Source: Pelagomonas calceolata (taxonomy: Eukaryota). Taken from it: a DNA stretch of 64,000 nt. The notes under the pieces are model-generated. The model worked only from the letters and a program-made list of their open reading frames with translations, was not told the DNA's origin and did no database searches. The stretch is taken from the NCBI GenBank assembly GCA_918797485.1, contig CAKKNE010000001.1:5518001-5582000 (forward strand), in the 5' to 3' direction. Below, one piece after another: positions 1 through 64,000 of this stretch. Numbering within the stretch: the first letter of the stretch is position 1; every line of letters begins with the position of its first letter. Position numbers and translations under genes: made by a program.

Positions 1-878
1 ACGCCGAGGTCGTCGTCGCCTCGTGCATCGGTGCCCACTCATTAATCGAGGCGGAAGCGGGGCCGTTTGAGCTGGTTGTATTGGATGAGGCCGCACAAAC
101 GACTGAGCCCGCGTTGTGTTGTGCATTGGCCGCCGCGAAGGCGGAGCAAGTGGTCTTCTTCGGGGACACGCGTCAGCTGCCACCGACCGTCGTGAGCGGT
201 GATCGCGAGCTACGGTATGCGCTCGGCCGCTCGCCGATGGAACGCCTCGAGCGGAGCGGTGTTGAGTTGGAGACGCTTCACGTGCAATACCGCATGCCTC
301 CCGCGCTTGTCGAATTTCCCTCGCGGCACTTCTACCGAGGCGTGGTACAAAGCTCCGACAGCGTTCTGCGACGGGTGGTACCGCGCGGTTTCGTCTGGCC
401 CGTGGGGGGGCTGCCACTGGCATTTTTGGACCTTGACGGAGGAGAGACGAAACACGAGGCCGGATTTTCGAACGCGCCCGAGGCCGAGATCGTTGTGGAA
501 GTCGTGTCTGAGTTTCTCAGAAAAGAAGAGGGGAATATCGTGGTCCTCAGTCCGTACGCAAAGCAGGTTAGTAAGGTGCGTACTGCGTTGAGACGCGCCG
601 GCGTCGAGGGCGTGCGTGTGGGCAGCGTCGACTCCTTTCAAGGCCAGGAGGCGGACATCGTGGTCTTCTCGGCCACGCGCTCGAACCAAGACGGCTCGCT
701 CGGATTCGTGCGCGACGCCCGGCGCCTCAACGTGGCGCTCACGCGCGCCAAGCGAGGGCTCGTAGTCGTGGGAGACGCGGTGACACTGTCGAACTCGCAC
801 CATTGGAGCGCTCTCATCGCATCGTGCAAGAAGAGGGGCTGTGTTGTTGACCTGAGGGCTACTAGTAGTGATGTGTAA
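1..878 (+). CDS. SF1 (UPF1/DNA2/NAM7-like) helicase, C-terminal part; 5' end lies outside the window
   Basis: Motifs DEAAQ, GDTRQLPP, LHVQYRM, SVDSFQGQE and RRLNVALTRAK are typical of UPF1-like SF1 helicases. Stop at 878. Confidence 0.9.
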   Translation, partial: AEVVVASCIGAHSLIEAEAGPFELVVLDEAAQTTEPALCCALAAAKAEQVVFFGDTRQLPPTVVSGDRELRYALGRSPMERLERSGVELETLHVQYRMPPALVEFPSRHFYRGVVQSSDSVLRRVVPRGFVWPVGGLPLAFLDLDGGETKHEAGFSNAPEAEIVVEVVSEFLRKEEGNIVVLSPYAKQVSKVRTALRRAGVEGVRVGSVDSFQGQEADIVVFSATRSNQDGSLGFVRDARRLNVALTRAKRGLVVVGDAVTLSNSHHWSALIASCKKRGCVVDLRATSSDV

Positions 879-892
879 CATACCCAAGAGTG

Positions 893-2689
893 TTATGACT
901 CCAACGCCTCCACCGCCGCGGCCTTCAGCGCCGACAGGTCCGCGTCGGACAGCGCCTTCGTCGCGTCCACGGACGTCTCCGGCAGCGCCGCAAGCAGCTT
1001 GTCGACCTTGACCGACGCGTCCTCGGCAGAAACGCCGTCGAAGAGGCCCTGCTGCACGGCGACGGCGACGCCGCAGACGCTGGAAAGCGACCGCGGCGGG
1101 TCGTCGGCGCCGACGCGCAGCGCCGCCCGCCACGCCGCGGCGCGCACGAGGGCCTGCTCGTCGGCCGCCTCCTCCTCGTTGACGCGCTCTCGTTCCACGT
1201 TCGTCGCCGCGGCGAGCTCCAACCGTAAACGGTTGCCCACGCCCAGCGTGACGAGCGCCGGCGGCCGCGTGTCCGTGCCGACGTCGGCGCCGACGCCCAC
1301 TCTTTGTAGAGACGCCGACGCGTCGACGTCGCAGACGCCCTTCTCATTCCTCATGACCTCGACGTGCGCGTCGCCAATAGAAGTGAGCATCTCGCAGGCC
1401 TCCGACCGCCGCTTCGTGCCGGGCGCGTCGGGTCTTTTGTTCGTGTTCGGCGCCGCGACGCCGATCTTCCCCAGGATGTCGTCCGTGATGGCGATGCCCC
1501 GCGCGTCGAGGGCCTCCAGGCGGTCCATGATGGACTTGCGCGCGCCCGCCGCCCGGAACTGGTCGAGCGTGTAGGATTCGGTGGACAGAACCTCCTCCTC
1601 CTTCGGGGGCTCGTCCGCCGTCAGCGCGACGACTGTGAGGGACCCGCCGCCCTGCATGTTGCCCGCCCTTTGGAGGACTGCGGAAAAGAACGCTCTACAT
1701 TCCGAGTCGTCCCCCAATCCCACGTTCTCCGCGCCGAACCGCTCCGCCAGGATTGATGTCGACCGCGTCCACAGGTCCACGAGCGGCTCGAAGCCGTCCA
1801 ACACGACCAACGCATCTTTGCCTTGCGCCATGGCCTCGGCGCCGTGCGCCATCGCCGCGTGGGCGCAGAGGACGGCCTCGCATTCCGACGCGAAGGCCGA
1901 CGCCCTTTTCCTAGGTGCCACGATGCCCGTCTCTCCCCAGAACTTCTTCTTCTGGGAGCGCTTATTGCCCGCTTCGTCGAGACCCGCGTAGATCTTGACC
2001 GTGTCGGGGGACTGCGCCGCGACGGCGACGCGTGCCAGTCTCCTTAGGGAAGAGCGGGCCTCGGGCGGGCCCACATACAACACGCTCTGGCCCTTGCCGA
2101 GGGGCGTCATCAGGTCGATGGCCGGGACGCCCACGCTCACGAACTCGTCGATGGGCGCCATCTGGGCCTGCTCCAAACCCTCCTGGAAGATCTTGTAGGA
2201 CGTTCCTGCAACAGCACCTTGGCCGTCGACGGCACAACCGAAGGCGTCGACGACTCGTCCGGCGAGCTTCGTGACGTCCACACTGTTCTCCATCTCGCCG
2301 ACCATGAACGCGTCGGCCTCGCCGCCCGACTCGCCGGATCTCAAGGCCATGCGCCTCAGGGCTAACGTCGCGTCGTCGACGCCCGCGTCGTCGCCATCAT
2401 CATCAAGACACACGACGCAGAGCGGGCTCCGCGTCAGCACGACCGTGCCCCGTCTTCCGTTCCCCAACTCCAAGCGGCTGCCCGCGACCACGTCGGCCCC
2501 GCCGACACCCGCCGTATCCCTTATGACCGCGACGCCCGGCTCCGTCAGCACCACTTCCCCGATCGCGACCCTACTTTCATCGGTTTTTGTTGCTGCTAAC
2601 GAGAACCGCCTCCTCGGCACGGGCCGCACTAATGCTATTGCCGAGCGCGCGAGCGACGCGGCGAGGTAGTAGCGCATGATGCTGCGCAT
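893..2689 (-). CDS. Divergent F1 ATP synthase alpha/beta-family paralog, probably organelle-targeted and non-catalytic
   Basis: GRVVDAFG..VDG, VGVPAIDLMTPLGKGQ, GKDALVVLD and GGGSLT segments match the F1-alpha nucleotide-binding domain. No GKT Walker A. N-terminus is signal-like. Confidence 0.7.
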   Translation of the reverse strand: MRSIMRYYLAASLARSAIALVRPVPRRRFSLAATKTDESRVAIGEVVLTEPGVAVIRDTAGVGGADVVAGSRLELGNGRRGTVVLTRSPLCVVCLDDDGDDAGVDDATLALRRMALRSGESGGEADAFMVGEMENSVDVTKLAGRVVDAFGCAVDGQGAVAGTSYKIFQEGLEQAQMAPIDEFVSVGVPAIDLMTPLGKGQSVLYVGPPEARSSLRRLARVAVAAQSPDTVKIYAGLDEAGNKRSQKKKFWGETGIVAPRKRASAFASECEAVLCAHAAMAHGAEAMAQGKDALVVLDGFEPLVDLWTRSTSILAERFGAENVGLGDDSECRAFFSAVLQRAGNMQGGGSLTVVALTADEPPKEEEVLSTESYTLDQFRAAGARKSIMDRLEALDARGIAITDDILGKIGVAAPNTNKRPDAPGTKRRSEACEMLTSIGDAHVEVMRNEKGVCDVDASASLQRVGVGADVGTDTRPPALVTLGVGNRLRLELAAATNVERERVNEEEAADEQALVRAAAWRAALRVGADDPPRSLSSVCGVAVAVQQGLFDGVSAEDASVKVDKLLAALPETSVDATKALSDADLSALKAAAVEALES

Positions 2690-2880
2690 CGGTGTCTAGC
2701 TGTTGGATGCGTCACCTCTGTTGCACGCGTCACCTCCCGTCACCTCCTCAGCGATGCAGGTTAATGCTGCGAGCAAGCGATGCGACCTCAGCTGTATCAG
2801 CAGCGGTGTCAACTGCAGCGATGCCACACTACACAGCGATGAAATCGGCGTGTAACACTAGTGTGTATATACATTAGCCA

Positions 2881-3570
2881 TGGATCCTAAAACAACGGGT
2901 TCCTTACACCAGCGATTGACGACGCCATCTACCGTCCAAATGGTACATCATATCAACTCCAGCCCAGTTTTCATCCACAATCGACGGAACCGCGGCCGAC
3001 GGCCCGCGCCCGGAGGGCGGGAGAAGAGTTCTACTAGACAACTCCCGAGTTTATGTTCGTTTTTATCCGTTTGTTGGTGGTAGAGTCCATACAGACCGCC
3101 TGAACACGTACTCATCTATTTTAGATGCTCCGTTAGAGCCGCCGGAATCGACGATTCGGCAGCCTCACGTTTGTACAAAGATGATCCACAAACCTGAACC
3201 CGCGACTATCAGCGACGCCACTATCCAGATGGACCATAACGCCGTTGTTCTATTCACGATCGACCGACTTGCCCGTTCTCCGCGGACGACGGTACGTACG
3301 CGGGGCACCGGAAAGGCCCCAGACCGGTGAGTTATAAAATAAATTTGCGTTTCAGGCGCTTCGGTTACGGGACGGGCCAGATAACCGGCCTGACTGCCTA
3401 CTACATTGCTCCGAGACCCCAAGATGCTCGGCGCGGGTCGACGGACTCGCGACCACAGGATCTTGTGAAATCGGGGCACCAGACCCGGACCTGCGACCAT
3501 CAGCCCGTGTACCTTCACCATGGACCATAACGCGATCATTTGTTTCATTATCGACGGACTTACGCGAGGT
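2881..3570. repeat. Degenerate repeat with ~290-bp period (3 units) in a long intergenic region
   Basis: Related blocks ATGGTACATCA..ATCGACGGAAC (~2940), ATGGACCATAACGCC..ATCGACCGACTT (~3229) and ATGGACCATAACGCG..ATCGACGGACTT (~3519). Confidence 0.55.
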
Positions 3571-4200
3571 CCAGATAAAGATGTTCACGTCCCGAGCGTG
3601 GGCAGCCAAAAGTACCCTTCTTATAATGTAGATGTCATATACTTGTAATTGACTATTGTTGGGGTAGTATGGGGTCCGACGAGACCGCTAATACGATTCC
3701 TGGGGGGTCTCGAGTAATTGACGTTTTGACGGGGGACGGGGCGCCATCGGGTCCAAATTGCACACTTTTTTCGGGGGCAGATCGGCTTCTGGAGGTCTCT
3801 CGGAGTAGGTCTGGTTGTGGGTAAGCGCCTGCACCGCATACGCCGTCGATGCGGCAGTCTAGTGCTCTCAGAGAGCCCTGGAAGCGAGTCCTCGGCAAAA
3901 CCTGCTATTGCTCTGTGGGCTGCTGAGAGAAATCGGCCAAAAATGCTTGAAGCGGCGGCGTATGCGTGGTAGGCGTTTGCACGTGTATAGTACCGACCCT
4001 AGGCGACCCCATGGAGACCTCTTTGGCCGGGATTGACAGGTTTTAGCTGGTGCGGCCGCCATATAGACCGTAGGGCGCCCTCGGCCGCGAATTAAAAAAT
4101 TTAGTTTTTCGGCCCCCCGTACGTGTCCCATTGATCTCTTTGGACCATTAGCGAACGGAACGGTACTCAAACGACTGCATGCCGCGTTTTGGTTTTGCTT

Positions 4201-4225
4201 GCTAGTGTCTTACAAGGCCGCTAGC
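4201..4225 (+). promoter_or_regulatory. CTAG-bounded intergenic motif, copy 1
   Basis: GCTAGTGTCTTACAAGGCCGCTAGC, ~155 bp upstream of the ATG at 4380. Confidence 0.65.
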
Positions 4226-4379
4226 TTAGGCGCGCGCGCAGCCGCAGAGGCCTGGAGGCGCAAAGCCGTGCAAACGGGGCACACTAAGCAGTGGCAGCTC
4301 TTGGTTAACGCCAGGGCTAACGACAGAGCTCGCCTGCCCAGCGTCAGGCGCCCAGGAGCAGCTGTACCGCAGCAGCGCC

Positions 4380-7300
4380 ATGGCGAACCCGACGCCCGCC
4401 CAGCTCGAAGCAAGGCTGAAATACTTCGTGCCCAGACTCAACGCCAGCGTCGCGCGATTAGAAAAGCACGCGGCGGCGCTCGCGGCCGCGACGGTCCGGC
4501 CGCTGCCCAAAAAACGCTGGTTCGCCGCGTTACTAAGAGCGCGCGACGCCCTGGAATACCACGCGAACGGCGATCTAAGGGGTTTGGTTGTGGACGCGAG
4601 CCGCTTCCCCTACGCGCGGAAACGGTTGGTCGTGGCCCGCTACTACAAGGAGGGGAAAAGGTACAGCGGCGAGGCCGAGGACGACGCGAACGAGGCCCAG
4701 CGGAGGTTAGATGAGGTAGACAGCGAGCGGGGCGAACGCTTCGCATTGCAGCTCGACGCCATCGAACAAAGAAAGACGTCCTGCGCGGACGCTCTCAAAA
4801 GATCGACAACTGAAGCGCTGGAGATCTTGGGAAGGGACAGCGCTCTATCTCTAGAATACCCGCGCGAGGAATTGAGGCACGGCTCTACCAAACTGAAACG
4901 CGGCGACGACCTGACGGGCCCCGAGGAGTTTTCCCAACCTCCAGTCAAGCGAGGAAATTCCTCGACCGCCCCCGTCAAGCGAGGTCGCCTGCGGCGGAAC
5001 GTCGCCGCGAGCGACTCGAGTGACGACGAGGAGGGCATCGACGCCGTCAAACGAAAAACGGGCCACGACCCCGATCAATTAGCCAAGGGCTCGGAGGAGA
5101 TGTTCGCGGAGCATACCGAGGGCGAGGTTGTTAACGACGAGAGTAGTAAGGAAGTTGTGGACCTATCAAAGCTCGAGGAGAACGAGGACTGGGAGGCGCT
5201 CGTGAAGGCGGCGCGAAAGCAATTGAGTGATGACCCGATCAATTGCGGACGAGCGTTGGGACGGGCCCTGTCGAACTTAGAACGGGACGAGGAGGCGTTG
5301 GCGGCCTTCTCCAGTGCCTTCGAGGCGGCTCGAGATTATCCTGACGATATCGAGCGAGTGCACATCGACCGCGGCCGGCACTGGCTAGATCGAGCAATTG
5401 CGGAAGAAGACCAACTAAAACAGAAGCACCTGGCGAATGAAGCATTGGGCGACTTTGAAAGGGCCGCGACGCTCGGCGCGCTCCATATGAACGAAGGCGG
5501 CGAGTGGCCGGACGCGTTTGCAAGGGCTAGGTACAACGCGGGCTTGGCGTTCGAGCTGGCGGGGAACAAGGAGGATGCGGCGTGCTCATTTGAGACGGCA
5601 GCCCAGGGTTTCCTGCGATTGCTGGACGAAGAAAGGACCGACGCTGATCTGCTGAAGGAGATGCGGGGGCGGGCATTGGTCTACGCCGGCCTTTGTAGGA
5701 TGGAGAAGCATGCGAACGTAGCTGCGGTCCTGTATGAACGAGCGGTCCTATGTCTGAACGACGTCGCGGCGAAGTGCCCGGGCGTTTTATTGGATGCTCT
5801 ACGCGGTTGCGTTTTTGCGAGGAGGCAGTCGGGTGATACTGAGGGAGCGAAGGCCGCTTCCCGCAATTACGCGGCGGCGGGCGGCGACTTGGATGATATC
5901 GATGAAGAGAGCGATGACGATTCTGTGGTTGATTTGACCGAATTCGAGGTCAAGGCGGAAAGCTTGGAGAGTATTGACGACGACGATTTGTATAACGAGA
6001 TGTCGCAAGAAGAACCCCTGGAATGTTTGAGTGGTGGGTTTGCGCTGAAGGGCCCTTTACAATATGATGAGCGGGAGCCGGAGGCGCCGGGCGACGCGAT
6101 TCGGCGGCGCTTCGTGCACCTGGCCATCCCGACGGGCGTCTCGGTGGTGCGCGGCGACGGGCGGCCGGCGAAGCGGCGGCGCGGGGCTGGTCGTGGTGGT
6201 GGGGGCGGCCTCGGAGGCGCTCCTGCTGGCGGCGGTACAGGGGGCCCCGGCCGCGGTGCCGGGGGCGGCCGCGGCGGCATTGGCGGGGCTGGCGCCAAGC
6301 GGGCAGGCGGCACGGGCGGGCCCGGCGCCAAGCGGCTTCGAGGCGACAACTACGGCTTTGCGCAGCGGCGGCCGTCCGCGGCGCCGACGAAGGGGCGCCG
6401 CCGGCGGCCGGGCGCCGCGCCGCCGCGAAAACGCCCGGCCGCGGCGGCGCCGCGTACTGGCCGCGGTACTGGCGGTACCGGCGCCGGCCGCGGGCCGCCC
6501 GTGCCCGCGGCCCGCGCGGCGCCGCGGACGGACGCCGACGACGAGGCCGAGTTCGAGTTTAGGGAAAGTCCGCCGCCACCGCCGGCGCCGCCGCCCGCCG
6601 CGCCGTCGTCGTCGTCGGACGACGAATCGAGCAGCGACGACAAGCCACTAGAGGAGCTCCGGCCGCGCGCCGCGCCGCGCCGAGCGCCGCGCGCCGCGTC
6701 GCCCCGCGGCGTCGACACGATCGACACGCTCGCGGCCCAGCTGGGCCTCCTCTCCCATCAAGAGAGAACGGAAAACGGGACGCTGACGCTCGGCGGCGCC
6801 GACGCGCGGGCCGTGGCGACCGCGGCGCGGCGTTGTACATCAACGGCACTGGCGCTGCGCTTCTGCCGGGGCGGCGCGGCGCTCGCGGCGGCCGCGGCCA
6901 AGGCATCAAGATTAACGTCGCTGTCGCTCATGGGCTGCGGGCTCGCGCTCGACGAGCTGGCGCCGCTCGAGGGGCGGCTACCCCACCTGACGCGCGTGGA
7001 CCTGAGCGCGAACCTGCTGGGGCGGCGGTCCCCATCGGCGCAGGCGCGGAGCGCGGGCGCGCGCGCACTTGAAGATCTGGCCTTCCGCTGCGACGCCGTC
7101 GACATGGCGCAGGTGTGCGTTGAGCCCCAGAGCCGCGCCTATCCTTTTGATGGAGGCGACGCCGTCGCCGCGGCCCTGGCGCGGGGCCTCCGGAAGCGGA
7201 ACGCGCCGCCCTCGCGAATTATGATACAGGACAACGCATTCACGGCGGGCGCCTGGCGCGAGGTCCTGTCCGCGCTGGCGCTGCGGCCGCCGTCTGATAC

Positions 7301-7847
7301 CCTGGACGTGTCGCGGCCGGCCGTGCTCGGTTCCGCGTCCGAGGCGACGTGGGCGCGCGACCTCTCGGGCGCGGTCCGGAGCGCCTCCACCATTATACTG
7401 GACGACGCCGACGTGCTGGCGCTGCACGCCGGCCGGCCCGCCGCGCGCGGCGTGATCGAGATGCTCTCCGTCACGGGGCGGACGGCGGCGACGGAGCTCG
7501 CGACGGTGCTGGCTGGGCGCGTGGTCTCGGCCGAGATCGAGCGCGTCGCGCCGCACGCGATCCTCACGGAATTGGAGCGCTCCGACGTGTTGAAGCACCT
7601 GTCCGCGCGGGGCTGTCGCCTCGACGCGCGGCGCGTCGCGGCGCTGCTCTGCGCGCCGGCGCTCGAGTTGCTCGACGCGGCGGGCAACGACGCGGCTGGT
7701 GACGCTACGATCGACCTCGGCGCCTGCCTCAGGAACCCGCGCCTGCGGCGCGTCGACTTGTCGGGGAACGGCTTCGATGATGGACAGCGCGCACGGCTCG
7801 CGGCGGCGTTCGGCTGTGCCCCGGGCAGAGTTTTGTTATTGTCCTAA
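4380..7847 (+). CDS. TPR-like + low-complexity linker + LRR protein (Tonsoku-like architecture)
   Basis: 1155-aa ORF with helical TPR-like segments (ARARYNAGLAFELAG), a Gly/Pro-rich middle, and C-terminal LRRs (LTSLSLMGCGL, LTRVDLSANLL, LRRVDLSGNGF). Orthology uncertain. Confidence 0.6.
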   Translation: MANPTPAQLEARLKYFVPRLNASVARLEKHAAALAAATVRPLPKKRWFAALLRARDALEYHANGDLRGLVVDASRFPYARKRLVVARYYKEGKRYSGEAEDDANEAQRRLDEVDSERGERFALQLDAIEQRKTSCADALKRSTTEALEILGRDSALSLEYPREELRHGSTKLKRGDDLTGPEEFSQPPVKRGNSSTAPVKRGRLRRNVAASDSSDDEEGIDAVKRKTGHDPDQLAKGSEEMFAEHTEGEVVNDESSKEVVDLSKLEENEDWEALVKAARKQLSDDPINCGRALGRALSNLERDEEALAAFSSAFEAARDYPDDIERVHIDRGRHWLDRAIAEEDQLKQKHLANEALGDFERAATLGALHMNEGGEWPDAFARARYNAGLAFELAGNKEDAACSFETAAQGFLRLLDEERTDADLLKEMRGRALVYAGLCRMEKHANVAAVLYERAVLCLNDVAAKCPGVLLDALRGCVFARRQSGDTEGAKAASRNYAAAGGDLDDIDEESDDDSVVDLTEFEVKAESLESIDDDDLYNEMSQEEPLECLSGGFALKGPLQYDEREPEAPGDAIRRRFVHLAIPTGVSVVRGDGRPAKRRRGAGRGGGGGLGGAPAGGGTGGPGRGAGGGRGGIGGAGAKRAGGTGGPGAKRLRGDNYGFAQRRPSAAPTKGRRRRPGAAPPRKRPAAAAPRTGRGTGGTGAGRGPPVPAARAAPRTDADDEAEFEFRESPPPPPAPPPAAPSSSSDDESSSDDKPLEELRPRAAPRRAPRAASPRGVDTIDTLAAQLGLLSHQERTENGTLTLGGADARAVATAARRCTSTALALRFCRGGAALAAAAAKASRLTSLSLMGCGLALDELAPLEGRLPHLTRVDLSANLLGRRSPSAQARSAGARALEDLAFRCDAVDMAQVCVEPQSRAYPFDGGDAVAAALARGLRKRNAPPSRIMIQDNAFTAGAWREVLSALALRPPSDTLDVSRPAVLGSASEATWARDLSGAVRSASTIILDDADVLALHAGRPAARGVIEMLSVTGRTAATELATVLAGRVVSAEIERVAPHAILTELERSDVLKHLSARGCRLDARRVAALLCAPALELLDAAGNDAAGDATIDLGACLRNPRLRRVDLSGNGFDDGQRARLAAAFGCAPGRVLLLS

Positions 7848-7850
7848 TTA

Positions 7851-8945
7851 CTAGCTACTCGGTAAGTCCTCCAAGAAGCCCTCGAGCGCCCCGACCAGCA
7901 TGTCCTGCCGCGGCGTGGACATCTCCATGGAATTGTGCCCCTGGGCCATGCCGCGGGCGAGGGCACCTAGCTTCGCGTCGGCGGCGCATTTTACCGGGTG
8001 GTAGAGTTTCTTGCCTGCCACAAGCTTGCCGCCAAGCGTCGCGGCAAAGTCGAGAGTATACTCGGTGTCCTTCGGCCGTCGGCGCCAGCCCTTCTCGTTC
8101 GCCATCGACGCGGGCACGCGCTCGCCTGTGTAGAAATCAAATGGTCACAGCGCGTCTCCGCCACGGCTGAATCATGGCCTCCATGCCATCGACGGATTTC
8201 CACACAGGCGCTCGCCACCGAAGCCTAGCGTTCCGATGGCCGATTCTGGCAAATCGGCCCACTTGCAATCCGAGTCCCCGAGGGAATAGCAGAATTGTGC
8301 AGTCAGAGCCTCGTGGTAGCCCTCGGCCGCGTTCGCGTCGAAGGCCTCTGCCAGCCTCTTCGCGAATCGCCGTGTCATTCGCAATACGGACCAGGCCGTG
8401 CGTGTCACAAGCCCGCTCGTGCACTTTTTGGAGCCGATGCGACATTTCAGGCGCCGTTGTTTCACCATTCCGGGAGATGGGTTCCACGTTCCGTTGACAA
8501 TTGAGAAGCGGGCCACTAGGTCTGCCCCGGGCGGTGCCGACGCAAAGAGGTCGCGCCAGCGGCCCGTGAAGAACACATCTTCCTCAATGTGCCAGGCGGC
8601 CACATATTTGCTATCCGCCAGCCACCGGACGAAGGCCGGCTTGGACACGCCAGACCGCTGGCCGGCAAACGACCGCCACGGACTGGTATGATAGCCGAAA
8701 TACGTGAAGTTTTGCTGCTGCACGACGCCGTAGGTCTGCGTCGCGCTCGCGACCCAGGATTCGTTCGAGAGCGCGTAGACGGGACGGCCGCTCAAACGGC
8801 CGCCGCCGCTGGAGTCGACGATCGCTTCGAGGCGTTGGCGCACGCATTGCCGCTCGGCTTCTGTGCGGTTCTTCGGCCCGACGGGCACCACGACAGCCTC
8901 TCGCTGGCCGCGGACCGATGCGGCGGCGAGCAGGAGGATATACAT
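7851..8945 (-). CDS. Secreted, possibly glycosyltransferase-like protein; two exons (8945-8216, 8125-7851)
   Basis: Signal peptide and a WHIEEDVFFTGRW motif. Removing the 90-nt GC-AG intron 8126-8215 joins LGFGGER to VPASMANEKG in frame. Confidence 0.6.
8126..8207 (-). mobile_element. Introner-like element forming intron 8126-8215
   Basis: Ends CTGTGTAGAAAT...ATTTCCACACAG, flanked by a perfect 8-bp duplication GCGCTCGC (8118-8125, 8208-8215). Confidence 0.85.
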
Positions 8946-8947
8946 GC

Positions 8948-9142
8948 TCAGAGGCCGAGGAAGTACTGCGCTAACGGGTAGAGGACGAAGACGACCGCGA
9001 CGATGGCGAAGAGGATGCCGTGGACGTCGATGTTCGGGAGTTTTGACGGCTGATAGCGAGCCGGTCGCTCTCTTTTCGCGTCACTGAGCCGGTCTCCATA
9101 ATTGCCCTTTTCAATACCAACAGGATTCTTGCCTCGGCCCAT
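8948..9142 (-). CDS. Small 64-aa protein with a C-terminal transmembrane helix
   Basis: ATG-initiated ORF with a basic N-terminus and hydrophobic tail ILFAIVAVVFVLYPLAQYFLGL. Motif copy ~160 bp upstream. Confidence 0.55.
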   Translation of the reverse strand: MGRGKNPVGIEKGNYGDRLSDAKRERPARYQPSKLPNIDVHGILFAIVAVVFVLYPLAQYFLGL

Positions 9143-9301
9143 TTGTGAGTCGGGCCAGCTGGTTAGGACTTGTCAGGCACTTGCTGAGGTCAAGAATTAC
9201 GCTTGACCGCTTTAGAAACGAAAGGACGACGCCAGAGGACAGTCGAGCACGCGTGTATCTCGCGTCGTCAGGAGCGGGGCGTCTCTGCGAATAAGCACTA
9301 A

Positions 9302-9324
9302 GCTAGCGGTGGTAAGACACTAGC
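9302..9324 (-). promoter_or_regulatory. CTAG-bounded intergenic motif, copy 2
   Basis: Reverse complement GCTAGTGTCTTACCACCGCTAGC, between divergent genes at 9142(-) and 9425(+). Confidence 0.65.
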
Positions 9325-9424
9325 CTATTGCTTGAAGGTCGCATTGCTCGTCAGACGCTTCTGCTCGGGCTGAGCAAATAAGCTCGTTCCAGCAGTACTT
9401 TGCCCCACCGCTGCGTGAGCAGCC

Positions 9425-10537
9425 ATGCGCACTGTGCTGCTGCTGCCGCTCGCGACAGCCTTCGTCACGCCGCACCGCCGCATCCCAGCGCTGCAACGCG
9501 GCCAGCCCCTAGACGAGCTTGAGGCGACCGAGTCGGGCGGGCCGCTCGCCTGGTTCTTGAGGAGGGACAACCCGCTCTACGTCAGCGTGCCGTCGAGCGC
9601 CGCCAACTCCTTGATCGCCGAGGACGCCGGCGTTTATGATTTTGAGGCCCAGAAGGAGGGCTGGATCAATTTTTCATTGGCGGTCGGTGCGATCTTAACC
9701 GCATTAGCGGTGCTCTGGATCTACCCCGCGACCGGGTATAGTGATGACGTCTTACATTGGCTTGAGCACGATGTCTGTGGAGACAACTCGCACTTAGTCA
9801 CATTGGCGTTCGGGATTTTCTTCCCCATCGTCCACTCGGGTTTAGCTTCCTTACGACCCCTCGCGGAACAAGTGGTAGGCGCGCGGTTCTGGCGCGTCGT
9901 TTTTGCAAGTTGCTCCTTACCATTAGCCTACTCGTGGATCGTCTATTTTATTGGACACGCCCACGACGGCTTCGAATTCTGGAACGGCGAACCTATTCCA
10001 TGGGTCCACGGTTTAGCATGGACCATCAACTTCCTCAGCTTCTTCTTCTTGTATCCGTCTGTGTTCAATTTGAAGGAGGTCGCCGCGGTAGAAAAGCCGA
10101 AAATCCACTTGTGGGAAACAGGAATAATCCGCATCACGCGGCACCCGCAGATGGTGGGACAGGTCATGTGGTCGGCGGCGCATCTGGCGATGGTGGGAAC
10201 GACGTTCACTTTATTGACGATGATTCTGTTGGTGGGCCACCACGTCTTCGCGGTCTGGAATGGGGATAGACGTTTGAAGGATGAGCACGGTGAACGGTTT
10301 GAGCTGATTAGAGAAAGGACGTCGGTGGTCCCCTTCGCCGCAATATTGGATGGAAGGCAGCAATTGCCGCCGGACTACTGGAAGGAGTTGCTGCGGGCGC
10401 CCTACGCGTTGATTGCCGTCGGGACGTTGGGAGCGTACCTGGCCCACCCCTACATGCAGGCGGGCGCCGCGCTCGTGGAAAACACGGGTCTTGTCAAGGG
10501 CGGGATTTTAGATCCGCTCTTCGCGAGTCTGGGGTAA
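9425..10537 (+). CDS. Z-ISO: 15-cis-zeta-carotene isomerase (NnrU family), plastid-targeted
   Basis: [51 protein letters not shown] and [19 protein letters not shown] bipartite presequence. Confidence 0.93.
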
Positions 10538-10588
10538 CTACTATAGCTAGCACTGTATAGGGGCGTGCTCTAGGCAAAGCAACTATAT

Positions 10589-11362
10589 TTAGTACACGAG
10601 TGCCCGAGTCCAGTCAGTCACAGTCTCGTCTTCTTCGTCGGGCTCCTCCGGGTCCCGGTCGTCTTCTTCGACGTCCGAGGGCTCCTCCTCCGGGTCCGGG
10701 TCTTCGTCGTCGACGATGCCCGGGCCGTCGGGACCGATGTCTGAGTGATGAGACGACGCGTACTCGTCGGGGGAGCGCCTAGCTGGCACCTCGAAGCCGT
10801 CGGGACTGCGAACAAACAACTCGACACGGCGGTTCGCCGAACCGGCGTCCTTTTCGTCCGATGGATTACCGAACGCCCAGACGAGCGGTCTTCTATTACC
10901 GTAGGAGATGACCTGGAGGCGCTCCGGCTCGAGGCCGCAGGCGAGGAGCGCTATTTTTACGTTGCGGCCGCGCTCGCGGGCGAAGATATACCCCGCGTCG
11001 CGCGGAGCCTCCAGACCGCAGTGCGCCTCGATCGACACGGAAAAGGACCGGTGCCGCTGCATCAAGGCCGCAAAGCGCTTGAGAGCAGGCAGACACGACT
11101 CGAGCAGGTCGCAGCTAAAGACCTTGAAATCGATGCACGTGCTGCACTCGCGCAGCGACTCCACGAGGGCTAGACGCTCGATCGTCGACAGGTTCCCGAG
11201 GACGGCGTCGCTGCGCATCGTCGAGAGGAACTTGATCGTCTTTACATCTTTTATGTGATCCGGCACGAATTTACAGCTTTGGCATAACCTAGCGATGTCT
11301 GCGGCATCAAGCAACCCGCATGTGTGTGCGAGCAGGTCGGTATTCTCGAAGATGGGTGCCAT
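10589..11362 (-). CDS. F-box-like N-terminus + OmpA/MotB-type C-terminal domain protein
   Basis: VSIEAHC...ARERGRNVK..L...GLEPERLQVISYGNRRPL...NRRVELFV matches the OmpA_C pattern. N-terminal LLAHTCGLLDAADIARLCQSCK is F-box-like. Confidence 0.7.
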   Translation of the reverse strand: MAPIFENTDLLAHTCGLLDAADIARLCQSCKFVPDHIKDVKTIKFLSTMRSDAVLGNLSTIERLALVESLRECSTCIDFKVFSCDLLESCLPALKRFAALMQRHRSFSVSIEAHCGLEAPRDAGYIFARERGRNVKIALLACGLEPERLQVISYGNRRPLVWAFGNPSDEKDAGSANRRVELFVRSPDGFEVPARRSPDEYASSHHSDIGPDGPGIVDDEDPDPEEEPSDVEEDDRDPEEPDEEDETVTDWTRALVY

Positions 11363-11384
11363 TTGCTCCCTGAGTTCTCTGTGC

Positions 11385-11521
11385 TCTCTGACGCTCTTTT
11401 TACAGAGTGATGCTCCCCGAAGCAGGGCTTGTTCACGCCCTCGCTGGGATGCTCTGATGCTCTCACAAGGGTGATGCTCTCCGAAGCAGGCCGCTTGTTA
11501 CACGCCCTCGCGCTGGAATGC
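11385..11521. repeat. Imperfect tandem duplication (~65-bp unit)
   Basis: GTGATGCTCCCCGAAGCAGGGCTTGTTCACGCCCTCG and GTGATGCTCTCCGAAGCAGGCCGCTTGTTACACGCCCTCG. Confidence 0.75.
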
Positions 11522-11862
11522 CGTTCGACACACTGACTTGTGGCTCTATGCTTTATACAAAGCGTTGCTACCGGGCCGTACAAAGCGTGTACGAGCTGTT
11601 ATGCGCAGAGAGCCGGCGCCATGGCTTCAGGGAACGGGTTTTAAACGCTCCAGACGGAGAGGCGTCGCGAGCATTCTGCGGGATGCCTCCCGCCGGAGGA
11701 GGAGGCAGAAATTCATTTGAATTCTACGGAGAGCCATGCTGGTGGCAGGGCATGCATCCGAAGCCATCGGCAGCTTCGCGAAGCGAACACGAACAAGGCA
11801 GCCGCGCCGCATCCGCCGCACGCCATCGAGCAGTTTCATCACTGCCGCAAAGGGCTGCCCCA

Positions 11863-13340
11863 ATGCTCGCAGCCATCACCGATCCATTGACCGTGGCCCT
11901 TGGGGGAGCTAAGCCCCTGCCAGAGACGGCGTCGCAGTGGCAGGGATGGAGCGTCACGGACCTGAGGACGGACGGAGGATGGCGCCGGAGCAGCCTCGTT
12001 GTAAATGGAGACGGCCTCGGCGCCGACGAGGTCGCATTATCGTACGCGTGCGAGTACGAGGGCCAGGCCACGCAGGGCGCCGCCGTGCGCAGCCGGGCGC
12101 AGCTCCTGAGGCTGCACGCGACCTTGGTGCACGACGCTCCTGGTAGCTTGGTCCCGCCGCTAACCCTGGAGAACGAGCAGGGCGTCGACGCGTTTGCCCA
12201 GGGATTGCTGAGGCATGGACGACTGAGGCGGTGTCGCGCGGCGGTCGCGTTTCTCGTCGATCTCGAGGGCTTCGAGAAAATCGCCAGTGAGCTGCTGGAG
12301 CTCGGTGAAGAAGTAGCTCCATTAGGACCTCGATTGGCCCTCCACGAGGCGACGCGGGACAAGCACGCGAACATCGACGCCGACGAGACGGCCGCCGTCA
12401 TCGCCGACATCCTGGAGTGGCGCCGGGGCCAGGACGACGCGTTGCTGGAAGCTAAACGGCGCGTCGAGGTCTTGCAGCGCAGCGAAGGCGACCTGTCGGG
12501 CGCGTGGCAGGCCGTGCTGCCCTGCGTGGATATCAAATTTCAGCCCCTCCACGCCATCGACGCGATCTCTCGACACAGGCGCTGACGGCGACGTTCTGGG
12601 CCGGCGAGCAGAAGGTCACGTCGGAGCAAAACCTGAGCGTGCTCGGCGACGCGGCGCAGCGGCGGGCGCAGATCTGCGCGCAGCAAGCGTTGCATCAAAG
12701 CCCCTGCGAGGAGACCCTGCTTGCTTTGGATGATGCGCGGGGCCACCTCAAGAGTGTGGCGCTCGCGGCGCTCGCCGTCGACCGCCTCCGCCGCCGGGGT
12801 CTTCTGATGAGACAGCGGCGGGAGCGGGCCCACGCCTCCTACACGGCGCGCAAGACGAAGCTGGAGGCGGCGGAGCGCGCCGACGAGGCCGCGGCCGAGA
12901 TCGAGGTGCCCGAGGACGACGTCCCCGACCCAGAACGCTCAACTTTGTCCCTGGCGCTGTCCGCCGTCGCGTTGCGGGCCCAGGCCCAGTACCATTCGTT
13001 GGGAGCGGCCATCGAGACGGACCTCAATGCTGCGCGGAGGGCGGAGGAAGAGGCCTTCAACGCGGACCGCGCCGTGACCGAGGCCCGAAAACGCTTCGCG
13101 TCGGAAGTTGCCGCTTTTTTGGACCGGTTCAACGTCGTCCGCGCGGCGGTCCTCGCGCGGCTGCTGGAAGCCTCCGCGGAGCACGCGGAGCGGCGGCGGC
13201 GCGCGTCGCAGGAGGTCCTCGACGACTTCCGCGGGTCGATCGGCGAGCGGTCGCCGCCCGCTTCTCCCTCGAGAATAGCCGTCGAGGCGCCGTCGCGGCG
13301 GGCCGCGGAACGAAGGGCGGCGGCGGGGACCGTGATGTAA
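11863..13340 (+). CDS. PX domain + coiled-coil (SNX-BAR-like) sorting nexin; intron 12514-12578
   Basis: VRSRAQLLRLHATLVHDAPGSLVPPL is PX-like. The 65-nt GT-AG intron joins WQA to ALTATFW in frame. Helical C-terminus. Confidence 0.6.
12522..12578 (+). mobile_element. Degenerate introner-like element forming intron 12514-12578
   Basis: Ends CTGCGTGGATATC...GATCTCTCGACACAG, flanks GTGCTGCC/GCGCTGAC (6/8), internal CCTCCACGCCATCGACGCG core. Confidence 0.75.
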
Positions 13341-13402
13341 TAGCTTGCTTTGCTTCTTCTACCCCACCCGCACGCCGTCGCCGCGACACGAAAAGATAAA
13401 AC

Positions 13403-14206
13403 CTACTTATACGCCTGCTGCTGCTGCTGCGCGCGCTGCTGCTGCGCGCGCTGCGCCGCCGCCTGCTGGTGCGCGGCGTGCTCCTGGGCCGCCCGGCTCT
13501 GTTCGAGCTGCCGCGCGAGGCCGATCTGATGATCTAACCGAGCGATCGAATCTTTCACCGTCTGGAGTTGCCCCGCGACGTACTCCCCTGCTTTCACCAA
13601 AGTCTCGACCTCGGCGGCGTCTTCAAATTTCGAGAAGTGGCCGTTCAGCGGGTGGGGCTCCGTCGGTTCTTTGGAGGCGGCCATGAGCTGCTGGTAGAAC
13701 GGTTCCCGCGGGTCCGTGAAGACGACCTCGTCGTAGACCTCCGAAACTACCGGTTGGTTCGCGGCCTGGGGTGTCGTGCCATCATAAAGTTTGACGATGT
13801 GCGACACTTCGACAGGTTTTTCCGTGGGGTCCTTGAAGTGGATGCGAATGTGGCACTCGAACTCGCCCCAGCCCTTCTCGCTGACTTCGAAGGGCGGTTT
13901 TGTGACTTCCCGCACGGGCTGGGCGAAGGACGGGTGGAGCTTGAAGACGACCTTTTCCACGAAGTAGCCCAGATCTTCGCCGTGCGGGCCCCGGACAAAT
14001 AACGTCCACTTGTGCGTGTGGAACTCGTCTGCTTTTCGTCCTAGCCAGAATGCTAGAGAACCATAAACGAGGGGACAGCAGACCGCGGCGTCCTTGACGC
14101 GCTTCGCTGGGGCGGCGGGTGCTACAACACCTTTGCCGCCCTTGCCCTTGGCGGCGCCGTCGCGCTCGCGCTTTATGCCGGCCGCTGGTGGCGGGGCGTC
14201 GGCCAT
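13403..14206 (-). CDS. YAF9: YEATS-domain protein (Yaf9/GAS41)
   Basis: HTHKWTLFVRG...VEKVVFKLHPSF...PPFEVSEKGWGEF...VVSEVYDEVVF. Confidence 0.93.
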   Translation of the reverse strand: MADAPPPAAGIKRERDGAAKGKGGKGVVAPAAPAKRVKDAAVCCPLVYGSLAFWLGRKADEFHTHKWTLFVRGPHGEDLGYFVEKVVFKLHPSFAQPVREVTKPPFEVSEKGWGEFECHIRIHFKDPTEKPVEVSHIVKLYDGTTPQAANQPVVSEVYDEVVFTDPREPFYQQLMAASKEPTEPHPLNGHFSKFEDAAEVETLVKAGEYVAGQLQTVKDSIARLDHQIGLARQLEQSRAAQEHAAHQQAAAQRAQQQRAQQQQQAYK

Positions 14207-14441
14207 TTTATTTGCTTGCGTGCAGCAGCGCTTCCTTGCGCGTCCCGCGCTCCGCGTTGCGCTGCGCCCTCACACCCTGTGTGCTGCCTGCTTGTGCCTA
14301 GTGGCGGCAGAGCTGCGCGTATTCACTTTTGCGCGATCGCAGGTGTTGCTGTGACAATTTCAAATATGTTCCACGACTGCGCGCGTCGTTCCAAAACCCT
14401 ATAAGCCGCCGGCGCCCCGCTAGCTTTGCTTTGCTTTTATC

Positions 14442-14465
14442 CCTAGTGTCTTACAGGCCGCTAGC
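14442..14465 (+). promoter_or_regulatory. CTAG-bounded intergenic motif, copy 3
   Basis: CCTAGTGTCTTACAGGCCGCTAGC, ~235 bp upstream of YAF9. Confidence 0.65.
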
Positions 14466-14981
14466 TTTATGCCAGGCACATTTTTTTGGCTGTGACGCGC
14501 TAAAGACGGGAGTTACCGTGCGTCGGCGGCGTCCAACCTCACTCACTTCACTCAACGCGCCCTCACAACTATCTCTGTCGCGCCGACCTTTTTGCGTATG
14601 GCTATGTTACAGCTATGTATCCTGGGAAATTTCAAGAGAGAGAGAGTTAAGCGGTCACGAACGCTAGACTGACTCGTGCGCCGGCGAAGCTGCGTACACG
14701 GAGAAACGCTCAAAAGGGCAAACCCCTAAGAGCGCCACCCGGACACACCTTCCGCCGCGCGGGGGGGCGCGGAAATTTCAGCGACGGCGGCGCGGGGAGG
14801 ACCGATGAACTCAGGCGGCATCCGGTGTTCTTCGATCGTTGCGTGGGGGACCCCACTCTTGCTTGGGCGTGGGGCGGCCGGCTGCACGTGTGCCGAGCTT
14901 ATTTTGCGACACAGTATTTGTCCCGCCCACAGCGTGCGTATCTCTGGTCGCAATCCGAGCGAGAGAAAAAGCCAATAATCG

Positions 14982-15004
14982 GCTAGCGGCCTATGGGCAC
15001 TAGC
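14982..15004 (-). promoter_or_regulatory. CTAG-bounded motif variant, copy 4 (no adjacent protein start)
   Basis: Reverse complement GCTAGTGCCCATAGGCCGCTAGC. Confidence 0.45.
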
Positions 15005-15077
15005 AAGCAAATACACGTCGGTTTGTCGTGGACAGCGTACAACGCGCCACGCAACCGCAATGAGCCACGTGAAATTA

Positions 15078-16838
15078 CTAGTTAGACAACTCGCCGCTCT
15101 CCGACGGCGCGCGGGCCTCATGGTATATCGACTGCCCCAGGTCGACCTGCGGCGACTCGTCCTCCTCGTCCGTCGCCTCCTCGTCGGGCGGCTCCGCGGA
15201 GGCCTCGTGGTAGATCGACGCGCCGAGGTCGGGGTACTCGACGTCGGGCACTGGGGGAGGCGCGGGCGGCGGCGCTGGCGGCGGCGCCGCGGGCGCATCG
15301 TCAGAGGGCGCGTCGCGCTCGTGCGGCGTCGGGAGATCCGCAGGCGGCTTCGCCGAGATCGTCCCGGCCTTCGGATCGATGAAGGGCTGGCCGGGCTCGG
15401 GCGGCTTCGGCGGCGTGTGCAGGGGCCCGCCCGGCCCGAAGGTCCGGGGGTCCTCCCAGGGCGGCACGTCGAATTCCTCCTCCTCCTTGGACTTGATGAA
15501 GCGGTGGAAGGCCACCTGTGCGGAAATCATTTCTCGGCGATGATGCGGCCGTGCTGGCTCCGTCGAGCGGCGAGGAAGCAGCACCGCCACGCGATCGAGC
15601 AGGCGTCGCGTCGATGGCGTGGAGGTCGACGCGACGATTCAGCACGAAGGCGCCGTGAATTTTTAGTTTGACTCAGAAAGCTACTCTTTCACACTCGCCG
15701 CCGTCGGCAAAACGCGACACCAGGAACGCGCCGTCCGCGCCGACGCTCACGACCGTGTTCGGCGTCTTGCCGAAGGCGCAGATCGTCGGCGCGTGCACGC
15801 CGCGCACTTGCGCGAAGGACCACTCGGACTCGAGGTAGGCCGCGGCCAAGCCGCCGGGGACCACTTTCCTTAGGAACGCGAGGTGGCTCTTCTGGTTGTT
15901 CTGCGACGCGTGGTCCTCGACGTACGGCGCCAGTCGGTTCGACGACCTGCGCGGCGACGGCGTCGTCGCGCGATATGTTGCTCCGCCGGCACGCCGAGAC
16001 GAAGGCTCCGTTGCGACGCCGGCCCGCACGCGTTCGGCGCGACGACACGCCCGCCCTCGCTCTTCAGATTGAAGACGTGCACGGTGCCCTTGTCCGAGGA
16101 ACACGCCAAATACTTGGTCTCGGGACAGAACACGATCGAGTAGACCAAGGCTCGGTCCACGCCTCTCCGGAACTCCCGGAGCTGCGCGCCGGAATGCGAA
16201 TCGAACACTCTGATCAAAGTGCCCTTGTCCGAGGCCGTCGCGAGCAAGCTGCCGTCGCCACTCAACGCCAATCTAGCTAAATCCGACTCGTGCGCCGCCA
16301 CGACCGTCGACTTGCGCGCGTCGTACAATTCGACGCGCGCGTGGCCGCGCGTCACGCCCGGACACGCGAGCACGTTGTGCTTGGGATGCGGGCACAAAGC
16401 GACGAGCCCGCGCGGGTTCGGCTGCGTGTCGATCTGATCTAGTAATTTGAGATCGGAGAAGCGGTAGACGTAGACCTTCGTCGCCAACACCACAACAACC
16501 CGGTCTCTCCTCAGCTTGACCGCGCGTACATCAGACCGAAAACTCAATTCCCCGACACATCTGTTTTGATGGTCGTCCCAGATCATGACCTTGTTCGGCG
16601 GGTAGCGCGGCGAATTCCCCCCACCGACGAGCGCCAGCAAATTGCACCGAAACAACATTTCCACGATGCCGATGCCGTTGTTGAAATTCCTCTTGAACGT
16701 CTCCTTGAAGGGGTCGACGTTGTAGATGCGGAAGCCGCTGTCCGTGCCGCAGGCAAAACAACCACTGTCCTGATTGAAGGCCACAAACAACATCTCGGTC
16801 GGCCGCGACGCCGACGGGTAGACGCGGTAGACGTTCAT
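15078..16838 (-). CDS. ATG18: PROPPIN/WIPI autophagy protein; introns 15947-16029 and 15516-15684
   Basis: FNQDSGCFACG, VEMLFRCNLLALVGGG, ATASDKGTLIRVF and FRRG motif. Both GT-AG introns restore frame (PNA|SSNRL, ECER|VAFHRF). Confidence 0.92.
15516..15676 (-). mobile_element. Degenerate introner-like element forming intron 15516-15684
   Basis: One end CTGTGCGGAAATCA, the other decayed (..GACTCAG). Flanks AAGGCCAC/AAAGCTAC (6/8). Internal CGCGTCGATGGCGTGGAGG core. Confidence 0.75.
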
Positions 16839-17111
16839 CTTTTTCTTTTGGTCTGTTCTGCGTCGATGGCGTGCGTCTGGCGGCGCGCGTGCGCTGGCGG
16901 CGCGTCGTAATGGGCGGCCGCCTGGCGCGTGGCGGCCGAACCTTGCCTGACCAGGTCCACGCTCTTCGGCAGAGCTGGCGCGAACCGGCACGGCTGGATT
17001 CCACTCCCCGCGCACACCGCGCAGTGTCGCAAGTACTGCGGTAGTCCAGCGGGTGCCGTAAAGCCCTAGGTATCTGGAGGCCTACGAAAATGCACCGGAG
17101 ACAAAAGCGGA

Positions 17112-17134
17112 GCTAGCTCCAGTAACACACTAGG
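17112..17134 (-). promoter_or_regulatory. CTAG-bounded intergenic motif, copy 5
   Basis: Reverse complement CCTAGTGTGTTACTGGAGCTAGC, between divergent ATG18 and HOP2. Confidence 0.55.
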
Positions 17135-17273
17135 AAGACAGGCGCGAACCGCGTGGCGCGCCGTAGCGCTGCAACTGGGGGCCCAGCGCTGGTGGAGGGA
17201 CTCGCTGTGACATATAACAACGCTGCGCTGTGCTTGCACGCCGCGTCGGCTGGACCGCGGCGCACTAGACACC

Positions 17274-18262
17274 ATGGAGCCGCCGGCTGCCAAAAAGCTG
17301 GCTGCCGGCGCGCGCAAGCCCGCATCGCTCGCCGCCGGCGCAAGCAAGCCGGCAGCCGCCTCGCTCGCCGCCACTGCGCACAAGCCAAAGGCGAAGCCCC
17401 AAAAAGTCCGCGGCGATCTCGCCGTGGTAGTCGCTGCGCGAGCCGTGCAGACACACTTAGAGAAATTTCAAAGACCTTTTACGGCGGCCCAGCTCTGGGA
17501 GAACACGCAGAGGGTCGTGGCCAAGAAGGAAATCGTGGCGGTGCGCGCCCAGCGTCCCGGACGCGCGCGGCGATGGCGTGCTGCGGAACAGTTCCGTGAC
17601 GGCATCACTCCGCGCAGGCCTGCGCGCGCCTCGCCGCGGAGGGCGACATCGCCGTCAAGGAGTTCCAGGGCGGCAAGGTGCTTTTGTACTACGCCGAGCC
17701 CGACGCCATGGCGCGCAAGCACGGCGCCTTCGCGACGCCCGACGCGCTCTGCGACGTGTGCTTCGACGTGCTGCCGGAGACCATTGGTGATGCGGCGCAG
17801 ACCGACGCCCAGGCCGCCAAGCTCGAAAAGCGCGCCCGGCTTCTGAGCGAGGAGCCGACGAACGACGAACTCGACGCGTTGCTGAGAGAAGCCGAGGCGG
17901 CTTCTTCGCAAGAATATCGGGTCGACGACGCCACGCTCGCCGCGCGCGTCTCTGTCTTATCCTCGGGCACGTTCGTCACGCCCGAAGAGCTCCGCGCGGC
18001 CCAGGAGAAGCACGACGCCTACCTCGCCAAGTGGAAGAGGTTAAGACGCGTCGTCATGGACGCTTGCGCGCGCGTCGGCGAGTCTTGTGATGACGACGTC
18101 GACCTCGCGCACCTCGCGGGCGTCTTTACCGATGAAGAGGCCGGCGTTCTAGCTGTGCCCGAGGCTTTATTGAAGGCGGCGCCGTCGTCGTCGTCGGCTT
18201 CAGTAACGGCACCGGTCGTCACGAAGAAGAAGCTCGGCGTCCGGAAGCGGGCCCGCGCGTAG
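17274..18262 (+). CDS. HOP2: Homologous-pairing protein 2 (TBPIP/PSMC3IP); intron 17541-17617
   Basis: Spliced N-terminal winged helix HLEKFQRPFTAAQLWEN...ACARLAAEGDIAVKEFQGGKVLLYY and C-terminal VTPEEL...YLAKWKRLRR. Confidence 0.8.
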
Positions 18263-18353
18263 CAAGACCCAAGCAAGACCTAAGTAGAAGCATGTGTGAA
18301 CATCGGGTCTGGTTCGGGCGCTAGAGAGATCCCCACGAAGACTTCCACGGAGG

Positions 18354-18543
18354 CCGCATACGTCCGCATACGTCGCATACGTCGCATACGTCGCGTACGT
18401 CGCATACGCCCGCATACGTCGCATACGTCGCATACGTCCGCATACGTTCGCATACGTCGCATACGCCCGCATACGTTCGCATACGTCCGCATACGTCCGC
18501 ATACGCCCGCATACGTCGCATACGTCCGCATACGTGGCCGCAT
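18354..18543. repeat. Minisatellite of 9-10-bp units (GTCGCATAC/GTCCGCATAC)
   Basis: About 19 contiguous CGCATACG-containing units between the convergent HOP2 and UBC4 3' ends. Confidence 0.95.
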
Positions 18544-18679
18544 GGTCCTTGTAAACGCGCGAGCCGGAGCGAGAGGACGCCTCGACGCCGCCGCCGGGAG
18601 GACACGCGGAAAAAAAACTAGGAGTATGAAATCACTTCTCGGTTAACGGGAGAGAACTACTAATGGACGACGGGCAGGA

Positions 18680-19509
<830 letters not shown>

Positions 19510-19850
19510 GCTCTAACGCGCCGTGGATTCCCCCTGTCTGGCGCGTTTTAATACCCACGCTGGCCCGAGGTCTACGCGCTTGCTAAATTCCAAAAATTGC
19601 TGGCACGCTTAGACGGCTACTCCGCGCGACGTTCGTGCGTTCGTAATGCTGAATGCGGGTGACCAAATTTTGAAACTAGTATGTCAACCGCTATATTGGC
19701 TCGACCTTTTTGCGTTTTAGGCGTGCTCCTACAGCGCAGGAGAATGCCCGGTGCGCGCGGCGACAGTGCGTTAACACATTGATCGCTGGCGGCAAGCGCC
19801 TGCGTGAACGGTACCGTGAAACTCCCTTTTGTAGACAGCTGTGCAGCCAT

Positions 19851-20402
19851 ATGACACCACAACAGCCACGCGAAGACGACGCGCGCGAAGACGACGCGCA
19901 CTCATCGTCGGACGACGAAGCCGGCACTGCATTTTCGGACTACGTAGCGCTGGACGACGAGGCGCGACGACGGCCGCGCGACGCGAGACCGGACACCTGG
20001 ACCGCGCCACCGCTGGGCGACGCGTTGAGACGACCACGCGTCGTAAAACCACCGCCGCCACCGGAATCAGAAGAGCTACCGCGCCCCCGGCCGACGAGCG
20101 TTCGATTCGTGCCGCAGCGACCGCCCTGCAAGTCACTGCGCGAGCTTGCGCTCGACACGCTGTCCGCGCATGCCGACTTAATTCCGACGGACGCCGTCGA
20201 CGCGCTCGACGAGGCGACGGCCGCCGACGTCGTGCGGTGGATCATGGCCAAGCAAAAGCTCACGACGTCCATCGCCCAGCGCTTCATGGCGTCGCGCCAC
20301 GTGGAGCTGAGTCGAGCGCTCGGCGAGCTCGACCTGGTCGCCGGCGTCTCGACCTACGGCGACGGCTACTGCCCTCGCTTGTCGCGGGGGCCGGGAATGT
20401 AA
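19851..20402 (+). CDS. Hypothetical protein with a BC-box-like segment
   Basis: ATG at 19851, acidic N-terminus and PPCKSLRELALDTL segment. Confidence 0.55.
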   Translation: MTPQQPREDDAREDDAHSSSDDEAGTAFSDYVALDDEARRRPRDARPDTWTAPPLGDALRRPRVVKPPPPPESEELPRPRPTSVRFVPQRPPCKSLRELALDTLSAHADLIPTDAVDALDEATAADVVRWIMAKQKLTTSIAQRFMASRHVELSRALGELDLVAGVSTYGDGYCPRLSRGPGM

Positions 20403-20479
20403 CAATAGACTGTGAACTTGACATTAGACAGGCACAACGTCGCCTCGATGGCGTGACAGGGGCGCGTCCGCGAGGAGGG

Positions 20480-21181
20480 TCAGTAATAGCCCGCGTGGAG
20501 CCAGAACTCGAGGATCTTCCGGACGAGCTCCGGCGGAAGAAGGGGCGTCGGCGCTAGGATTGCCGTGATCCGCGCGAGGTGATTCTGCGCGTACTTCTCG
20601 AAGCCGAGGTGGGGCTGCTCGTACCGTGTTAAGCCGCCGGCGTCTCTGACTCGTAGAGTGTACGCATTAAGGTTTGAGTATCGAAACTCGGCGCCGGCGC
20701 GCAAAAATACTGGCACAATACGGCGATTCCCCCTCATGAGTGCGACATCAAGAGGCGTCGAATAATCGTGGGTTTTCAAATTCACCGCGGCGCCTGCTTT
20801 GAGTAACAGCTCGCAGCAATCGATGGCCCTGGCGTTACGAAGGTGTGCTACCATGTGCAGCGGCGCGGAACCGTCGTGTGCCCGCGCATTCAGATTAACG
20901 CCCGCCTGAATTAGCAGCGACACCAACTCGACGTTCGTGCGTAATGCCGCATAGTGAAGCGGTGTAAAATTTGATATAAATTGTCGAGCCTCCAAATTCG
21001 CCCCAGCGTCGCGAAGGAGCTTGAAGCAGGCGACGCGGTCGCCGGCATCGCTTTTGCACAAGGCATGAAGAGGCGTTCCTTCGAAGGTAACATCGATTGC
21101 ATCCGGCAAGACTCCTTCTGCAAGGATTCGGCGGAGCGCCCCAACATTCGCGTCGCACGCGGCAGCGTGGATGGGAGCCAT
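20480..21181 (-). CDS. Ankyrin-repeat protein
   Basis: Repeated TPLH..A / LL.AGA units (GTPLHALC, FTPLHYAA, SAPLHMVA, STPLDVA). Confidence 0.9.
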   Translation of the reverse strand: MAPIHAAACDANVGALRRILAEGVLPDAIDVTFEGTPLHALCKSDAGDRVACFKLLRDAGANLEARQFISNFTPLHYAALRTNVELVSLLIQAGVNLNARAHDGSAPLHMVAHLRNARAIDCCELLLKAGAAVNLKTHDYSTPLDVALMRGNRRIVPVFLRAGAEFRYSNLNAYTLRVRDAGGLTRYEQPHLGFEKYAQNHLARITAILAPTPLLPPELVRKILEFWLHAGYY

Positions 21182-21227
21182 GATCAGGTGGAGGCCTCCT
21201 GAAGCCTCCTGAACTGTTATATGGTGA

Positions 21228-21328
21228 GGCAGCGAGATCACGCAGCCGAGTACTGTCTAAGCGCTGTAGGACGGGTTGGGCAGCGAGATCACGGGTGCGT
21301 ACTGTCTCTGGCGCTGTAGGACGGGTTG
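21228..21328. repeat. Imperfect ~50-bp tandem duplication upstream of the ankyrin gene
   Basis: GGCAGCGAGATCACG...GTACTGTCT..GCGCTGTAGGACGGGTTG occurs twice. Confidence 0.85.
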
Positions 21329-21369
21329 AGGCGGGCTGAGGCAGGCTAATACGACGCCGCGTCAAAGCC

Positions 21370-21393
21370 GCTAGCGTCCTGTAAGGCACTAGC
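21370..21393 (-). promoter_or_regulatory. CTAG-bounded intergenic motif, copy 6
   Basis: Reverse complement GCTAGTGCCTTACAGGACGCTAGC, between the divergent ankyrin and CSN1 genes. Confidence 0.65.
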
Positions 21394-21597
21394 ATTACTT
21401 CGGTCTCGCGCGGGCGCAGGAGCCGCCAGCTCCTTATCTGCACACCAGCGCCTTTTGCAGGACGCTCCGTCCTCTCGCAGCAGCGCAGCGTTCAGCCTGT
21501 GATCGCTGCGCGCGCCGTGACGCCAAGAGGCCCCCTCGCCGCGGAAGCGGGTCGCTCGCGAGGTCGCCGCGCCAGCGCGCAGAGATCAGCAGCGATC

Positions 21598-23190
21598 ATG
21601 GAGACGCCACCGGAAGCCGTCGAGATGGCCGTCGAGCCCACGGGCCCGCCGGCGCCGGCGCCCGCGCCCGAAGTCGTGAGAACGTCCTTCGTCATCCCCG
21701 ACCTCGCCGCCTTCGCGAACGGTTTGCAAGCTCTGAGTAGGCCGCAGCGCGTCAAAAGGTTATTATTTGTGGCGGACCGGTCGATTAATGTGGACCAAGC
21801 CAAGCGAGCGGCGGAGCTCGCGTTGTTCGAAGCGACCCCGGGCGGCGACGCTAGTTCTATAAGAGCGGCGGCGCAGAAGGTCCAGGATCTAGGTGGTAAT
21901 GGCGACTCTACTCAAGCGGATGCCGCCGACACGCAATCGAGAGACAAGTTGCGGAAGGCCGAGGCCGACCTTGCACGAGCTAGGACAGCAAGAGATAAAT
22001 CAGCCACGAAGACCGCCTACGCCAACGTCGCGGCGTGCCATGTCGAGCGAGGAGACCTCGCGCCGGCCGTCAAAGCATTTAGTAGAGCGAGGGACCACTG
22101 CCAGGCCGGTTCCAGTGATCAAGTGGAAGCTTGCGTCATGGTCGCCGTGACGGCGGCCGCGCATGGCGCTTGGTCGAACGTTGCGTCCTACTGCGCGAAG
22201 GCGGAGCACGCCCTAGATGCGCCCGGGGTCGCCAGAAACAACAACACGATCCATAGACGGAGATTAAAGACGTGTAAATTAGCCTCGCACTTGGACGGGA
22301 AGCGGTATGCAGAGGCGGCGCGCGAGGCCGTCGCCGTGGCTTCGGGTTTGGTCGACGAGGACGACGAAGCCACACCGGGCTTCGACTTCGTGCCGTCGCA
22401 GGACGTCGCGGCGCAGGCGGCATTGTTAGCCGTATCTTCCTTCGACCGGTCCCAGCTCAAGAGCTTATGTGTCGATGATGCGGCGTACAAAACGACTCTG
22501 GCGCAGCGCGGCTCCGTCGCGGCCAAGGACGTCGTGGAAGTGTGTTATGCTGGAGACTACGCGAAGGCGCTTTCATTTATTGCCGCTCTTGGTGATGAAT
22601 TAGCGCTGGATCCGGTATTAGCCCCGCACGCTTCAGCACTCAAAGAGAAGGCCGTGGATCGACTCATCGCGCAGTACTGCAAGCCCTACAAAACTGTGGA
22701 CCTAGCAAGGATGGCTTCTGCCTTCTCCTTGGAGCAAGACGCGCTCGAAGATCGGGTCGCGCGGTTAGTTGGTAGTGGACAACTCGGCGATTTGCGCGTC
22801 GATCTGGTCGACCACGCCTTGCGGTCGTCTACATCATCAAAAAGGGACGCGGCGCTGCGCGATGTACTAGAGCGGGGCAATTCGTACTTATCCGAGGTGC
22901 GCGGGTTGTTGCTGCGGACGTCGTGCGTCGAGCATGATTTGGTGGCGCGGGGCCGGGCGACGGGGCCGGCAGACCGCGGGGGCCTGCGCGGTTTAGATAG
23001 GTGGGCGGGCGGCGCGCCGCTCGCGGCGGCGTCGCGGCGCGCGCGCGGCGGCGACGCGCGGCAGCGCATGATGTTGGATGATTATGGCGAGGTCGACGCC
23101 GCGGCGACGACGCCGCGTGGTTTCAGTGATGGCATCATCGCCGCGGACGACGACGACGACGACGACGACGAGGTCCTCGACGCGCCCTAG
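21598..23190 (+). CDS. CSN1: COP9 signalosome subunit 1 (GPS1), PCI domain
   Basis: RLLFVAD, GDLAPAVKAFSRARDHC, WSNVASYCAKAE and LALDPVLAPH...LIAQYCKPYKTVDLARMASAF. Confidence 0.85.
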   Translation: METPPEAVEMAVEPTGPPAPAPAPEVVRTSFVIPDLAAFANGLQALSRPQRVKRLLFVADRSINVDQAKRAAELALFEATPGGDASSIRAAAQKVQDLGGNGDSTQADAADTQSRDKLRKAEADLARARTARDKSATKTAYANVAACHVERGDLAPAVKAFSRARDHCQAGSSDQVEACVMVAVTAAAHGAWSNVASYCAKAEHALDAPGVARNNNTIHRRRLKTCKLASHLDGKRYAEAAREAVAVASGLVDEDDEATPGFDFVPSQDVAAQAALLAVSSFDRSQLKSLCVDDAAYKTTLAQRGSVAAKDVVEVCYAGDYAKALSFIAALGDELALDPVLAPHASALKEKAVDRLIAQYCKPYKTVDLARMASAFSLEQDALEDRVARLVGSGQLGDLRVDLVDHALRSSTSSKRDAALRDVLERGNSYLSEVRGLLLRTSCVEHDLVARGRATGPADRGGLRGLDRWAGGAPLAAASRRARGGDARQRMMLDDYGEVDAAATTPRGFSDGIIAADDDDDDDDEVLDAP

Positions 23191-23295
23191 TAGCTTCCTT
23201 CCCCCTCTCTGTGTCCCGTAACGAAAGCTATCTCCTTATCGTCGTGCACAGTATTCTGCGACTGATTTTGGAGCTAGGCGCCTAAAACGCCGTTT

Positions 23296-23319
23296 GCTAG
23301 TGTCTTACAAGTCGCTAGC
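23296..23319 (+). promoter_or_regulatory. CTAG-bounded intergenic motif, copy 7
   Basis: GCTAGTGTCTTACAAGTCGCTAGC, ~230 bp upstream of MetAP2. Confidence 0.65.
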
Positions 23320-23493
23320 TAATCGCATTTTGCGGAGGTCATTGGCGAATTGATCCTACGCTGTCCACACTGCACGCCACAGCACAGCAACTCTGCAACA
23401 GCAAACGTGATACCGCTTCTAGCGACTGCAGCGAACCGAGCTTCGTTCGACTAGCAGCGACTGCAAGCCACCACTGTGCAAGCATACCAATAG

Positions 23494-25017
<1,524 letters not shown>

Positions 25018-25027
25018 AACTAATATT

Positions 25028-26584
25028 TTAACAACTGAAGGGGTCGGACGCGCAGGAGCACGCGTCCTCATGATTGGCCTCGTCGTGGCAGGGGCCCACG
25101 ACGCGCGGCGGCGTGACGGGCGACGACGGCGCGGGCGTGGCCGGAGCGTCTCCAGCGACGGCCGCGACCAGCTCGCCGCCGAAGACGCCGCCCCACGCCT
25201 TCGCCACGACGCCCGCCTCCACGGCACCGTGCAGCGCGAAGGCCGCCGTCCGCAGCAAGCAGGCCGTCGGAGGGTCGACGCGAGGCAGGGCTCGTGAGAG
25301 GGTGTACCAGTCATAATCGTCGTCTTCATCGCTCAGGTCGTAGTCCTCCTGGGGCTCGACGGGGGGCTGCAGCGCCTTCATGAACACGACGGTCGAGATA
25401 CCACCAGACGCGCGATAGAGCATCAGAGGCGGTAAGTTGGGGATAGGGGCCATCTGCTCCGCCTGATCTGCAATGTCGATGTCGAGCTGTGCCGCTATGG
25501 CGCGTCTCGCCCCCGCGACGGCGTCTTCGCCCGCGACCGCCGGGGCCGAGGGCAGCCGCATGCCCTCCCAGGCCTTAGGGGTTCGCAGCGACCGCGCTAG
25601 GATGCATCTGCCTCCTCGCACTACTAGAGCGGCAACACGCGCTTCGCCTCGATCATCCGCGTCGCAAGCGGCCGCCGGCTCGTCCGCTTCGTCGTCGCCG
25701 CGGAGGAGCTCCGCAGTTGTCACTTCGACGAAGCGTTGCTCCGGCTGTTTCGTCAGTGGCGACATATCGACGGTGATCTCGGCGCAGCGCAGGCGCCGGC
25801 CGCGCGAGTCATCGGCGCCGAACGCCGCCTCGACCGCGGCCTCTTCATCGTCATCCTCCGTTTTGGGAAGAAACGCGCGCAGGACCGCGTCGCCGCCGTC
25901 GTCCGGGGCGATGACACTGATGCCCTCGCCGCAGGCCGCGGCTATCGCGGGCCCGCGCCGCATCTGTGCGTCGGCGTCGGCGAACGCCGCGTCCACCGTG
26001 ATGCGTCGCGCCGGCGGCGTCTTGCATGCTAGCAAGCCGTTTACGGCCACGGCCGATAAGGTCGGCTCCACCAGGACGACGCGGCTCACGTTGCACGTGG
26101 CGGCGTGCGGGTCGCGCGACAACGCAAGCTTCAGCGCGACTCCGGCCAGCGCGCCTCTGGCAACCAATGTCGCCCCCGTGGTCGCGCGCATCAATAATCT
26201 CGCCAGCGCCTTGGCGATGGGCCGGCCGCAGTCCTTGCCGAGCACGTCCCTCGTTTTGCATTCGGCTTCCAGAGCCTGCTGCCAGCCGCGCTTCCCGCGG
26301 CCCCTCGTTTTCTTCGTGTCGCGCGTTTCAGCTGCAGCGTCGACGTCGCGGCGGAGCGCTGCCACGTCGAGCACGACGACCGTGGTATCCTCGTCGAAGC
26401 ACAAGGCTCGCGCGGCGGCCGCGTGGCGCACGACGCCCCCGCCCTCGTCGTCCAGCACGACAACAGCCCCGGAGAATTGATCCGGCTGCTTGTCGAGCTG
26501 GCCGTAGTGCGCGCGGACGGCGTAAAGGCGCGGGCGGCCGAACGAGGCCTTTTCTGTGGCGGAGATGTTGGCTTTGCGGGACAT
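25028..26584 (-). CDS. Hypothetical protein with a degenerate NUDIX-like C-terminal domain
   Basis: VAALVVRGGRCILARS..WEGMRLP....GEDAVAGARRAI..QLDI resembles a NUDIX fold lacking catalytic Glu residues. Cys/His-rich tail. Confidence 0.55.
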   Translation of the reverse strand: MSRKANISATEKASFGRPRLYAVRAHYGQLDKQPDQFSGAVVVLDDEGGGVVRHAAAARALCFDEDTTVVVLDVAALRRDVDAAAETRDTKKTRGRGKRGWQQALEAECKTRDVLGKDCGRPIAKALARLLMRATTGATLVARGALAGVALKLALSRDPHAATCNVSRVVLVEPTLSAVAVNGLLACKTPPARRITVDAAFADADAQMRRGPAIAAACGEGISVIAPDDGGDAVLRAFLPKTEDDDEEAAVEAAFGADDSRGRRLRCAEITVDMSPLTKQPEQRFVEVTTAELLRGDDEADEPAAACDADDRGEARVAALVVRGGRCILARSLRTPKAWEGMRLPSAPAVAGEDAVAGARRAIAAQLDIDIADQAEQMAPIPNLPPLMLYRASGGISTVVFMKALQPPVEPQEDYDLSDEDDDYDWYTLSRALPRVDPPTACLLRTAAFALHGAVEAGVVAKAWGGVFGGELVAAVAGDAPATPAPSSPVTPPRVVGPCHDEANHEDACSCASDPFSC

Positions 26585-26766
26585 TTTTGTTTTTAAGATG
26601 GTCGTGTCTCTGCTGTCGTACGCGTCGTATGCGTTGTAATTTGTGAAAACGATGAGCGCAGCCGCGGCAAATGACTATCGAGAGTGTCTTGCGTGCAGCG
26701 GTGCAGCTCTTGGACCAGCGCGACGATATCGTTGGCCGGAGCCTGGCTTGTGAGACTCAGGATGCT

Positions 26767-26790
26767 GCTAGCTTTTTGTAAGGCACTAGC
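26767..26790 (-). promoter_or_regulatory. CTAG-bounded intergenic motif, copy 8
   Basis: Reverse complement GCTAGTGCCTTACAAAAAGCTAGC, between divergent genes. Confidence 0.6.
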
Positions 26791-26982
26791 CGCGTTTGCA
26801 GTAGCTTGACAAGAATGATTTTTGATATATTACTCACTGACGCGACCTCTCACGCGAAGCGGAGCCGCTCGGAGAGGACGCGGTGGAGGGTGTCGAAATC
26901 GAGTGGGCGTTCAAAGAAGTGTCGATGTTGGGTAGTGTTCTCGAGGGCCTCATCATCATGCCACAAGCTGAAGAACAAGTGA

Positions 26983-27789
26983 ATGCGGCGGATCTCAACG
27001 CAGTCGGATCGCACAATGACCGCTGGATCGGGAGCCGGCGTCCATGCCAAGAATAGCCAGATATCGGCGGTCGAGCTCGTTTCCGTGCGCGTGTCGTACG
27101 CGGAGGGTACCGTGCTTGGGCTCAACTGGTACGACGGCGACTATAATTGTTGGGAGGGCGGCCCGTGCTACGTACACCAGGCGATTGATCTCGGGACGCT
27201 GGCCGCCGGCGAGACGAAGACCGCCTCCATGAACCTGGGGGCCACGCTGTTTGCGTACAAGGGGAACGTTTGCGTCAAGCGCGCCGTGATCGTCGAGGAG
27301 GGCCAGCACGTCCAGATAAGCGCCGCCGACGTGCGGACCTTCAGCGTCGATGAGAAGGTAACGCCTGTGTGGAAATCAAATTTCGCGGCGCTTCTCGTCT
27401 ACGGCTAGACCATGACCTCCACGCCATCGACGCGATGCCTGCTCGATGGCATGGCAATGCCGGTTCCTCGCCGCTACGGCCGCGCCATCGCCGAGAAATG
27501 ACTTAGTGAAGAATTATCGGGTGCACCCGACGCACTGTTGATTTCCACACAGGTCAACGCGATGTGGCAGGGCAAGAGGCAGCTCTACCCGGCGACCGTG
27601 AAGGCCTTCCACTCCTACGAAAATTCCTATGATTTGGATTACGAAGACGGGGACTCGGAAACAAGGGTGCCGGCGCGCCTCATTCGGCCGCTCGCGACGG
27701 CTGCACCGCGCGACCTGATACCGACGCCGCTGACGACGACGTCCCAGGCCCCGCCGCCCGCGGACCTAGAGACGGGCGGGGAGCTCTAG
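26983..27789 (+). CDS. Protein with a C-terminal Tudor-like domain; intron 27358-27552; start uncertain
   Basis: Splicing gives FSVDEK|VNAMWQGKRQLYPATVKAFHSYENSYDLDYEDGDSETRVP, a Tudor-like pattern. Confidence 0.6.
27365..27552 (+). mobile_element. Introner-like element forming intron 27358-27552
   Basis: Perfect 15-bp inverted ends CTGTGTGGAAATCAA / TTGATTTCCACACAG, flanks GTAACGC / GTCAACGC, internal CCTCCACGCCATCGACGCG core. Confidence 0.88.
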
Positions 27790-27890
27790 CGGCTGCGCGA
27801 TCGCCACATCCACCCACACGCCGCGGCCATAGGCTCTCGGCGTAAGGTTATCTGGTCATAGATCGCGAGCAGCAAGAAGTGCAAACATCA

Positions 27891-30539
27891 TTACAAGTTA
27901 ATCTCGATCGCCGCGGGGAACGCGGACGAGTCATTGGATGACAGCACCTCCCCGACGACCGCCGCGGAGGCGTCGCCGCCCGCGCGTAGAGCCGCGACGC
28001 AGGCCGCGGCCCGATCGACGGGCACCGCCGCGAGGAGCCCGCCGGCGGTCTGCGGGTCGTAGAGCAGCTCGTACGCCGCACCTGCTTCGATGCCTTCAGA
28101 GTGGTTCGCCACGGCGCGCCGCGCTCTTAAATTTTCCGGGTGTAAAGAGGACACAACACCCATCGAGGCCAGCCGCCGCGCACCTTGTAGCATGGGCACG
28201 TCATTCAAATCGATACGCACGCGCGCCCCATTTGACCCGCGGCACAACTCAGCTAAATGTCCAATCAATCCAAAACCTGTCACATCGGTACACGCGAGGC
28301 ACCCGAACCGCCGTAAGGTAGCCGCGGCATGAGCGTTCGACCGGCACATCCCCTGCAAAGCTTCGGCGACGTCAGACGCGTCAGCTAAGGCGCGCATGTC
28401 GCCGGCGAAGACGACGCCCGTGCCTAAGGGTTTCGTGAGTATCAGAGCGTCTCCCTGTTGGAGATTGCCCTTGGCCAGGACCTCATCTATGGAACCGTTT
28501 ATGGCAAATCCAAGAGCGAGTTCACTCCCTTCGCACGTGTGGCCTCCCACTAGCGAACAACCAGCTTCATCTAGAGCTTTTCGTGCCCCAGCCATCATCT
28601 GCCTCAATGAATCTTCGGTCTGTCGTTCCCCCCCATACGGCACGACGCATAGCGCGAGGGCGGAAGCGGGCTTCGCACCCATGGCGTCGCAATCCGACAA
28701 AGCATGGTTCGCCGCGACCTGGCCGAAGACGTAGGCGTCTCCTATGAATGATCTAAAAAAGTCGACGGTGTGCACGAGTCGCGTGTCGTCGTAGGCGACG
28801 ACGGCGCCGTCGTCGGGGGCATCGAGTCCGACCTCCACCACACATCTATCCGACGAGGGCACGTCCGGCAAGGACGACAAGGCCCTGGTCAACGTGTTCG
28901 AACCAACCTTGGCGCCGCAGCCGCCGCAGCGCATCGGCGTCTTGCGGAGGACGTCGAGGGCGTTCGCGCGAGAAGCAATTGCATCCTCGACATCCTCCTC
29001 CTCATCTAGTGAAGGCAAGCCACCGGTGTACTGCCACATCCACTTGCGGTCGATCCAGTCCTTCAATCGATACAACCATTCACCCTCCAAAGCTAAATCT
29101 CCTCGAGAAGCCACACAAGTCCCATCACCAAGACCGACTAAAGCCAACAGTCGCGTCTGCGGAACATGCTCCACGAACTCCTCTCCCCTAAGGTCGGCCA
29201 CGAGGTTCTGGTACAAAGCCATCCCCGCCATCACCGCGAAGACGCCCGCCTTTGGTCTCGGATGCCCGTCAACTGTACTACAGTCGCCGGCCGCGTAGAC
29301 TCTCTGTGGAATGTCGTTCTGCAGACACTGGAGTTTGAGGTTCGTCCTGAGGAAGCCTCTCTCATCACAATCCAAGCCGCTCCTTGATAGGAATTCAGGC
29401 GCGGCCGCCTGCGTGCACCACGCGCACTCGTCAAAAGGTATCGACACAGTGCGGCCTTCATGGCGACACGTGAGGACCTTCTCGCCATTATCTGTCGACG
29501 TCTCGAGGGCCTCATGCGACAGTAAGACGCGGATGCCCTTTCGCCGCACGGCTTCGGTCAATAAACGCCTCACTCCGACAGCGTGGCCCTGGAGCAGTTC
29601 CGACGACCTTGCGACCAAAGTAGCGGACAGGCACGTTAATGACCGTCCTCGTCGTCGCAACTCCGCAGAGACTCGCGCGACCATGGCTAATATAAGTTCG
29701 ACACCCCCCGCACCGCCGCCCACGACGACCAACCGGAAGCTCGCATCGTCGTCGAGCCTCGATAACAGCGCGTCCCACTTTTGAGCGAAGGTCGCGATCG
29801 GCTTGACTGGAGTTACATACGCAGCCGGCTTCGACGGCGCGATGCCGACGTTTATTGAGCATACATCGTACGGTAGAGGTGGGCGACCGTCCTTGAGGTG
29901 GAGCAATTGTGCATCACTGTCAATATGCGTCACCTCGCCGGCTATGAGTCGAGCCCGTGCCACTCGAGCGAGCTTGTTCAGGTCGATGTGGGCCTCTCGT
30001 CGCGAGTAGACGCCGGCGACGTGGCCCGGGAGCATGCCCGAGTATGGGGTTTCCACGTCCCTCGTGATTAATGTGAGACGAACTCCTGGCATCGGGCACA
30101 TGCCGAGCATCCTTAAGACATGGACGTGCGCGTGGCCGCCGCCCACGAGCACCAGATCCGTGACGACCGGTTTTGCATCAGCCTCCATCCGCAAGGCCAT
30201 CATGTCCTTTGTCCCTGTGGATGAGAGTTGGCGCTGCGTCCTCACGTGCGTTAAAGGGTGCAACCGGTACACCGCATCTTTATCGTTTGGCGCTTTCGCG
30301 TCGGCCTCCGCTACTTCCAGTCTTCTTGCTCTTTCTAGAGACGCCAGGAAGAGCAGTTCTCTTAAGCGAGACCACCGCCAGTTTCCGTCCTTGGTTGCGT
30401 TTTGTGCGATAATCTGTGCGATTTCGGCCTGCACGCGCAGCCATTTCTGGAGGCTGATGCCGCGGCGCTTGGCTGCGAGTAATGCGAGGGCGCCGGCGGT
30501 TGCGGCGATCGCTGCGGCCTGTTGTTGGCTGCGTTTCAT
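27891..30539 (-). CDS. selD: Selenide, water dikinase fused to an N-terminal FAD-dependent pyridine nucleotide-disulfide oxidoreductase domain
   Basis: LVLVGGGHAH, YSGMLPG and GGGAGGVE (oxidoreductase). MRCGGCGAKVG, DDGAV, TVDFF, LVGGHT, LILTKPLGTG, TDVTGFGLIGH and DPQTAGGLL (SelD). Confidence 0.95.
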   Translation of the reverse strand: MKRSQQQAAAIAATAGALALLAAKRRGISLQKWLRVQAEIAQIIAQNATKDGNWRWSRLRELLFLASLERARRLEVAEADAKAPNDKDAVYRLHPLTHVRTQRQLSSTGTKDMMALRMEADAKPVVTDLVLVGGGHAHVHVLRMLGMCPMPGVRLTLITRDVETPYSGMLPGHVAGVYSRREAHIDLNKLARVARARLIAGEVTHIDSDAQLLHLKDGRPPLPYDVCSINVGIAPSKPAAYVTPVKPIATFAQKWDALLSRLDDDASFRLVVVGGGAGGVELILAMVARVSAELRRRGRSLTCLSATLVARSSELLQGHAVGVRRLLTEAVRRKGIRVLLSHEALETSTDNGEKVLTCRHEGRTVSIPFDECAWCTQAAAPEFLSRSGLDCDERGFLRTNLKLQCLQNDIPQRVYAAGDCSTVDGHPRPKAGVFAVMAGMALYQNLVADLRGEEFVEHVPQTRLLALVGLGDGTCVASRGDLALEGEWLYRLKDWIDRKWMWQYTGGLPSLDEEEDVEDAIASRANALDVLRKTPMRCGGCGAKVGSNTLTRALSSLPDVPSSDRCVVEVGLDAPDDGAVVAYDDTRLVHTVDFFRSFIGDAYVFGQVAANHALSDCDAMGAKPASALALCVVPYGGERQTEDSLRQMMAGARKALDEAGCSLVGGHTCEGSELALGFAINGSIDEVLAKGNLQQGDALILTKPLGTGVVFAGDMRALADASDVAEALQGMCRSNAHAAATLRRFGCLACTDVTGFGLIGHLAELCRGSNGARVRIDLNDVPMLQGARRLASMGVVSSLHPENLRARRAVANHSEGIEAGAAYELLYDPQTAGGLLAAVPVDRAAACVAALRAGGDASAAVVGEVLSSNDSSAFPAAIEINL

Positions 30540-30697
30540 TTTGCTTCAGAGAGCACTCCTTTGTGCTTGCTCGGTACGGCCTCAGGTCTTGCGCAACTTT
30601 GCGTACGGCGAGTCAGGTCGACCGGTAGGTTGTACGAGCCGCTCAACGCAGCGATAGGGCCGCGCTTCGGCCGCCGTGCCGTCTGAGTCCATGGGTT

Positions 30698-30720
30698 GCT
30701 AGTGTCTTACTAGCGCTAGC
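30698..30720 (+). promoter_or_regulatory. CTAG-bounded intergenic motif, copy 9
   Basis: GCTAGTGTCTTACTAGCGCTAGC, between divergent selD and BASS2. Confidence 0.65.
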
Positions 30721-31023
30721 TGCAGTGCGGACGTTTCTCCCGCGCACGCGTCGCGGTGTTCGACCTTGACGCTTCCAGGCGCCCGGAGGGAGGAATAGTC
30801 CAGCTCGCCGTGGAATGACACTAGGGAGGTGTGGCCGGCGAGGGCAGCTTTGCACAGCAGTTTGGGCGCGTCGAGCGACGTCGCCAGGCTTCAAGCTGTG
30901 CCCAGTAGCTGTGAAAAGTCCTCGACTACGTCTGCTGCAAGCGGCGTGCACGGCGAGCGACTTTAAGGCGAGTTGCATTTAAAGCACATTGCTTGCGGCG
31001 AGTGCATTCAAAGCGAGGGCAGG

Positions 31024-33055
31024 ATGAACAAGCTCCTCTGGGCGCTCTTCGCCGCCGCGGCGGCCTTCGCCCCGGCCCCGGCGCCGCGCGCCGCGCGGCC
31101 CGTGCTCAAGGCGGTCAACAACGGCCGCGGCGTCGCGCAGAAGCTGCGGAGGTCAGGCGTCCGCCTTCAAGCGAAGGCAGAACCCCCGCGCGCCGCCGTC
31201 GTCGCGCAGGCCGCGGCGGCCGCCGTCGAGGACGCCGAACCGACGTGGTTCGACACGTACACCAAGGTCTCCGGCGCCTTGACCAACTTATTTCCGGTCT
31301 GGACGGTCGTCTTCACGTTGTGGGCCCTCAAGGACCCGTCGGCCTTCGCCTGGCTGACCACTAAATACTTCACGGCGGGCCTAGCGATTCTCATGCTGAG
31401 TATGGGTATTACGCTGGCCCCGAAGGACTTCCAAAGAGTGGCGACGCGGCCCAATGCGGTGTTATTGAACTTCGCGCTGTGCTACGGTACCGCGGCCAGC
31501 GTCCTATATTCATAAAGGGGGTGTAGCTCAGTGGCAGAGCGTCCGCTTTGCATGCGGAAAGCCCAGGGTTCAAACCCCTGCTCCTCCACACACACAAAAA
31601 CAACTCCGTGGCGCAATGGACAGCGTATCAGACTTCGAATCTGGGGGTTGCGGGTTCGAGTCCCGTCGGAGTTGTTTGCGTTCGCTCGACGGCGCGACGC
31701 CGCCGCCGCGACGCACCACGATCTTTCGTGGCGCGCCTGCTCGACGGCGTCACGCTGTCGCCGCGACGCACCACACCACACAAAATCTGGACGGACTGGA
31801 AATCTGAAGGCTCCGGGTTCGACTCCCGGGTCGGTCTACCGCGGAATTGAACTCAAAGCGAGATAGTGTGGCCGAGTGGTTAAGGCGGTAGACTTGAAAT
31901 CTACTCCCGCAAGGGTCGCAGGATCGATTCCTACAAAATCGATGCGCGTTCGAACCCTGTCACTATCGCGCACGTTGATGATGTGGCCGAGTGGTCTAAG
32001 CTCCTGGGAGCGACCAGAGGCGCTGGTTTTAGGCACCAGTCTTCGGGCGTGGGTTCGAACCCCACCATCATCACTTGAGTTCCATGCCGCACGTTCGTAT
32101 CCGTGGCCGAGTTGGTCTAAGGCGTTGGATTTAAGCCCCAATCTCTCCGGAGGCGTGGGTTCGAACCCCACCGGATGCACACATTTGACCGATGACGGTT
32201 TCGCCAATCAGATGCCAGTCCTGAGAGTTAATCGTGTGTCGGACACGAGGCTGACGGTACACTCTCGCAGGCATGATGCCGGCGCTCGGCCTGACCCTGG
32301 GCAAGATGTTCGCGCTAGATCCGGCTTTAGTGGCAGGGATGGTCCTCGTCGGCTCGATCAACGGCGGCCAGGCGTCGAATCTCTGCACGTTCATTGCGAA
32401 CGGGAACGTGGCCCTCTCGGTGCTCATGACGACGGCAACCACCATTGGAGCTATCTTCATGACTCCCCTATTGTGCAAGACCTTTCTGGGGACGGTCGTG
32501 CCCGTCGACGCCGCGGGCATTGTCGTCTCTACTCTACAGGTCGTCCTCGCGCCCATCTTAGTAGGCATGACGATGAACGCCAAGTTCCCGAAAGTCGTGA
32601 AGAAGATCACTCCTGTGACACCCGTCATAGGCATGGTCTCTACCTGTCTGCTGGTGGCCGCGGCTGTCGGGCAGGTCGCCGAGCCGATCCTGGCGGCTGG
32701 CCTCAACCTGCAATTACCGGTAATGCTCCTCCACTTGGTCGGCGGCATCGTCGGCTACTGGGGCGCTCGGGCTCTCGGCTTCGGCGAGACGTCGTCGAGA
32801 ACGATGGCCATCGAGACCTCGATGAAGAGCTCGGCCTTCGGCTTTTTACTAGCGAAGCTCCACTTCGGCGCCTTCGCCGCCCGCGTGCCTTCCGCGGTGT
32901 CCGTGGTCTGGATGGCGCTGACGGGCTCGTCGATGGCCGTCGCGTGGCGCTTCATGCCGGTCAAGCCGGTCAAGTTTGATAGAAAAGTCAAGGAGCGCTT
33001 CGAGTCCGTGGATCTCCTCACGCGGGCGAAGAAGCTCTTCGGCAAGGAGAAGTAG
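31024..33055 (+). CDS. BASS2: Plastid bile acid:sodium symporter family transporter (BASS1/2-like); exons 31024-31486 and 32271-33055
   Basis: AAAFAP presequence; LTNLFPVW, MLSMGITL, GGQASNLCTFIANGNVALSVLMT and RTMAIE. GT-AG intron 31487-32270 joins ALCYG|MMPALG in frame. Confidence 0.88.
31517..31588 (+). tRNA. trnA-UGC: tRNA-Ala(UGC), inside the BASS2 intron
   Basis: GGGGGTGTAGCTCAGTGG...CCGCTTTGCATGCGG...GGTTCAAACCC...CTCCTCCA with the G3:U70 identity pair. Confidence 0.95.
31602..31674 (+). tRNA. trnR-UCG: tRNA-Arg(UCG), inside the BASS2 intron
   Basis: AACTCCG/CGGAGTT acceptor stem, TCAGA-CT TCG AA-TCTGG anticodon arm, GCGGG-TTCGAGT-CCCGT T arm. Confidence 0.95.
31684..31774. repeat. 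Two imperfect 36-bp direct repeats within the tRNA cluster
   Basis: GCTCGACGGCG..ACGC...CGCCGCGACGCACCAC at 31684-31719 and 31739-31774. Confidence 0.8.
31791..31837 (+). pseudogene. Orphan 3' portion of a tRNA (anticodon-like arm, T arm, acceptor 3' strand) with no adjacent 5' half
   Basis: CGGA-CTGGAAA-TCTG, AAGGCT, CCGGG-TTCGACT-CCCGG, GTCGGTC. No D arm or matching acceptor 5' strand seen. Confidence 0.6.
31862..31968 (+). tRNA. trnS-UGA: tRNA-Ser(UGA) with a 26-nt non-canonical intron (31923-31948) at T-arm position 53/54
   Basis: GATAGTG/CACTATC acceptor, GTAGA-CT TGA AA-TCTAC, variable arm CCC-GCAA-GGG. Removing the insert restores GCAGG-TTCGAAC-CCTGT. Confidence 0.92.
31977..32073 (+). 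tRNA. trnL-UAG: tRNA-Leu(UAG) with a 19-nt non-canonical intron (31999-32017) in the D loop (20/21 region)
   Basis: GATGATG/CATCATC acceptor, CTGGT-TT TAG GC-ACCAG. Removing the insert restores GCCGAGTGGTCTAAGGC. Confidence 0.92.
32097..32179 (+). tRNA. trnL-UAA: tRNA-Leu(UAA), inside the BASS2 intron
   Basis: GTATCCG/CGGATGC acceptor, GCCGAGTTGGTCTAAGGC D arm, TT TAA GC loop (one A-C mismatch in the stem), long variable arm, GTGGG-TTCGAAC-CCCAC. Confidence 0.9.
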
Positions 33056-33139
33056 GCATCGTATCGTTTCTCTCGCGTGGTAACCGCGTCATTCATTTCT
33101 ACTCTAGAGTTCCTTACTCGGGGTCGCGCGGCCGTCTAC

Positions 33140-33448
33140 TCAGGTATTGCTGTAGTGGTAGCTGTCAGCTTTCCACGGCCCGTATTCATCAAAGACTTCG
33201 ATCTCGTAGGTAGGTAGGTAGGTGCCTTTCCTGGGGGCACGGTTATCGAGAAGCTCGGTGAGTTCATCGACGTCCTGTCCGTTGCCGTCGGTGAGGGGCG
33301 TCAGGATCCTATCGCTACTGGCGTACCAGTACAAATAAATGACCTTCGGGCAGCCGCGGACAAGACGCAGGACGCCAGCGGCGGATGTGAAAGCATCGAC
33401 CCCGCAGAAGTCGAGTTCGATCAGGGTCTGTGCAGCTTGGCTCATCGA
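33140..33448 (-). pseudogene. C-terminal fragment of an LRR-type protein; upstream exon not identifiable
   Basis: TLIELDFCGVDAFTSAAGVLRLVRGCPKV is LRR-like. It is preceded by a CAG acceptor at 33449 with introner-like sequence. Confidence 0.35.
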
Positions 33449-33673
33449 CTGGCATGAATAATTTTATCGCATCGATGGCGTGACGTGCGCTTAGCCCTCC
33501 GGCTGATGCATTAGGTCGAAGGCACATTGAATTGGGCGCTGAGCTGCACGGTGTTTAGCAATTTGTGCCAAATTATTGGAGCTCCCGACGATGCTTTGCG
33601 CTCTCCGAGAGTCGCGAAACGCGTCCCATCGGATCGACGCAACCAATTCCATCGAGAAAACACAACAACTCCC

Positions 33674-34981
33674 TTAGTACCCCAGCAGCGTCCGGTGCCC
33701 GCTTATGACACACGCGAGCGCCGCCATGCCGCACCCGACGGCGACCAAGGCGATCGCGTCGACGGCGCCCCTCGAAAACGCCACGCGGCCCGACTCGACG
33801 CCGTGCCGTCTCGACAACGACGGTCGCAGTAACTTCGACTCCGCCTCCTCGACGACTTGCAGGACCTCGGCCGACGACCGCGACCGGAGGAGTTTCGTCC
33901 TACCTTCTTCAGTAGCGGCGCACCGCGCGATCGCATGCGCGCCGGGGAAGTCGAAGGGCCACGCTTGCGGCGGGAGTTTGACGGCGATATCCAGGTATAC
34001 TGCCGCGGCCGTCACCACGATAAATGCACCTATTATATTCGTAGAAGATGTAGGTAACCTCCACACGACAATCTCGAGCACTAGTAACACGGCAGCAGAG
34101 CACGCCGCCGCATACTTTGAAATGATCGCGTCTCCATATTTATACAGCACCGACGTCGACAGTCCGATTAATGAGTTACTGACCACGACCAAACATGCAA
34201 ACACATTCGTCGCATACCCGCCGAAGAAAGAATCTTGGTCCGAATAGGCCAATTTCAGCGCAAAAATCATGTAGTTGAAGCACGCTCCACTCGAATAGAG
34301 ATACATATTGAGAATCGGCATCGGCGTGTCGATGCCTTTCAACGCTTTCGAGTTCCAGACGGCTGCTAGAGCGCCTAACACAGCCATCAAGACCAGTAAA
34401 AATTCGACGGCGCCCCACCATTCGGTTTCGCCCTCCAGAATACCTTCACTTGCAGCACCTTCCGCCACGAGGACCAACCCGGCCATCTGGAGGACGGTAG
34501 CGGCCCACTGGAGCTTATTTATTCTTTCACCGTGTAGTAACCATAACAACAAAGCTACGAGGGTGGGCGTCGTGGCTTTGAACAGAGCTACCGTTGACGC
34601 GGACGCCTTCGTGAGGACGACGAATGTTAATTGATTATAAACGGCATATAACAAAGCCAAACCAGTAGCGGCCCAGCTCAACTCCACGGGTACGGTCTTC
34701 GGCAGAAATGGTTCGTAATGAGCCTTTGTTCCTATTCTAACGCAGCACGACACGAGGAACTTCCCGATTTCCGCCATGCATAATGCGGATGCGGGATTGT
34801 ACAGGTACTCGCCATCAATCTGGCTCAGCTCCTTGAAGAGTAGCACACAAACGTTGGTGATGACGAGGCCGCCGAAGGCCAACGTGACCACACCAATACC
34901 TCGTACGGCGCTGTGGCAGTCACCGGGCGCCTCCTCGTCTCCCAACAAGCCCGCCGAGGGGTCGTCGATGGACGACGGCAT
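33674..34981 (-). CDS. Nucleotide-sugar transporter (SLC35A-like)
   Basis: YNPASALCMAEIGKF, ALLYAVYNQL, INKLQWAA, NMYLYSSG and SVLYKYGDAIISKYA; multiple transmembrane helices. Confidence 0.85.
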   Translation of the reverse strand: MPSSIDDPSAGLLGDEEAPGDCHSAVRGIGVVTLAFGGLVITNVCVLLFKELSQIDGEYLYNPASALCMAEIGKFLVSCCVRIGTKAHYEPFLPKTVPVELSWAATGLALLYAVYNQLTFVVLTKASASTVALFKATTPTLVALLLWLLHGERINKLQWAATVLQMAGLVLVAEGAASEGILEGETEWWGAVEFLLVLMAVLGALAAVWNSKALKGIDTPMPILNMYLYSSGACFNYMIFALKLAYSDQDSFFGGYATNVFACLVVVSNSLIGLSTSVLYKYGDAIISKYAAACSAAVLLVLEIVVWRLPTSSTNIIGAFIVVTAAAVYLDIAVKLPPQAWPFDFPGAHAIARCAATEEGRTKLLRSRSSAEVLQVVEEAESKLLRPSLSRRHGVESGRVAFSRGAVDAIALVAVGCGMAALACVISGHRTLLGY

Positions 34982-35210
34982 CGCTGCTGCCTGTGTGCAG
35001 TGGCTGCCCCTCACAATCAAAGGTCCGTGCGGCTGCGTACTCCTTCGTGCGCGCACCGCGGGGAGCTCTCGCTTCGGTGGTGCGGTGCTCGTCAATGCCT
35101 ACGTAAATTGCGCCGCTATCCGCAATGGCGTCATGCGTCGAGCGGATCGAAGCTGCAGGAAACGCGAGTGCGGGGTCTCCGCGAGGTCTCAAAAAATCAG
35201 ATAGAAGACC

Positions 35211-36656
35211 TTACACCCCCGCGACTATATCCTCCTCGGAGTAGGCCCGCTCCTTGGGCCGCGCGGCCCGCGGCTCCCAGAGCAGCGCCACGCCCGCGTT
35301 TTCCGCCGCGGCCCGAAGCTCCGGCGCCCCGCGGAAGTTCTCGCCGAAGCAGTTCCGCAGGCCGAGCTGGCGCAAGGCCGGCGCCTCCCTCAAAAACTGG
35401 GCCACGCCGCGCACCGTCAGCGCGCCGGCGTCGTCGACCAGCAACCGGCCCAGCTGCGGGAAAGCGCCGCACGCTTCCAGACCTCTATCGGTGAAGGTGC
35501 TGCGCTCCGTCTGCGCGTGGTCCGACAACGCTAATACTTTCAAAGATGCCGCGGCCGGCGTCGAGGCCAGGACGCGTGCCACGGCGTCCGCGTTTTGGGA
35601 AGGACCGTCGACGTGGAGCGACAGCGCGATGAGTGGTGCCTGGAGAACGCGCGGCAGGAGACGCAACAGATCCGAGACCGCGTAGGTCCGCATGACGTTG
35701 AGGCATCTCAGGTTTGCGAATTGCGGCACCGCTTTTAGAGCCGCGTCGTCGACGCCGTCGCCGAGACGTAATGTAGATAAGCACCGCGGCGCGGTCTGGG
35801 CCGCGCCTAACAACCAGGCCGCCACGGAGTCGTCGGTGTCCTGCCACGTCGACAATCCTGCAAGAGCTTTCTTCGGGTCCCGTAGCGCCGTTTCTCGCCG
35901 ATATAAATCAAGCCACGGGTTCGCGTGGTGCGTTTCCAGGGCTTCCAAACAGGGGCAGCAGGCAATAAGTTCGGACAGGACGTCGGCGCCCAAGCCGGCG
36001 ACTTTATACAAACACAGCTCCTTGACGCGCGTGAAATCTAATATTGATAAAGGCGAATGACTTGTTGGCGTGAACGTCACTCGCGTGAGCTCTAGCCGTT
36101 CGAGGAACGGCAACGAGCGGAGGGACCGCCAGAGAGCCGCGGCGTCGATCGTCGGCGTCTCCACCTTGTTTTTTATTGATACGGCACCATCTAGAGTCGC
36201 CCATTTGGTGCGCGGGCCGTGTTCTCTACAAATACTATCAGGTGCACACAAATGCAAAGGCACGAGCAGCCGCCCGAAAAATGCCGAAGCCTGCGTCGCG
36301 GCACTACGCCACGCTCGACAGACGGCCATGCATCTCCGACCCTGGCGATGGGCCTCGCGTAGAGACGACGCCCAGGCGCCGCCCGCGCCTGCCGCCGTCC
36401 TCGACATGTCATCAGCACCGATGAAGGCAAATATCTCGACCAGCAATGGTTCGAGCAGCAACGCGGACTCGGCCGCTCCGATTCGCCTCCGCTCACTCAG
36501 GTGAAGCTGCCGCGTCTTTTTCGTCAATTGACGGACGTCCGGTCTCGCCAATGGTCTCAAGCGAGCCGCCGGCGCCGCCTCGTCCAATTGATCCAAATGG
36601 ACGTGGCGCGCCGTCGCGTGGCCCTGGAGGTAGTCGATGATCGCATCGAGGTCCAT
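35211..36656 (-). CDS. F-box/LRR protein
   Basis: LLVEIFAFI...MAVCRAWRSAA F-box; LRRs CPCLEAL, FTDRGLEACGAFPQL and APALRQLGLRNC. Confidence 0.8.
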   Translation of the reverse strand: MDLDAIIDYLQGHATARHVHLDQLDEAAPAARLRPLARPDVRQLTKKTRQLHLSERRRIGAAESALLLEPLLVEIFAFIGADDMSRTAAGAGGAWASSLREAHRQGRRCMAVCRAWRSAATQASAFFGRLLVPLHLCAPDSICREHGPRTKWATLDGAVSIKNKVETPTIDAAALWRSLRSLPFLERLELTRVTFTPTSHSPLSILDFTRVKELCLYKVAGLGADVLSELIACCPCLEALETHHANPWLDLYRRETALRDPKKALAGLSTWQDTDDSVAAWLLGAAQTAPRCLSTLRLGDGVDDAALKAVPQFANLRCLNVMRTYAVSDLLRLLPRVLQAPLIALSLHVDGPSQNADAVARVLASTPAAASLKVLALSDHAQTERSTFTDRGLEACGAFPQLGRLLVDDAGALTVRGVAQFLREAPALRQLGLRNCFGENFRGAPELRAAAENAGVALLWEPRAARPKERAYSEEDIVAGV

Positions 36657-36951
36657 GTTTCTGGTGCTGTGCTTTTTAGGCGAGATGCCTTTGCCACAGG
36701 AGCTGCCCCAAGCGCTCTGGGCCGAGCTACGGGTTCAATGAAAGTGCCGCGCGGCGTCCTCTGCTGCCCGCGGCGCCAGGGAGGGCGGGCGGCAGCCGAA
36801 CTCAAGTGGTTGTCACCTCTTTTTTCAAGTGGGCACAGAGCAACCCTTCCTACTAGTAACCTTTGAATTGGCGAGAACGAACCGTCCTCCGAGCTCCTAT
36901 CCTAGCCCTTCCAGGCCCCCAACCAGGCGCGCGAGGCATCGCGGGAAACGG

Positions 36952-36974
36952 ACTAGCGGTGGTGAGACACTAGG
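36952..36974 (-). promoter_or_regulatory. CTAG-bounded intergenic motif, copy 10
   Basis: Reverse complement CCTAGTGTCTCACCACCGCTAGT, between divergent genes. Confidence 0.6.
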
Positions 36975-37108
36975 GTGCGAAAACTCGACGCTCTTGGCCG
37001 AGAGCTTAAGCGCCGCAGAACCACGCTAGACAATTCGGTAGTGCTTTGAATCGCCACAGCGCTGCACTTTTTTCAGCCGAGCCCAGCCCAGAGGCGTGCG
37101 GACCCACC

Positions 37109-38119
37109 ATGCGCCGCGCGCTCGCAGCGCTGGCAGCTATACAAGCCGCCGACGCGGCCTTCGAGTGCGTCAGGGACGCCCACGGCTGCTGTAGTTCCGC
37201 AGGATATTTCTTCTGCGGGAGTTCGGGACGCTGCGTGGGCCGCGACGACCCGTGCGAGGACGGGAGCGGCGCGGCCGCCGCGACGTGCGGCGCGACGCTG
37301 AAAAGGGACGGCGCCGTGGCCTCCTGGGATTTGAAGGGCCTCACGAGGACCTCGTCCCTACTCGACTACGAGGCGCGGGACGGCGCGTCCAAGGTCATCT
37401 TCAACGTCTGCGCGAACGCGAACCCGCCGAAGGTCTGCGCCGACCCCGAGCCGGCCGCGGCCTACGCGATCACGAAGCAATCGTGCAAAGCCGTCGCCGG
37501 GTCGGCCGCCGACGCGGACATGGCCTCGCTCAAGCCTCTCGTCGGCGCGGACCCCACCCAGGGCGTCGCTTTGGCCTATTCTGGCCCGGACCGGTGCTCC
37601 TTTCTGTTGCGGGTGCGGTGCTCGGAAGCCGCCGTCGAGCCGTCTGAACCTACTTTGATCTCTTCAGCAGATTGTGCCACCATCACTGAAGTCGAGAGCG
37701 TGCACGGCTGCCCGCTCGGCTGCGCGCGCGATCGCAACGGGGCGGCCTGCTCCAACAGGGGCCAGTGCGTCTGGGCGAAGACGGGCGCCGCGTGCCACTG
37801 CGACCCGGGCACGACGGGCGCGGCCTGCGACGAGGATATTAATGGGGGGCCCGCGGCGCGCGCGCGGTGGCGCTTCGCTATTATTGTCCTCGTCGTGTCG
37901 CTCTGCGCCGCCGTCATCGCCGCGCGCTGCGTCGCGTTCCGGAAAAGGCGTCTCGCGACGCTACGCGCCCGGGGGACCTACGCGACCGTCGACGCGGACG
38001 ACGACGCGGACGGCGTCGAGCTTGGGGCGTCGATGCCCTTCGACCCGTTTCCGTATGAAGATGATGCTGTCGAGGAGTTCGACGCGCCGCCGGGGACGAG
38101 TGGTCGACGGGACGAGTGA
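37109..38119 (+). CDS. Type I membrane protein with a mannose-6-phosphate receptor homology (MRH/ATG27-like) domain and an EGF domain
   Basis: Signal peptide; WDLKGL, FNVCAN, GVALAYSG..C and ESVHGCP; EGF CSNRGQC..CHCDPG.TGAAC; transmembrane helix; cytosolic YATV and acidic tail. Confidence 0.75.
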   Translation: MRRALAALAAIQAADAAFECVRDAHGCCSSAGYFFCGSSGRCVGRDDPCEDGSGAAAATCGATLKRDGAVASWDLKGLTRTSSLLDYEARDGASKVIFNVCANANPPKVCADPEPAAAYAITKQSCKAVAGSAADADMASLKPLVGADPTQGVALAYSGPDRCSFLLRVRCSEAAVEPSEPTLISSADCATITEVESVHGCPLGCARDRNGAACSNRGQCVWAKTGAACHCDPGTTGAACDEDINGGPAARARWRFAIIVLVVSLCAAVIAARCVAFRKRRLATLRARGTYATVDADDDADGVELGASMPFDPFPYEDDAVEEFDAPPGTSGRRDE

Positions 38120-38141
38120 GTAAGAGTGTGTTGATTGTGCC

Positions 38142-39260
38142 TTAGAGAACTACGTCTCGCGCTGCCAGCTTCGCCCGCGCTTCTTCCATCCCGCCCTGGA
38201 CCCTTCGGGCCTCAGGGTGCGATTTGCCAAATACGCGCTTATACGTCCTTGCGACACATTCGAGCGTCGTCACGGCCTCGCGGAGATCATCGAGCGTGGC
38301 GTCGGTGTCCAAGTAAAGTGCCCGCGCGTAATTGAAGCGCATCTTGAGTGTGAGTTCATGACCCTCGCCGAGGACGCGCCGCGCCACGGGCATCATTTTT
38401 ATTAACAGTGATTTGGCTTCTTGGAAGCGCTCTAGTTTCACAAGGGACATCGCGTAGTTGTTGGCTGCCATGATAGTTCTCTGATGTTCCTCGCAGTGGA
38501 GCTTCAAATGTCCGGAGTATACGTCTCGCCGCATCCGCAGGGCCTCTTCAAATCGTCCAAGCGCTCCATACGTGTTCGCAAGATTGTTCTGCGCGTCGAG
38601 TATGCTAACCTCTATTCCGCCACTGCGCCGTATCGTAGCTAACATGGCCTCTCTCACGGGCAATGCCTCCTCGTGGTGTTTTGCATCGTGTAAACCGTTC
38701 CCAAGCAGGTTCATCGCCAAGCACCGAACCGAGTCCTCTGGCCGCCCCACGTACGTCTTCCAGCACGCCCACCCGAGCGCGCATGCCACGACGCCATGGT
38801 AATACTGCTGGCACAGGCCGCAAAAATCCCACCGCATCCACCTCTCAATCCGCGCCTTCTCGCCCAAATTGTTCTCCTCGGCCTCGTCCATCAAAATCTT
38901 TGCCTGCTCCGCCAGACACGACACGTGCGCGAAACCCGCCGTCCCGCGGCACGCACACCCGCGCACGAGGCCCTCCTTTGTTTTCCAGTGGAGCGCCTGC
39001 GTGCAAATGAAGCACGTCTGGCCCTTCGTGTCCTCGGCGCACGCCTCGACGGCCTCCGCGACGGCCTCCTTGTATTTTTTGTCGGCGTGGTATTGTTCTG
39101 CGTTGCCGCCGCGGTGTATTTTCTTACACATCTGCTTGTGGCCGCGGCGCCAGTGGTCATGCTGGCAAGTTTTGTTACAATATCTTGTATGACACCTTAT
39201 GCATCGCGGCGCGTTGTGGGCCAGTGGGGCGGCGCAGGCGGCGCAATTTGTGAGGATCAT
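38142..39260 (-). CDS. MYND zinc finger + RINGv-like + TPR protein
   Basis: CAAC..C..C..YC...CQ..HW..GH...C; CFIC...CACRGTAGFAHVSCL; kinesin-light-chain-type TPRs (NNLANTY, NNYAMSL). Confidence 0.85.
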   Translation of the reverse strand: MILTNCAACAAPLAHNAPRCIRCHTRYCNKTCQHDHWRRGHKQMCKKIHRGGNAEQYHADKKYKEAVAEAVEACAEDTKGQTCFICTQALHWKTKEGLVRGCACRGTAGFAHVSCLAEQAKILMDEAEENNLGEKARIERWMRWDFCGLCQQYYHGVVACALGWACWKTYVGRPEDSVRCLAMNLLGNGLHDAKHHEEALPVREAMLATIRRSGGIEVSILDAQNNLANTYGALGRFEEALRMRRDVYSGHLKLHCEEHQRTIMAANNYAMSLVKLERFQEAKSLLIKMMPVARRVLGEGHELTLKMRFNYARALYLDTDATLDDLREAVTTLECVARTYKRVFGKSHPEARRVQGGMEEARAKLAARDVVL

Positions 39261-39324
39261 TTTGCGTTGGCGGGGCCGTTGGCGCGATCGCGTGCGGTGG
39301 ATTGATATGTTTTGTTTTTGCCTT

Positions 39325-39348
39325 CCTAGTGTCTTTACAGCCGCTAGC
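39325..39348 (+). promoter_or_regulatory. CTAG-bounded intergenic motif, copy 11
   Basis: CCTAGTGTCTTTACAGCCGCTAGC, between divergent genes. Confidence 0.6.
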
Positions 39349-39551
39349 CAGCGAAAAATTAATAAACGCGCAGCTGCAAACGAGGCCCAAGCGGCCCAAA
39401 TCTATCGCGCTCACGGCTAAAAGCTGGGCGAATAGTCACCAGACGCTATAGCCTCGCTGCTGCGACGACGTCGACGCGGCTCGCAACACTGCTTAGCGCC
39501 GGCAACCAGGCCTGAGCTCTCACAGAGCGTCACCGGAGCACGTACGACAAG

Positions 39552-40688
39552 ATGGCCCCCACCGGCCGACGGAGAGCCGCCCTCGTCCTCACAGCCCTAA
39601 CAGCCACGGCCTTCGCGCCGCCGACGATACAGCCCACAAGACGAGTCGCACTGAACGCCAAAGTTAAGACCAAGAAGAAGAAGAAGACCGCCAAATCTAC
39701 AGGAGGCTTCGGCGCCGCGCCGAAGAAGACAACGTTGACAGACGAAGAGAAGGAGGCCCGCGCGATTCGGGGCGCGGTCCGCGACGCGACAACCGCTTTA
39801 GAAGAAGTGCGGGACCAGGAGGGCGAGGCCCAGGCCTGGCTGAAGCTCGGAGCTGTGTTGGTACGGGGCGGCGAGTTCTCGGAGGCCGAGCGCGTCTTCG
39901 CGGCAGGGGCCGAGAAGTTTGATGATGAAATGCTGAGTGCCGCGGAAATGACCTACCGGGGCCACTCCTTATCCTACCATCGGGGGCCCTGTGCGGAATG
40001 GACCAACGCTGTAGAGTTCGACGAGTGGGTCGTCGGCGGGCCGGAGCAGATCGAAGATCACAGGACTGTAAGCTGGAAGCCGGAGGAGCCGCGAGCCTTC
40101 GCCTCCAAATCACCGTTAATCCCAAAGGACGAGTGCGACCGCGTGATTGCGTTGTGTGAAAAACGCGCCGAAGAAATGGGAGGCTGGCAGAAGGCGCGCC
40201 ACGCCCAGGCGGCGACGACCGACATGAACGTGAAGGACGTGCCCGAGATCCTCGAGTGGTTCAATTCGCGGCTCAAGTCGACGCTGTTCCCCATGCTCGC
40301 TTCTAGGTTCCCGGACAAAATAAAGGATGCTGCTGATATACGAGCCCACGACGCGTTCATCGTCAAATACGACATGGAGGGGCAACGTTCATTACCGCTC
40401 CACGTCGACGAGAGCGCGTTTTCCTTCACGATCGCGCTCAACGACATGAGCGACTACGAGGGCGGCGGCACGCGCTTCGAGCGGGCGCGGCGGCCCGGCT
40501 CTTCCGATCCTTGGAAGGAGGAGGTCTTGAACGCCGACGCGGGCGGCGTCGTCGCCTTCGCGGGGAAGGCGCGCCACGGCGGCATGCAGATCACGGCGGG
40601 CACGCGCTACATCATCCCGCTCTTCTGTTTCGTCGACGAGAACCGGTCCGGGAAGGCGCCGGGGTACGTGGTGGAGGGGCTGGGGTAA
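39552..40688 (+). CDS. Plastid-targeted 2-oxoglutarate/Fe(II) dioxygenase (PLOD/P4H-like) with one TPR-like motif
   Basis: ATAFAP presequence; DAFIVKY..QRSLPLHVD.S.FSFTIALN..YEGGGTRF...HGG..IT.GTRYI. Confidence 0.85.
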   Translation: MAPTGRRRAALVLTALTATAFAPPTIQPTRRVALNAKVKTKKKKKTAKSTGGFGAAPKKTTLTDEEKEARAIRGAVRDATTALEEVRDQEGEAQAWLKLGAVLVRGGEFSEAERVFAAGAEKFDDEMLSAAEMTYRGHSLSYHRGPCAEWTNAVEFDEWVVGGPEQIEDHRTVSWKPEEPRAFASKSPLIPKDECDRVIALCEKRAEEMGGWQKARHAQAATTDMNVKDVPEILEWFNSRLKSTLFPMLASRFPDKIKDAADIRAHDAFIVKYDMEGQRSLPLHVDESAFSFTIALNDMSDYEGGGTRFERARRPGSSDPWKEEVLNADAGGVVAFAGKARHGGMQITAGTRYIIPLFCFVDENRSGKAPGYVVEGLG

Positions 40689-40696
40689 GGTGGTGG

Positions 40697-41506
40697 CTAT
40701 GATTCCTTAGTCGAGGCGGGGCGCGTCGATGGCGTAGCGGCGGCTTCGGCGCGGCGGCGTTTGCGCACGGATTGCTTCCCGTGGCCGCTCGCCTTGCGCG
40801 CACGGGGCACCAGCTGCCCGTCAACGACCGGGTTCGTCCGGCGCTTCCCTTCGAGGCCCGCGCGCCGGATCGCCGCGTTGACGGCGTGCGCCGCGTCCTC
40901 CTGGGTGTCGAAGTAGCCGAGGTTGCGCTTCTTGCCGTTCGCGTCGCGGTAGCCCGCCTCCCATCGTCGCGATTCCTTGTTCCACGACACGCCCCAGAAC
41001 TTGGACGATGTCGCCGACGGCGCACGCGCCGGGTCCGGAGCGACGACGGCGGAGTCGTCTCGCCGGTTGTGCGAGCCAGGCGCTTTCGGCACTAACGCGC
41101 CCGTCGCGTCGGCCGCGTTCATGCGGCGCCTACCTTCGAGGCCGGCGTCGCGGATCGCTTTATTAACCGCGCGGGCGGCCTCCTCCTCGTCGTTGAAGCA
41201 GCCGATGGTGCGCTTCTTGTCGGCCGCGTCTCTATATTGCGCCCGCCATTTCTTGGTTTCCTCATGCCAATACACGCCCCAGAAGCGCGACGTCGTCGTC
41301 CGCGTTGTACCTTCGCCTTCGTCCGCGACAGTCGCTGGTCCATCGCGGCCCAACGCCGGAGATTCCGGCGACCAGTCTTCATCGTCGTCGTCGTGACCAG
41401 TGAGGCTCACCACCGGGCTTGAAGGAGTTGAAGTGCCATAGCCCACCTTGCCTCCGAGAATCTGGGCGTCAAGCGCGAGGAGAACGTGAATAGGCGGCGT
41501 CTCCAT
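40697..41506 (-). CDS. Protein with two AP2/ERF DNA-binding domains
   Basis: SRFWGVYWHEETKKWRAQY...IGCFNDEEEAARAVN and SKFWGVSWNKESRRWEAGY...LGYFDTQEDAAHAVN. Confidence 0.88.
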   Translation of the reverse strand: METPPIHVLLALDAQILGGKVGYGTSTPSSPVVSLTGHDDDDEDWSPESPALGRDGPATVADEGEGTTRTTTSRFWGVYWHEETKKWRAQYRDAADKKRTIGCFNDEEEAARAVNKAIRDAGLEGRRRMNAADATGALVPKAPGSHNRRDDSAVVAPDPARAPSATSSKFWGVSWNKESRRWEAGYRDANGKKRNLGYFDTQEDAAHAVNAAIRRAGLEGKRRTNPVVDGQLVPRARKASGHGKQSVRKRRRAEAAATPSTRPASTKES

Positions 41507-41586
41507 TGATTGGTGGTGCCACTGGACTCCTGACTGAAGAGCGGTCCCGACTCGGAGCGGAGAGTTTCACAAGTGCAGCTAATCGT

Positions 41587-41610
41587 GCTAGCGTCATGTA
41601 AGACACTAGC
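41587..41610 (-). promoter_or_regulatory. CTAG-bounded intergenic motif, copy 12
   Basis: Reverse complement GCTAGTGTCTTACATGACGCTAGC, between the divergent AP2 and ArsA genes. Confidence 0.65.
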
Positions 41611-41703
41611 AAGCGGCAGGCTCTGTCCTGCTCACGCGATTGAGCCGTGCACACACTGCTGGACCTTGGCATCGATTCTCATTGCTCTTGAATCTGAGGA
41701 GCC

Positions 41704-43776
41704 ATGCGCTGGTGCACGCTCATCGCTGCGGCATCAGCCTTCGCACCAGCGCCAGCACGCCGGCGCCTCGCACCACTGCGAGGCGGTCTGAGCATAGACG
41801 ACGGCGTATCCTTACTTTTCGTCGGAGGCAAGGGCGGCGTCGGCAAGACGTCCGTCTCGGCAGCCATCGCGCAGCGGTGGAGCCGCGAAGGCGGCCGCGT
41901 GCTTATCGTGTCGACGGATCCGGCCCATTCGTTGGGCGATGCGGTCCAGAAGGAACTGAAAAGCACGCCCATCAGAATCGCCGACGGTCTAGATGCCGTC
42001 GAGGTCGACGCCGACGGGGCCATGGCCGAGTGGCGGAAAGCCGTCGAGGCGTTTGATGCGGAGTCCTTCGCCGGGAGGTACGGGCCTTTAGGCGTGGAGG
42101 CCGTGCGGGCCTTGGGCGCGGACGAGTTCGTCGAACTGCTGGCGAACCCGCCGCCCGGAGTTGATGAATTAGTTGCGTTGGCTGATATTCTCAAGTATGC
42201 CAGAGACGACACTTATGATCGAGTCGTGGTGGACACGGCGCCGACGGGCCACGCGTTGCGGTTGTTAGATTTACCAGACTTCGCGGACGAGTTCGTCGAT
42301 AGGTTGTTGAGGCTGCGGGACCGGGTCGGGTCCCTGGCCTCATTAGCCGGATCGTTCGGGCTGGGTGGAGCGGTGGATAGTGTCGCTTCTGATATTGATT
42401 CGGTAGCAGGTAAGCTAGACGATTTACGAGATAAGATCTCAGCGGTACGCAGTGCATTAGCGGATGGTAGTAGAACAGAATTCCTAGCCGTGTGTCTGCC
42501 AACCAAATTAGCTTTTGCGGAGACGACGCGATTAGCGAGAGATCTAGCTCAAAACACCAGAGGCGGCGGCATCAAACTAAAAACAGTGGTGGTCAATCGC
42601 GTCGTCGATGAAGCTACGTTCGGAGACCAGCAGGTCCAGCGACTAGCGACGAGGCAACGTTTACTCTTAGATAGGTACCTCAAGAAGGAGTTACGAGGTA
42701 CGTTATGCACGGAGGCGCCCCTAGCGACGTCGGGCCAGGAGCTCGTGGGTGTGTTTGGCCTACGTTTTTTTGGAGGACCCTTGTTTTCTGATTGGACGGA
42801 TCTGTTCGCACCGTCCAAATCATCGAAACTCATTGTTTGTGGCGGCAAGGGCGGCGTCGGCAAGACTACTGTTGCGGCTTCGCTCGCGGTGGCCTTCGCT
42901 GACCAAGGCTTGAGTACCGCCATCGTTTCGACAGATCCGGCGCATTCGTTGGGAGACGCTCTGGATTTGACACTGGGCAAGGAATTGACGGAGGTGGACA
43001 CGTACGGTGCATCGGCGAAACTAGTCGCGCTGGAGGTCGACGCGGACTCTACGGCAAGAGACGCTGCCTCCGTATTAGCGTCGAACCTGGGCGAGAAATT
43101 ACGGCAGTCGGGTGCTGATTCCGGTTTAGCTGATTTAGCTGATGCGTTCGAGACGCCCCCACCGGGTCTAGATGAATTGGTGTCTTTGTTACGGGTGTTG
43201 GAGCTACTCCGTTCGAAAGAATACGATCGCGTGGTGTTGGATACGGCGCCGACCGGCCATACTTTAAGGTTGCTCGCTCTACCTGAGTTACTAGATGATT
43301 TCGCTGAAAGAGCCGCAGCAGCTAGAGATAGACTGAAGCGGAACCCCCTCGTCGGTGCTGCTTTGGCATCTCTCTCTGGAAATGTCGACGACTCCATCGA
43401 AGAAGCTCGAGATCGCGTACGAGAATTGCAAGATGACGCCTTCGCCATGGACGCGGTCCTCAAAAACGCGGACCGGTGCGAGTTCGTGATGGTCGCGGCA
43501 CCCACCGATTTGTCGCTGACGGAGACCGACGATTTGAAGAGGAGTCTGGACGAGTCCGGCGTGAAAGCGCAGCGGTTGGTGGTCAATGGTATTTTGGATG
43601 AGGCGGCCTGCAAAAACTTCGCGTCCAGCAGTCTGCAGACGCAGCGCGAGAATTTGGAGGCTTTGGATTCCTTGGCGCGGGAGCTGTCTTTGAGTATAGC
43701 GACGGCGCCGCAATTCGACGAGGACCTCGACGGGCTCGAGGGTTTGGAGGCGCTGGGGGGGGCGTTATTTAAGTAG
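41704..43776 (+). CDS. arsA: Plastid-targeted tandem (two-domain) ArsA/GET3-family ATPase
   Basis: Exact ASAFAP presequence; two copies each of GGKGGVGKT, STDPAHSLGD and DTAPTGH. Confidence 0.92.
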   Translation: MRWCTLIAAASAFAPAPARRRLAPLRGGLSIDDGVSLLFVGGKGGVGKTSVSAAIAQRWSREGGRVLIVSTDPAHSLGDAVQKELKSTPIRIADGLDAVEVDADGAMAEWRKAVEAFDAESFAGRYGPLGVEAVRALGADEFVELLANPPPGVDELVALADILKYARDDTYDRVVVDTAPTGHALRLLDLPDFADEFVDRLLRLRDRVGSLASLAGSFGLGGAVDSVASDIDSVAGKLDDLRDKISAVRSALADGSRTEFLAVCLPTKLAFAETTRLARDLAQNTRGGGIKLKTVVVNRVVDEATFGDQQVQRLATRQRLLLDRYLKKELRGTLCTEAPLATSGQELVGVFGLRFFGGPLFSDWTDLFAPSKSSKLIVCGGKGGVGKTTVAASLAVAFADQGLSTAIVSTDPAHSLGDALDLTLGKELTEVDTYGASAKLVALEVDADSTARDAASVLASNLGEKLRQSGADSGLADLADAFETPPPGLDELVSLLRVLELLRSKEYDRVVLDTAPTGHTLRLLALPELLDDFAERAAAARDRLKRNPLVGAALASLSGNVDDSIEEARDRVRELQDDAFAMDAVLKNADRCEFVMVAAPTDLSLTETDDLKRSLDESGVKAQRLVVNGILDEAACKNFASSSLQTQRENLEALDSLARELSLSIATAPQFDEDLDGLEGLEALGGALFK

Positions 43777-43786
43777 TATCTGTAGT

Positions 43787-45049
43787 TTACGCGTTTTCAA
43801 AATCGCTCGTTTCTGATATATACGAAGTGGTCGTCGCCGCCGTGTCGGCGTCCTCCTCCGAGTCGGCCGAGTACTCGTACTTACCGTCGTAATGGTACGC
43901 CAAACGGGTCTCCGGCGTGAGATCATCGATACTCCAGTCGAGCTGCTCGTCACGTACTTGCCACAGAAGGTCCCACAAGCTCTCGGTCATGACATGGTCC
44001 TCGCCATGAACGCGGATCGATGTCTCGACCAACTCCTCGAGGATCTCCAGGGCCTTGCGCAGGTCCTCGCGGTAGTCGTCATAGCCGTAGAAGTGGAAAT
44101 CGTGGAGGGTCATCGCGTACAATTCCTTCAAGTGGAATTCATCAACGTCGTCCCCGACCTTCTGCAAGTCATATAAATTGCTCAATAGCTCCTTGGCCTC
44201 GTGCAAATGCCTGTGGTGTACGAGATCCGCTGCTAGTTTCCCGGCAGCCAATAAGGTCGATCTGTGCGAATTTCCATAAAATTGTCCCTTCTCGCAATAA
44301 ATCTCGCGTGAGGTGGCGATAGCCGCATCAGTCCGGCCGAGTTTCTCGTAGCACTCTTTCAGATTATTCAGGACGTCTATGACTCCTTCTTGATTAACAG
44401 GGAACTCCGTACGAAGCTTCGCCAACTGTGACTGGTGCACGAGAAGTCCTTCTTCCCACCGCTCATCTTTCATCATACTCGTTGCGAGACGATTCAGTGC
44501 AACGCGCCCAAATACATTGTCGCAGTACGTCTTCCAGCACGCCCATCCAAGCGCGTGCGCAACGACGCCGCGGTACTCTTGCTCGCACAGGCTACACGTA
44601 GACCACCGGTCCCATCTCGCCTGATAGACCTTGTCATCCAAATTGTTCTCCACCGCCTCCGCGACCAAAATCTTCGCCTGCTCCGCCAAGCACGACACGT
44701 GGGCAAAGCCCGCCGTCCCGCGGCACGCGCACATGCGCACGAGGCCCTCATTTGTGCGCTGAAAGACGCCCTTCGTGCATATGTAGCACGTCTGACCTTT
44801 CGCGTCCTCGGCGCACTTCTCGACCGCGACCGCGACGGCCTCCTTATATTTTTTGTTGGCGTGGTATCGTTCCGCGTCGCCGCCGCGGTGTATTTTCTTA
44901 CAGATCTGCTTGTGGCCGCGGCGCCAGTGGTCCTGCTGGCAGGTGGCATCGCAATATCTGGATCGGCATCGCACGCATCGTGGCGCGTCGTGGGCCAGTG
45001 GGGCGGCGCAGGCGGCGCAGTTTGTGAGTAGGTACGCAGACGGCGCCAT
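43787..45049 (-). CDS. MYND zinc finger + RINGv-like + helical-repeat protein (paralog of 38142-39260)
   Basis: N-terminal LTNCAACAAPLAH...LGWACWKTY closely matches the paralog; the C-terminus diverges. Confidence 0.85.
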   Translation of the reverse strand: MAPSAYLLTNCAACAAPLAHDAPRCVRCRSRYCDATCQQDHWRRGHKQICKKIHRGGDAERYHANKKYKEAVAVAVEKCAEDAKGQTCYICTKGVFQRTNEGLVRMCACRGTAGFAHVSCLAEQAKILVAEAVENNLDDKVYQARWDRWSTCSLCEQEYRGVVAHALGWACWKTYCDNVFGRVALNRLATSMMKDERWEEGLLVHQSQLAKLRTEFPVNQEGVIDVLNNLKECYEKLGRTDAAIATSREIYCEKGQFYGNSHRSTLLAAGKLAADLVHHRHLHEAKELLSNLYDLQKVGDDVDEFHLKELYAMTLHDFHFYGYDDYREDLRKALEILEELVETSIRVHGEDHVMTESLWDLLWQVRDEQLDWSIDDLTPETRLAYHYDGKYEYSADSEEDADTAATTTSYISETSDFENA

Positions 45050-45163
45050 CGGTGCTACTATCTTCGCGCGCGCGATAGGTTTTGTTCGGGTGACAAAAAC
45101 GGGTTTCCAGTACGGGGTAGAGGGGCTGCTCAATAAGCGACTCTCTCTCCCACACTTACGCGC

Positions 45164-46687
45164 CTAGAACTGCGCCGACCCCGGGTACCGCGGGAAGGGG
45201 ATCGAGTCCCGGATGTTCTCGATCGCCGCGACGTAGCACACCAATCTATCGAAGCCGAGGCCGTAGCCCGCGTGCGGCACACTTCCATATTTCCGCAAGT
45301 CCAGGTACCACCAGTAGTCCTCCGGATCTAAACCAAACTCCGTCATCTTCGCGACAAGTCTATCATAAGACTCCTCGCGCTGCGAGCCGCCGACCAATTC
45401 CCCAACGCCCGGCGCGAGGAGATCAAAGGCCGCGACCGTCTGCTTGTCGTCGTTATCGCGCATGTAGAAGGACTTGATGCTCCGCGGATAGTCATACACA
45501 AAAACGCACCGCCCGCCCGCGTGCACCTCCGCGAGCCAGCGCTCGTGCTCCGTGGCGAGGTCCGTGCCGAACTCGACGTCGGGGAACTGCCACTTCTTCG
45601 GGTCCTTCGCGATTTCCTCCTGTAAGAGTGACACGGCGTCCGTGTACGATAACCGCAGGAACGGCTCGCTCCCGGAGATGGACGTCAGCCGGTCAATGAG
45701 CTCATTATTACCATAAAACTTGTCGCAGAACTCCAAATCTTTTTTACAGTCACTCAAAGCCTTCTTAATGACGAACTTCATCATCGCCTCGGCGTTGTCC
45801 ATCGCGCCGCTCGCGTCCGCGAACGCGATCTCCGGCTCGATCATCCAGAACTCCGCGAGGTGTCTTGCGGTCTGGCTGTTCTCCGCGCGGAACGTGGGCC
45901 CGAAGGTGTAGACATCGCCCAGCGCGCACGCATAAGCCTCTCCACTCAACTGTCCTGACACAGTCAGATAAGCGCTCCTCGCGAAGAAGTCGTCGGCGAA
46001 GTCGTCTTTCTCCGACGAACGCGAAAGTTCTTTCCCGTCGAGCGACGTCACGCGGAACATCTCGCCCGCGCCCTCGCAGTCCGACGTCGTGATGATGGGC
46101 GAATGCACATAATTAAAACCTTCTTCGTCGAAGAACGCGTGTACTGCTTGCGCTAGGGTGGAGCGAATCCGTGCTGCTGCCGCTAACGTGTTCGTGCGCG
46201 GTCGTAGATGTGCGATGGATCTCAAGAATTCCAAAGAGTGGCGCTTCTTTTGGAGAGGGTAGTCTGATTCACAGCCTCCGACCAACTCGAAACTCGACGC
46301 TTTCAGTTCTATTGGTTGTTTTCCTCCACCTTTCACGACCTCGCCCTCGATTGAGACCGCACAGCCCGTCCCGACGCCTTTTAAGCTAGATACTAAATCG
46401 CCCTCGAAGACGACCTGCAGCCCGCCGAACGACGAGCCGTCGTTGACTTCCAAGAAGCCCAACGCCTTCTGCGCTCGTACCGTTCTTGCCCAGCCCTTGA
46501 CCGTGACCGTCTCTCCAATAACAGAGTCGGGTGTGACTTCTACTATACTCTTCACTTTTTTGCGCGGCGGCGCGGCGGCGGACATCGTCGTGAGCGCTGC
46601 ACCGCTGCGGCGGCGTGCGGCGAACCGCAGAGCTGCGGGTCGCAGCGCTCGGCAAGTCGCCAGCATCATCACGAGGGCGCCGCGCAT
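45164..46687 (-). CDS. asnS: Asparaginyl-tRNA synthetase, organellar (bacterial-type)
   Basis: [45 protein letters not shown] and [16 protein letters not shown]-terminal presequence. Confidence 0.96.
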
Positions 46688-46881
46688 CAGTCAGCAGTTG
46701 CTTGCAGCCCTACTGCTACTTGCAGACGTGCACAGAGACTGCAAGTGCTTCAGCCACTACGCAGCAGGCACGAGTGCTGAGCAACTATTGCGATATCGTC
46801 CAGCGATGCGCAGCGTTAAGCCACTCCTTGTGCGAGCAGCCTGGTAGCAGTGACTGCGACTGATGCATCACAAGGGCTCGC

Positions 46882-46905
46882 TCTAGTGCCTTACCGCCCG
46901 CTAGT
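46882..46905 (+). promoter_or_regulatory. CTAG-bounded intergenic motif, copy 13
   Basis: TCTAGTGCCTTACCGCCCGCTAGT, ~195 bp upstream of asnS. Confidence 0.6.
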
Positions 46906-47182
46906 TCGGCCGGGTTTCAGCGCGCTGAAGAGCTCTATGGGCGAGGAAGAGCCCTGTGGAGAAGAGTAGTCCCGGTGCTAGGGGCGTCGGGGAGCGGTGG
47001 TCTGGTCAAGCGCGTTCGCGGTCCGCGCCGCGAGCGCAGCTGCTCACTTAACTACGCCGCCGATGAATCGGCGACGCGCGGTGTCTCCCCCGTGGGCTCC
47101 GCCCACTATACCTAGCACCGTAACAAGCGATTGGAGATCTCTACTACGAGACGAAGTCAGTTACACAGCAGGGAGGGAGCAT

Positions 47183-48217
47183 TCACTCGAACTCCAAATC
47201 CCGCAGCTCGTCGCGCCGCCAGCAGAGCCGCCCCTTCATGCCGCCCAGATCCAACGCGTCGAGCGCGGCCATCTCATCAGATGAAAGAGAAAAGTCGACC
47301 GCAATATTGGAAGCGATACGTGATTTGGACGACGACTTCGGGATCACGGCCCAGCCCTTCTGGAGGGCCCACCTGAGTAGAACGCACGCTGATGTAGAAG
47401 AGTGCGCCTTGGCCGCTTTGAGAACCGCCGGGTGGTCCAACAGAGCCGGCTGCTTCAACGCCTTCCAGTGGCCGTCCTTCGTGTCCTGGCCGCCCAACGA
47501 AGCGTAGGCTTGCAAGAGTATGCCTTCCTTCTCACACAACGCAACAACGCCCTTCTGTTGGAGGTACGGGTGCAACTCCGTCTGGTGGACCGAAGGCCGC
47601 ACTCTCAGCTGGTCCCAGTCCAGCAGCTTTCTTAGATGAGACTCGGAGAAGTTCGACACGCCGATCGCCTTACATTTACCTGCTAAATAGGCGTCCTCCA
47701 TGGCCCTCCAACTCTCAAGTCGCAGGGCAGCGATGTCCTCGTGCCCCTTCTTGTAGTAGCACTGGATGCCCTCCTTGGCGATCCTTTCCTTCGAGCGGCC
47801 CATGGCCGAGTAGCCGGGCCCCGGCCAGTGCATCAGTAGGAGGTCGACCTTGGAGCGGCCCAGTCTTTTGAGGGATTGATCTAAACATTTTTTTGTTTCA
47901 GCATAACCGTGAAATCCGCGCCACTGCTTCGTGATGACGAAGGTGGATTTGTCCTTGGATAGGGCTTTTCCTACTGCCGGTTCCGTCTTCCCGCCCCCAT
48001 AAACATGTGCGGTATCAATAAGTTTGTAGCCCACGTCCACGGCCTTGCGGACGCAGCCTCCGACCTGATCCTCCTTCAGCTTGTAGGTGCCATACCCCAG
48101 CACGGGCATGCGTAGGCCATTGTTGAGTTCGGCGGTCCAGGCCGTCGGCGGGCCATTCGTGAGGTCGGCCTTCTGAAAAGTGCTCGAGGTCTTGGCCTTC
48201 TTCTTGGTCTCGGCCAT
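47183..48217 (-). CDS. Aldo-keto reductase
   Basis: MPVLGYGT, IDTAHVY, DLLLMHWP, KAIGVSNF, QTELHPY and VIPKSS. Confidence 0.95.
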   Translation of the reverse strand: MAETKKKAKTSSTFQKADLTNGPPTAWTAELNNGLRMPVLGYGTYKLKEDQVGGCVRKAVDVGYKLIDTAHVYGGGKTEPAVGKALSKDKSTFVITKQWRGFHGYAETKKCLDQSLKRLGRSKVDLLLMHWPGPGYSAMGRSKERIAKEGIQCYYKKGHEDIAALRLESWRAMEDAYLAGKCKAIGVSNFSESHLRKLLDWDQLRVRPSVHQTELHPYLQQKGVVALCEKEGILLQAYASLGGQDTKDGHWKALKQPALLDHPAVLKAAKAHSSTSACVLLRWALQKGWAVIPKSSSKSRIASNIAVDFSLSSDEMAALDALDLGGMKGRLCWRRDELRDLEFE

Positions 48218-48351
48218 TTTGGGCGCGCGACGACTGGCGTTTTCGCTGCTGTGGCTTCGTATGGGTCAAATACACTGCAGGGAGCAGTACAGCGGTCTGT
48301 GATTGCCTGCAGCGAGCTGTGTTGCTGGCTAAAGTTTGGCGCGCGCCGCGG

Positions 48352-48375
48352 GCTAGCGGTCTGTAACACACTAGC
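48352..48375 (-). promoter_or_regulatory. CTAG-bounded intergenic motif, copy 14
   Basis: Reverse complement GCTAGTGTGTTACAGACCGCTAGC, between divergent genes. Confidence 0.65.
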
Positions 48376-48541
48376 AAGCCGCTGCGTTTTCAGCTGAATC
48401 AGCGCAAAAAAGCAACAAGCGATCGGCCCGTGCCACATTCGTGGACAGACTGACCCCTCTGAGGCCGCTGCCGGAGAAGAGCCCGTTTCAATCGGTTCCC
48501 GAGACGCACAGACCACAGAGCATTGTGACCACAGCACAACC

Positions 48542-49735
48542 ATGTCGTCCGCGGAGGCCACCCTCTGCGCACAGCTCCCACGCGACGCCCAGAAGACGCT
48601 CTATTCGATCCTGAGCAGGGTTGCTCTGCCAAGCGAGGCCGACGAGAAGTACCGCACCCTCAAGCTCGACAACGCGGCGCTCCAGCAGCGCCTCCTGAGA
48701 CACGATGGCGCCTTGGAGTTGCTGGCCTTGTGCCGCTTCGAGCTGCGCGGCCGCACGCTCGTGCTGCCGGCCGACGCCTCAGCGGACGCGATTCACCGGG
48801 CGCTCGACGCCATCACCGCAGCGGCGGCGCCGGCAGCAAGCGTACCGCCAGCGGCGCCACCAGCCGCGCCAGTGGCGACCGCGTTGACATCGCCGCCGCC
48901 GCCCCGCCGGGAGGGCGCAACGGCTGGCGCGAGCCCAGAGGAAATACAAGCGCGGGCAGAAAAACGCCGCCGCGCCGCCGAGGCGGACGCGGCGGCTCGA
49001 GCGCTCGAGCGGCGCCGCTGGGCTGCGGATTCTGCCGCGCGGCGCGACCGCCAAGCTCCCGCCGCGACTCCCACGCGAGCCGCCCCCACGCCACCGCCAC
49101 CGCCGACAAGCGACCAGCGGCGCTTCCGCGTCCGCCTCCCTGCGGCCGCCGGCGCGCCGGCCCGAGCCGTCGCCGTCGCCGTGGCACATGACGCGACGCT
49201 CGACGCGCTGCGAGAGGCGATCGCGGCGGCGGGCGTGGAGGGCGCCTTCGCGCTCGTGCGGTCGCTGCCGCACCGCGTCTTCGATGCGGAGCTCCCTGGC
49301 GCGCAGTCGCTCGCGACACTAGGGCTGGACGACGGCCTTACATTGGTAGCCATGCCGGCGGACGCGCGCGGCCGCGTCGTCCGCGGATCCGTCCTCGCGG
49401 CGCTGGGCAGCGCGCAAGGGGACGCTGCTGATGTGGATGACATGGACTACGAGGAACTCCTTGAACTCCAAGAGCGCATCGGCACGGCGACTGATGAGCG
49501 GGCGGCGGCGGCGGCGGCGCTCGAGAGTACGACGACCTTCGAGGTCTCCGAGGCCGACGTGGAGGCGCGGCGGGCGGCGGGCGGCGACGCGGCGCGCTGT
49601 GTGGTGTGCATGGAGGACATCGCCGTCGGAGATGTTCTAAGGCGCATGGCCAAGTGCCCGCACGCGTGCCACGCGCCGTGCTTGGAGCGGTGGCTGGCGA
49701 CGAACCCGAAGTGTCCCGTCTGCGGCACGGTCTGA
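48542..49735 (+). CDS. PUB + UBX-like + RING-H2 E3 ligase (putative p97/Cdc48 cofactor)
   Basis: PUB (EKYRTLKLDNAALQQRL..GALELL..CRF), UBX-like (FRVRLP..FALVRSLPHRVF..SLATLGL), and MDYEELLELQERIG + CVVC..CPHACH..CL..WL...CPVC. Confidence 0.85.
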   Translation: MSSAEATLCAQLPRDAQKTLYSILSRVALPSEADEKYRTLKLDNAALQQRLLRHDGALELLALCRFELRGRTLVLPADASADAIHRALDAITAAAAPAASVPPAAPPAAPVATALTSPPPPRREGATAGASPEEIQARAEKRRRAAEADAAARALERRRWAADSAARRDRQAPAATPTRAAPTPPPPPTSDQRRFRVRLPAAAGAPARAVAVAVAHDATLDALREAIAAAGVEGAFALVRSLPHRVFDAELPGAQSLATLGLDDGLTLVAMPADARGRVVRGSVLAALGSAQGDAADVDDMDYEELLELQERIGTATDERAAAAAALESTTTFEVSEADVEARRAAGGDAARCVVCMEDIAVGDVLRRMAKCPHACHAPCLERWLATNPKCPVCGTV

Positions 49736-49849
49736 ATGCGCGTCGCGGCGACGGCGTGTACTGTCTAAGAATCTTGTGTTCACAGTAATACTATCGTTAT
49801 CACAGATAGGCCTCCGTGTGTCGCTTCACGAGCGGCGCAGGGAGTGCGA

Positions 49850-51457
49850 CTAGACCATCGAGTCCGGCACGACGACCTCGAGCGCGGACTGCGGCGTCTC
49901 GTCGGGCGCGAGCGGGTCCTCGCTCGCGCCGGGCGTGTACGAGAGGCGGCGCACGGAGACGTCGCCGACGCGCTCCGTCGAGTCGCGGCCCCGCGCGCGC
50001 GGCGCCGTCGCCCAATTTGGTTCCTGCTGAGGAAGGGGTTCCGAGTCGCGCCGAGTTCCCAGTCGGCTCGGAGGCGGCACGGGGCTCGCCCAGGCCGGTT
50101 CGGCGCGCGCCTCCAGATCAGCCTGGGGGGTCGGCATTGGTGCCATGGCGTAGGGATCGGCCTCGCCGCGCCGCACGGACAGCATGGCATCGCGGTCGTG
50201 GCGTCTTCTAATTGTCGACAGCGAGCCACCGCGCGCGAGTCCGCGCAAATTGGTCAATCCCGTCTCCGAGATCTTGTTCGTGTCGGGTCGCACGCAGCGC
50301 GGGTACTGCGGGTCCTTGTAGGCTTGCGACCGTTTGTAGGAACAGCAGGACTTGCGACAGAGTAAATAATCAGCTAAAGAACCGCCCTGGTACCACTGCG
50401 CCCGATGGATGGGATACAATACCAGAAACAGAGGCGTGAACTTCACGAACCAGAACCAAAAGTTGATGACCTCCGAGTAGAAAATCAACAGAGCCGCGTG
50501 GTGGCGTTGGGGCGTGTTTTTTTCTCGCTCGCCGAGGTACGGGGCGCCTTCCAAATGCGAAGCGAGTAGAAATATCGCCGTGAAGACCACGGCGAAATGT
50601 ATGACCAGTAACCACATGATACCCCGGTCGCCGCGCAGCTTCCACCTTTTGACCCTTTGGGCTCTTCTTGCGAGTTTGCGATCGTCTATTTTATGTATTG
50701 TTTGACTAGGCTTGCCGACGCCGTTCCAGAGGCCTGTGGGGGCGTCGCCCTCACACGCTGCTGCTATTAGGGGACCATACAAGCAGGGGCAGATGACGAT
50801 CTGTCTGATCAAGACAGCGTATAGAGTAGTGACGATGTTCTTCACGAGATAAAACATCGCGCCGCGCTCGTCTCCACTACGACCACCACCAAACAACACA
50901 CTAATCTTGCCCCGATGGTACTCCATGAACGCCGTCCACACAAAATTGAACGCTACCGAACAAAAGAAGACGACGAAGCGCTCCTTGGCCGTGAAGGGAC
51001 ATAACGGGTGGACCTTGAATACTGATACTAGAGGATGGAATAGGTACGTGAACTCGCGAGCATTGGATAGGATACCACCATCCGTGTTCGGCAGGCCATA
51101 GGTGCAGGGGATGGGCATGCCTCTCATGAGTAATCTCACGGTCTCCCTATCACCGTTGTCGTGGAGGTAGAAGCGGTCCAGCGTTCGTTCTCTGAAATCT
51201 CGTGGAGAGCGGGGATACTCGTGCGGCTCCGCCTCCGCTCTCGGTGTTTCCAACGACACATCTTCCAGATCATTCGACGTAGGTTGAGGGCTCGTCGACT
51301 CCTTGGACCGCGCGCTGGAGTCGTCCGTCTCGGCGAACGTGATGCGCCGGCGCGGCGTCTCTAATGATCTACGTGACCGCGGCGACGAGTGGCCTCTTCG
51401 TAATGTTGTTAAAGGGTTGTCCGTTGTTGTGGCGACGGTCGTCGATGAGGTGTCCAT
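49850..51457 (-). CDS. Hypothetical multi-pass membrane protein
   Basis: 535-aa ORF with ~4 hydrophobic segments and low-complexity termini. Confidence 0.65.
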   Translation of the reverse strand: MDTSSTTVATTTDNPLTTLRRGHSSPRSRRSLETPRRRITFAETDDSSARSKESTSPQPTSNDLEDVSLETPRAEAEPHEYPRSPRDFRERTLDRFYLHDNGDRETVRLLMRGMPIPCTYGLPNTDGGILSNAREFTYLFHPLVSVFKVHPLCPFTAKERFVVFFCSVAFNFVWTAFMEYHRGKISVLFGGGRSGDERGAMFYLVKNIVTTLYAVLIRQIVICPCLYGPLIAAACEGDAPTGLWNGVGKPSQTIHKIDDRKLARRAQRVKRWKLRGDRGIMWLLVIHFAVVFTAIFLLASHLEGAPYLGEREKNTPQRHHAALLIFYSEVINFWFWFVKFTPLFLVLYPIHRAQWYQGGSLADYLLCRKSCCSYKRSQAYKDPQYPRCVRPDTNKISETGLTNLRGLARGGSLSTIRRRHDRDAMLSVRRGEADPYAMAPMPTPQADLEARAEPAWASPVPPPSRLGTRRDSEPLPQQEPNWATAPRARGRDSTERVGDVSVRRLSYTPGASEDPLAPDETPQSALEVVVPDSMV

Positions 51458-51649
51458 CGTTTTGCAGCGCTGCGGCCACCGCTGCGCTTTTTGGTCCTAG
51501 CCTGGATTACTTGGCCGCTGGGTCTTCTCTGCCAGCCAGCGCTCGCGGTGGGCTGCGCGGCGCTGCGAACGTGTCCGAGCGCTGTGCAATCGCTTGATTG
51601 CGCAGCAATAGCGGCTGTCTAGCTCGCTTGGCCAAATTTGGCTTGGCTT

Positions 51650-51673
51650 GCTAGTGTCTTACCGGTCGCTAGC
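51650..51673 (+). promoter_or_regulatory. CTAG-bounded intergenic motif, copy 15
   Basis: GCTAGTGTCTTACCGGTCGCTAGC, between divergent genes. Confidence 0.65.
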
Positions 51674-51939
51674 CCGACAAGGCAACAACTTGTGTGCGCG
51701 TTCTCCCATCCCTCGTGAGGCCGGCAAGACGGGTGGATGCTTCTTTGCTGGCCCTCGCTGCCGCTTGCTCATTTCGCCTGGCACCAATCTGAGTTAAGCC
51801 GTGGAAGACTCTACGCGAGGGCCTGCGCAGACTCACAGAGGCGCGCACGGCTCTCTCCTCGACGTGCCAAACAACGCTAGCGAAAGCGCTGCGCCGCGCG
51901 CCGCCTCAAACCCCCAAAGTGCTGGCTGCACCTGCCACC

Positions 51940-53514
51940 ATGGCTCTCTCCGCGCGGCGCCTCGCGCGCCTCGCCCGCGCCGCGGCCCGAGGAAACAAAA
52001 CGGCTCCCGCCGCAAGCCGCTGCTTCTCCGCCGAACCGAAAAAGGAAGAACCCGTGGAAAAGACGTCGTGGGGCGGCCTCGCGGACCAGGACCGCATCTT
52101 CACGAATTTGTACGGCGAGCAGGACTGGCGCTTGGTCGACGCTTTGAAGAGAGGCGACTGGCACAGAACAAAAGACATCCTGTGGATGGGGCCCGACTGG
52201 ATCGTCCAGGAGATGAAGGATAGTGGCTTACGAGGCCGCGGCGGCGCGGGCTTCCCCTCCGGCCTGAAGTGGTCCTTCATGCCCAAGAACAGCGATGGCC
52301 GGCCCCAGTTCCTCGTGATCAACGCCGACGAGAGCGAGCCGGGCACGTGCAAAGATCGCGAGATTATGCGCAAGGACCCCCATAAGCTCGTCGAGGGGTG
52401 CTTGATTGCGGGCTACGCCATGCGGGCTCGCGCCGCTTACATCTACATTCGCGGGGAGTATTTTAATGAAGCGATGGTCATGGACGAGGCGATCCACGAG
52501 GCGTATGCTGCTGGATACTTGGGCAAGAACGCGTGCGATAGCGGGTATGATTTCGACATTTATCTGCATCGTGGTGCTGGTGCTTATATCTGCGGCGAGG
52601 AGACGGCTCTTATTGAATCTTTAGAGGGTAAACAAGGCAAGCCTCGGCTCAAGCCGCCGTTTCCCGCGAACGTCGGCGTGTTTGGGTGTCCCACCACCGT
52701 AACAAACGTCGAGACCATCGCCGTGGCTCCCACGATTTTGCGAAGGGGCGCGTCCTGGTTCGCGTCGTTCGGAAGGCCCAACAACCGGGGCACGAAGCTC
52801 TTCGCGATTTCGGGCCACGTGAACAATCCCATAGTGGTGGAAGAGGAGATGTCCATTCCCTTCCGGGAGCTCATCGACAAGCACTGCGGCGGCGTTAGGG
52901 GTGGCTGGGACCAATTGCAAGCCGTGATTCCCGGCGGGAGTTCGGTGCCCGTCTTACCGATCGACGAGTGCGAAGAGGCGCTCATGGACTTTGACGACCT
53001 GAAGGCGCGCGGGAGTGGGCTGGGCACGGCCGCCGTGACGGTCATGGACAAGTCCGTGGACATGATCGCGGCGATTCGTAGACTGTCTCATTTTTATAGA
53101 CACGAGTCGTGCGGCCAGTGCACGCCGTGTCGCGAGGGCACGGGGTGGTTGGAGACTTTATTGGAACGCATGGAGGTCGGCGACGCGGACGTGAGGGAAA
53201 TCGGCATGCTCGACGAAGTCTCGCGCCAGATCGAGGGCCACACGATTTGTGCATTGGGCGACGCGGCGGCCTGGCCCGTCCAAGGTTTAATTAGACGCTT
53301 CCAGCCCGTGATTGAGGAGCGCATCGCGAACCCGCAGGGTTTTGATTTTGAGGCGCACTTCCAGCACGCGTGGTCCGGCGAGGCCTTCGCCAACGCCGAC
53401 TGGACGAAGGAGTTCGGCGGCGGCAAGGACGTGCTCGTGGACCCGGGGCTCACGGAGGGGCCGCTCGCGGACAAGCCCATCATCCGGCCGGCGGAGCCAA
53501 TGCACCTGCACTGA
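51940..53514 (+). CDS. NDUFV1: NADH:ubiquinone oxidoreductase 51-kDa flavoprotein subunit
   Basis: [46 protein letters not shown] and [13 protein letters not shown]; mitochondrial presequence. Confidence 0.98.
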
Positions 53515-53712
53515 TTTATATATATCCTCTCCTCCTGGGTAAGTGTTTGCCTATAGCTAGCGTGCGGGGTTCAGCTTTTGTTCAAAAAAGCTCTGCGGCG
53601 CAGCGGCGGCGTGCGCGCGGCTGATTGCTGCCCGCGCCCGAGAATTACTGCCGTTCCGTGCAAAACTGCTCAAATACACCTCGCGGGCAGCCTCTGCTTG
53701 GCCACGGGCATC

Positions 53713-56700
53713 ATGGCTGATTCAGATGATGAAAGCTCTGTGGCTTCAGAGGACTGGCACCACGAATTTGACGACTATCACAGCCAGGCGGCCGCAGACA
53801 TCTACAAGATGATCTATAAGTCGTGGCCGAAGCGCGGTCACTCCTGGAACCGTGATAGACACGTTCAGTTCTACGCCGCCGTGAGTTCCATGCTCCGACA
53901 CCTGCCGGACCAGACCACAAGTCAGCTGGACTTCCTCGACGGATTGGCCGAGAAAATTAATGCCCACCGCGCCTACCTGAGGCAGCAGCTGTCGCCGCGG
54001 CCGCGGCGCCGCGGGACATCTGCTTGGGGCCGTGTGGGCCCGGTGACAGACCCGCTGCGACGCATCCTGCGGGAGTACTGCTTCGCGGACGCGCGCGCGT
54101 CCGCGCGCGCAACCTGCCGCGCCTGGCGAGAGACTGCACCGTCGTCGTATGTTTCGTTGCTCTTGGCGGTGGCCCCGCTGTCTGGCGAGCCCGGCGGCAT
54201 CCTGGTCAGAGCCCTGGACGAGTTGGAGGACGTTTCCATGAAACAGCTATCACATTTGGTATTGGTGGCGCAACCAATTGCGTCGCAGTACGCAAAAACC
54301 ACGGGCGACATTCGCATCGCCGCGGCGGCGTTCCGCCTGCTGCGTCTTTGTCCGTTGGCGACCGGCGTAGCGGAGGCAGCGGTTCGGATATTTTCAGAGG
54401 AGTGGCGTTGGTCAGACCCGGCGGACAATGAACTACTAGACTGGGACGTTTTGTTTGGGGAGCGGGACGTCCAGCGCTGCGTCGCGTACTCGGCGGGGAT
54501 GATCCTGAGGGAAAACCCGACGCTGGTCATGGAGCACTTCTCCGAGCTCGCAGAAGCCTCGAGAGTCGAGAACTACTATGACCGCAACAAGTCCGTCGGC
54601 GCGAGCGTCGAAAGCATCTTCTTGCACACGATGCCCACGGCGCGCGTGAACGACGCGACGGCGGCGACGTGGATACCGCGCGCGTCGGACACGGACCTGC
54701 CCGGGATGGCGCGCATGTTCGCCTGGCGCGTGCTGCGGTGGATGCCCTTGGCCGAGCAGCTGCTCGCGCTGCCTGCCATCGTCGCAGATGTCGGGACGGA
54801 TCAAGCGGCAGCCAGCGAGGCCGTCGAGATTTTCCTGGCCGTTGGTGGGGCGGCGGAGCCGTACGCCAGTCAGATCGTGCCCGCGATGGCTGCTAGCATA
54901 GAATCGGACCTCACCGGTCGGGAGCGCTACGTGAAGTTGCTGGGCCGGCTCGGCGCCTGGCAGGGGCCGGAAGCGCTAGATATCTCCTCGCTCATCGACC
55001 TCGCCGACGAAAAGGTGGAGGCGTCGTGGAAGACGCGCGCCGTCGCGGAGCGCGTCCTGGAAGATGTCGCGCGTGGAACGTCGGCACACAAGGCTATGTA
55101 TCTGTTGAATGAACTGCTCGGGAATCGGATACCTCACCGTATCGTGTCGAACTGCAATACCTTGATCGAGCTCGCATGCTCGCGCCTCGAGCCGGAACAT
55201 GTTTCCGCGTGCGTGACGGCCGCGGTCGGATGGGCGTTAGGTAACGGTTATGCGGACCGCGCAAATTGGATATCGCGGCGGAATCTCGACGTCATCAAGG
55301 CCTTGGTGCATGGCGAAGAAAGCGGCCTGCCTTCGGCCATAAAGCAGGCCTTCACGAACGGGCTCGATAGCTTCGTCGAGAGGTTCGCGGCCGTTTCGCT
55401 GCGCTGGGGCTTGGCGACGGAACCGACGCTGCTCATCTACAATTCGCTCCTGTCGCATCTGTCGCTAGATCACGTGCGCCGCGCGACCGAACTGGTGCTC
55501 AACGCTTACCGGGAAAACCCACGTACCACCGACGATCCCTTCGCGCCTGCAGACGTATCGGAGTTCGAGCCCTTTGCGGCCTACGGTGGGCGCCGGCCGG
55601 GCATGGTCTTTAGGCGGGGCGACCGCGGCCAGGGCTACTACCGGGACAGCCCCCGCAACGAAGCCTCGGACGCGCTCATGACCAACATTCTCGCTGCGTG
55701 GGTCGAGGGCAGGCGCTACGGCATGTCCCCCTTACCGAACAGCGCAGCCCGGGGCGACGTCTCTGCCGTGGTTATTTGTGCCTGCATGGAGGACCTCCGG
55801 GCTCGCGGACCCACGCCGTTGCTGGGGACCGTCTTCTACGCGTACGCAAGCTCGGCCGTCTTCTACGCGTACGCGCGCTCGGGTCTTGCCGCCACTTTTG
55901 TGGCCGGACGCACCGTCGCTGATCCGATCGGGTTCGCCAACAGCCTGCTTCCGTTCGTGAGGGAGCCGCTCCCGGCACGGCTCGTCGCGCCCCCGCTGTC
56001 GGCTCTGCGCACAATGGACGTCAGCGTGCCCAACGCTGCCGCCAAAATCACAGAGCAGCGCGCTCGCGATGCGCCAGTGACGCGCCGGTCGAACGAGGCT
56101 CGACGGAAGTTCCGAATGGATATAATTCGTGCCTATGGCCGGTGCTGCGCCGCCTCGGACGTCGCTGAACTCGCGAGTCTGCTCGACGATCAATCGCTGT
56201 ATCCAATTCCCGATGGCACGTTGGTCTCGATCGGCAGCGTCGCCGCGGTCGCGTTGCTCGAATGCGTGATACTCCGGCCCGGCGCGGGCGCAAACCTGGA
56301 CGCATCGGCGAGCGCGCGGTTTCTGCGGGCACTGCGCGGCCGCCGCCTAGTTCCGTTCGCCGCACTCTCGGCGGAGAAGTACTGGTACGCCCGCTCCGAA
56401 GACGACGTCTGCTTTGACGTCGCGTTGCTCTTCGCACAAGATCTTAATCGGAGCGTGCGGGACGAGGGATATGCCATATTCAAGCGCTCGCAGCGCTCGT
56501 ACCTGTCGCGGCGAACCGTTGAGGCCGTCGGCCTGTTGGCCACGTCGCTGCGCGAGGAGGTGCGGGAGATCGCGTGCCGGATGATCAAGCAATGCTTCAA
56601 GAATCCCTCCAAGTACTTCGGGAGTTGCGAGGAAGCGCGGGACCTCGCGTACAAGCGCATCGAGCCGCTGCTCGGCGACGCGACGTTACCGCCGACGTAT

Positions 56701-57048
56701 CCGACCGAAACCTTGTACGAGTACTTTGGTGACCCTTATCCCAGCTTGGTGTACACGGAACGAGACATGTTTGCCGATGCGATCGCTGTACGTATCGCCG
56801 CCGTCGAGGCCGCGTGCTTTGCCTCCGGCTGGCAACCCACGTGCGTTGCCTCCCGGCGGCGGCGCAATAGATGCCTCAGGGCCGTCGTGGACGTGATGCG
56901 CTACGACCCCGTCGAGGCCGTTCGTGATGCCGCGGCGGATGGGCTGCGGTACACGCACGGCGGATTATGGCTTCGCTATATCAATCCCCGGCAGCCGATG
57001 ATGGACGCGTTCGTCGTGGTGAAGCGGAAGCGTCGCCGCCGTGTGTAA
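53713..57048 (+). CDS. Large HEAT/ARM-like hypothetical protein with an F-box-like segment
   Basis: Uninterrupted ~1110-aa ORF; PLRRILREYCF...ATCRAWRE (F-box-like); VRDEGY, VREIAC and VRDAAADGL HEAT-like ends. Confidence 0.6.
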   Translation: MADSDDESSVASEDWHHEFDDYHSQAAADIYKMIYKSWPKRGHSWNRDRHVQFYAAVSSMLRHLPDQTTSQLDFLDGLAEKINAHRAYLRQQLSPRPRRRGTSAWGRVGPVTDPLRRILREYCFADARASARATCRAWRETAPSSYVSLLLAVAPLSGEPGGILVRALDELEDVSMKQLSHLVLVAQPIASQYAKTTGDIRIAAAAFRLLRLCPLATGVAEAAVRIFSEEWRWSDPADNELLDWDVLFGERDVQRCVAYSAGMILRENPTLVMEHFSELAEASRVENYYDRNKSVGASVESIFLHTMPTARVNDATAATWIPRASDTDLPGMARMFAWRVLRWMPLAEQLLALPAIVADVGTDQAAASEAVEIFLAVGGAAEPYASQIVPAMAASIESDLTGRERYVKLLGRLGAWQGPEALDISSLIDLADEKVEASWKTRAVAERVLEDVARGTSAHKAMYLLNELLGNRIPHRIVSNCNTLIELACSRLEPEHVSACVTAAVGWALGNGYADRANWISRRNLDVIKALVHGEESGLPSAIKQAFTNGLDSFVERFAAVSLRWGLATEPTLLIYNSLLSHLSLDHVRRATELVLNAYRENPRTTDDPFAPADVSEFEPFAAYGGRRPGMVFRRGDRGQGYYRDSPRNEASDALMTNILAAWVEGRRYGMSPLPNSAARGDVSAVVICACMEDLRARGPTPLLGTVFYAYASSAVFYAYARSGLAATFVAGRTVADPIGFANSLLPFVREPLPARLVAPPLSALRTMDVSVPNAAAKITEQRARDAPVTRRSNEARRKFRMDIIRAYGRCCAASDVAELASLLDDQSLYPIPDGTLVSIGSVAAVALLECVILRPGAGANLDASASARFLRALRGRRLVPFAALSAEKYWYARSEDDVCFDVALLFAQDLNRSVRDEGYAIFKRSQRSYLSRRTVEAVGLLATSLREEVREIACRMIKQCFKNPSKYFGSCEEARDLAYKRIEPLLGDATLPPTYPTETLYEYFGDPYPSLVYTERDMFADAIAVRIAAVEAACFASGWQPTCVASRRRRNRCLRAVVDVMRYDPVEAVRDAAADGLRYTHGGLWLRYINPRQPMMDAFVVVKRKRRRRV

Positions 57049-57061
57049 GTCCGCTCTGTGA

Positions 57062-57083
57062 GCTAGCGTTGCAGGGCACTAGC
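57062..57083 (-). promoter_or_regulatory. CTAG-bounded motif variant, copy 16
   Basis: Reverse complement GCTAGTGCCCTGCAACGCTAGC, ~165 bp upstream of the MTR kinase gene. Confidence 0.5.
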
Positions 57084-57247
57084 ATTTTACAGCAAGTGAG
57101 GCTTTCACTGCGCGTGCTTCCACAGAAGAAGTGCTCTGCTCAATCGGACAGGCACACACAAGTCTAAAATTGCAGCTCGTCCGCACCACGTGCAAAGACC
57201 TGTCGTAGACAGAAACCTTTGCAATCACTCACAGCCACACAAAGCCC

Positions 57248-58714
57248 ATGGAGCCCCACATGCAACACAACATCAAAAAGATCAAAGAAATCCTCGTGCC
57301 CTACACCGCCGAGGAGAACGCCGAGCTCTCGGGCGGCGAGGACACCGTGCCCCCCCCGCTGCCGCCGCGCCGGCCGCCGCCGCGCGCGGCGAGCGCCGAC
57401 GCGCCGGACGCGCCGCCGCTGCCGCAGCGCACGCCCCAGACGGAAGCGGAAGGACGCGCCGCGATGAAGGCCTACAAGGAGGCCTGGGAGAAGGCGAACG
57501 CCGAGGCCGCGAACCGGCCGATCACCCAGGACAACCCGGCCGGCGACCAGGAGTATCCAGTCCTACTCACATTAGCCTCGGTCTCGTGGTACGTGCACGG
57601 CCACGGGGTTTTACCGGACGTGCCCCTCTATCGACTGGAGTCGCAACCTATTAATGGAGGCAACCTGAATTTCGCCTGGCGCTGCGGGGACCGCGACGAC
57701 TCCAGCAAGTCGGTCTTCGTCAAGCAGGCGCCCGACTTCATCAAGTGCCTCGGCGCAGACTACAAGCTGACGAACAAGCGCGCCGAGGTCGAGGCGAACG
57801 TGCTGCGGGCGCTGCGCGACATCTCGGCGGACAACGCCCCTGAAGTTTTGGTATATGACGACTATAGGTGCGCCATGATCCTCGAGGATCTGCGGGACTT
57901 CCGGTTACTGCGGGACGATCTCCTGAGGGGCGTCATCGAGGAATCGGTGGCCGTGTCGCTCGGCCGCTTCTGCGCCAAGGTTTATAACGAGACGCGGGAA
58001 AAACAGGACGCCTACTTCTCCGAGATGTTGGGGAAGGACGACAACGGCGCCATGCGCGCGATCACGCGCGACTACGTCTTCACGAAGCCTTTTCAAGAAG
58101 ACGAGACGAACCGCAAAATTGATCCTGAGACAGCTCTGGGCTTCCGCGTCGCGAACGCGCGCAACGACGCGGGTTTACTGGCCGCCGTCGCGAACGCACG
58201 CAAAGCCTTCGACGACGCCCACGACTGCCTGAGCCACGGCGACCTCCACGCCGGCAGCGTCATGGTCGACGGCGCGCGCACCGTTTGTATAGATGCGGAG
58301 TTCGCCTGCCGCGGCCCCGCGGGTTTGGATATTGCTTTTCTGATTGCGGGCTACCTCTTCGCCTTCTGCGCGGCCGACGCCCACGCCGCGGACGCGGAGG
58401 CGGCGGGCATCCGGCGCGTGTCGTGCGGCGACGCCGTCAAGGCGCTCTGGCGCGCCTACGCCGACGCGCGCCAGGGCGACCCGAAAATGGACGAGGTCTG
58501 CGGCTTCCTGGGCTGCGAGCTGCTGCGGCGCGTCCTGGGCGCGGCGTCGGTGCCGGACCTGTCGGAGATTGCAGATGGCAAGGCGCGGGAGCGCGCCGAG
58601 TTATTAGTCGTCGAGATCGGCGTCGGCGTGCTCGTCGACGCGCCGGAGTCGGCGGAGCTGCTCGTGGAGTTCGCGGAGGGCTGCTACGACGCGCTCGCGC
58701 TGGACAAGTACTAG
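57248..58714 (+). CDS. mtnK: 5-methylthioribose kinase-like protein with an N-terminal extension
   Basis: GGNLNF, VFVKQAP.FIKCLG, LSHGDLHAGSVMV, IDAEFA..GP..LDIA and GCELLRRVLG. Confidence 0.85.
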   Translation: MEPHMQHNIKKIKEILVPYTAEENAELSGGEDTVPPPLPPRRPPPRAASADAPDAPPLPQRTPQTEAEGRAAMKAYKEAWEKANAEAANRPITQDNPAGDQEYPVLLTLASVSWYVHGHGVLPDVPLYRLESQPINGGNLNFAWRCGDRDDSSKSVFVKQAPDFIKCLGADYKLTNKRAEVEANVLRALRDISADNAPEVLVYDDYRCAMILEDLRDFRLLRDDLLRGVIEESVAVSLGRFCAKVYNETREKQDAYFSEMLGKDDNGAMRAITRDYVFTKPFQEDETNRKIDPETALGFRVANARNDAGLLAAVANARKAFDDAHDCLSHGDLHAGSVMVDGARTVCIDAEFACRGPAGLDIAFLIAGYLFAFCAADAHAADAEAAGIRRVSCGDAVKALWRAYADARQGDPKMDEVCGFLGCELLRRVLGAASVPDLSEIADGKARERAELLVVEIGVGVLVDAPESAELLVEFAEGCYDALALDKY

Positions 58715-58818
58715 ACTCCTCCCCTGTGTGCCCTGTCCCGGTCGTCTAACCTTAATAGTCGATTCGAATTCTTACACAAGAGCGAGCGATGGAGCGAGCG
58801 ATCGGGCGCGCCGAGGTT

Positions 58819-60291
58819 TCAGGCGCGCGACGGATCCGGCATCGACGGCGGTTCTAAACCTTGATGCAAATAGAAGGAGTCCTCCATCGTGTTCCAGGTG
58901 CAGAAGTCGAAGCCTGAATACGACGACTGGAACGAGTAGTCGAAGTCGCCCTGGAATTCCAACCCATACCCTTCCACACCTTCCGAGTGGAAGTGGTCGC
59001 CGATGGCCGACGTCTCGTGCGGCGTGAACGCAATACCAGCAGAGGTGAAGGCGCGCATGTACGTGTCCAAGGGGCACGCGGAGAGCCCCAAACCGAGGTG
59101 GCGGTCGTACCAGGCGCTCCATCCGTAATTTGAACCGGCATACGCATCACGCACGGAGTTGATGTACTCGACGTAATCCACCACGGAGTGCTTCCCACCA
59201 AACTGAGCGTTGTTCTCGACATAAGATAACTCGATCTGCATCTCCTCCTGGAAGATGTAGTGGATGTTCTTCACCGTTAACACGCGAGACAGTCCGCTCT
59301 TCGACACGACGGAGTCCAGGACGGGGAAGTGCGTCCTCCAAAAATTAGCAGCATTATCGACGTGCGCCGCGCCTATCGAAACGCGGACGGGGAACCACTG
59401 ATCGGCGGTAGGCAGCCTCCCTTGATAGTCTTTGTTGGTTGCCCACCATTGATCTAACACGTCGCCATCATACACCTTCGAGAAGTGGCACGCGGGACAT
59501 TCGTCCGCGGTCCACTCGATAGGCTCAACGATGCCGTCATCGAGTCTTGGTGAGGTCAATTCATACACTTTGCCCGTGGGAGAACCCACAACTAACGTAT
59601 AATAAGTCCGCCCATCCAACGGCGACTGGCCCTTCCTCGCTAGGAAAGGTTCGTTGTCCGCCACTAACCGTTTCGCAGTAGCGGTCAGGTCGGGATTATA
59701 CATGTGTAACGCGTAGTGCATGAAGGGGTTCCACGTATTAGTAGCGAACGACTCGTCGTTCAACGCCTTCTGGTAGTCGTCCCAGTACTTCACGTCCAGC
59801 GGTCCCGTCGGCGTGATGTCGTGGATGTAGGGGAAATGCAGTTCCATGGGCTTCACGGCCCCGAAAGCTAACTTGCGAATATGGACCTTCCCATTACAGT
59901 CCCAGTACGTCGAGGGATCTTCCAAATTCGTCGTGTCGTCGTCGGCGCCCTCGTCGCCGCCCGTTAATTGGTCGGTGGCCCCAAAAACGCGCGTCGCAAA
60001 CTCCGCGTCGAGTTCTGGGCTTGAAGTCGTGATGGTATATTTTGATAATTCCAACCAGCCGCCATCGCGGCATTGATAATCATTACCCCAGGTCGCGCTC
60101 CAGCCGAACAAAGCTGCTGTTGTGCGGCGGCCCGTCGCTGTGGCGGCGCCTAAGAGACCAAGCGTGGCGCAGGCGCCGAGCACTAGTGAGCGGCGGCGCG
60201 CCGGCTTCTCCCCATGCAGCGGCGTGGTCTCGTCCGCTACGGGCGTGCAGGCCTCCTCCTCATCATCCATCCTCGCTGGGCTGCCTTCCAT
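58819..60291 (-). CDS. Hypothetical type II membrane protein
   Basis: 490-aa ORF: N-terminal ETTPL motif, a transmembrane helix, then an aromatic-rich lumenal region. Confidence 0.7.
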   Translation of the reverse strand: MEGSPARMDDEEEACTPVADETTPLHGEKPARRRSLVLGACATLGLLGAATATGRRTTAALFGWSATWGNDYQCRDGGWLELSKYTITTSSPELDAEFATRVFGATDQLTGGDEGADDDTTNLEDPSTYWDCNGKVHIRKLAFGAVKPMELHFPYIHDITPTGPLDVKYWDDYQKALNDESFATNTWNPFMHYALHMYNPDLTATAKRLVADNEPFLARKGQSPLDGRTYYTLVVGSPTGKVYELTSPRLDDGIVEPIEWTADECPACHFSKVYDGDVLDQWWATNKDYQGRLPTADQWFPVRVSIGAAHVDNAANFWRTHFPVLDSVVSKSGLSRVLTVKNIHYIFQEEMQIELSYVENNAQFGGKHSVVDYVEYINSVRDAYAGSNYGWSAWYDRHLGLGLSACPLDTYMRAFTSAGIAFTPHETSAIGDHFHSEGVEGYGLEFQGDFDYSFQSSYSGFDFCTWNTMEDSFYLHQGLEPPSMPDPSRA

Positions 60292-60572
60292 GGGGCCCGC
60301 GCTCGTCGCAGGGCCGCAAATATAAATAGCGGCGTGCCCGGGGGGCTATTGGAGGCGAGGTCACCGCGTATTGCGCCTCGGGGCTGCCTCTTGCGCCCGT
60401 CGCGGCCCCGCTTTTGACGCGAGATGGCTTGGAATGGACTCCTTCCTCATGATACGAAGTAAAGGGGCTTCCCCACTAGGATTCCGAGGGGAGGCCTCCT
60501 GGGCTTGTCTCTGCTGCATGTAGATGCCGGGCCCGAGCGCTCCGGGACGCTTTCGCAAGCCCTTGCTTGCTT

Positions 60573-60596
60573 GCTAGTGTCTTACATGTCGCTAGC
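60573..60596 (+). promoter_or_regulatory. CTAG-bounded intergenic motif, copy 17
   Basis: GCTAGTGTCTTACATGTCGCTAGC, between divergent genes. Confidence 0.65.
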
Positions 60597-60806
60597 TCTT
60601 GCTTGGCATTTGCGAGCGCCAGCACACGCATTAAGGTCGCAAGTGCAGCGATTGCACGTACCGTGCATCCGTGCGACGCGCGCGCCACAAGCGAGCAGGT
60701 CTGCTGCGCACCTCAAGCAAAAACAGAGCAGCCAGCCTCTGCCACACTGTGCAGCCGTCGCCGCGAAGCGCACGGGTCGCCGCGCAAACACAGGACAAAA
60801 AAAAAA

Positions 60807-62813
60807 ATGGCCTCCGCCTCCTACAGCCTCCCGCAAAAAATCCTCGACGAGATGATCGTCGACGAGGGCCCCGAGGGCCGCGACATTACCGGAGACGGCA
60901 CCGTGCTCTTCCACCGCACGAAGCGGCGCGACGCGCCCGTCATCGGCAAGCGGCACCCGAAACAGGGCGACGAGTGCATCGTACGGTGGCGCGAGCGCTG
61001 GACCGACGGCATGAACATTTCGGACGGCGACGAGCCCTGCATCGTCGGAACGCAGAGCACGCACGTAGTAGGGGAGAATACAATACCTTACGAGCCCCCC
61101 GGCATCCACGACGCGTTGCCGCTCATGGAGATCGGCGATACGGTCCGCCTGCGCCTGCACGTGTCCAAGACTTCCAACCGATTGGAGCCGGCGGCGTGTG
61201 AATTAGAGCTGGTTACGTTTTATAGAGTAGACGACTGCGACGGCCTGAAGCGAAAGGTCGCGCGGCATAATGAAGAGCTTTACAAGGGCATCACGCCCCT
61301 CGCCGACGTGTCCGTGCGAAAGTCTGTAGTAGAGGGCTTCTCGGCTTTTAAATTAGCGGCCGCCGGGGCTTTGGTAGATGCACCCGAAGGTGCCGAGGCG
61401 TATAGAGGGCGAGCGCGCGATTTTGAGTTAGGGAACGCCTTGAACGGGCTCTGCGAGGGCGACATCGCGTTGGTCGAAGCGGGCGATATGATACATAGAC
61501 TCGACGTCGAGCGCGTGCGGCCGGTCGTCGACTGTTCGGAAGAGGGCGACGAGTCCGTGCTCAAGCTTGAAATTAGTGCGCCGGCGCACTCGGAGCCAGC
61601 TGTTAGGGGCACAAAGGGCGACGTGAAGTTGAGAGTAGCGTCGGGCCTCTGGGTCATTGATGACGAGATCGTCGGCGACGTCGAATGCACGCCATCTGTC
61701 GGCGCTGAACCCCAATTCATGGCGCTAGCATCGCTATCTCCACCTCTCAGATTAGCAGTAGCGAAAATGGCCGTCGACGAAACGGCCGAGGTCACCCATG
61801 TCGATGCAGGGAGAAGCGATGATGCGGAAGCGCGGTACCGTGTCATCCTCGAAGGCGTCCGGAACGCCGTCGACCTTGATGACGGCGTCGCGTACAAGGT
61901 CCTGAATACTGGTTCAAAGGGGCCCTGCCCCGAACCGTTGGATGACGTCGTCGTTTGCGTGGAAGAGATGGACGTAACTACATTACCGCTGAACCTGACG
62001 TGGACGCTCGACGATGATGATGAAAATGTTGCGGGCGCGGCGCTCGAACAAGTGGTGGGGAAGCTGCGCCCCGGTGAAAGAGCCAGCGTGGACTTTAATG
62101 GCAAGGGCCCCATGGATTCTACAAAAGGCGTCGTGACGCTCGAGAGAATTCATAGGCGCCAGGCGCTGATCGACCTGAAGCCGCGCCAGCGCATCGAGCG
62201 GGCCGCGGACATGAAGGCCCGCGGGAACCGGGCCTTCGCTTCCAGAGATTTCGCCAAGGCCGTCCGGCGGTACGGTGGTGGCATCGACGCCGCTGCGAAA
62301 GACCTGGAACCGGACCTCGACGACGAAGCCATTCAACAGAGACGATCGTTAGCGAGCGCATTGTATCTCAACCGGGCCGCGGCGCGGTTAGAAGTGAAAG
62401 AGTTCAAGCTGGCGCTTTCAGACTGCGACGAGGTTTTAGAAAGCGAGCCGCGCCACGCCAAGGCCCTGTACCGGCGCGGCCGGTGCTGCCTCGAAATGGA
62501 CGACTGGGCCGCGGCGAAGCAGGCCTTTGCGAGCGTGCTTGAAGTCGACGCTTCCAATAAAGACGCGCGGCGCGGGCTGCAGCGCGTCCGGGACGCGGTT
62601 AGAAGGCAGAAGGCCTTGGACAAGGCGCGGTTCGGGGGCAAGACCGTGGCCAAGGGCTTCTCCGAGGCGCGGCCCGCGCCGGCGGCGCCGGCGGTGGCGA
62701 AGCCGCCCGAGCCGACCCCGGCGAACCGGCGTTCCGCGGCGACGGCTGGGCTGGTCATCGCTGGGATGTTTGTTGCGGTGGCGGCGATTGGGTGGTATGG
62801 CCTACTTGGATAA
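60807..62813 (+). CDS. Multi-FKBP-like + TPR protein with a C-terminal membrane anchor
   Basis: Degenerate FKBP units (DITGDGTV..PKQGDECIV; GIHDALPLMEIGD; LEQVVGKLRPGERASV), TPRs (KARGNRAF, LNRAAARL, KALYRRG) and a hydrophobic tail. Confidence 0.8.
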   Translation: MASASYSLPQKILDEMIVDEGPEGRDITGDGTVLFHRTKRRDAPVIGKRHPKQGDECIVRWRERWTDGMNISDGDEPCIVGTQSTHVVGENTIPYEPPGIHDALPLMEIGDTVRLRLHVSKTSNRLEPAACELELVTFYRVDDCDGLKRKVARHNEELYKGITPLADVSVRKSVVEGFSAFKLAAAGALVDAPEGAEAYRGRARDFELGNALNGLCEGDIALVEAGDMIHRLDVERVRPVVDCSEEGDESVLKLEISAPAHSEPAVRGTKGDVKLRVASGLWVIDDEIVGDVECTPSVGAEPQFMALASLSPPLRLAVAKMAVDETAEVTHVDAGRSDDAEARYRVILEGVRNAVDLDDGVAYKVLNTGSKGPCPEPLDDVVVCVEEMDVTTLPLNLTWTLDDDDENVAGAALEQVVGKLRPGERASVDFNGKGPMDSTKGVVTLERIHRRQALIDLKPRQRIERAADMKARGNRAFASRDFAKAVRRYGGGIDAAAKDLEPDLDDEAIQQRRSLASALYLNRAAARLEVKEFKLALSDCDEVLESEPRHAKALYRRGRCCLEMDDWAAAKQAFASVLEVDASNKDARRGLQRVRDAVRRQKALDKARFGGKTVAKGFSEARPAPAAPAVAKPPEPTPANRRSAATAGLVIAGMFVAVAAIGWYGLLG

Positions 62814-62827
62814 CTTTAAATTTATGA

Positions 62828-64000
62828 TCACAACAACCACACGGGCTCCAAGCCCGGCAACGCCGCGTCGCGGCGCCGCGCCCACGCTTTACGGTCCCAC
62901 GTCTCCCACGCGTCGCCGTCGGGCCACGCGCAGAGGACGGTGCGCACCCACGGGCCCAGGGGCATCGTTCCCAAGACGCAGAGACCTGGCCAGTGCCTTT
63001 GCGCGATCTCGAGCGATTTCTCGTCAAGCAGTAGCGAAGCGCGGCCCGTCGGTCGGAGCACGCGCCGCATCTCGGAAAACGATTTCGCGTAGAGCGCGTC
63101 GAGGCCGTCTTGAGCCGTATATTGCCGGTCGAAGGGCGGACAACTCACGACGGCGTCGACGCTGCCATCTTCCAAGGGCAGCGCCGTCGCCGAGCCGTGC
63201 AGTAACGTCGCGTTACTACCGAGGTTGTTCGCCGCCGCGTCAAGTTGTGCCGGGTCCGAGTCGACGCCGATCACCGAGGCCCCCGGCCAGCAGAGCTGAG
63301 CCTCGGCAAGGAAGGTCGCTTTGCCGCAGAAGGGATCTAAGACCACGTCGCCCGGCTTTATTCGTGCGGCTTGCGCCACGACGTAGCTCTCGAGGCGCCG
63401 AAACCCCGGGCAGGGCAAGTCCCGATCCATGCGCTGCTTCAGCGCCAGGAGCTCGACCAGGACGCCTTCTTCGTGCAGCGTGACCTGAATCTCGACGGCC
63501 GCTCTTTCCCGCCGCGGCTCGGGCGTCAGCGCCTCCGGCAGGCGAAGGGCTAGAGCGCGCCGCAGCGGCGGCGAGATGCCCGCGGGCGCCCAGACCGCCG
63601 TCGTGTGTCGCTTGCATCTGACATGGGCGGGCAACGGCGCCGTGACAGCGTTGCCGAACGCGGACCACGCGTCGAGCGCAGCGCTCCACTCGGTGTGCTC
63701 GAGGATGGCGTCGGCTAGGTTTGTCGCGTCGGGCACGCTTGGGAGCACGCCGGCACGTGTCGCATACGACGGTAGGTCAGCCGCAACGATCCGTACCGAG
63801 AGCGGGCCGCGCAGCACGCGATGCCACTCTTTGCGTGGTGGGGCGTCGTCGCCCGGCTTAAAGAACACGCGGCCGCCCAGCTCACTTTTGTCAATGCGAC
63901 CGATCCGGCGGCGAATGCGGCCGCGTGCGTCATTGTTTACGGGTGCTCTCGGGTTGGGTGATGGCAGCACTGCAGAGTAGCGCAATGCGCTGCACACTGC
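62828..64000 (-). CDS. THUMP/UPF0020-type RNA methyltransferase; the start may lie at or beyond the window edge
   Basis: VVLDPFCGKATFLAEA SAM-binding motif, LPLEDGSVDAVVSCPPF and EMRRVLRP.GR. Confidence 0.8.
   Translation of the reverse strand, partial: AVCSALRYSAVLPSPNPRAPVNNDARGRIRRRIGRIDKSELGGRVFFKPGDDAPPRKEWHRVLRGPLSVRIVAADLPSYATRAGVLPSVPDATNLADAILEHTEWSAALDAWSAFGNAVTAPLPAHVRCKRHTTAVWAPAGISPPLRRALALRLPEALTPEPRRERAAVEIQVTLHEEGVLVELLALKQRMDRDLPCPGFRRLESYVVAQAARIKPGDVVLDPFCGKATFLAEAQLCWPGASVIGVDSDPAQLDAAANNLGSNATLLHGSATALPLEDGSVDAVVSCPPFDRQYTAQDGLDALYAKSFSEMRRVLRPTGRASLLLDEKSLEIAQRHWPGLCVLGTMPLGPWVRTVLCAWPDGDAWETWDRKAWARRRDAALPGLEPVWLL

Follow-up and report, generated by a model that had tools for sequence, protein, structure and literature searches.

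What is the short, CTAG-bounded sequence that recurs upstream of so many genes in Pelagomonas calceolata? Our window, the whole stretch of 64,000 nucleotides that was analysed, contains 17 copies (Table 1), all found where an earlier note on this DNA had placed them, with the consensus (TTGCTTG)CTAGTGTCTTAC-N2-5-CGCTAG(CT) and a length of 20-23 bases from CTAG to CTAG. A two-block matrix made from these copies scored them at 26-46 bits (18-44 bits with leave-one-out) and the runner-up site in the window, at 30804, at 16 bits, a clear gap which indicates that no copy was missed there. The pattern CTAGTGYSTTAC-N2-6-CGCTAG had 11 exact matches in the window, compared with a mean of 0.00 and a maximum of 0 in 100 dinucleotide shuffles. 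The motif is genuine, with an information content of ~38 bits (17 copies; the estimate is biased upward). Its left half reads CTAGTG in all 17 copies and its right half, on the opposite strand, CTAGCG in 15 of them, and the CTAG starts lie 16-19 bp apart, which is the gap of 12-15 bp between half-sites described previously. Of the dimeric factor proposed earlier, a two-part, likely protein-bound site stands, but a symmetric homodimer site does not, given the unlike halves and a spacing that varies by 3 bp. No second strong motif was seen near the copies, where the top 6-7-mers were T-tract words, and a search of 16 gaps lacking the motif turned up no degenerate copies beyond chance level. One such copy, suspected at ~2842-2861, needed 7 edits, was matched in 7/60 shuffles and was rejected; it would have made the low-GC stretch 2860-4190 resemble an element with terminal repeats.

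Table 1. Motif copies in the window and one neighbouring gene
Feature	Position	Strand	Context
Motif copy	4202..4224	+	Divergent gap 2689/4380; 167 bp to 4380 ATG, 1.5 kb to 2689
Motif copy	9303..9323	-	Divergent; upstream of zeta-carotene isomerase-like gene (9425, +) and small minus-strand ORF
Motif copy	14443..14464	+	Tandem gap; upstream of YEATS gene (14206, -)
Weakest copy ("orphan")	14983..15003	-	Tandem gap shared with 14443 copy; 75 bp beyond inferred PROPPIN gene stop
Motif copy	17113..17133	-	Divergent 16838/17274
Motif copy	21371..21392	-	Divergent 21181/21598
Motif copy	23297..23318	+	Tandem; upstream of methionine aminopeptidase (23551, +); weak RNA 5'-end pile-up at 23348
Motif copy	26768..26789	-	Divergent 26584/about 26953
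Motif copy	30699..30719	+	Divergent 30539/31024
Motif copy	36953..36973	-	Divergent 36656/37109
Motif copy	39326..39347	+	Divergent 39260/39552
Motif copy	41588..41609	-	Divergent 41506/41704
Motif copy	46883..46904	+	Tandem; upstream of Asn-tRNA synthetase (46687, -)
Motif copy	48353..48374	-	Divergent 48217/48542
Motif copy	51651..51672	+	Divergent 51457/51940 (complex I 51-kDa subunit)
Motif copy	57063..57082	-	Tandem; 15 bp beyond upstream stop codon, upstream of 57248 (+)
Motif copy	60574..60595	+	Divergent 60291/60807
AP2-domain gene	40697..41506	-	One Pfam hit, internal duplication; given as one example of a candidate DNA-binding family

Gap classes in the window were assigned with gene ends taken from ORF and domain evidence plus reading of the sequence. 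Exactly one copy lies in 12 of the 14 divergent gaps (P = 2e-4 against Poisson), and the two exceptions are the pairs already named as lacking one, 11362/11863 and 19509/19851, both of which were among the gaps searched for degenerate copies. The motif is also present in 4 of the 8 tandem gaps, one of which holds two copies including the orphan at 14983, so specificity for divergent pairs was not borne out; divergent gaps are in the majority because both of their genes share one copy. The 14983 copy faces a short ORF on the minus strand, or a fragment of a paralogue, near 14726-14821. No copy lies in coding sequence, which makes up 78% of the window (P about 5e-12), and the same is true of 146 further copies that a metagenome scan found beside unrelated genes (0/146 in predicted coding segments). 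Convergent gaps are empty in the window (0/15), where they account for 1,076 of 10,575 intergenic bases and their emptiness is not significant taken alone (P = 0.16), and the metagenome copies with genes on both sides (n = 60) comprise 39 in divergent, 19 in tandem and 2 in convergent gaps (P = 8e-4 per base for the last), a convergent shortfall that is significant.

With one copy per 3.8 kb, the window would extrapolate to about 8,000 genome sites if this density holds, and 28 of the 36 window gene starts share a gap with a copy. Genes next to copies are functionally unrelated (complex I, tRNA synthetase, kinases, transporters and lineage-specific genes), and the highly expressed gene 19509 has no copy. 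The distance from motif centre to ATG is 77-315 bp, with a median of 200 (25 window gene starts). Orientation is independent of the gene, as the earlier note had it, with 10 copies in the same and 9 in the opposite orientation at tandem promoters, and the motif sits at the middle of divergent gaps (KS P = 1e-6, n = 39); the median distance to coding sequence is 208 bp on one side and 210 bp on the other. At the metagenome loci the motif is absent from 14 of 53 predicted divergent gaps, and a degenerate copy, sought in 9 of those 14, was not found above chance. Viral contigs gave 0 motif matches. Prokaryotic genomes gave 8 single matches in 596 billion bases, and in five marine MAG cases a looser pattern matched 1-3 times per genome, with an alga-like insert in the one contig inspected; these matches look like contamination or chance and not like a bacterial element. 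The lineage-wide distribution once suggested holds for related marine contigs only, including one diverged orthologous pair.

New here is a mirror-image pattern in the flanking sequence, running outward from the motif centre to ~300 bp. T-tracts lie 20-40 bp out on both sides (TTTT, 70 vs 12.8 expected, 244 arms), CA dinucleotides number 500 vs 351 expected at 145-165 bp (244 arms), and CG peaks occur at ~120 bp (t = 6.9, 309 arms) and ~300 bp (t = 6.2, 206 arms), with a maximum of 3.4 for the jitter null of the CG peaks; the CG and CA peak positions were picked after viewing the data. The nearer CG peak recurs on both sides in four disjoint sets and the farther one in three; in the fourth set just 3 arms extend that far. 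On the sense strand a zone rich in CA spans 140-180 bp; it is found only on arms toward gene starts, remains when the ATG is at least 215 bp away (t = 4.2, n = 49), and is missing on gene-end arms (t = 0.5) and on the opposite strand. The CG peak at 300 is also seen on gene-end arms (t = 3.6), and within coding sequence it comes from codon positions 2-3. The pattern is anchored to the motif rather than to the ATG. A third CG peak near 480 was not seen, and neither long-range CG periodicity (120-260 bp) nor 10-bp phasing was found; the sole significant periodogram value, at period 252, reflects the two single CG peaks. The mirror-image flanks, a sequence proxy for chromatin, suggest nucleosome positioning and would fit the positioning element proposed earlier.

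Judging from sequence, the motif is probably a selected, orientation-independent promoter element, likely the site of a lineage-specific general regulatory factor, with a role like that of Reb1 or Abf1, that would centre a nucleosome-depleted region. A protein with two recognition modules, for which multi-AP2, Myb and transposase-derived domains are candidates, would bind CTAGTGTCTTAC and CGCTAG and act as a barrier, and remodelers would place one nucleosome per side, from ~135 to 285 bp with its dyad near 210, so that the CG peaks at ~120 and ~300 would be the linkers of that nucleosome. Huff and Zilberman reportedly found in 2014 that pelagophyte linkers are marked by CG-rich peaks. In algae, DNMT5 is reported to methylate CG periodically and in linkers only (PMC9246332). 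Transcription would start mostly ~140-170 bp out, just inside the flanking nucleosome, on whichever side has a gene, and because starts would be possible on either side, one copy could serve two head-to-head genes.

Yeast Reb1, Abf1 and Rap1 likewise have promoter sites at functionally unrelated genes, and the Abf1 site is bipartite; the sites of these general regulatory factors are unrelated to our motif in sequence, and the motif is longer, with a spacer that varies by 3-4 bp. Yeast splits its promoters among several factors, whereas here one motif covers 28 of 36 window gene starts by itself. Reb1 sites have symmetric nucleosome arrays whatever their orientation (PMC8163841), with the dyad at 150 ± 18 bp as against the ~210 bp that would apply here. 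The Toxoplasma promoter motif gCATGCa occurs in 44% of start windows (PMC7854901); it lies ~82 nt before the start and near the middle of the nucleosome-depleted region, phasing around it is symmetric and transcription begins in both directions. GCTAGC is the element of Toxoplasma AP2XI-5, in 12.3% of promoters (PMC13734140); it is identical to the right half-site here, which may be coincidence. The Toxoplasma motifs are single palindromic hexamers, whereas ours, from an ochrophyte, is an asymmetric site of 20-23 bp made of two parts, and the starts predicted here would be about twice as far from the motif. Orientation-tolerant elements of housekeeping or head-to-head promoters also include the ZNF143 site and Drosophila DRE/BEAF-32, and both DREF and BEAF-32 contain a BED finger of transposase origin. 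The animal CGCG element is similarly orientation-tolerant and found at housekeeping and head-to-head promoters (PMC6192621). These animal elements have no sequence likeness to the motif and cover a minority of promoters.

The earlier note had named a bidirectional core promoter as one of two readings; the promoter association stands, but a classical core element is not supported, given the random orientation and starts that would lie ~150 bp and not 30 bp away. Such an element, replacing the TATA box and recruiting the initiation complex directly with starts ~25-40 bp away in either direction, is in our view unlikely. It would account for the T-tracts immediately flanking the motif and for the only RNA 5'-end pile-up beside a copy, at 23348, which lies +41 bp from the centre and 30 bp beyond the motif end, with a TCATT initiator-like word 7 bp upstream (5 molecules at depth 17 in one run). 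This 5' end at +41 rather than ~150 speaks against our preferred reading, as a weak and single case, and similar small pile-ups within coding sequence at 21676 and 31300 indicate that such signals can be artefacts. Moreover, 4 of 25 window ATGs are 77-112 bp from the centre, too near for a start at 150. However, a core element would be expected to keep one orientation with respect to its gene, the CA-rich zone, which is strand-specific, is at 140-180 bp and not at 30-40 bp, and the CG peak at 300 on gene-end arms would be left unexplained. Genes 14206 and 16838 also have little coverage within ~80-120 bp of the motif centre in coarse 667-bp depth bins (two other genes were uninformative), and because these bins are too coarse, start positions rest on composition.

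Rather improbable, too, is that the motif spread into promoters as the end or footprint of a transposon (CTAG duplicated round a core of 12-16 bp, or a solo terminal repeat starting TGT), either as a passive relic or co-opted with a domesticated transposase, the latter being compatible with a general regulatory factor. Because CTAG is self-reverse-complementary, a 4-bp duplication is one way to read the two CTAGs, and the exact spacer AGGC is over-represented (33/100 copies against an expected 22, P = 0.006), a hint that the copies derive from a single ancestral sequence. Among 163 copies there are three inward-facing close pairs (14443/14983, L085 and L087), the arms of L085 matching over 28 bases at 96%; six copies share a GGGAGCCCTGG-type word ~5-70 bp after the motif, and three copy pairs have common flanking sequence right to the motif edge. 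Flanks are otherwise unrelated between copies, however, and outside the motif a 4-bp duplication is present in at most 3/156 copies in any register tried. In a 300-bp flank comparison nothing was common to the sequences enclosed by the inward pairs, and L085 has a small ORF between its copies. A transposase, integrase or Rep domain was found in 0 of 110 neighbouring coding segments (E <= 1e-12; 110 of 206 segments scanned), and no transposase partner was found among the 37 window ORFs.

Promoters carry a single copy each, and position-specific conservation conflicts with passive decay: both CTAGs are intact in 31/35 copies (window plus off-pattern), compared with 17-24% of detectable copies predicted by a uniform decay of 20-40%, and the CTAG halves are near-invariant while the spacer departs from AGGC at 42% of positions. 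The orthologous pair (61% fourfold-site identity) kept 23 of 26 motif bases with flanks aligning at 50% and 38%, a conservation that is partly built in because the pair was retrieved by the motif pattern. MITE/TIR ends, Helitron 3' ends and REP hairpins are likewise short dispersed intergenic repeats with CTAG ends and imperfect dyad symmetry, but the motif has no outer duplication, shared body, transposase (in the scanned segments) or covariation. A Helitron 3' end has a terminal CTRR with a hairpin ~10 bp before it and a host T after it; here the terminal CTAG is mostly followed by C, with T in 11/156 copies in one orientation and 0/156 in the other.

We give little credence to a boundary or replication element, that is, an insulator between head-to-head genes or an origin determinant that merely shares promoter regions. 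The centring between divergent genes, the freedom of orientation and the symmetric flanks would suit it, barrier proteins such as Reb1, Abf1 and Rap1 often have such double roles, and BEAF-32 is an insulator-type analogue between head-to-head genes. But tandem promoters carry the motif and convergent gaps rarely do, the copy density is far above that of known origins, and the CA zone points toward gene starts only. A hairpin or cruciform, in DNA or RNA, read by its structure like bacterial REP elements has next to no probability: the 24-mer consensus is by inspection an imperfect palindrome (16/24 positions) and some variants such as GTCT-TAC-AGAC fold perfectly, but pairing matches independence at ten positions (80 vs 81.8 and 61 vs 60.5, for example; 100 copies with 18-bp spacing), the T/C asymmetry between halves stays fixed, Rfam and ARAGORN returned tRNAs only, with no match at any motif copy, and the lack of covariation largely refutes this reading. 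Since it shows neither hairpin covariation nor a shared flank nor, in the scanned segments, a transposase, the motif behaves like a double-stranded binding site kept by selection and unlike a transposon relic in decay.

Our literature search found no published description of the motif and no promoter grammar for pelagophytes. What is unusual is that one motif covers so much, that the spacer between its asymmetric halves varies, and that the mirror imprint reaches 300 bp into coding sequence. A bolder proposal, which we hold tentatively and would rate as somewhat doubtful, is that one lineage-specific factor at ~3/4 of promoters serves as a ruler fixing nucleosomes and starts and leaving a CG imprint in synonymous positions 300 bp off, its site perhaps a former transposon end and its reader perhaps a domesticated transposase.

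A single high-information motif at most promoters would allow genes and start sites to be annotated from sequence alone, would supply this alga's genetic toolkit with a minimal bidirectional promoter, and would give a direct route, by pull-down, to the factor organising the alga's chromatin. How nucleosome arrays are phased in algae with linker CG methylation would likewise become testable. Pelagomonas calceolata is among the ocean's most abundant eukaryotes, and if the proposed reading is true, one factor marks most of its promoters.

All 17 copies of the motif claimed by the earlier note were found in the window, and the oriented copies gave the consensus (TGCTTG)CTAGTGTCTTAC-N2-5-CGCTAG(CT). 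Their matrix scores ranged from 26 to 46 bits (18-44 in leave-one-out), with the next site at 16 bits, and the strict pattern matched 11 times versus 0.00 in 100 shuffles. Using gene ends from gene calls and reading of the sequence, and excluding a possible 2-bp tandem gap at 8945/8951, we confirmed the reported placement between head-to-head genes, with exactly one copy in 12 of 14 divergent gaps. Four of eight tandem gaps held five copies in total, and none of the 15 convergent gaps held any, these gaps being short and their emptiness not significant by itself (P = 0.16). This one-per-gap spread is more even than a Poisson distribution would give (P = 2e-4), and the noted absence from CDS also stood, as the motif is excluded from coding DNA, which makes up 78% of the window (P ~5e-12). 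Extrapolating from this one window, with a copy every 3.8 kb, would give ~8,000 copies for the genome.

Outside the window, we scanned at least 125 metagenome-contig loci (296 kb), chosen for having a copy. The matrix found at least 146 copies in 124 of the 125 listed loci; the remaining one, L045, has its match at the contig end, below matrix score 17. None of the 146 copies fell in coding segments predicted by a model trained on the genes of the window. Genes were called on both sides of 60 listed copies (39 divergent, 19 tandem, 2 convergent), and 86 had one flanking gene called or none, mostly due to short flanks. Among the listed loci, a copy was present in 39/53 divergent, 19/48 same-strand (introns counted) and 2/50 convergent gaps, fractions not to be taken as genome rates, since each locus was picked for carrying a copy; the convergent deficit was significant per base (P = 8e-4). 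The earlier note had set equal density in coding or convergent DNA against its own proposal, and we found exclusion from the former and scarcity in the latter. The pattern had zero matches in viral contigs and 8 scattered matches in prokaryotic genomes, which look like contamination or chance. Full-consensus copies were seen in marine bacterial and archaeal MAG contigs (L126-L130 and L133), and an alga-like stretch within the bacterial contig L127 suggests algal contamination of these assemblies.

The spacing from CTAG to CTAG over 163 copies (window and listed loci) was 18 in 100, 17 in 40, 16 and 19 in 11 each, and 20 in one. A test set of 35 copies comprised those of the window and those not fitting the search pattern; all 35 kept the left CTAG and 31 the right, and the spacer departed from AGGC at 42% of positions (18 copies with spacing 18). 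A uniform decay model leaves both CTAGs intact in 17-24% of detectable copies at 20-40% decay, and in 44% at 10%. Across the imperfect palindrome, pairing at ten position pairs was as frequent as independence predicts, which, along with CTAG retention above the decay model, indicates that the constraint is position-specific and not structural. The asymmetry of the halves and their spacing of 16 to 20 bp point to a pair of linked recognition modules more than to a rigid homodimer.

Orientation was independent of the gene, as previously claimed (10 vs 9 in the listed metagenome loci), distances from motif to coding sequence were equal on the two sides (medians 208 and 210), the motif was centered in divergent gaps (P = 1e-6), and the adjoining genes had functions unrelated to one another. 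L021 and L051 carry the same divergent gene pair in two lineages (243/248 residues and 67/110 fourfold sites identical), with 23/26 motif bases alike versus 135/272 and 86/224 flank columns; as both were retrieved by the motif pattern, this motif conservation is weaker than it looks.

We read 326 arms (one side of a copy each) from the window and listed copies outward from the motif center. T-tracts were found 20-40 bp out on both sides (TTTT 70 vs 12.8 expected, 244 arms not facing gene ends) and on gene-end-facing arms too. CG peaks, whose positions were chosen after inspection of the data but which replicate nonetheless, were detected at 100-140 bp (t = 6.9, 309 arms; t = 3.3, 3.5, 4.4 and 2.6 in four disjoint sets; 4.9 on each side) and 280-320 bp (t = 6.2, 206 arms; jitter null maximum 3.4). 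The zone at 140-180 bp was poor in CG and rich in CA (CA 500 vs 351); this enrichment was limited to the sense strand, persisted with the ATG at least 215 bp away (t = 4.2, n = 49), was not found on 48 arms facing gene ends, and is distinct from another CA zone immediately upstream of the ATG (t = 8.3). The outer CG peak was independent of ATG distance, was also there when the arm pointed to a gene end (t = 3.6, n = 41), and within coding sequence fell at codon positions 2-3 (12.6, 18.3, then 13.8 per 100), while an ATG-anchored profile rose right after the start without the pair of peaks. No third CG peak near 480 bp, long array or 10-bp phasing was found in these profiles. The motif is a selected, orientation-free element that occurs once per upstream region, and symmetric composition signals spread from it as far as 300 bp.

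The motif may derive from a transposon, with an old origin and later co-option, as the two CTAGs are readable as a duplication, AGGC spacers are more common than expected (33/100 vs 22), three pairs among the listed and window copies face inward, and a few copies have common flanks right up to the motif edge. Against a transposon family, a possibility raised by the earlier note, there was no duplication outside the motif, no body shared between copies, and no transposase-type domain (E <= 1e-12) in 110 scanned coding segments (of 206) near the motif. The conservation pattern also excludes passive decay.

We consider it fairly probable that a general regulatory factor, with a role like that of Reb1 or Abf1, binds the motif and sets the flanking nucleosomes and starts. 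The region from -120 to +120 would be open with the factor at its middle, and the CG peaks, 180 bp apart, would be linkers on either side of a nucleosome centered near ±210, with the CA zone marking transcription initiation slightly inside it. The peaks are read as linkers because algae with DNMT5 confine CG methylation to linkers and because linkers of this kind are CG-rich in Aureococcus. Such confinement is described for algae with DNMT5, Emiliania being named (PMC9246332). Symmetric alignment regardless of motif orientation would resemble the action of Reb1, around which nucleosomes line up symmetrically whichever way the site faces, their dyad lying 150 ± 18 bp from it (PMC8163841). Against this mechanism, the sole 5′-end pile-up near a copy lies at +41 (23348; 5 molecules), four window ATGs are at most 112 bp from a motif center, and a gene with strong expression, at 19509, lacks a copy, so the rule is statistical and not every gene needs the motif.

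The window is eukaryotic, dense in genes and 62% GC, and its complex I subunit groups with proteins of Ectocarpus and Attheya. The P. calceolata genome has 32.4 Mb, six chromosomes, 16,667 genes, 63.6% GC and introns of Introner length (PMC9481584).

Other features of the window and the metagenome loci (L-numbers)
Feature	Location	Observation
Small minus-strand ORF	8951-9133	Terminal hydrophobic stretch; stop 2 bp short of next ATG (8945), no room for promoter; possibly two-gene transcript or mis-read splice
Low-GC stretch between divergent genes	2860-4190	Diverged unit every ~280-290 bp; ~100 bp adjoining motif common to L011; possibly old repeat or insertion
Repeat family, ~170-200 bp	~15518-15685, 27357-27552; L012, L033, L055, L056, L063, L078	Splice-like ends AG/GT ... 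ATTTCC(G/A)CACAG/GT; by sequence, probably Introner elements; ~15518-15685 has pile-up of reads from other copies; with it, 15078-15517 would be the final exon of PROPPIN gene
GT-AG intron, 784 bp, bile-acid-symporter-family gene	31486-32269	Five sense-strand tRNA-like genes (Ala, Arg, Leu by ARAGORN; two further by Rfam); splicing supported by 147 reads; 172 reads connect 31674 back to 31517, either tandem tRNA paralogue elsewhere or circular product
Highly expressed gene	18663-19561	Sharp 5′ ends 19533-19561; 386-bp intron; motif absent; by eye, reads like ubiquitin-conjugating enzyme
Tandem array of CGCATACGT-like unit	~18355-18540	Beyond 3′ end of gene 18663-19561
MYND-RINGv-TPR family	38142-39260, 43787-45049; L002, L006, L013, L033, L040, L059, L071, L093, L108	Much duplicated; L108 and window copies have motif ~60 bp upstream of ATG, opposite-side gene differs
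GGGAGCCCTGGAAGC-like second short word	L012, L021, L036, L050 (twice), L091; also 3871	~5-70 bp after six motif copies, same orientation; reads as partner site or small repeat family

The nearest functional counterparts of the motif are the sites of general regulatory factors in yeast and, in Toxoplasma, the gCATGCa motif, which occurs in 44% of start windows, ~82 nt upstream and near the center of the open region (PMC7854901). The AP2XI-5 element of Toxoplasma, GCTAGC (PMC13734140), is identical to the right half of the algal motif, which may be coincidence; an AP2-domain gene is present in the window. The words "motif", "promoter" and "intergenic" are absent from the main texts of the P. calceolata genome paper and the pelagophyte pangenome preprint, the examined parts of the former's supplementary files hold no DNA motif, and titles and abstract openings in the open literature gave no description, although subscription papers could mention it. 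The motif is a real promoter element, apparently undescribed, whose type of function is known; what is unusual about it is its coverage and its long-range imprint.

What the first reader, a model, noticed from the sequence alone, without database searches (positions are those of the whole stretch)
31862..31968. tRNA-Ser(UGA) with an archaeal-type bulge-helix intron in the T arm (53/54)
Seen in sequence: a 26-nt insert (31923-31948, ATCGATTCCTACAAAATCGATGCGCG) splits an otherwise perfect tRNA. The junctions fold as a 4-bp central helix CGCA/TGCG, 3-nt bulges GGA and CGT, and a 6-bp inner helix TCGATT/AATCGA. Cutting after the second nucleotide of each bulge (GG^A, CG^T), which is the tRNA splicing endonuclease rule, regenerates GCAGG-TTCGAAC exactly. 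The outer helix is unpaired, so this is a relaxed BHB. Established: most eukaryotic tRNA introns lie at 37/38, while BHB introns elsewhere are typical of archaea and the red alga Cyanidioschyzon merolae. Inference: this stramenopile has a structure-recognising, broad-specificity TSEN and tRNA genes that default eukaryotic scans would miss or call pseudogenes.
Basis: partly seen in the sequence, partly recalled or inferred. Interest (0 to 1): 0.92.

Follow-up and report, generated by a model that had tools for sequence, protein, structure and literature searches.

The report
Archaeal-style introns in alga's intron-nested tRNAs
A marine pelagophyte alga has a serine tRNA gene split in its T arm by a 26-base insert whose archaeal-type paired pattern is kept in related copies, so it is likely cut out by a shape-reading enzyme, and the gene lies in a row of tRNA genes inside the intron of a protein-coding gene.

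Summary
Observation confirmed. Removing 31923-31948 gives a complete tRNA-Ser(UGA). The junction fits a relaxed bulge-helix-bulge (HBh') at 53/54; 1 of 1,000,000 shuffles matched it. All 26 copies examined (window plus 25 of 28 metagenome loci; 14 distinct) keep the geometry, with compensatory changes in the inner helix and nearly invariant exons. The neighbour tRNA-Leu(UAG) has a D-loop insert of the same design in 25 of 25 copies. Leu(UAA) occurs both with such an insert and as the exact predicted product. Splicing itself is not shown: no spliced read was found, but the libraries held precursors only, and folding programs prefer another register. New context: the array lies inside a 784-nt spliceosomal intron of a BASS transporter gene, confirmed by RNA reads; similar arrays appear to sit in introns of other genes. 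Ectopic BHB introns are known from archaea and red algae, including 53/54 in C. merolae. Seven literature searches found none from a stramenopile nucleus. This scan noted similar introns earlier in C. merolae and giant viruses. The enzyme is untested. New variant of a known kind; interest 0.63.

The parts
31862..31922 (+). tRNA-Ser(UGA) 5' exon (positions 1-53, long variable arm)
   Evidence: 2 of 81 exon columns vary among 14 distinct copies, both in the variable arm
31923..31948 (+). 26-nt insert at 53/54, predicted HBh' tRNA intron; inner helix 31924-31929/31937-31942; 31943-31946 pairs with exon 31917-31920
   Evidence: 17 of 29 insert columns vary, 3 inner pairs change on both sides
31949..31968 (+). 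tRNA-Ser(UGA) 3' exon (T loop, T stem, acceptor strand, G73)
31977..32073 (+). tRNA-Leu(UAG) gene with a D-loop insert
   Evidence: Rfam 53.3 bits with an unmatched D-loop insert; ARAGORN calls Leu(tag) only after excision
31999..32017 (+). 19-nt D-loop insert of Leu(UAG), predicted HBh' intron (central GGTC/GACC, bulges TA^A and AG^A, 4-bp inner helix)
   Evidence: 25 of 25 copies carry an insert, 24 keep 4 of 4 central pairs; 165 of 300,000 shuffles match
32097..32179 (+). tRNA-Leu(UAA), intronless here; 5 other copies carry a D-loop HBh' insert whose predicted removal gives this form
31517..31588 (+). tRNA-Ala(UGC), first gene of the array
31602..31674 (+). tRNA-Arg(UCG)
31797..31836 (+). 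conserved tRNA-Trp-like 3' half just upstream of Ser; role unexplained
   Evidence: matched in 24 of 26 arrays; four T-stem types, all paired
32187..32245 (+). decayed tRNA-Trp(CCA) copy at the place where other arrays have an intact one
31487..32270 (+). 784-nt GT-AG spliceosomal intron that holds the whole array; its two ends pair with each other
   Evidence: junction reads 132, 100, 77, 62 in four runs of one sample; end pairing 0 of 300 shuffles as strong
31024..31486 (+). host gene exon 1, BASS family transporter
   Evidence: spliced frame open, 415 aa; 97% identical to two full-length database proteins
32271..33055 (+). host gene exon 2
   Evidence: PF01758, E 1.9e-29

Best explanation
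The 26-base insert splits a nuclear tRNA-Ser(UGA) gene of a pelagophyte alga at position 53/54 and is likely a true tRNA intron that a shape-reading tRNA splicing endonuclease would cut after the second base of each bulge. Steps: (1) shown: the array is transcribed on the + strand as unspliced precursor and the surrounding 784-nt intron is spliced from the BASS mRNA; (2) inferred: single pre-tRNAs are released by RNase P and RNase Z, probably from the host intron RNA, because T-run terminators are mostly absent; (3) inferred: exon bases 48-51 pair with the intron's 3' end to form the relaxed HBh' motif, which the enzyme would have to capture from a competing fold; (4) inferred: cleavage and ligation restore the T stem and T loop; (5) inferred: the same activity removes the D-loop inserts of Leu(UAG) and Leu(UAA).
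For: Geometry beyond chance. 26 of 26 Ser copies, 14 distinct, keep CGCA/TGCG, GG^A and CG^T and a 5-6 bp inner helix although the search pattern left the insert free. 99.7% of cells paired, 3 pairs with changes on both sides, 0 of 500 shuffles reach the covariation score. Exons vary at 2 of 81 columns, inserts at 17 of 29. One rule explains three different genes; in Leu(UAG) the inner helix is replaced wholesale and the two bulge bases vary while GACC is fixed; 8 intronless Leu(UAA) copies equal the product predicted for the 5 insert-bearing ones. Reads of one cultured organism show the paired change C31925T with G31941A (18 and 21 reads) and G31948T (22 of 117 reads), which breaks the rival register but not the BHB. 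Precedent at the same position with RT-PCR: C. merolae tRNA-Ile(UAU) intron 3 (PMC3728597, passages).
Against: No spliced read or contig: none among 160 reads of X21 or the contigs of three metatranscriptomes, none listed in four polyA runs, whose indel table was cut by 13 rows. ViennaRNA and RNAalifold prefer a slid register. The four central pairs never vary, so covariation does not test them. The copies come from close relatives (2 of 96, 3 of 108 and 5 of 60 bases differ in matched host exons) and are not independent; gene conversion could also keep exons alike. No whole genome was held, so a separate intronless Ser(UGA) gene is not excluded. The endonuclease genes were not examined.
Confidence: 0.85

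Rival explanations
1. Insertion pseudogene carried passively as cargo of a repeated, introner-like intron; serine UCA codons are read by a gene elsewhere.
For: Arrays are multicopy and lie in introns with shared 5' ends and paired termini; array members can decay (Trp copy in the window); no spliced read; a review notes that D- and T-arm insertions in one of many copies are usually pseudogenes (PMC4090602, passage).
Against: Every copy seen has the insert; exons stay nearly invariant while inserts change with pairing kept; three genes share one exact geometry.
Confidence: 0.07
2. The insert is never removed: the RNA works unspliced as a tRNA-like structural or processing element with an extended hairpin in the slid register.
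For: The slid register is the predicted minimum and is also fully conserved; only unspliced RNA was seen; a second conserved tRNA-like fragment lies just upstream.
Against: Does not explain why excision at the BHB rule restores an exact T stem and loop, nor the Leu(UAA) pairs with and without insert; the G31948T variant breaks this register.
Confidence: 0.05
3. The insert is spliced, but not through the BHB register, for example by another nuclease as suspected for the very short nucleomorph introns.
For: HBh' is 3.8 kcal/mol above the minimum; Guillardia nucleomorph introns mostly cannot form a BHB (PMC3728597, passage).
Against: The 4-bp plus 2/1 and 2/1 spacing is exact in three genes.
Confidence: 0.03

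Closest known systems
[quoted passage not shown] 2013, PMC3728597; passages read)
   Same: Short inserts in D and T arms; relaxed HBh' motifs occur; tRNA-Ile(UAU) intron 3 (22 nt) lies at 53/54.
   Different: Different supergroup. [quoted passage not shown] Here the genes are multicopy, arrayed inside spliceosomal introns, mostly lack T-runs, and splicing is not shown.
Non-canonical archaeal tRNA introns (Crenarchaeota and others; PMC4090602, passages read)
   Same: 53/54 and 20/21 are listed positions; HBh' sites are accepted.
   Different: Eukaryotic nuclear gene. None of 17 pattern hits in 185,579 prokaryote genomes was a Ser(UGA) with such an insert; the pattern was tailored to this gene, so this is no survey of archaea.
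Atypical introns of Chondrus crispus and of the Guillardia theta nucleomorph (PMC13578239, section 9 and passages read)
   Same: Non-37/38 tRNA introns in algae.
   Different: Those belong to red algae or a red-algal remnant nucleus; this is the host nucleus of a stramenopile.
Introner elements of pelagophytes (bioRxiv 10.1101/2021.10.25.465678, passages read)
   Same: GT donor, AG acceptor, paired termini, related introns in unrelated genes.
   Different: Described peak length about 210 bp and no tRNA mentioned (0 occurrences of 'trna' in the listing); the arrays here fill introns of up to about 800 nt. Not compared with their consensus.

Membership tests
BHB-type (endonuclease-spliced) tRNA intron | Removal restores a canonical tRNA | tested here: met
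BHB-type (endonuclease-spliced) tRNA intron | 4-bp central helix with cut sites after the second base of each 3-nt bulge | tested here: met
   26 of 26 copies by sequence
BHB-type (endonuclease-spliced) tRNA intron | The motif is the fold actually adopted | tested here: inconclusive
   Predicted minimum is a slid register, 3.8 kcal/mol lower; no probing possible
BHB-type (endonuclease-spliced) tRNA intron | Intron-side helix h' kept by compensatory change | tested here: met
   3 of 6 pairs change on both sides, 98.8% of cells paired
Strict hBHBh' motif | Exon-side helix h directly next to the second bulge | tested here: not met
   0 adjacent pairs in all 14 distinct Ser copies; a 5-bp helix can close only after a 7-nt bulge. 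Hence relaxed HBh'
BHB-type (endonuclease-spliced) tRNA intron | Spliced product exists in vivo | tested here: inconclusive
   0 spliced reads, but no pile-up of molecule ends at any intronless tRNA either
BHB-type (endonuclease-spliced) tRNA intron | Cleavage by the tRNA splicing endonuclease; subunit make-up | not testable with these tools
   No genome held; no bench assay
Canonical eukaryotic 37/38 intron | Position one base 3' of the anticodon | tested here: not met
   Anticodon arm is uninterrupted; insert is at 53/54
Spliceosomal intron (host) | GT-AG ends, removed from mRNA, frame restored | tested here: met
   for the window; inferred only for the other loci
Introner element (host intron) | Terminal inverted repeats | tested here: inconclusive
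   Ends pair better than shuffles in 7 of 10 introns (11 or fewer of 300); 2 of the 3 others had mis-called acceptors
Introner element (host intron) | Target-site duplication and presence/absence polymorphism | not tested
   Not examined

The most novel reading that the evidence does not exclude
Pelagophytes make part of their tRNA set from arrays carried inside mobile, introner-type spliceosomal introns: RNA polymerase II transcribes the host gene, the spliceosome releases the array, RNase P and Z cut out the tRNAs, and an archaeal-style endonuclease removes BHB introns from their D and T arms. tRNA supply would then be tied to host-gene expression and would spread by intron transposition.
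Probability: 0.35. Interest if true: 0.87.

Novelty: new variant of a known kind. Interest (0 to 1): 0.63.

Why it matters
It would extend shape-defined tRNA introns from archaea and red algae to a stramenopile host nucleus. A 2023 review (PMC10485636, section 6) leaves open whether the simpler (alpha-beta)2 endonucleases of non-animal, non-fungal eukaryotes splice non-canonical introns; a cultured pelagophyte with three such substrates and a natural intronless control makes that testable. It also shows tRNA genes that ARAGORN misses, and an arrangement, tRNA arrays nested in mRNA introns of several genes, that my searches did not find described.

Tried and rejected
No whole genome was held, so the genome-wide census was impossible. 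Viral origin or sharing: 0 hits for two Ser patterns in viral contigs. Prokaryote relatives: 17 hits, none a Ser(UGA) with an insert. Three of 28 metagenome loci were dropped before counting as incidental matches: L014 and L023 (anticodon-loop introns), L028 (intronless). Two script errors were corrected: the Leu shuffle threshold (redone) and a mis-set outer helix (redone). Automatic host-intron ends are wrong for some loci (L007, L009, L013, L020, second L025 array), so host introns outside the window are only inferred; L025 appears chimeric (BASS upstream, cyclophilin downstream). Pfam named only 2 of 7 flanking exon pieces. A permuted tRNA-Trp made of the upstream 3' half and the downstream Trp gene was considered and set aside: by inspection no register gives a BHB that yields a 7-nt anticodon loop. 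Contamination or organelle origin was rejected: flanking genes are nuclear-type and the array is joined to BASS exons.

Full report
Observation. The gene spans 31862-31968 on the + strand with a 26-nt insert at 31923-31948. ARAGORN misses it by default and mis-joins it with the intron option; Rfam matches only 31862-31941. After in-silico excision the sequence has a 7-bp acceptor stem, a 5-bp anticodon stem with UGA, a long variable arm and a 5-bp T stem with a 7-nt loop; by standard numbering (my knowledge) the insert lies at 53/54. Exon bases 31917-31920 pair with 31943-31946, and 31924-31929 with 31937-31942. One of 1,000,000 shuffles of the insert reproduced both helices, and 0 of 300,000 in a repeat. 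No exon-side helix abuts the second bulge, so the motif is the relaxed HBh' type.

A result against. ViennaRNA gives the central helix a pairing probability of 0.0, with or without the other arms enforced. For the 50-nt domain the minimum (-16.9 kcal/mol) is a register slid by two bases, and HBh' closed by the same outer helix is -13.1. RNAalifold on 14 sequences picks the slid register as well. Both registers use invariant columns, so covariation cannot choose between them. One natural variant, G31948T in 22 of 117 reads, breaks the slid register and not the BHB. In C. merolae a motif with a calculated energy of +1.15 kcal/mol is still processed (PMC3728597, passage).

Relatives. A metagenome scan with the insert left free (10-40 nt) returned 28 loci; 3 were incidental and dropped. 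With the window that makes 26 copies and 14 distinct sequences. All keep the central helix, both bulges and an inner helix of 5 or 6 pairs, with inserts of 25-29 nt. On the 14-row alignment 99.7% of cells pair; three inner pairs change on both sides; 0 of 500 shuffles reach the covariation score and 10 of 500 reach the count of such pairs. Exons vary at 2 of 81 columns, inserts at 17 of 29. Limits: the pattern cannot see intronless copies, many loci are redundant, and the lineages are close (2 of 96, 3 of 108, 5 of 60 bases differ in matched host exons).

Same rule in two more genes. The next gene, Leu(UAG) at 31977-32073, has a 19-nt D-loop insert. All 25 copies found carry one; 24 keep 4 of 4 central pairs, the inner helix is rebuilt from different sequences, and the last two insert bases vary freely. 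Leu(UAA) is intronless in 8 copies, the window's among them, and carries a 20-25 nt HBh' insert in 5; removal by the same rule gives the intronless form. This is the strongest indirect support for the register. ARAGORN called 0 Ser(tga) and 0 Leu(tag) in the 25 loci, with or without its intron option.

Context. The array lies in an intron, 31487-32270, of a BASS transporter gene: the spliced frame is open for 415 residues, is 97% identical to two database proteins, and 132, 100, 77 and 62 reads in four runs of one sample skip exactly these 784 bases. Named relatives place the host among pelagophytes: Aureococcus 79% (BASS) and 90.7% (complex I 51-kDa subunit) identity. A Pelagomonas-like species is my inference from 62% G+C and few introns; it is not established. 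In other loci the arrays follow a similar GT motif and precede a pyrimidine-rich CAG, flanked by a cyclophilin exon (Pfam), an MFS-like exon (weak) and other open frames; these host introns are inferred. Only 13 of 146 tRNA copies have TTTT within 25 nt downstream. Intron ends pair better than shuffles in 7 of 10 cases, which recalls the introners described for P. calceolata. The A and B boxes remain largely readable in the genes, so polymerase III is not excluded.

Expression. In polyA reads the array is covered almost only in the host gene's direction, at depth 17-91 over the bin holding the Ser insert, with several paralogous insert variants. No read skipped the insert: 160 reads of X21 at depth about 100, and 17, 5 and 2 contigs of three metatranscriptomes. 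No pile-up of molecule ends marked the intronless tRNAs either, so mature tRNA was apparently not captured. The reads show unspliced precursors and no intronless Ser(UGA) paralogue among them. They neither show nor exclude splicing.

Mechanism. Most likely (0.85) the insert is a tRNA intron excised by an endonuclease that reads local shape. Shown: sequence geometry, its conservation, transcription, host-intron splicing. Inferred: release of single pre-tRNAs, formation of HBh', cleavage, ligation. Rivals: pseudogene cargo (0.07), unspliced functional RNA (0.05), non-BHB excision (0.03).

Comparison. C. merolae has 42 introns in 27 nuclear tRNA genes, one at 53/54 in tRNA-Ile(UAU) (PMC3728597, passages); archaea have 53/54 and HBh' sites (PMC4090602, passages). 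A 2026 review section names C. merolae and Chondrus for non-canonical positions, Ostreococcus for permuted genes, and elsewhere nucleomorphs; it names no stramenopile in the parts I read (PMC13578239, section 9 and passages). A 2023 review proposes that eukaryotes outside Amorphea have (alpha-beta)2 enzymes that may splice such introns, and notes that Xenopus enzyme cuts a BHB placed in an mRNA (PMC10485636, section 6 and passages); so the alga need not have an unusual enzyme. tRNAscan-SE 2.0 describes its non-canonical search for archaeal mode (PMC8450103, passages). Searches listed no report of such introns, or of intron-nested tRNA arrays, in pelagophytes; the library lacks most subscription papers, and no supplements were read. 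Earlier notes of this scan record similar introns in C. merolae and giant viruses, none in this genome, and no true look-alike of this stretch. The Ser design was not found in viral contigs or prokaryote genomes.

Verdict. Real feature, very likely a functional relaxed-BHB intron; the intron type and position are known, the lineage and the nested array context appear new. Interest 0.63.

Noticed in passing
window 31487-32270; L002, L007, L012, L015, L017, L024 and others: tRNA arrays (Ala UGC, Arg UCG/UCU, Ser UGA, Leu UAG/UAA, Trp CCA) lie in the sense direction inside introns; the cyclophilin gene appears to hold arrays in several successive introns. Nearly all anticodons have U34.
   Followed up: partly
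window 31797-31836: A tRNA-Trp-like 3' half precedes Ser in 24 of 26 arrays, with four fully paired T-stem types and a leader complementary to the Trp anticodon arm. No BHB register makes it a permuted gene; role unexplained.
   Followed up: partly
   Followed up: yes
L004, L005, L020, L022, L025: tRNA-Leu(UAA) with a D-loop HBh' insert; in L005, L020 and L025 beside an intronless copy in the same array.
   Followed up: yes
window 32187-32245: Decayed tRNA-Trp copy, also in L006, where other arrays have an intact gene.
   Followed up: no
window 38142-39401 and 43787-45163: Two related MYND-finger, RINGv and TPR genes.
   Followed up: no
window 27891-30545: One frame fuses a pyridine nucleotide-disulphide oxidoreductase domain to AIRS and AIRS_C domains; by recall this resembles a selenophosphate synthetase fusion.
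   Followed up: no
window 17541 and 36744: Motifs like the host intron's 5' end occur elsewhere in the window without tRNA genes.
   Followed up: no

Follow-up and report, generated by a model that had tools for sequence, protein, structure and literature searches.

Introns at unusual positions of nuclear tRNA genes are described from Cyanidioschyzon merolae, where inserts of 11-69 nt lie in the D loop, D stem and T arm and carry hBHBh' and HBh' motifs (PMC3728597). That paper reports Sen2, Sen34 and Sen54 but no Sen15 and no box-binding subunits of TFIIIC. Excision of these ectopic introns was demonstrated by RT-PCR, which was also needed to see the intermediates, and the tRNA genes themselves are single units with an upstream TATA and a T-run (PMC3728597). 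Similar introns are predicted in Chondrus crispus (cited in PMC13578239). In the nucleomorph of Guillardia theta, a relict red-algal nucleus, short introns of the D and T arms, including 3-nt introns without a BHB, are excised according to RT-PCR (PMC4090602). Archaeal introns cut by EndA, in Thermoproteales and others, have a 4-bp central helix and 3-nt bulges, and are cut after the second bulge base; D-loop positions are common among them and 53/54 is a listed position (PMC4090602, PMC8450103). A 2023 review treats splicing at non-canonical positions by the endonucleases of eukaryotes outside animals and fungi as an open question (PMC10485636), and the list in a 2026 review is confined to red algae, nucleomorphs and some of the green algae (PMC13578239).

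Two further systems concern the surroundings of a tRNA gene. Pelagophyte introners are described as spliceosomal introns that recur in many copies, begin with a GT or GC donor, finish with an AG acceptor and have inverted-repeat ends; at a given site, some relatives have one and others do not (PMC9481584, PMC9860276); the word tRNA is absent from the main texts of both papers. In Trypanosoma brucei, tRNA-Sec is processed from a protein-gene transcript, as are intron-encoded snoRNAs (PMC2943599). In the literature covered, which holds few subscription journals, we found no report of BHB introns in stramenopile nuclei, nor of introners that carry tRNAs.

Our window is a stretch of 64,000 nucleotides of Pelagomonas calceolata, with 62% GC and eukaryotic genes. 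The segment 31977-32073 is confirmed as a nuclear tRNA-Leu(UAG) gene interrupted by a BHB insert (Table 1). The Rfam tRNA model scores it at 53.3 bits and places the insert in the D loop. ARAGORN makes no call on the unspliced form but accepts the 78-nt tRNA-Leu(UAG) that is left when the insert is deleted. The insertion site, position 21/22 in our tRNA numbering, is not the canonical eukaryotic site 37/38, one base 3' of the anticodon. With only ~2 bp and a UUCG loop, the variable arm (32040-32048) is short for a class II tRNA; the same arm recurs in two loci of other origin, L021 and L024.

Table 1. Features of the tRNA cluster and of its host gene, in window coordinates
Feature	Position	Strand	Remarks
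Host gene, bile acid:sodium symporter (BASS) family	31024..33055	+	415 aa after splicing
Spliceosomal intron GT..AG, 784 nt	31487..32270	+	RNA-proven; encloses whole cluster
Intron 5' terminal motif	31487..31504	+	common to tRNA-holding introns of other host genes
tRNA-Ala(UGC)	31517..31589	+	first gene of cluster
tRNA-Arg(UCG)	31601..31675	+	
Orphan tRNA 3' half	31793..31837	+	3' strand of anticodon stem, T arm, 3' strand of Trp-type acceptor
tRNA-Ser(UGA)	31862..31969	+	26-nt BHB intron at 53/54 (31923-31948)
tRNA-Leu(UAG) 5' exon, positions 1-21	31977..31998	+	gives GGTC of central helix and TA of 5' bulge
BHB (HBh') intron, 19 nt, position 21/22	31999..32017	+	
tRNA-Leu(UAG) 3' exon	32018..32073	+	anticodon TAG 32030-32032, short variable arm, discriminator A
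tRNA-Leu(UAA), intronless	32097..32180	+	
Decayed tRNA-Trp(CCA), 5' part	32187..32224	+	intact in most related loci; predicted pairing with orphan half
Imperfect inverted copy of 5' motif, just before acceptor	32241..32260	+	predicted terminal stem

The earlier note on this DNA had given the letters and coordinates of the insert exactly. The two helices that it proposed, GGTC/GACC in the center and GCTC/GAGC inside, form in our predicted fold with pair probabilities of 0.87 and 0.94. Its two bulges fared differently. TA^A is a true 3-nt bulge, whereas AG^A is not a strict one, as the exon side offers only a possible single U-G pair, with a predicted probability of ~0. In the cloverleaf fold, AG^A is located inside a 4x3 internal loop adjoining the D stem. 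Given this weak closure on the exon side and the loop beside the D stem, the 3' cut site of the 21/22 intron fits, according to our modeling, the relaxed HBh' type better than a strict hBHBh'. The D arm restored by cleavage had been called nearly identical to that of the neighboring Leu(UAA), and the sole difference is an extra U17 in Leu(UAA). When the letters of the insert are shuffled, 233 of 200,000 sequences reach a 4-bp central helix (G-U allowed) and four inner pairs in any equivalent register.

The first reading of this DNA overlooked the setting of the cluster, all of which lies in a spliceosomal intron belonging to a protein-coding gene. In four poly(A) runs of one sample, of each of which 6-12% was examined, the joint left by removal of this intron occurs in 132, 100, 77, and 62 reads. 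The protein encoded by the joined exons is 97% identical to transcript-derived relatives and 79% identical to proteins of Aureococcus anophagefferens. Another protein encoded in the window groups with sequences named Pelagomonas calceolata. Within the intron, the order is Ala, Arg, orphan 3' half, Ser, Leu, Leu, and decayed Trp. Elsewhere in the window, an 882-aa protein on the minus strand (27891-30539) joins a pyridine nucleotide-disulphide oxidoreductase to AIRS domains, presumably the layout of a fused selenophosphate synthetase, and two related MYND-RING-TPR genes of an expanded family are also on the minus strand (38142-39260 and 43787-45133).

We scanned metagenomes with 25 exon bases fixed, an insert of 5-35 nt left free, and no pairing required; intronless copies are invisible to such a scan. 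It returned 36 loci. Thirty of them share the anticodon stem of the window, i.e. hold the same gene, and the remaining six are stand-alone genes of other organisms. tRNA clusters in spliceosomal introns with shared end motifs were observed in the window and in L001, L004, L018, L020, L023, and L030.

In 24 of 31 loci, a related motif starting with GT lies ahead of the first tRNA; in the remaining seven, the contig starts within the cluster. An imperfect sub-terminal inverted repeat is clear in the window and in L001, L004, L010, L018, L023, and L026, and was not recovered in the others. Host families were assigned by Pfam in 40 frames, 15 of which had no match; there are about ten families, all sense to the tRNAs. 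The exons adjoining the tRNA introns, on the tRNA strand, belong to ABC, cyclophilin, cold-shock/CCCH, methyltransferase, TRM13, NAD-binding, SPRY, LETM1, SSF (a weak match), and BASS proteins. Only exons adjoining an intron end were counted because L034 looks chimeric, with a BASS exon before and a cyclophilin exon after one cluster; some contigs, such as this one, are probably chimeric through repeats. Pfam matches on the opposite strand in L003, L011, and L028 were rejected as hosts, since they sit beyond the cluster-holding introns and read as neighboring genes.

One ABC gene holds the Leu-bearing intron at three separate sites, all of which are empty in other loci. Two further sites, in the cold-shock gene, are also empty in relatives, for a total of five insertion sites in two host genes. 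No target-site duplication is evident at the tRNA-holding introns, and a loose motif scan of the window gave no second clear member of the family. These comparisons suggest that the tRNA clusters are mobile, host-transcribed cassettes. Empty sites are shown, and we infer that the cassette moves as an introner. Like pelagophyte introners, these are repeated introns with site presence and absence and, in several loci, inverted-repeat ends; unlike them, they carry tRNA genes, and the two are set side by side by their described features rather than by a comparison of family ends.

How the cluster is transcribed is a separate question. We lean slightly towards release of the tRNAs from the Pol II transcript of the host. 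Poly(A) reads connect neighboring tRNAs across the spacers, the matched host genes of about ten families flank the clusters on the tRNA strand, and TTTT within 40 nt after the last tRNA occurs in only 2 of 28 rows (three tails being incomplete), compared with 5 of 6 for the Leu genes in the unrelated stand-alone loci. All three argue against the alternative in which the tRNA intron is spliced as proposed but the cluster is a normal Pol III unit (single or read-through) that only shelters in the host intron. We nevertheless give this alternative considerable weight, a little short of an even chance. The P. calceolata gene table lists, by annotation only, Pol III subunits and Brf1 alongside two endonuclease genes with the PF01974 catalytic domain, Sen54, RtcB, and PRORP (PMC9481584). 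In addition, the first genes of the cluster have intact internal boxes, an AT-rich patch precedes tRNA-Ala, and tRNA genes located in introns may retain Pol III promoters (PMC2943599). Up to early chromosome 6 of the table, i.e. among ~14,550 or more of 16,667 listed genes, there is no Sen15 or TFIIIC label (PMC9481584). The missing TFIIIC label counts against a Pol III unit, yet TFIIIC subunits diverge fast and a missing label means little. Release from a host transcript would resemble the origin of tRNA-Sec in T. brucei. There, however, one special Pol II tRNA lies in a polycistron (PMC2943599), whereas here clusters of ordinary tRNAs lie in cis-spliced introns and their Pol II origin is putative.

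The insert itself is real and under selection. The 30 loci and the window hold 17 distinct inserts of 19-25 nt. In all 17, GACC followed by two free bases closes the insert, and the 4-bp central helix is kept. The inner helix, of 3-5 bp overall, has at least four pairs in 16 of them and three in one. Its first pair is seen as C-G, G-C, A-U, and U-A, its third pair takes four types, and the letters of the bulge (AG, CC, CT) and of the loop differ among inserts. Across 12 of the 19-nt copies, 99% of cells are paired, compared with 85.9% in shuffles (0 of 500 reach the observed value) and 31-55% in slid registers; only three pairs covary in these equal-length copies, a number attained by 42 of 500 shuffles. 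The exon positions left free in the scan are constant, except that 6 of 31 copies show a compensatory change in a single acceptor pair. The loci are related and partly duplicated, and 31 copies do not amount to 31 independent events. Some inserts begin with G or T and none ends in A, which leaves 21/22 as the sole register fitting all 17. There is no intronless Leu(UAG) among the fetched loci. The exact Leu pattern gave two matches in 185,579 prokaryote genomes, both outside tRNA; with no archaeal tRNA among them, there is no sign of recent transfer. In scans of viral sequences, one gave no match and another a single non-tRNA match.

In the RNA data, sense-strand poly(A) reads span the cluster with the Leu insert still present, in unspliced forms only. 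Among the joints listed in these poly(A) runs, which do not sample mature tRNA, none is a 19-nt skip or a spliced tRNA junction. The reads also reveal at least two further Leu copies with different but paired inserts, matching L004/L023 and L036, and ~35 of the 58 X21 reads at the insert site carry two variant inserts, both paired, with no intronless form listed. These variants speak against the view that the insert-bearing gene has no function, whether as a pseudogene or as dead cargo carried by the mobile intron, with a hairpin inherited by accident and an intronless gene elsewhere supplying Leu(UAG). So do the exons, which are fixed while the 17 inserts vary and yet keep both helices; in a pseudogene the exons would drift too. 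Such decay is therefore very unlikely, even though decayed material lies in the same cluster (the Trp remnant and the orphan half), the poly(A) reads hold no mature product, and insertions in the D and T arms of multi-copy eukaryotic tRNA genes are usually read as pseudogenes (PMC4090602). Even more improbable is retention of the insert as a D-arm extension, e.g. one that compensates for the short variable arm, for although every RNA read listed keeps an insert, the poly(A) reads are precursors and not mature tRNA, the conserved helix would sequester G18 and G19, and the same helix with its 3-nt spacing occurs at three unrelated positions, one of them in the T arm.

These three positions are 20b/21, 21/22, and 53/54, at each of which the 4-bp central helix recurs with 3-nt spacing. 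A permissive enumeration with BHB rules and ARAGORN was noisy (2712 candidates, 276 passing), and from it we retained just the three positions that recurred, which were then counted anew. The companion intron, in the adjacent Ser(UGA) gene, proved real as well (Table 1), and only 3 of 200,000 shuffles of this insert reproduce the geometry, compared with the 233 for the Leu insert. Among the fetched loci, all 22 Ser(UGA) copies, whose selection did not depend on an intron, have a BHB intron at 53/54, 13 of them distinct, with the central helix 4/4 throughout. By contrast with this gene, 4 of 13 Leu(UAA) copies in these loci have a BHB intron, at 20b/21. The intron was seen in L006, L007, L028, and L034, and the last three hold forms with and without the intron in one cluster; these mixed clusters are a natural pair for intron gain or loss. 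The earlier claim of an active non-canonical tRNA splicing system thus finds comparative support, in that three tRNA genes show one geometry at three positions, the helices covary, and the exons are fixed.

The stand-alone loci extend this picture. In L021 (233-340) and L024 (1430-1556), a Leu(UAG) gene has two BHB introns, at 21/22 and at 53/54; their host is another eukaryote, possibly chrysophyte-like. Relatives of the protein adjoining L024 carry the names Spumella and Durinskia and share 35-41% identity with it, a weak hint that this locus comes from another ochrophyte. For the neighbor protein of L021, ESM Atlas returned nothing above 0.8. L005, L017, L019, and L033 have the 20b/21 intron; the geometry was computed for L005 and L019, and the other two share identical inserts.

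The cluster also holds half a tRNA. In 23 fetched loci, the orphan 3' half is conserved, with a covarying T stem. Its sequence is complementary to two parts of the downstream tRNA-Trp, the anticodon arm and the acceptor strand. The decayed Trp of the window and of L008 has kept the segments that would pair, and one change in L008 is compensatory. Where tRNA-Trp(CCA) is intact, as in L001, L028, L030, and others, its anticodon stem has a conserved A31-C39 mismatch. The orphan half might act as a scaffold, bracketing Ser-Leu-Leu so that they can be processed. We rejected a circularly permuted tRNA, as there is no constant BHB and, depending on the locus, 0 to 5 nt separate the pairing segment from the stem, and a C/D-box guide, as the distance to a CTGA resembling a D box is variable.

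Taken as a whole, the comparisons argue that the alga very probably uses its own tRNA splicing endonuclease to cut out the 19-nt insert at the two bulges, with ligation by RtcB. The cluster would be copied as one long precursor, somewhat more likely than not within the host pre-mRNA, from which RNase P and RNase Z would release single pre-tRNAs. G18 and G19 are required for the tRNA elbow. In the predicted fold, which the covariation favors, GACC of the intron pairs with G18-G19-U20-C20a of the exon and would block the contact between D loop and T loop, which would keep the unspliced RNA from adopting a tRNA fold. An endonuclease of the Sen2/Sen34/Sen54 type would then cut TA^A and AG^A, reading the local shape and not the distance from the tRNA body, and RtcB would join the exons into a normal tRNA. 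The same endonuclease would also act on Ser(UGA), at 53/54, and on those Leu(UAA) copies that have an intron at 20b/21. By annotation, the enzyme set of P. calceolata appears to mirror that of C. merolae.

Such a shape-guided splicing system would not be a new mechanism, since the same kind is known from red algae and a nucleomorph. Like those of C. merolae, the introns interrupt nuclear genes (PMC3728597). However, a stramenopile belongs to another supergroup, the Leu(UAA) intron is present in some copies only, splicing is predicted here from sequence, and multi-copy clusters in spliceosomal introns take the place of single genes. The central helix, the bulges, and the predicted cut after the second bulge base are as in archaeal introns, but the host here is a eukaryotic nuclear gene. 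G. theta likewise has short introns in the D and T arms (PMC4090602), although in its relict nucleus and not, as here, in the main one. In P. calceolata, an intron type known from elsewhere appears in a new supergroup, in a nested arrangement undescribed in the literature that we found.

As a cultured and abundant ocean alga with substrates at three positions and with intron-plus and intron-minus copies of one tRNA, P. calceolata makes these proposals directly testable. Our data suggest that shape-based tRNA splicing is widespread. Standard tools miss such genes, ARAGORN recovering three of the five tRNA genes of the window, so the numbers of tRNA genes given for such algae are probably incorrect. 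More tentatively, and less likely than not, much of pelagophyte tRNA might be snoRNA-like: cassettes in mobile introns bounded by inverted repeats would hop between and within hosts, be transcribed by Pol II and mature in nested steps (spliceosome, RNase P/Z, and a shape-reading endonuclease at 20b/21, 21/22, and 53/54), with transcription dependent on TFIIIC reduced or lost. If the tRNAs are indeed borne by mobile intron cassettes, stand-alone Pol III genes would no longer be, as the rule has it, the source of nuclear tRNAs.

Follow-up and report, generated by a model that had tools for sequence, protein, structure and literature searches.

The locus lies in a window of 64,000 nucleotides of DNA from the alga Pelagomonas calceolata (contig CAKKNE010000001.1, positions 5,518,001 to 5,582,000) and consists of a gene for a transporter of the SBF/BASS family, two coding exons of which flank an intron that carries a row of tRNA genes, here called the cassette (Table 1). 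The joined exons form a frame of 415 amino acids, and exon 2 matches the sodium/bile-acid symporter family PF01758 with 102.5 bits (E 3e-29, cut-off 24.3) and resembles solved bile-acid symporters in structural comparison. The N-terminus of the transporter resembles a bipartite plastid-targeting peptide, which we take to be a candidate. The closest named proteins are those of Aureococcus anophagefferens, at 77-78% identity, and of Aureoumbra, at 67%. A preliminary description of the locus proposed a GT-AG intron of 784 nt and named the junction between 31486 and 32271 as a test; the intron is indeed spliced, as a 784-nt GT..AG skip is present in 132, 100 and 77 raw reads of the poly(A) runs X21-X23, which all derive from one sample.

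Table 1. Features of the transporter gene and of the tRNA cassette in its intron (positions in the window)
Feature	Position	Strand	Evidence
Coding exon 1, SBF/BASS-family transporter	31024..31486	+	joined reading frame, junction reads
Spliceosomal GT-AG intron, 784 nt, carrying the tRNA cassette; donor GT at 31487, acceptor AG at 32269-32270	31487..32270	+	309 reads across the junction (three runs, one sample)
Donor with the GCGTCC-type motif that tRNA-bearing introns share; predicted stem with the branch region	31487..31504	+	stem probability 1.0
tRNA-Ala(UGC)	31517..31588	+	ARAGORN, Rfam; identical in ortholog L005
tRNA-Arg(UCG)	31602..31674	+	ARAGORN, Rfam; L005 comparison
GC-rich hairpin spacer built of a 36-nt direct repeat, not kept among paralogs	31678..31771	+	sequence, paralog comparison
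Conserved tRNA 3' half, A38 at 31802 to U73 at 31837; its leader complements the anticodon arm of the Trp downstream	31793..31837	+	variants, duplexes
Trailer, predicted to pair with 32074-32090 and so to enclose Ser and Leu-UAG	31841..31857	+	folding
tRNA-Ser(UGA), predicted 26-nt T-arm intron 31923-31948 (position 53/54) with BHB-like motif	31862..31968	+	Rfam, variants
tRNA-Leu(UAG), predicted 19-nt D-loop intron 31999-32017 with BHB-like motif; internal T4 at 32027	31977..32073	+	Rfam, variants
tRNA-Leu(UAA), no intron	32097..32179	+	ARAGORN, Rfam
Decayed tRNA-Trp(CCA): D-arm and T-arm gone; the pieces pairing with the half, namely 5' acceptor strand and anticodon arm, retained	32187..32245	+	paralogs have an intact Trp in this position
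Predicted branch site with its A at 32254, which bulges out of the stem formed with the donor region	32248..32260	+	consensus-based branch position
Second coding exon, through the stop codon	32271..33055	+	frame, Pfam, junction reads, structural relatives

Across the 64-kb window Rfam finds five matches to the tRNA family RF00005, all on the plus strand and all within this intron, which confirms the five tRNAs (Ala-UGC, Arg-UCG, Ser-UGA, Leu-UAG and Leu-UAA) that had been described on the host's sense strand. The inventory given at the time, these five and a tRNA half, stands as far as it goes and overlooked the decayed tRNA-Trp. A snoRNA was considered for 32187-32253 and rejected, as no Rfam family reaches its threshold there and paralogs show the region to be a Trp relic; nor does any snoRNA family reach its curated threshold in the Rfam comparisons. 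The reported spacer lengths (13, 8 and 23 nt) are confirmed, and none of the spacers contains a T4, although one is present inside the anticodon arm of Leu-UAG (32027-32030), after which the next run of four or more T lies in exon 2 at 32843. The proposed TATA promoter does not hold: the AT-rich stretch occupies -12 to -1 of tRNA-Ala, which is too close, and no TATA is kept in the ortholog or the paralogs. All five intact anticodons do begin with U, as noted, but the suggestion that the cassette exists to read rare A-ending codons is unsupported, since Trp-CCA belongs to the ancestral cassette and Arg-CCU is found in sister introns, and since tRNAs with U34 also decode by wobble the common G-ending codons, of which GCG, TCG and CGG are frequent.

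Comparison with the orthologous BASS locus from metagenome data (L005) shows strong conservation of the tRNAs: 38 of 122 fourfold sites differ, versus none of the 386 positions in the five tRNA bodies. The half differs at 1/35 positions and the pairing parts of the Trp relic at 0/24, while the hairpin spacer has changed at 12/107 and the trailer at 7/23 positions. Four short spacers are nearly unaltered (1/50), and because they are as conserved as the tRNA bodies, gene conversion may contribute to the conservation. Both tRNA-internal introns are of the archaeal style and have the shape expected of a bulge-helix-bulge-like (BHB-like) motif, with a central helix of 4 bp and 3-nt bulges in 10/10 variants of the Leu-UAG D-loop intron, in which the inner helix covaries, and in 9/9 variants of the Ser T-arm intron; the outer side of these motifs is a loop and not a strict helix. 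By the BHB rule, a cut after the second base of each bulge would restore standard tRNAs. These observations fit the earlier proposal of three nested levels of processing, of which splicing is seen directly, the tRNA introns are marked by covariation, and RNase P and RNase Z would carry out the remaining steps. The cassette is real and under selection.

The cassette recurs in other genes. A single scan of metagenome contigs with the half as query yields 14 loci in seven unrelated host genes, namely the BASS ortholog (L005), an ABC-F/eEF3-like ATPase (L001), a cyclophilin (L004, L006, L007, L011 and L012), a cold-shock/CCCH protein (L002, L003, L009 and L014), a small lysine-rich frame with no Pfam match (L008), and proteins with weak matches to TPR-like (L010) and LETM1-like (L013) families; L012 also joins BASS exon 1 to the cyclophilin exons, probably as a chimeric assembly, and this is not counted as a host. 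Open frames by themselves are an insufficient guide to donors in GC-rich DNA, and donors were therefore fixed by homology. The cyclophilin exons correspond to profile positions 1-33, 36-59 and 70-105, each of them followed by a tRNA block, and the ABC exons likewise map to consecutive profile positions on either side of tRNA blocks. The BASS junction is the one confirmed by RNA, and the remaining tRNA-bearing introns are predictions. The gene order Ala-Arg-half-Ser-Leu-Leu-Trp is retained across loci, with losses, and neighbouring introns that lay outside the selection of the scan contain Trp, Ala, Ala-Arg, Arg-CCU or Arg-Trp-Trp. In a hand count over the 14 loci, which were chosen by the half and include redundant ones, all 86 RF00005 matches are in sense with the host and fall within predicted introns; the first of the L010 introns may belong to a 5' leader. 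The scheme appears to be repeated over many introns of this algal lineage.

These introns share a common layout. Thirteen complete introns (11 after merging of orthologs; all donors predicted save that of BASS) were compared, and in all of them the first tRNA begins 24-36 nt past the donor, with GC-rich exon at the place that an upstream promoter would take. A GCGTCC-type motif lies 10-14 nt past the donor in 13/13 introns, and across the rest of the window it is not enriched (11 hits versus 8.3 in 50 shuffles). No T4 separates the last intact tRNA from the acceptor in 12 of the 13; T runs do occur elsewhere, as in one intron where a T5 separates two genes for Arg-CCU and in another where Leu-UAG is followed by a T4. 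The predicted stem between donor and branch region is clearly above shuffles in four of the 13 introns only, which rules it out as a feature of all such introns. Related introns occupy unrelated sites and vary in presence between relatives. The cold-shock gene has an intron with two Arg-CCU genes in L009 and none at the same site in L014, and Aureococcus orthologs on contigs of 9-13 kb are called as a single ORF across the BASS intron site, from which it follows that tRNA-bearing introns come and go. No target-site duplication is apparent by eye in the compared introns, and pairing between the intron ends is clear in 4/13. A viral and a prokaryotic source of the cassette were considered and rejected: patterns for the half, Arg and Leu have no hits in viral contigs, where Trp occurs and then alone, and a prokaryotic origin likewise finds no hits.

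Poly(A) reads run through the intron of the transporter gene, nearly all of them on the sense strand (three runs, one sample). Their depth is 15-39 over bins that are mostly the window's own hairpin spacer, compared with 74-134 at the end of exon 1, so that a sizeable minority of the poly(A) RNA retains the intron, with part of the depth derived from paralogs. At position 31597 the window's own letter in the Ala-Arg spacer is found in 17/90, 11/45 and 9/35 reads of the three runs, the others being paralogs with other spacers. Paralog joints connect Arg to Ala over three letters (121, 116 and 94 reads), Arg to Leu-UAG (29, 7 and 8), Arg to the half (16, 7 and 8; also found in the DNA run X1) and Ser to Leu-UAA (9, 4 and 4), and loose read ends beside Ala and Arg resemble additional donors or acceptors. 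Joined tRNA precursors therefore exist, as the preliminary description had anticipated, in reads from the window's own Ala-Arg spacer as well as from paralogs. Unspliced pre-mRNA accounts for such reads as well as a dedicated transcript would. Joints that would mark removal of the Ser and Leu introns are absent from the poly(A) reads, in which mature tRNA is not expected.

We consider it probable that the tRNAs are released from the Pol II-transcribed intron of their host, in the manner of intronic snoRNAs. It is proposed that Pol II transcribes the host gene and the intron folds into nested domains; during or after splicing, the tRNA splicing endonuclease would remove the inner introns of Ser and Leu-UAG, and RNase P and RNase Z would free the individual tRNAs. 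The half and the 5' part of Trp may fold into a clamp shaped like a permuted tRNA that closes off the Ser-Leu-Leu block and could keep the pieces of a cut intron together until splicing finishes; together with the donor-branch stem in some introns (clear in 4/13), the clamp might guard the splice. The reading is supported by the splice itself, by the near-exclusive sense orientation of the reads, by the joints between tRNAs of the window and of its paralogs, by the fixed distance of 24-36 nt from the donor, by the missing T4 downstream in 12/13 introns, and by the conservation of the tRNA bodies (0/386 versus 38/122 fourfold sites). The uniform sense orientation (86/86) may be set against Caenorhabditis elegans, in which, according to the available text of the study, 44% of tRNA genes are intronic, as chance would predict, and 56% are in sense (Sagi et al. 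2016, PMC4999229). Pelagophyte genomes hold 0.19-0.45 introns per gene according to two genome papers (PMC9481584; 10.1101/2024.10.30.620910), and with introns so rare the intronic position is not a matter of chance. The sense bias carries less weight as evidence, because the cassette may have travelled in one piece together with its splice sites, and the loci, being picked by the half, confine the sample to half-bearing loci and their neighbouring introns. Speaking against release from the Pol II transcript, the A and B boxes are kept in all tRNAs, as they must be in any tRNA. The comparative data lean towards processing of the host intron, short of proof.

The main alternative, a somewhat unlikely one, is that the cassette is a polycistronic Pol III unit nested in the gene, which would start from internal A and B boxes near the first tRNA and end at weak signals, the intron serving as a shelter and the common orientation reflecting the movement of the cassette. 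Pol III is the default polymerase for tRNA in eukaryotes (PMC13578239, as far as its accessible text goes), the boxes are intact in sequence down to a B-box core that spans the end of the Ser intron, and the tRNAs with odd introns of Cyanidioschyzon merolae are given as Pol III products in the portion of PMC3978253 that is available. Some T4 and T5 runs do lie inside clusters, and those between the Arg-CCU genes and after Leu-UAG could be Pol III stops. No TATA is conserved, however, and a terminator after the last tRNA is missing in 12/13 introns; in the window the next T5 comes about 660 nt downstream, within exon 2, and some loci have runs of T5-T6 directly before the first tRNA. The GCGTCC motif, moreover, is spaced more tightly to the donor (10-14 nt) than to the tRNA (8-20 nt).

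The half occurs in eight variants in 15 loci, in which the T-stem pair 49:65 is C-G, G-C or A-U and both A38 and U73 are invariant. A Trp gene or its relic follows the half by 135-362 nt in 11/11 testable cases (10 of the 14 loci and the window). The 3' acceptor strand of the half is complementary to the 5' strand of Trp, and its leader to the Trp anticodon arm (-19 to -25 kcal/mol). When half and Trp are folded jointly, the energy is 12-18 kcal/mol better than that of separate folds in 7/7 loci with an intact Trp, and a full cloverleaf is the best fold in 5/11 cases, the window not among them. In a fold of the whole window intron the anticodon-arm pairs have a probability of 0.96-1.0, and the acceptor pairs of only about 0.2. 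The trailer pairs on average more strongly with its cognate partner (-18.4 kcal/mol) than with non-cognate ones (-13.8 kcal/mol), and the cognate is the best of its row in only 3/11. A half that forms a tRNA with a GGA anticodon was rejected, since the leader differs in length and letters among loci and thus provides no anticodon loop.

We favour, with roughly even confidence, the view that the half and the 5' part of Trp form a structural clamp and are not spliced into a tRNA. The competing view is that they are a true circularly permuted tRNA-Trp of type II with its junction at 37/38, the intervening sequence of the circle holding three tRNAs, and this we judge to be unlikely. The arrangement is that of a type II permuted tRNA, with the 3' half ahead of the matching 5' half in 11/11 testable loci and Ser-Leu-Leu enclosed, and the cloverleaf folds, the energy gain of the joint folds and the invariant A38 all agree with it. 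A pair between position 32 and the intron is possible in 7/7 variants, L010 retains only the 5' part of Trp, and the half supplies a U39 where Trp carries an A31xC39 mismatch. Against this, the junction lacks a BHB in all seven variants: the central helix reaches 1-3 of 4 pairs and no register gives 4/4. Trp tRNA normally has A73 where the half has U73. In the window and in L005, U8, U33 and the D-arm are missing from the 5' part of Trp, which still keeps its pairing with the half. The intervening stretch of 135-362 nt compares with 1-74 nt in the cases reported in the accessible part of PMC3978253. The 31:39 mismatch is also present in Trp genes that stand alone, in other introns as well as on four giant-virus contigs, which also rules out the half as a required repair of that mismatch. 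No back-splice joint is among the joints listed on the window, in poly(A) reads that would rarely contain one. The clamp is therefore preferred on account of the missing BHB, the long intervening stretch, U73, the decayed BASS Trp with its kept pairing and the stand-alone Trp genes. Neither an upstream TATA-like element nor a downstream T-stretch is found. The permuted-tRNA view bears on the half alone and would agree with transcription by either polymerase.

It is very unlikely that the cassette is a selfish mobile intron of the introner type whose tRNAs are little-used passengers homogenised by gene conversion: the same gene order and similar intron ends in unrelated hosts, the presence in L009 and absence in L014, the single Aureococcus frames and the short spacers conserved like tRNA bodies would all fit, but the T-stem of the half and the helices of the tRNA introns show compensatory changes, which denote selection on RNA structure, target-site duplications are not seen by eye, 64 kb and a further 41 kb contain no tRNA found beyond such introns, and mobility may account for spread but not for uselessness.

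Intronic snoRNA clusters and the tRNA-snoRNA dicistrons of plants are stable RNAs of the sense strand that come from an intron or a shared precursor; the cargo of the cassette differs in being tRNA, with no snoRNA family at threshold. The intronic tRNAs of Caenorhabditis, as described in the available part of PMC4999229, resemble the cassette in lying inside introns of protein genes and in being conserved with their hosts. They are treated there as Pol III units, with release from the intron named as possible and left unstudied, and they differ from the cassette, whose tRNAs are all in sense at the sampled loci, stand in rows of several isotypes at a fixed distance from the donor and mostly lack terminators. 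The tRNA-Sec of Trypanosoma brucei is a Pol II product (PMC2943599, in its accessible portion), cut from a Pol II transcript as the tRNAs of the cassette probably are, which lie embedded in sense in a Pol II transcript. The trypanosome case is one special tRNA of a polycistron with experimental proof, whereas the cassette holds ordinary tRNAs for at least five amino acids in cis-spliced introns and its Pol II origin is proposed. The permuted tRNAs of C. merolae, prasinophytes and Thermofilum share with the cassette the order in which the 3' half comes first and neighbouring D-loop or T-arm introns with BHB-like motifs, but the cassette has no BHB at the junction, its partner is usually a complete tRNA-Trp, the intervening 135-362 nt hold whole tRNAs, and TATA and T-stretch are missing (PMC3978253, as far as available). 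Introners of marine algae likewise are related introns at unrelated sites with recent gain or loss, and their partly complementary ends have a clear counterpart in some of the cassette introns (4/13); unlike them, the cassette introns carry tRNA rows, differ in length between 122 and 811 nt and have no target-site duplication visible by eye (10.1101/2022.06.06.494994, in the text available).

The word 'tRNA' does not appear in the main text of the introner survey or in the main text of the pelagophyte genome papers PMC9481584 and 10.1101/2024.10.30.620910, and protist tRNA genes are nearly all dispersed singletons according to the available text of a 2026 review (PMC13578239). The literature searched, in which subscription journals are mostly uncovered, yields no description of an intronic tRNA cassette system, none of the half/Trp architecture and, among the papers listed, no mention of TFIIIC in pelagophytes. 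The cassette is a variant of intronic tRNA genes not previously described in that literature. A wider proposal, tentative and somewhat short of probable, is that this globally abundant algal lineage has transferred its nuclear tRNA set, largely or entirely, to sense introns of protein-coding genes and makes the tRNAs from Pol II pre-mRNA as mobile, operon-like rows organised by a clamp shaped like a permuted tRNA, which is possibly spliced itself into a circle that encloses three tRNAs.

In the textbook view nuclear tRNAs are single Pol III units, and an origin from Pol II, if true, would constitute a new route of bulk tRNA biogenesis. It would tie tRNA supply to the expression and splicing of particular host genes, would call for an explanation of how the host mRNA is spared by RNase P and RNase Z, and would provide a natural counterpart of the tRNA-spacer cassettes of genome editing. 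Release of ordinary tRNAs from mRNA introns is, in the available parts of PMC4999229 and PMC2943599, a possibility that is raised but not tested there, and a culturable alga with many one-way cassettes makes the question directly testable. The pairing of the half with Trp may also reveal how permuted tRNA genes originate. ARAGORN recovers three of the five tRNAs in the window and misses Ser and Leu-UAG, the two with odd introns; standard tRNA finders thus overlook some genes of such cassettes.

The tRNA-Trp that lies in introns of the alga has a counterpart in four AT-rich giant-virus contigs (L015-L018), where it stands alone close to an Hsp70 gene. The viral tRNA is almost identical to the algal intronic one and also carries the A31xC39 mismatch (31:39). 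Its likely source is capture from a pelagophyte host.

Coordinates of the features discussed
Feature	Sequence	Position
Stand-alone tRNA-Trp	L015-L018	about 2964-3065
First intron, cold-shock gene	L009	185-995
Intron with two Arg-CCU genes	L009	1080-1328
Arg-UCG	window	31602-31674
Predicted stem, BASS intron	window	31487-31497 + 32249-32260
Cryptic GT joined to exon 2	window	32102-32271
GCGTCC motif, donor-like sequence	window	14518-14560

The cold-shock-domain gene of metagenome contig L009 contains an intron with two Arg-CCU genes which is precisely absent from its close relative L014. The first intron of the same gene apparently has a GC donor, in agreement with a reported share of about 14% for GC-AG introns in pelagophytes (10.1101/2024.10.30.620910). 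In DNA run X1, the contig depth summed over Arg-UCG comes to about 6400-9200 versus about 173 for single-copy exons, which hints at many Arg copies, such depth not being a copy number.

In the BASS transporter intron and in both introns of the ABC-F gene (L001), the 5' splice-site region would pair into a stem that leaves the predicted branch adenosine as a bulge. A cryptic GT within Leu-UAA of the BASS intron is joined to exon 2 in four reads of one run, and the GCGTCC motif of tRNA-bearing introns also occurs at a site with no tRNA downstream.

Another Leu-UAA isodecoder is found in L004, L008, L011 and L012, with a D-loop intron that seems to be shifted one base upstream relative to the site of the intron in Leu-UAG. 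The L012 contig links cyclophilin exons to BASS exon 1 via a common tRNA cassette, and such cassettes probably cause chimeric assemblies.
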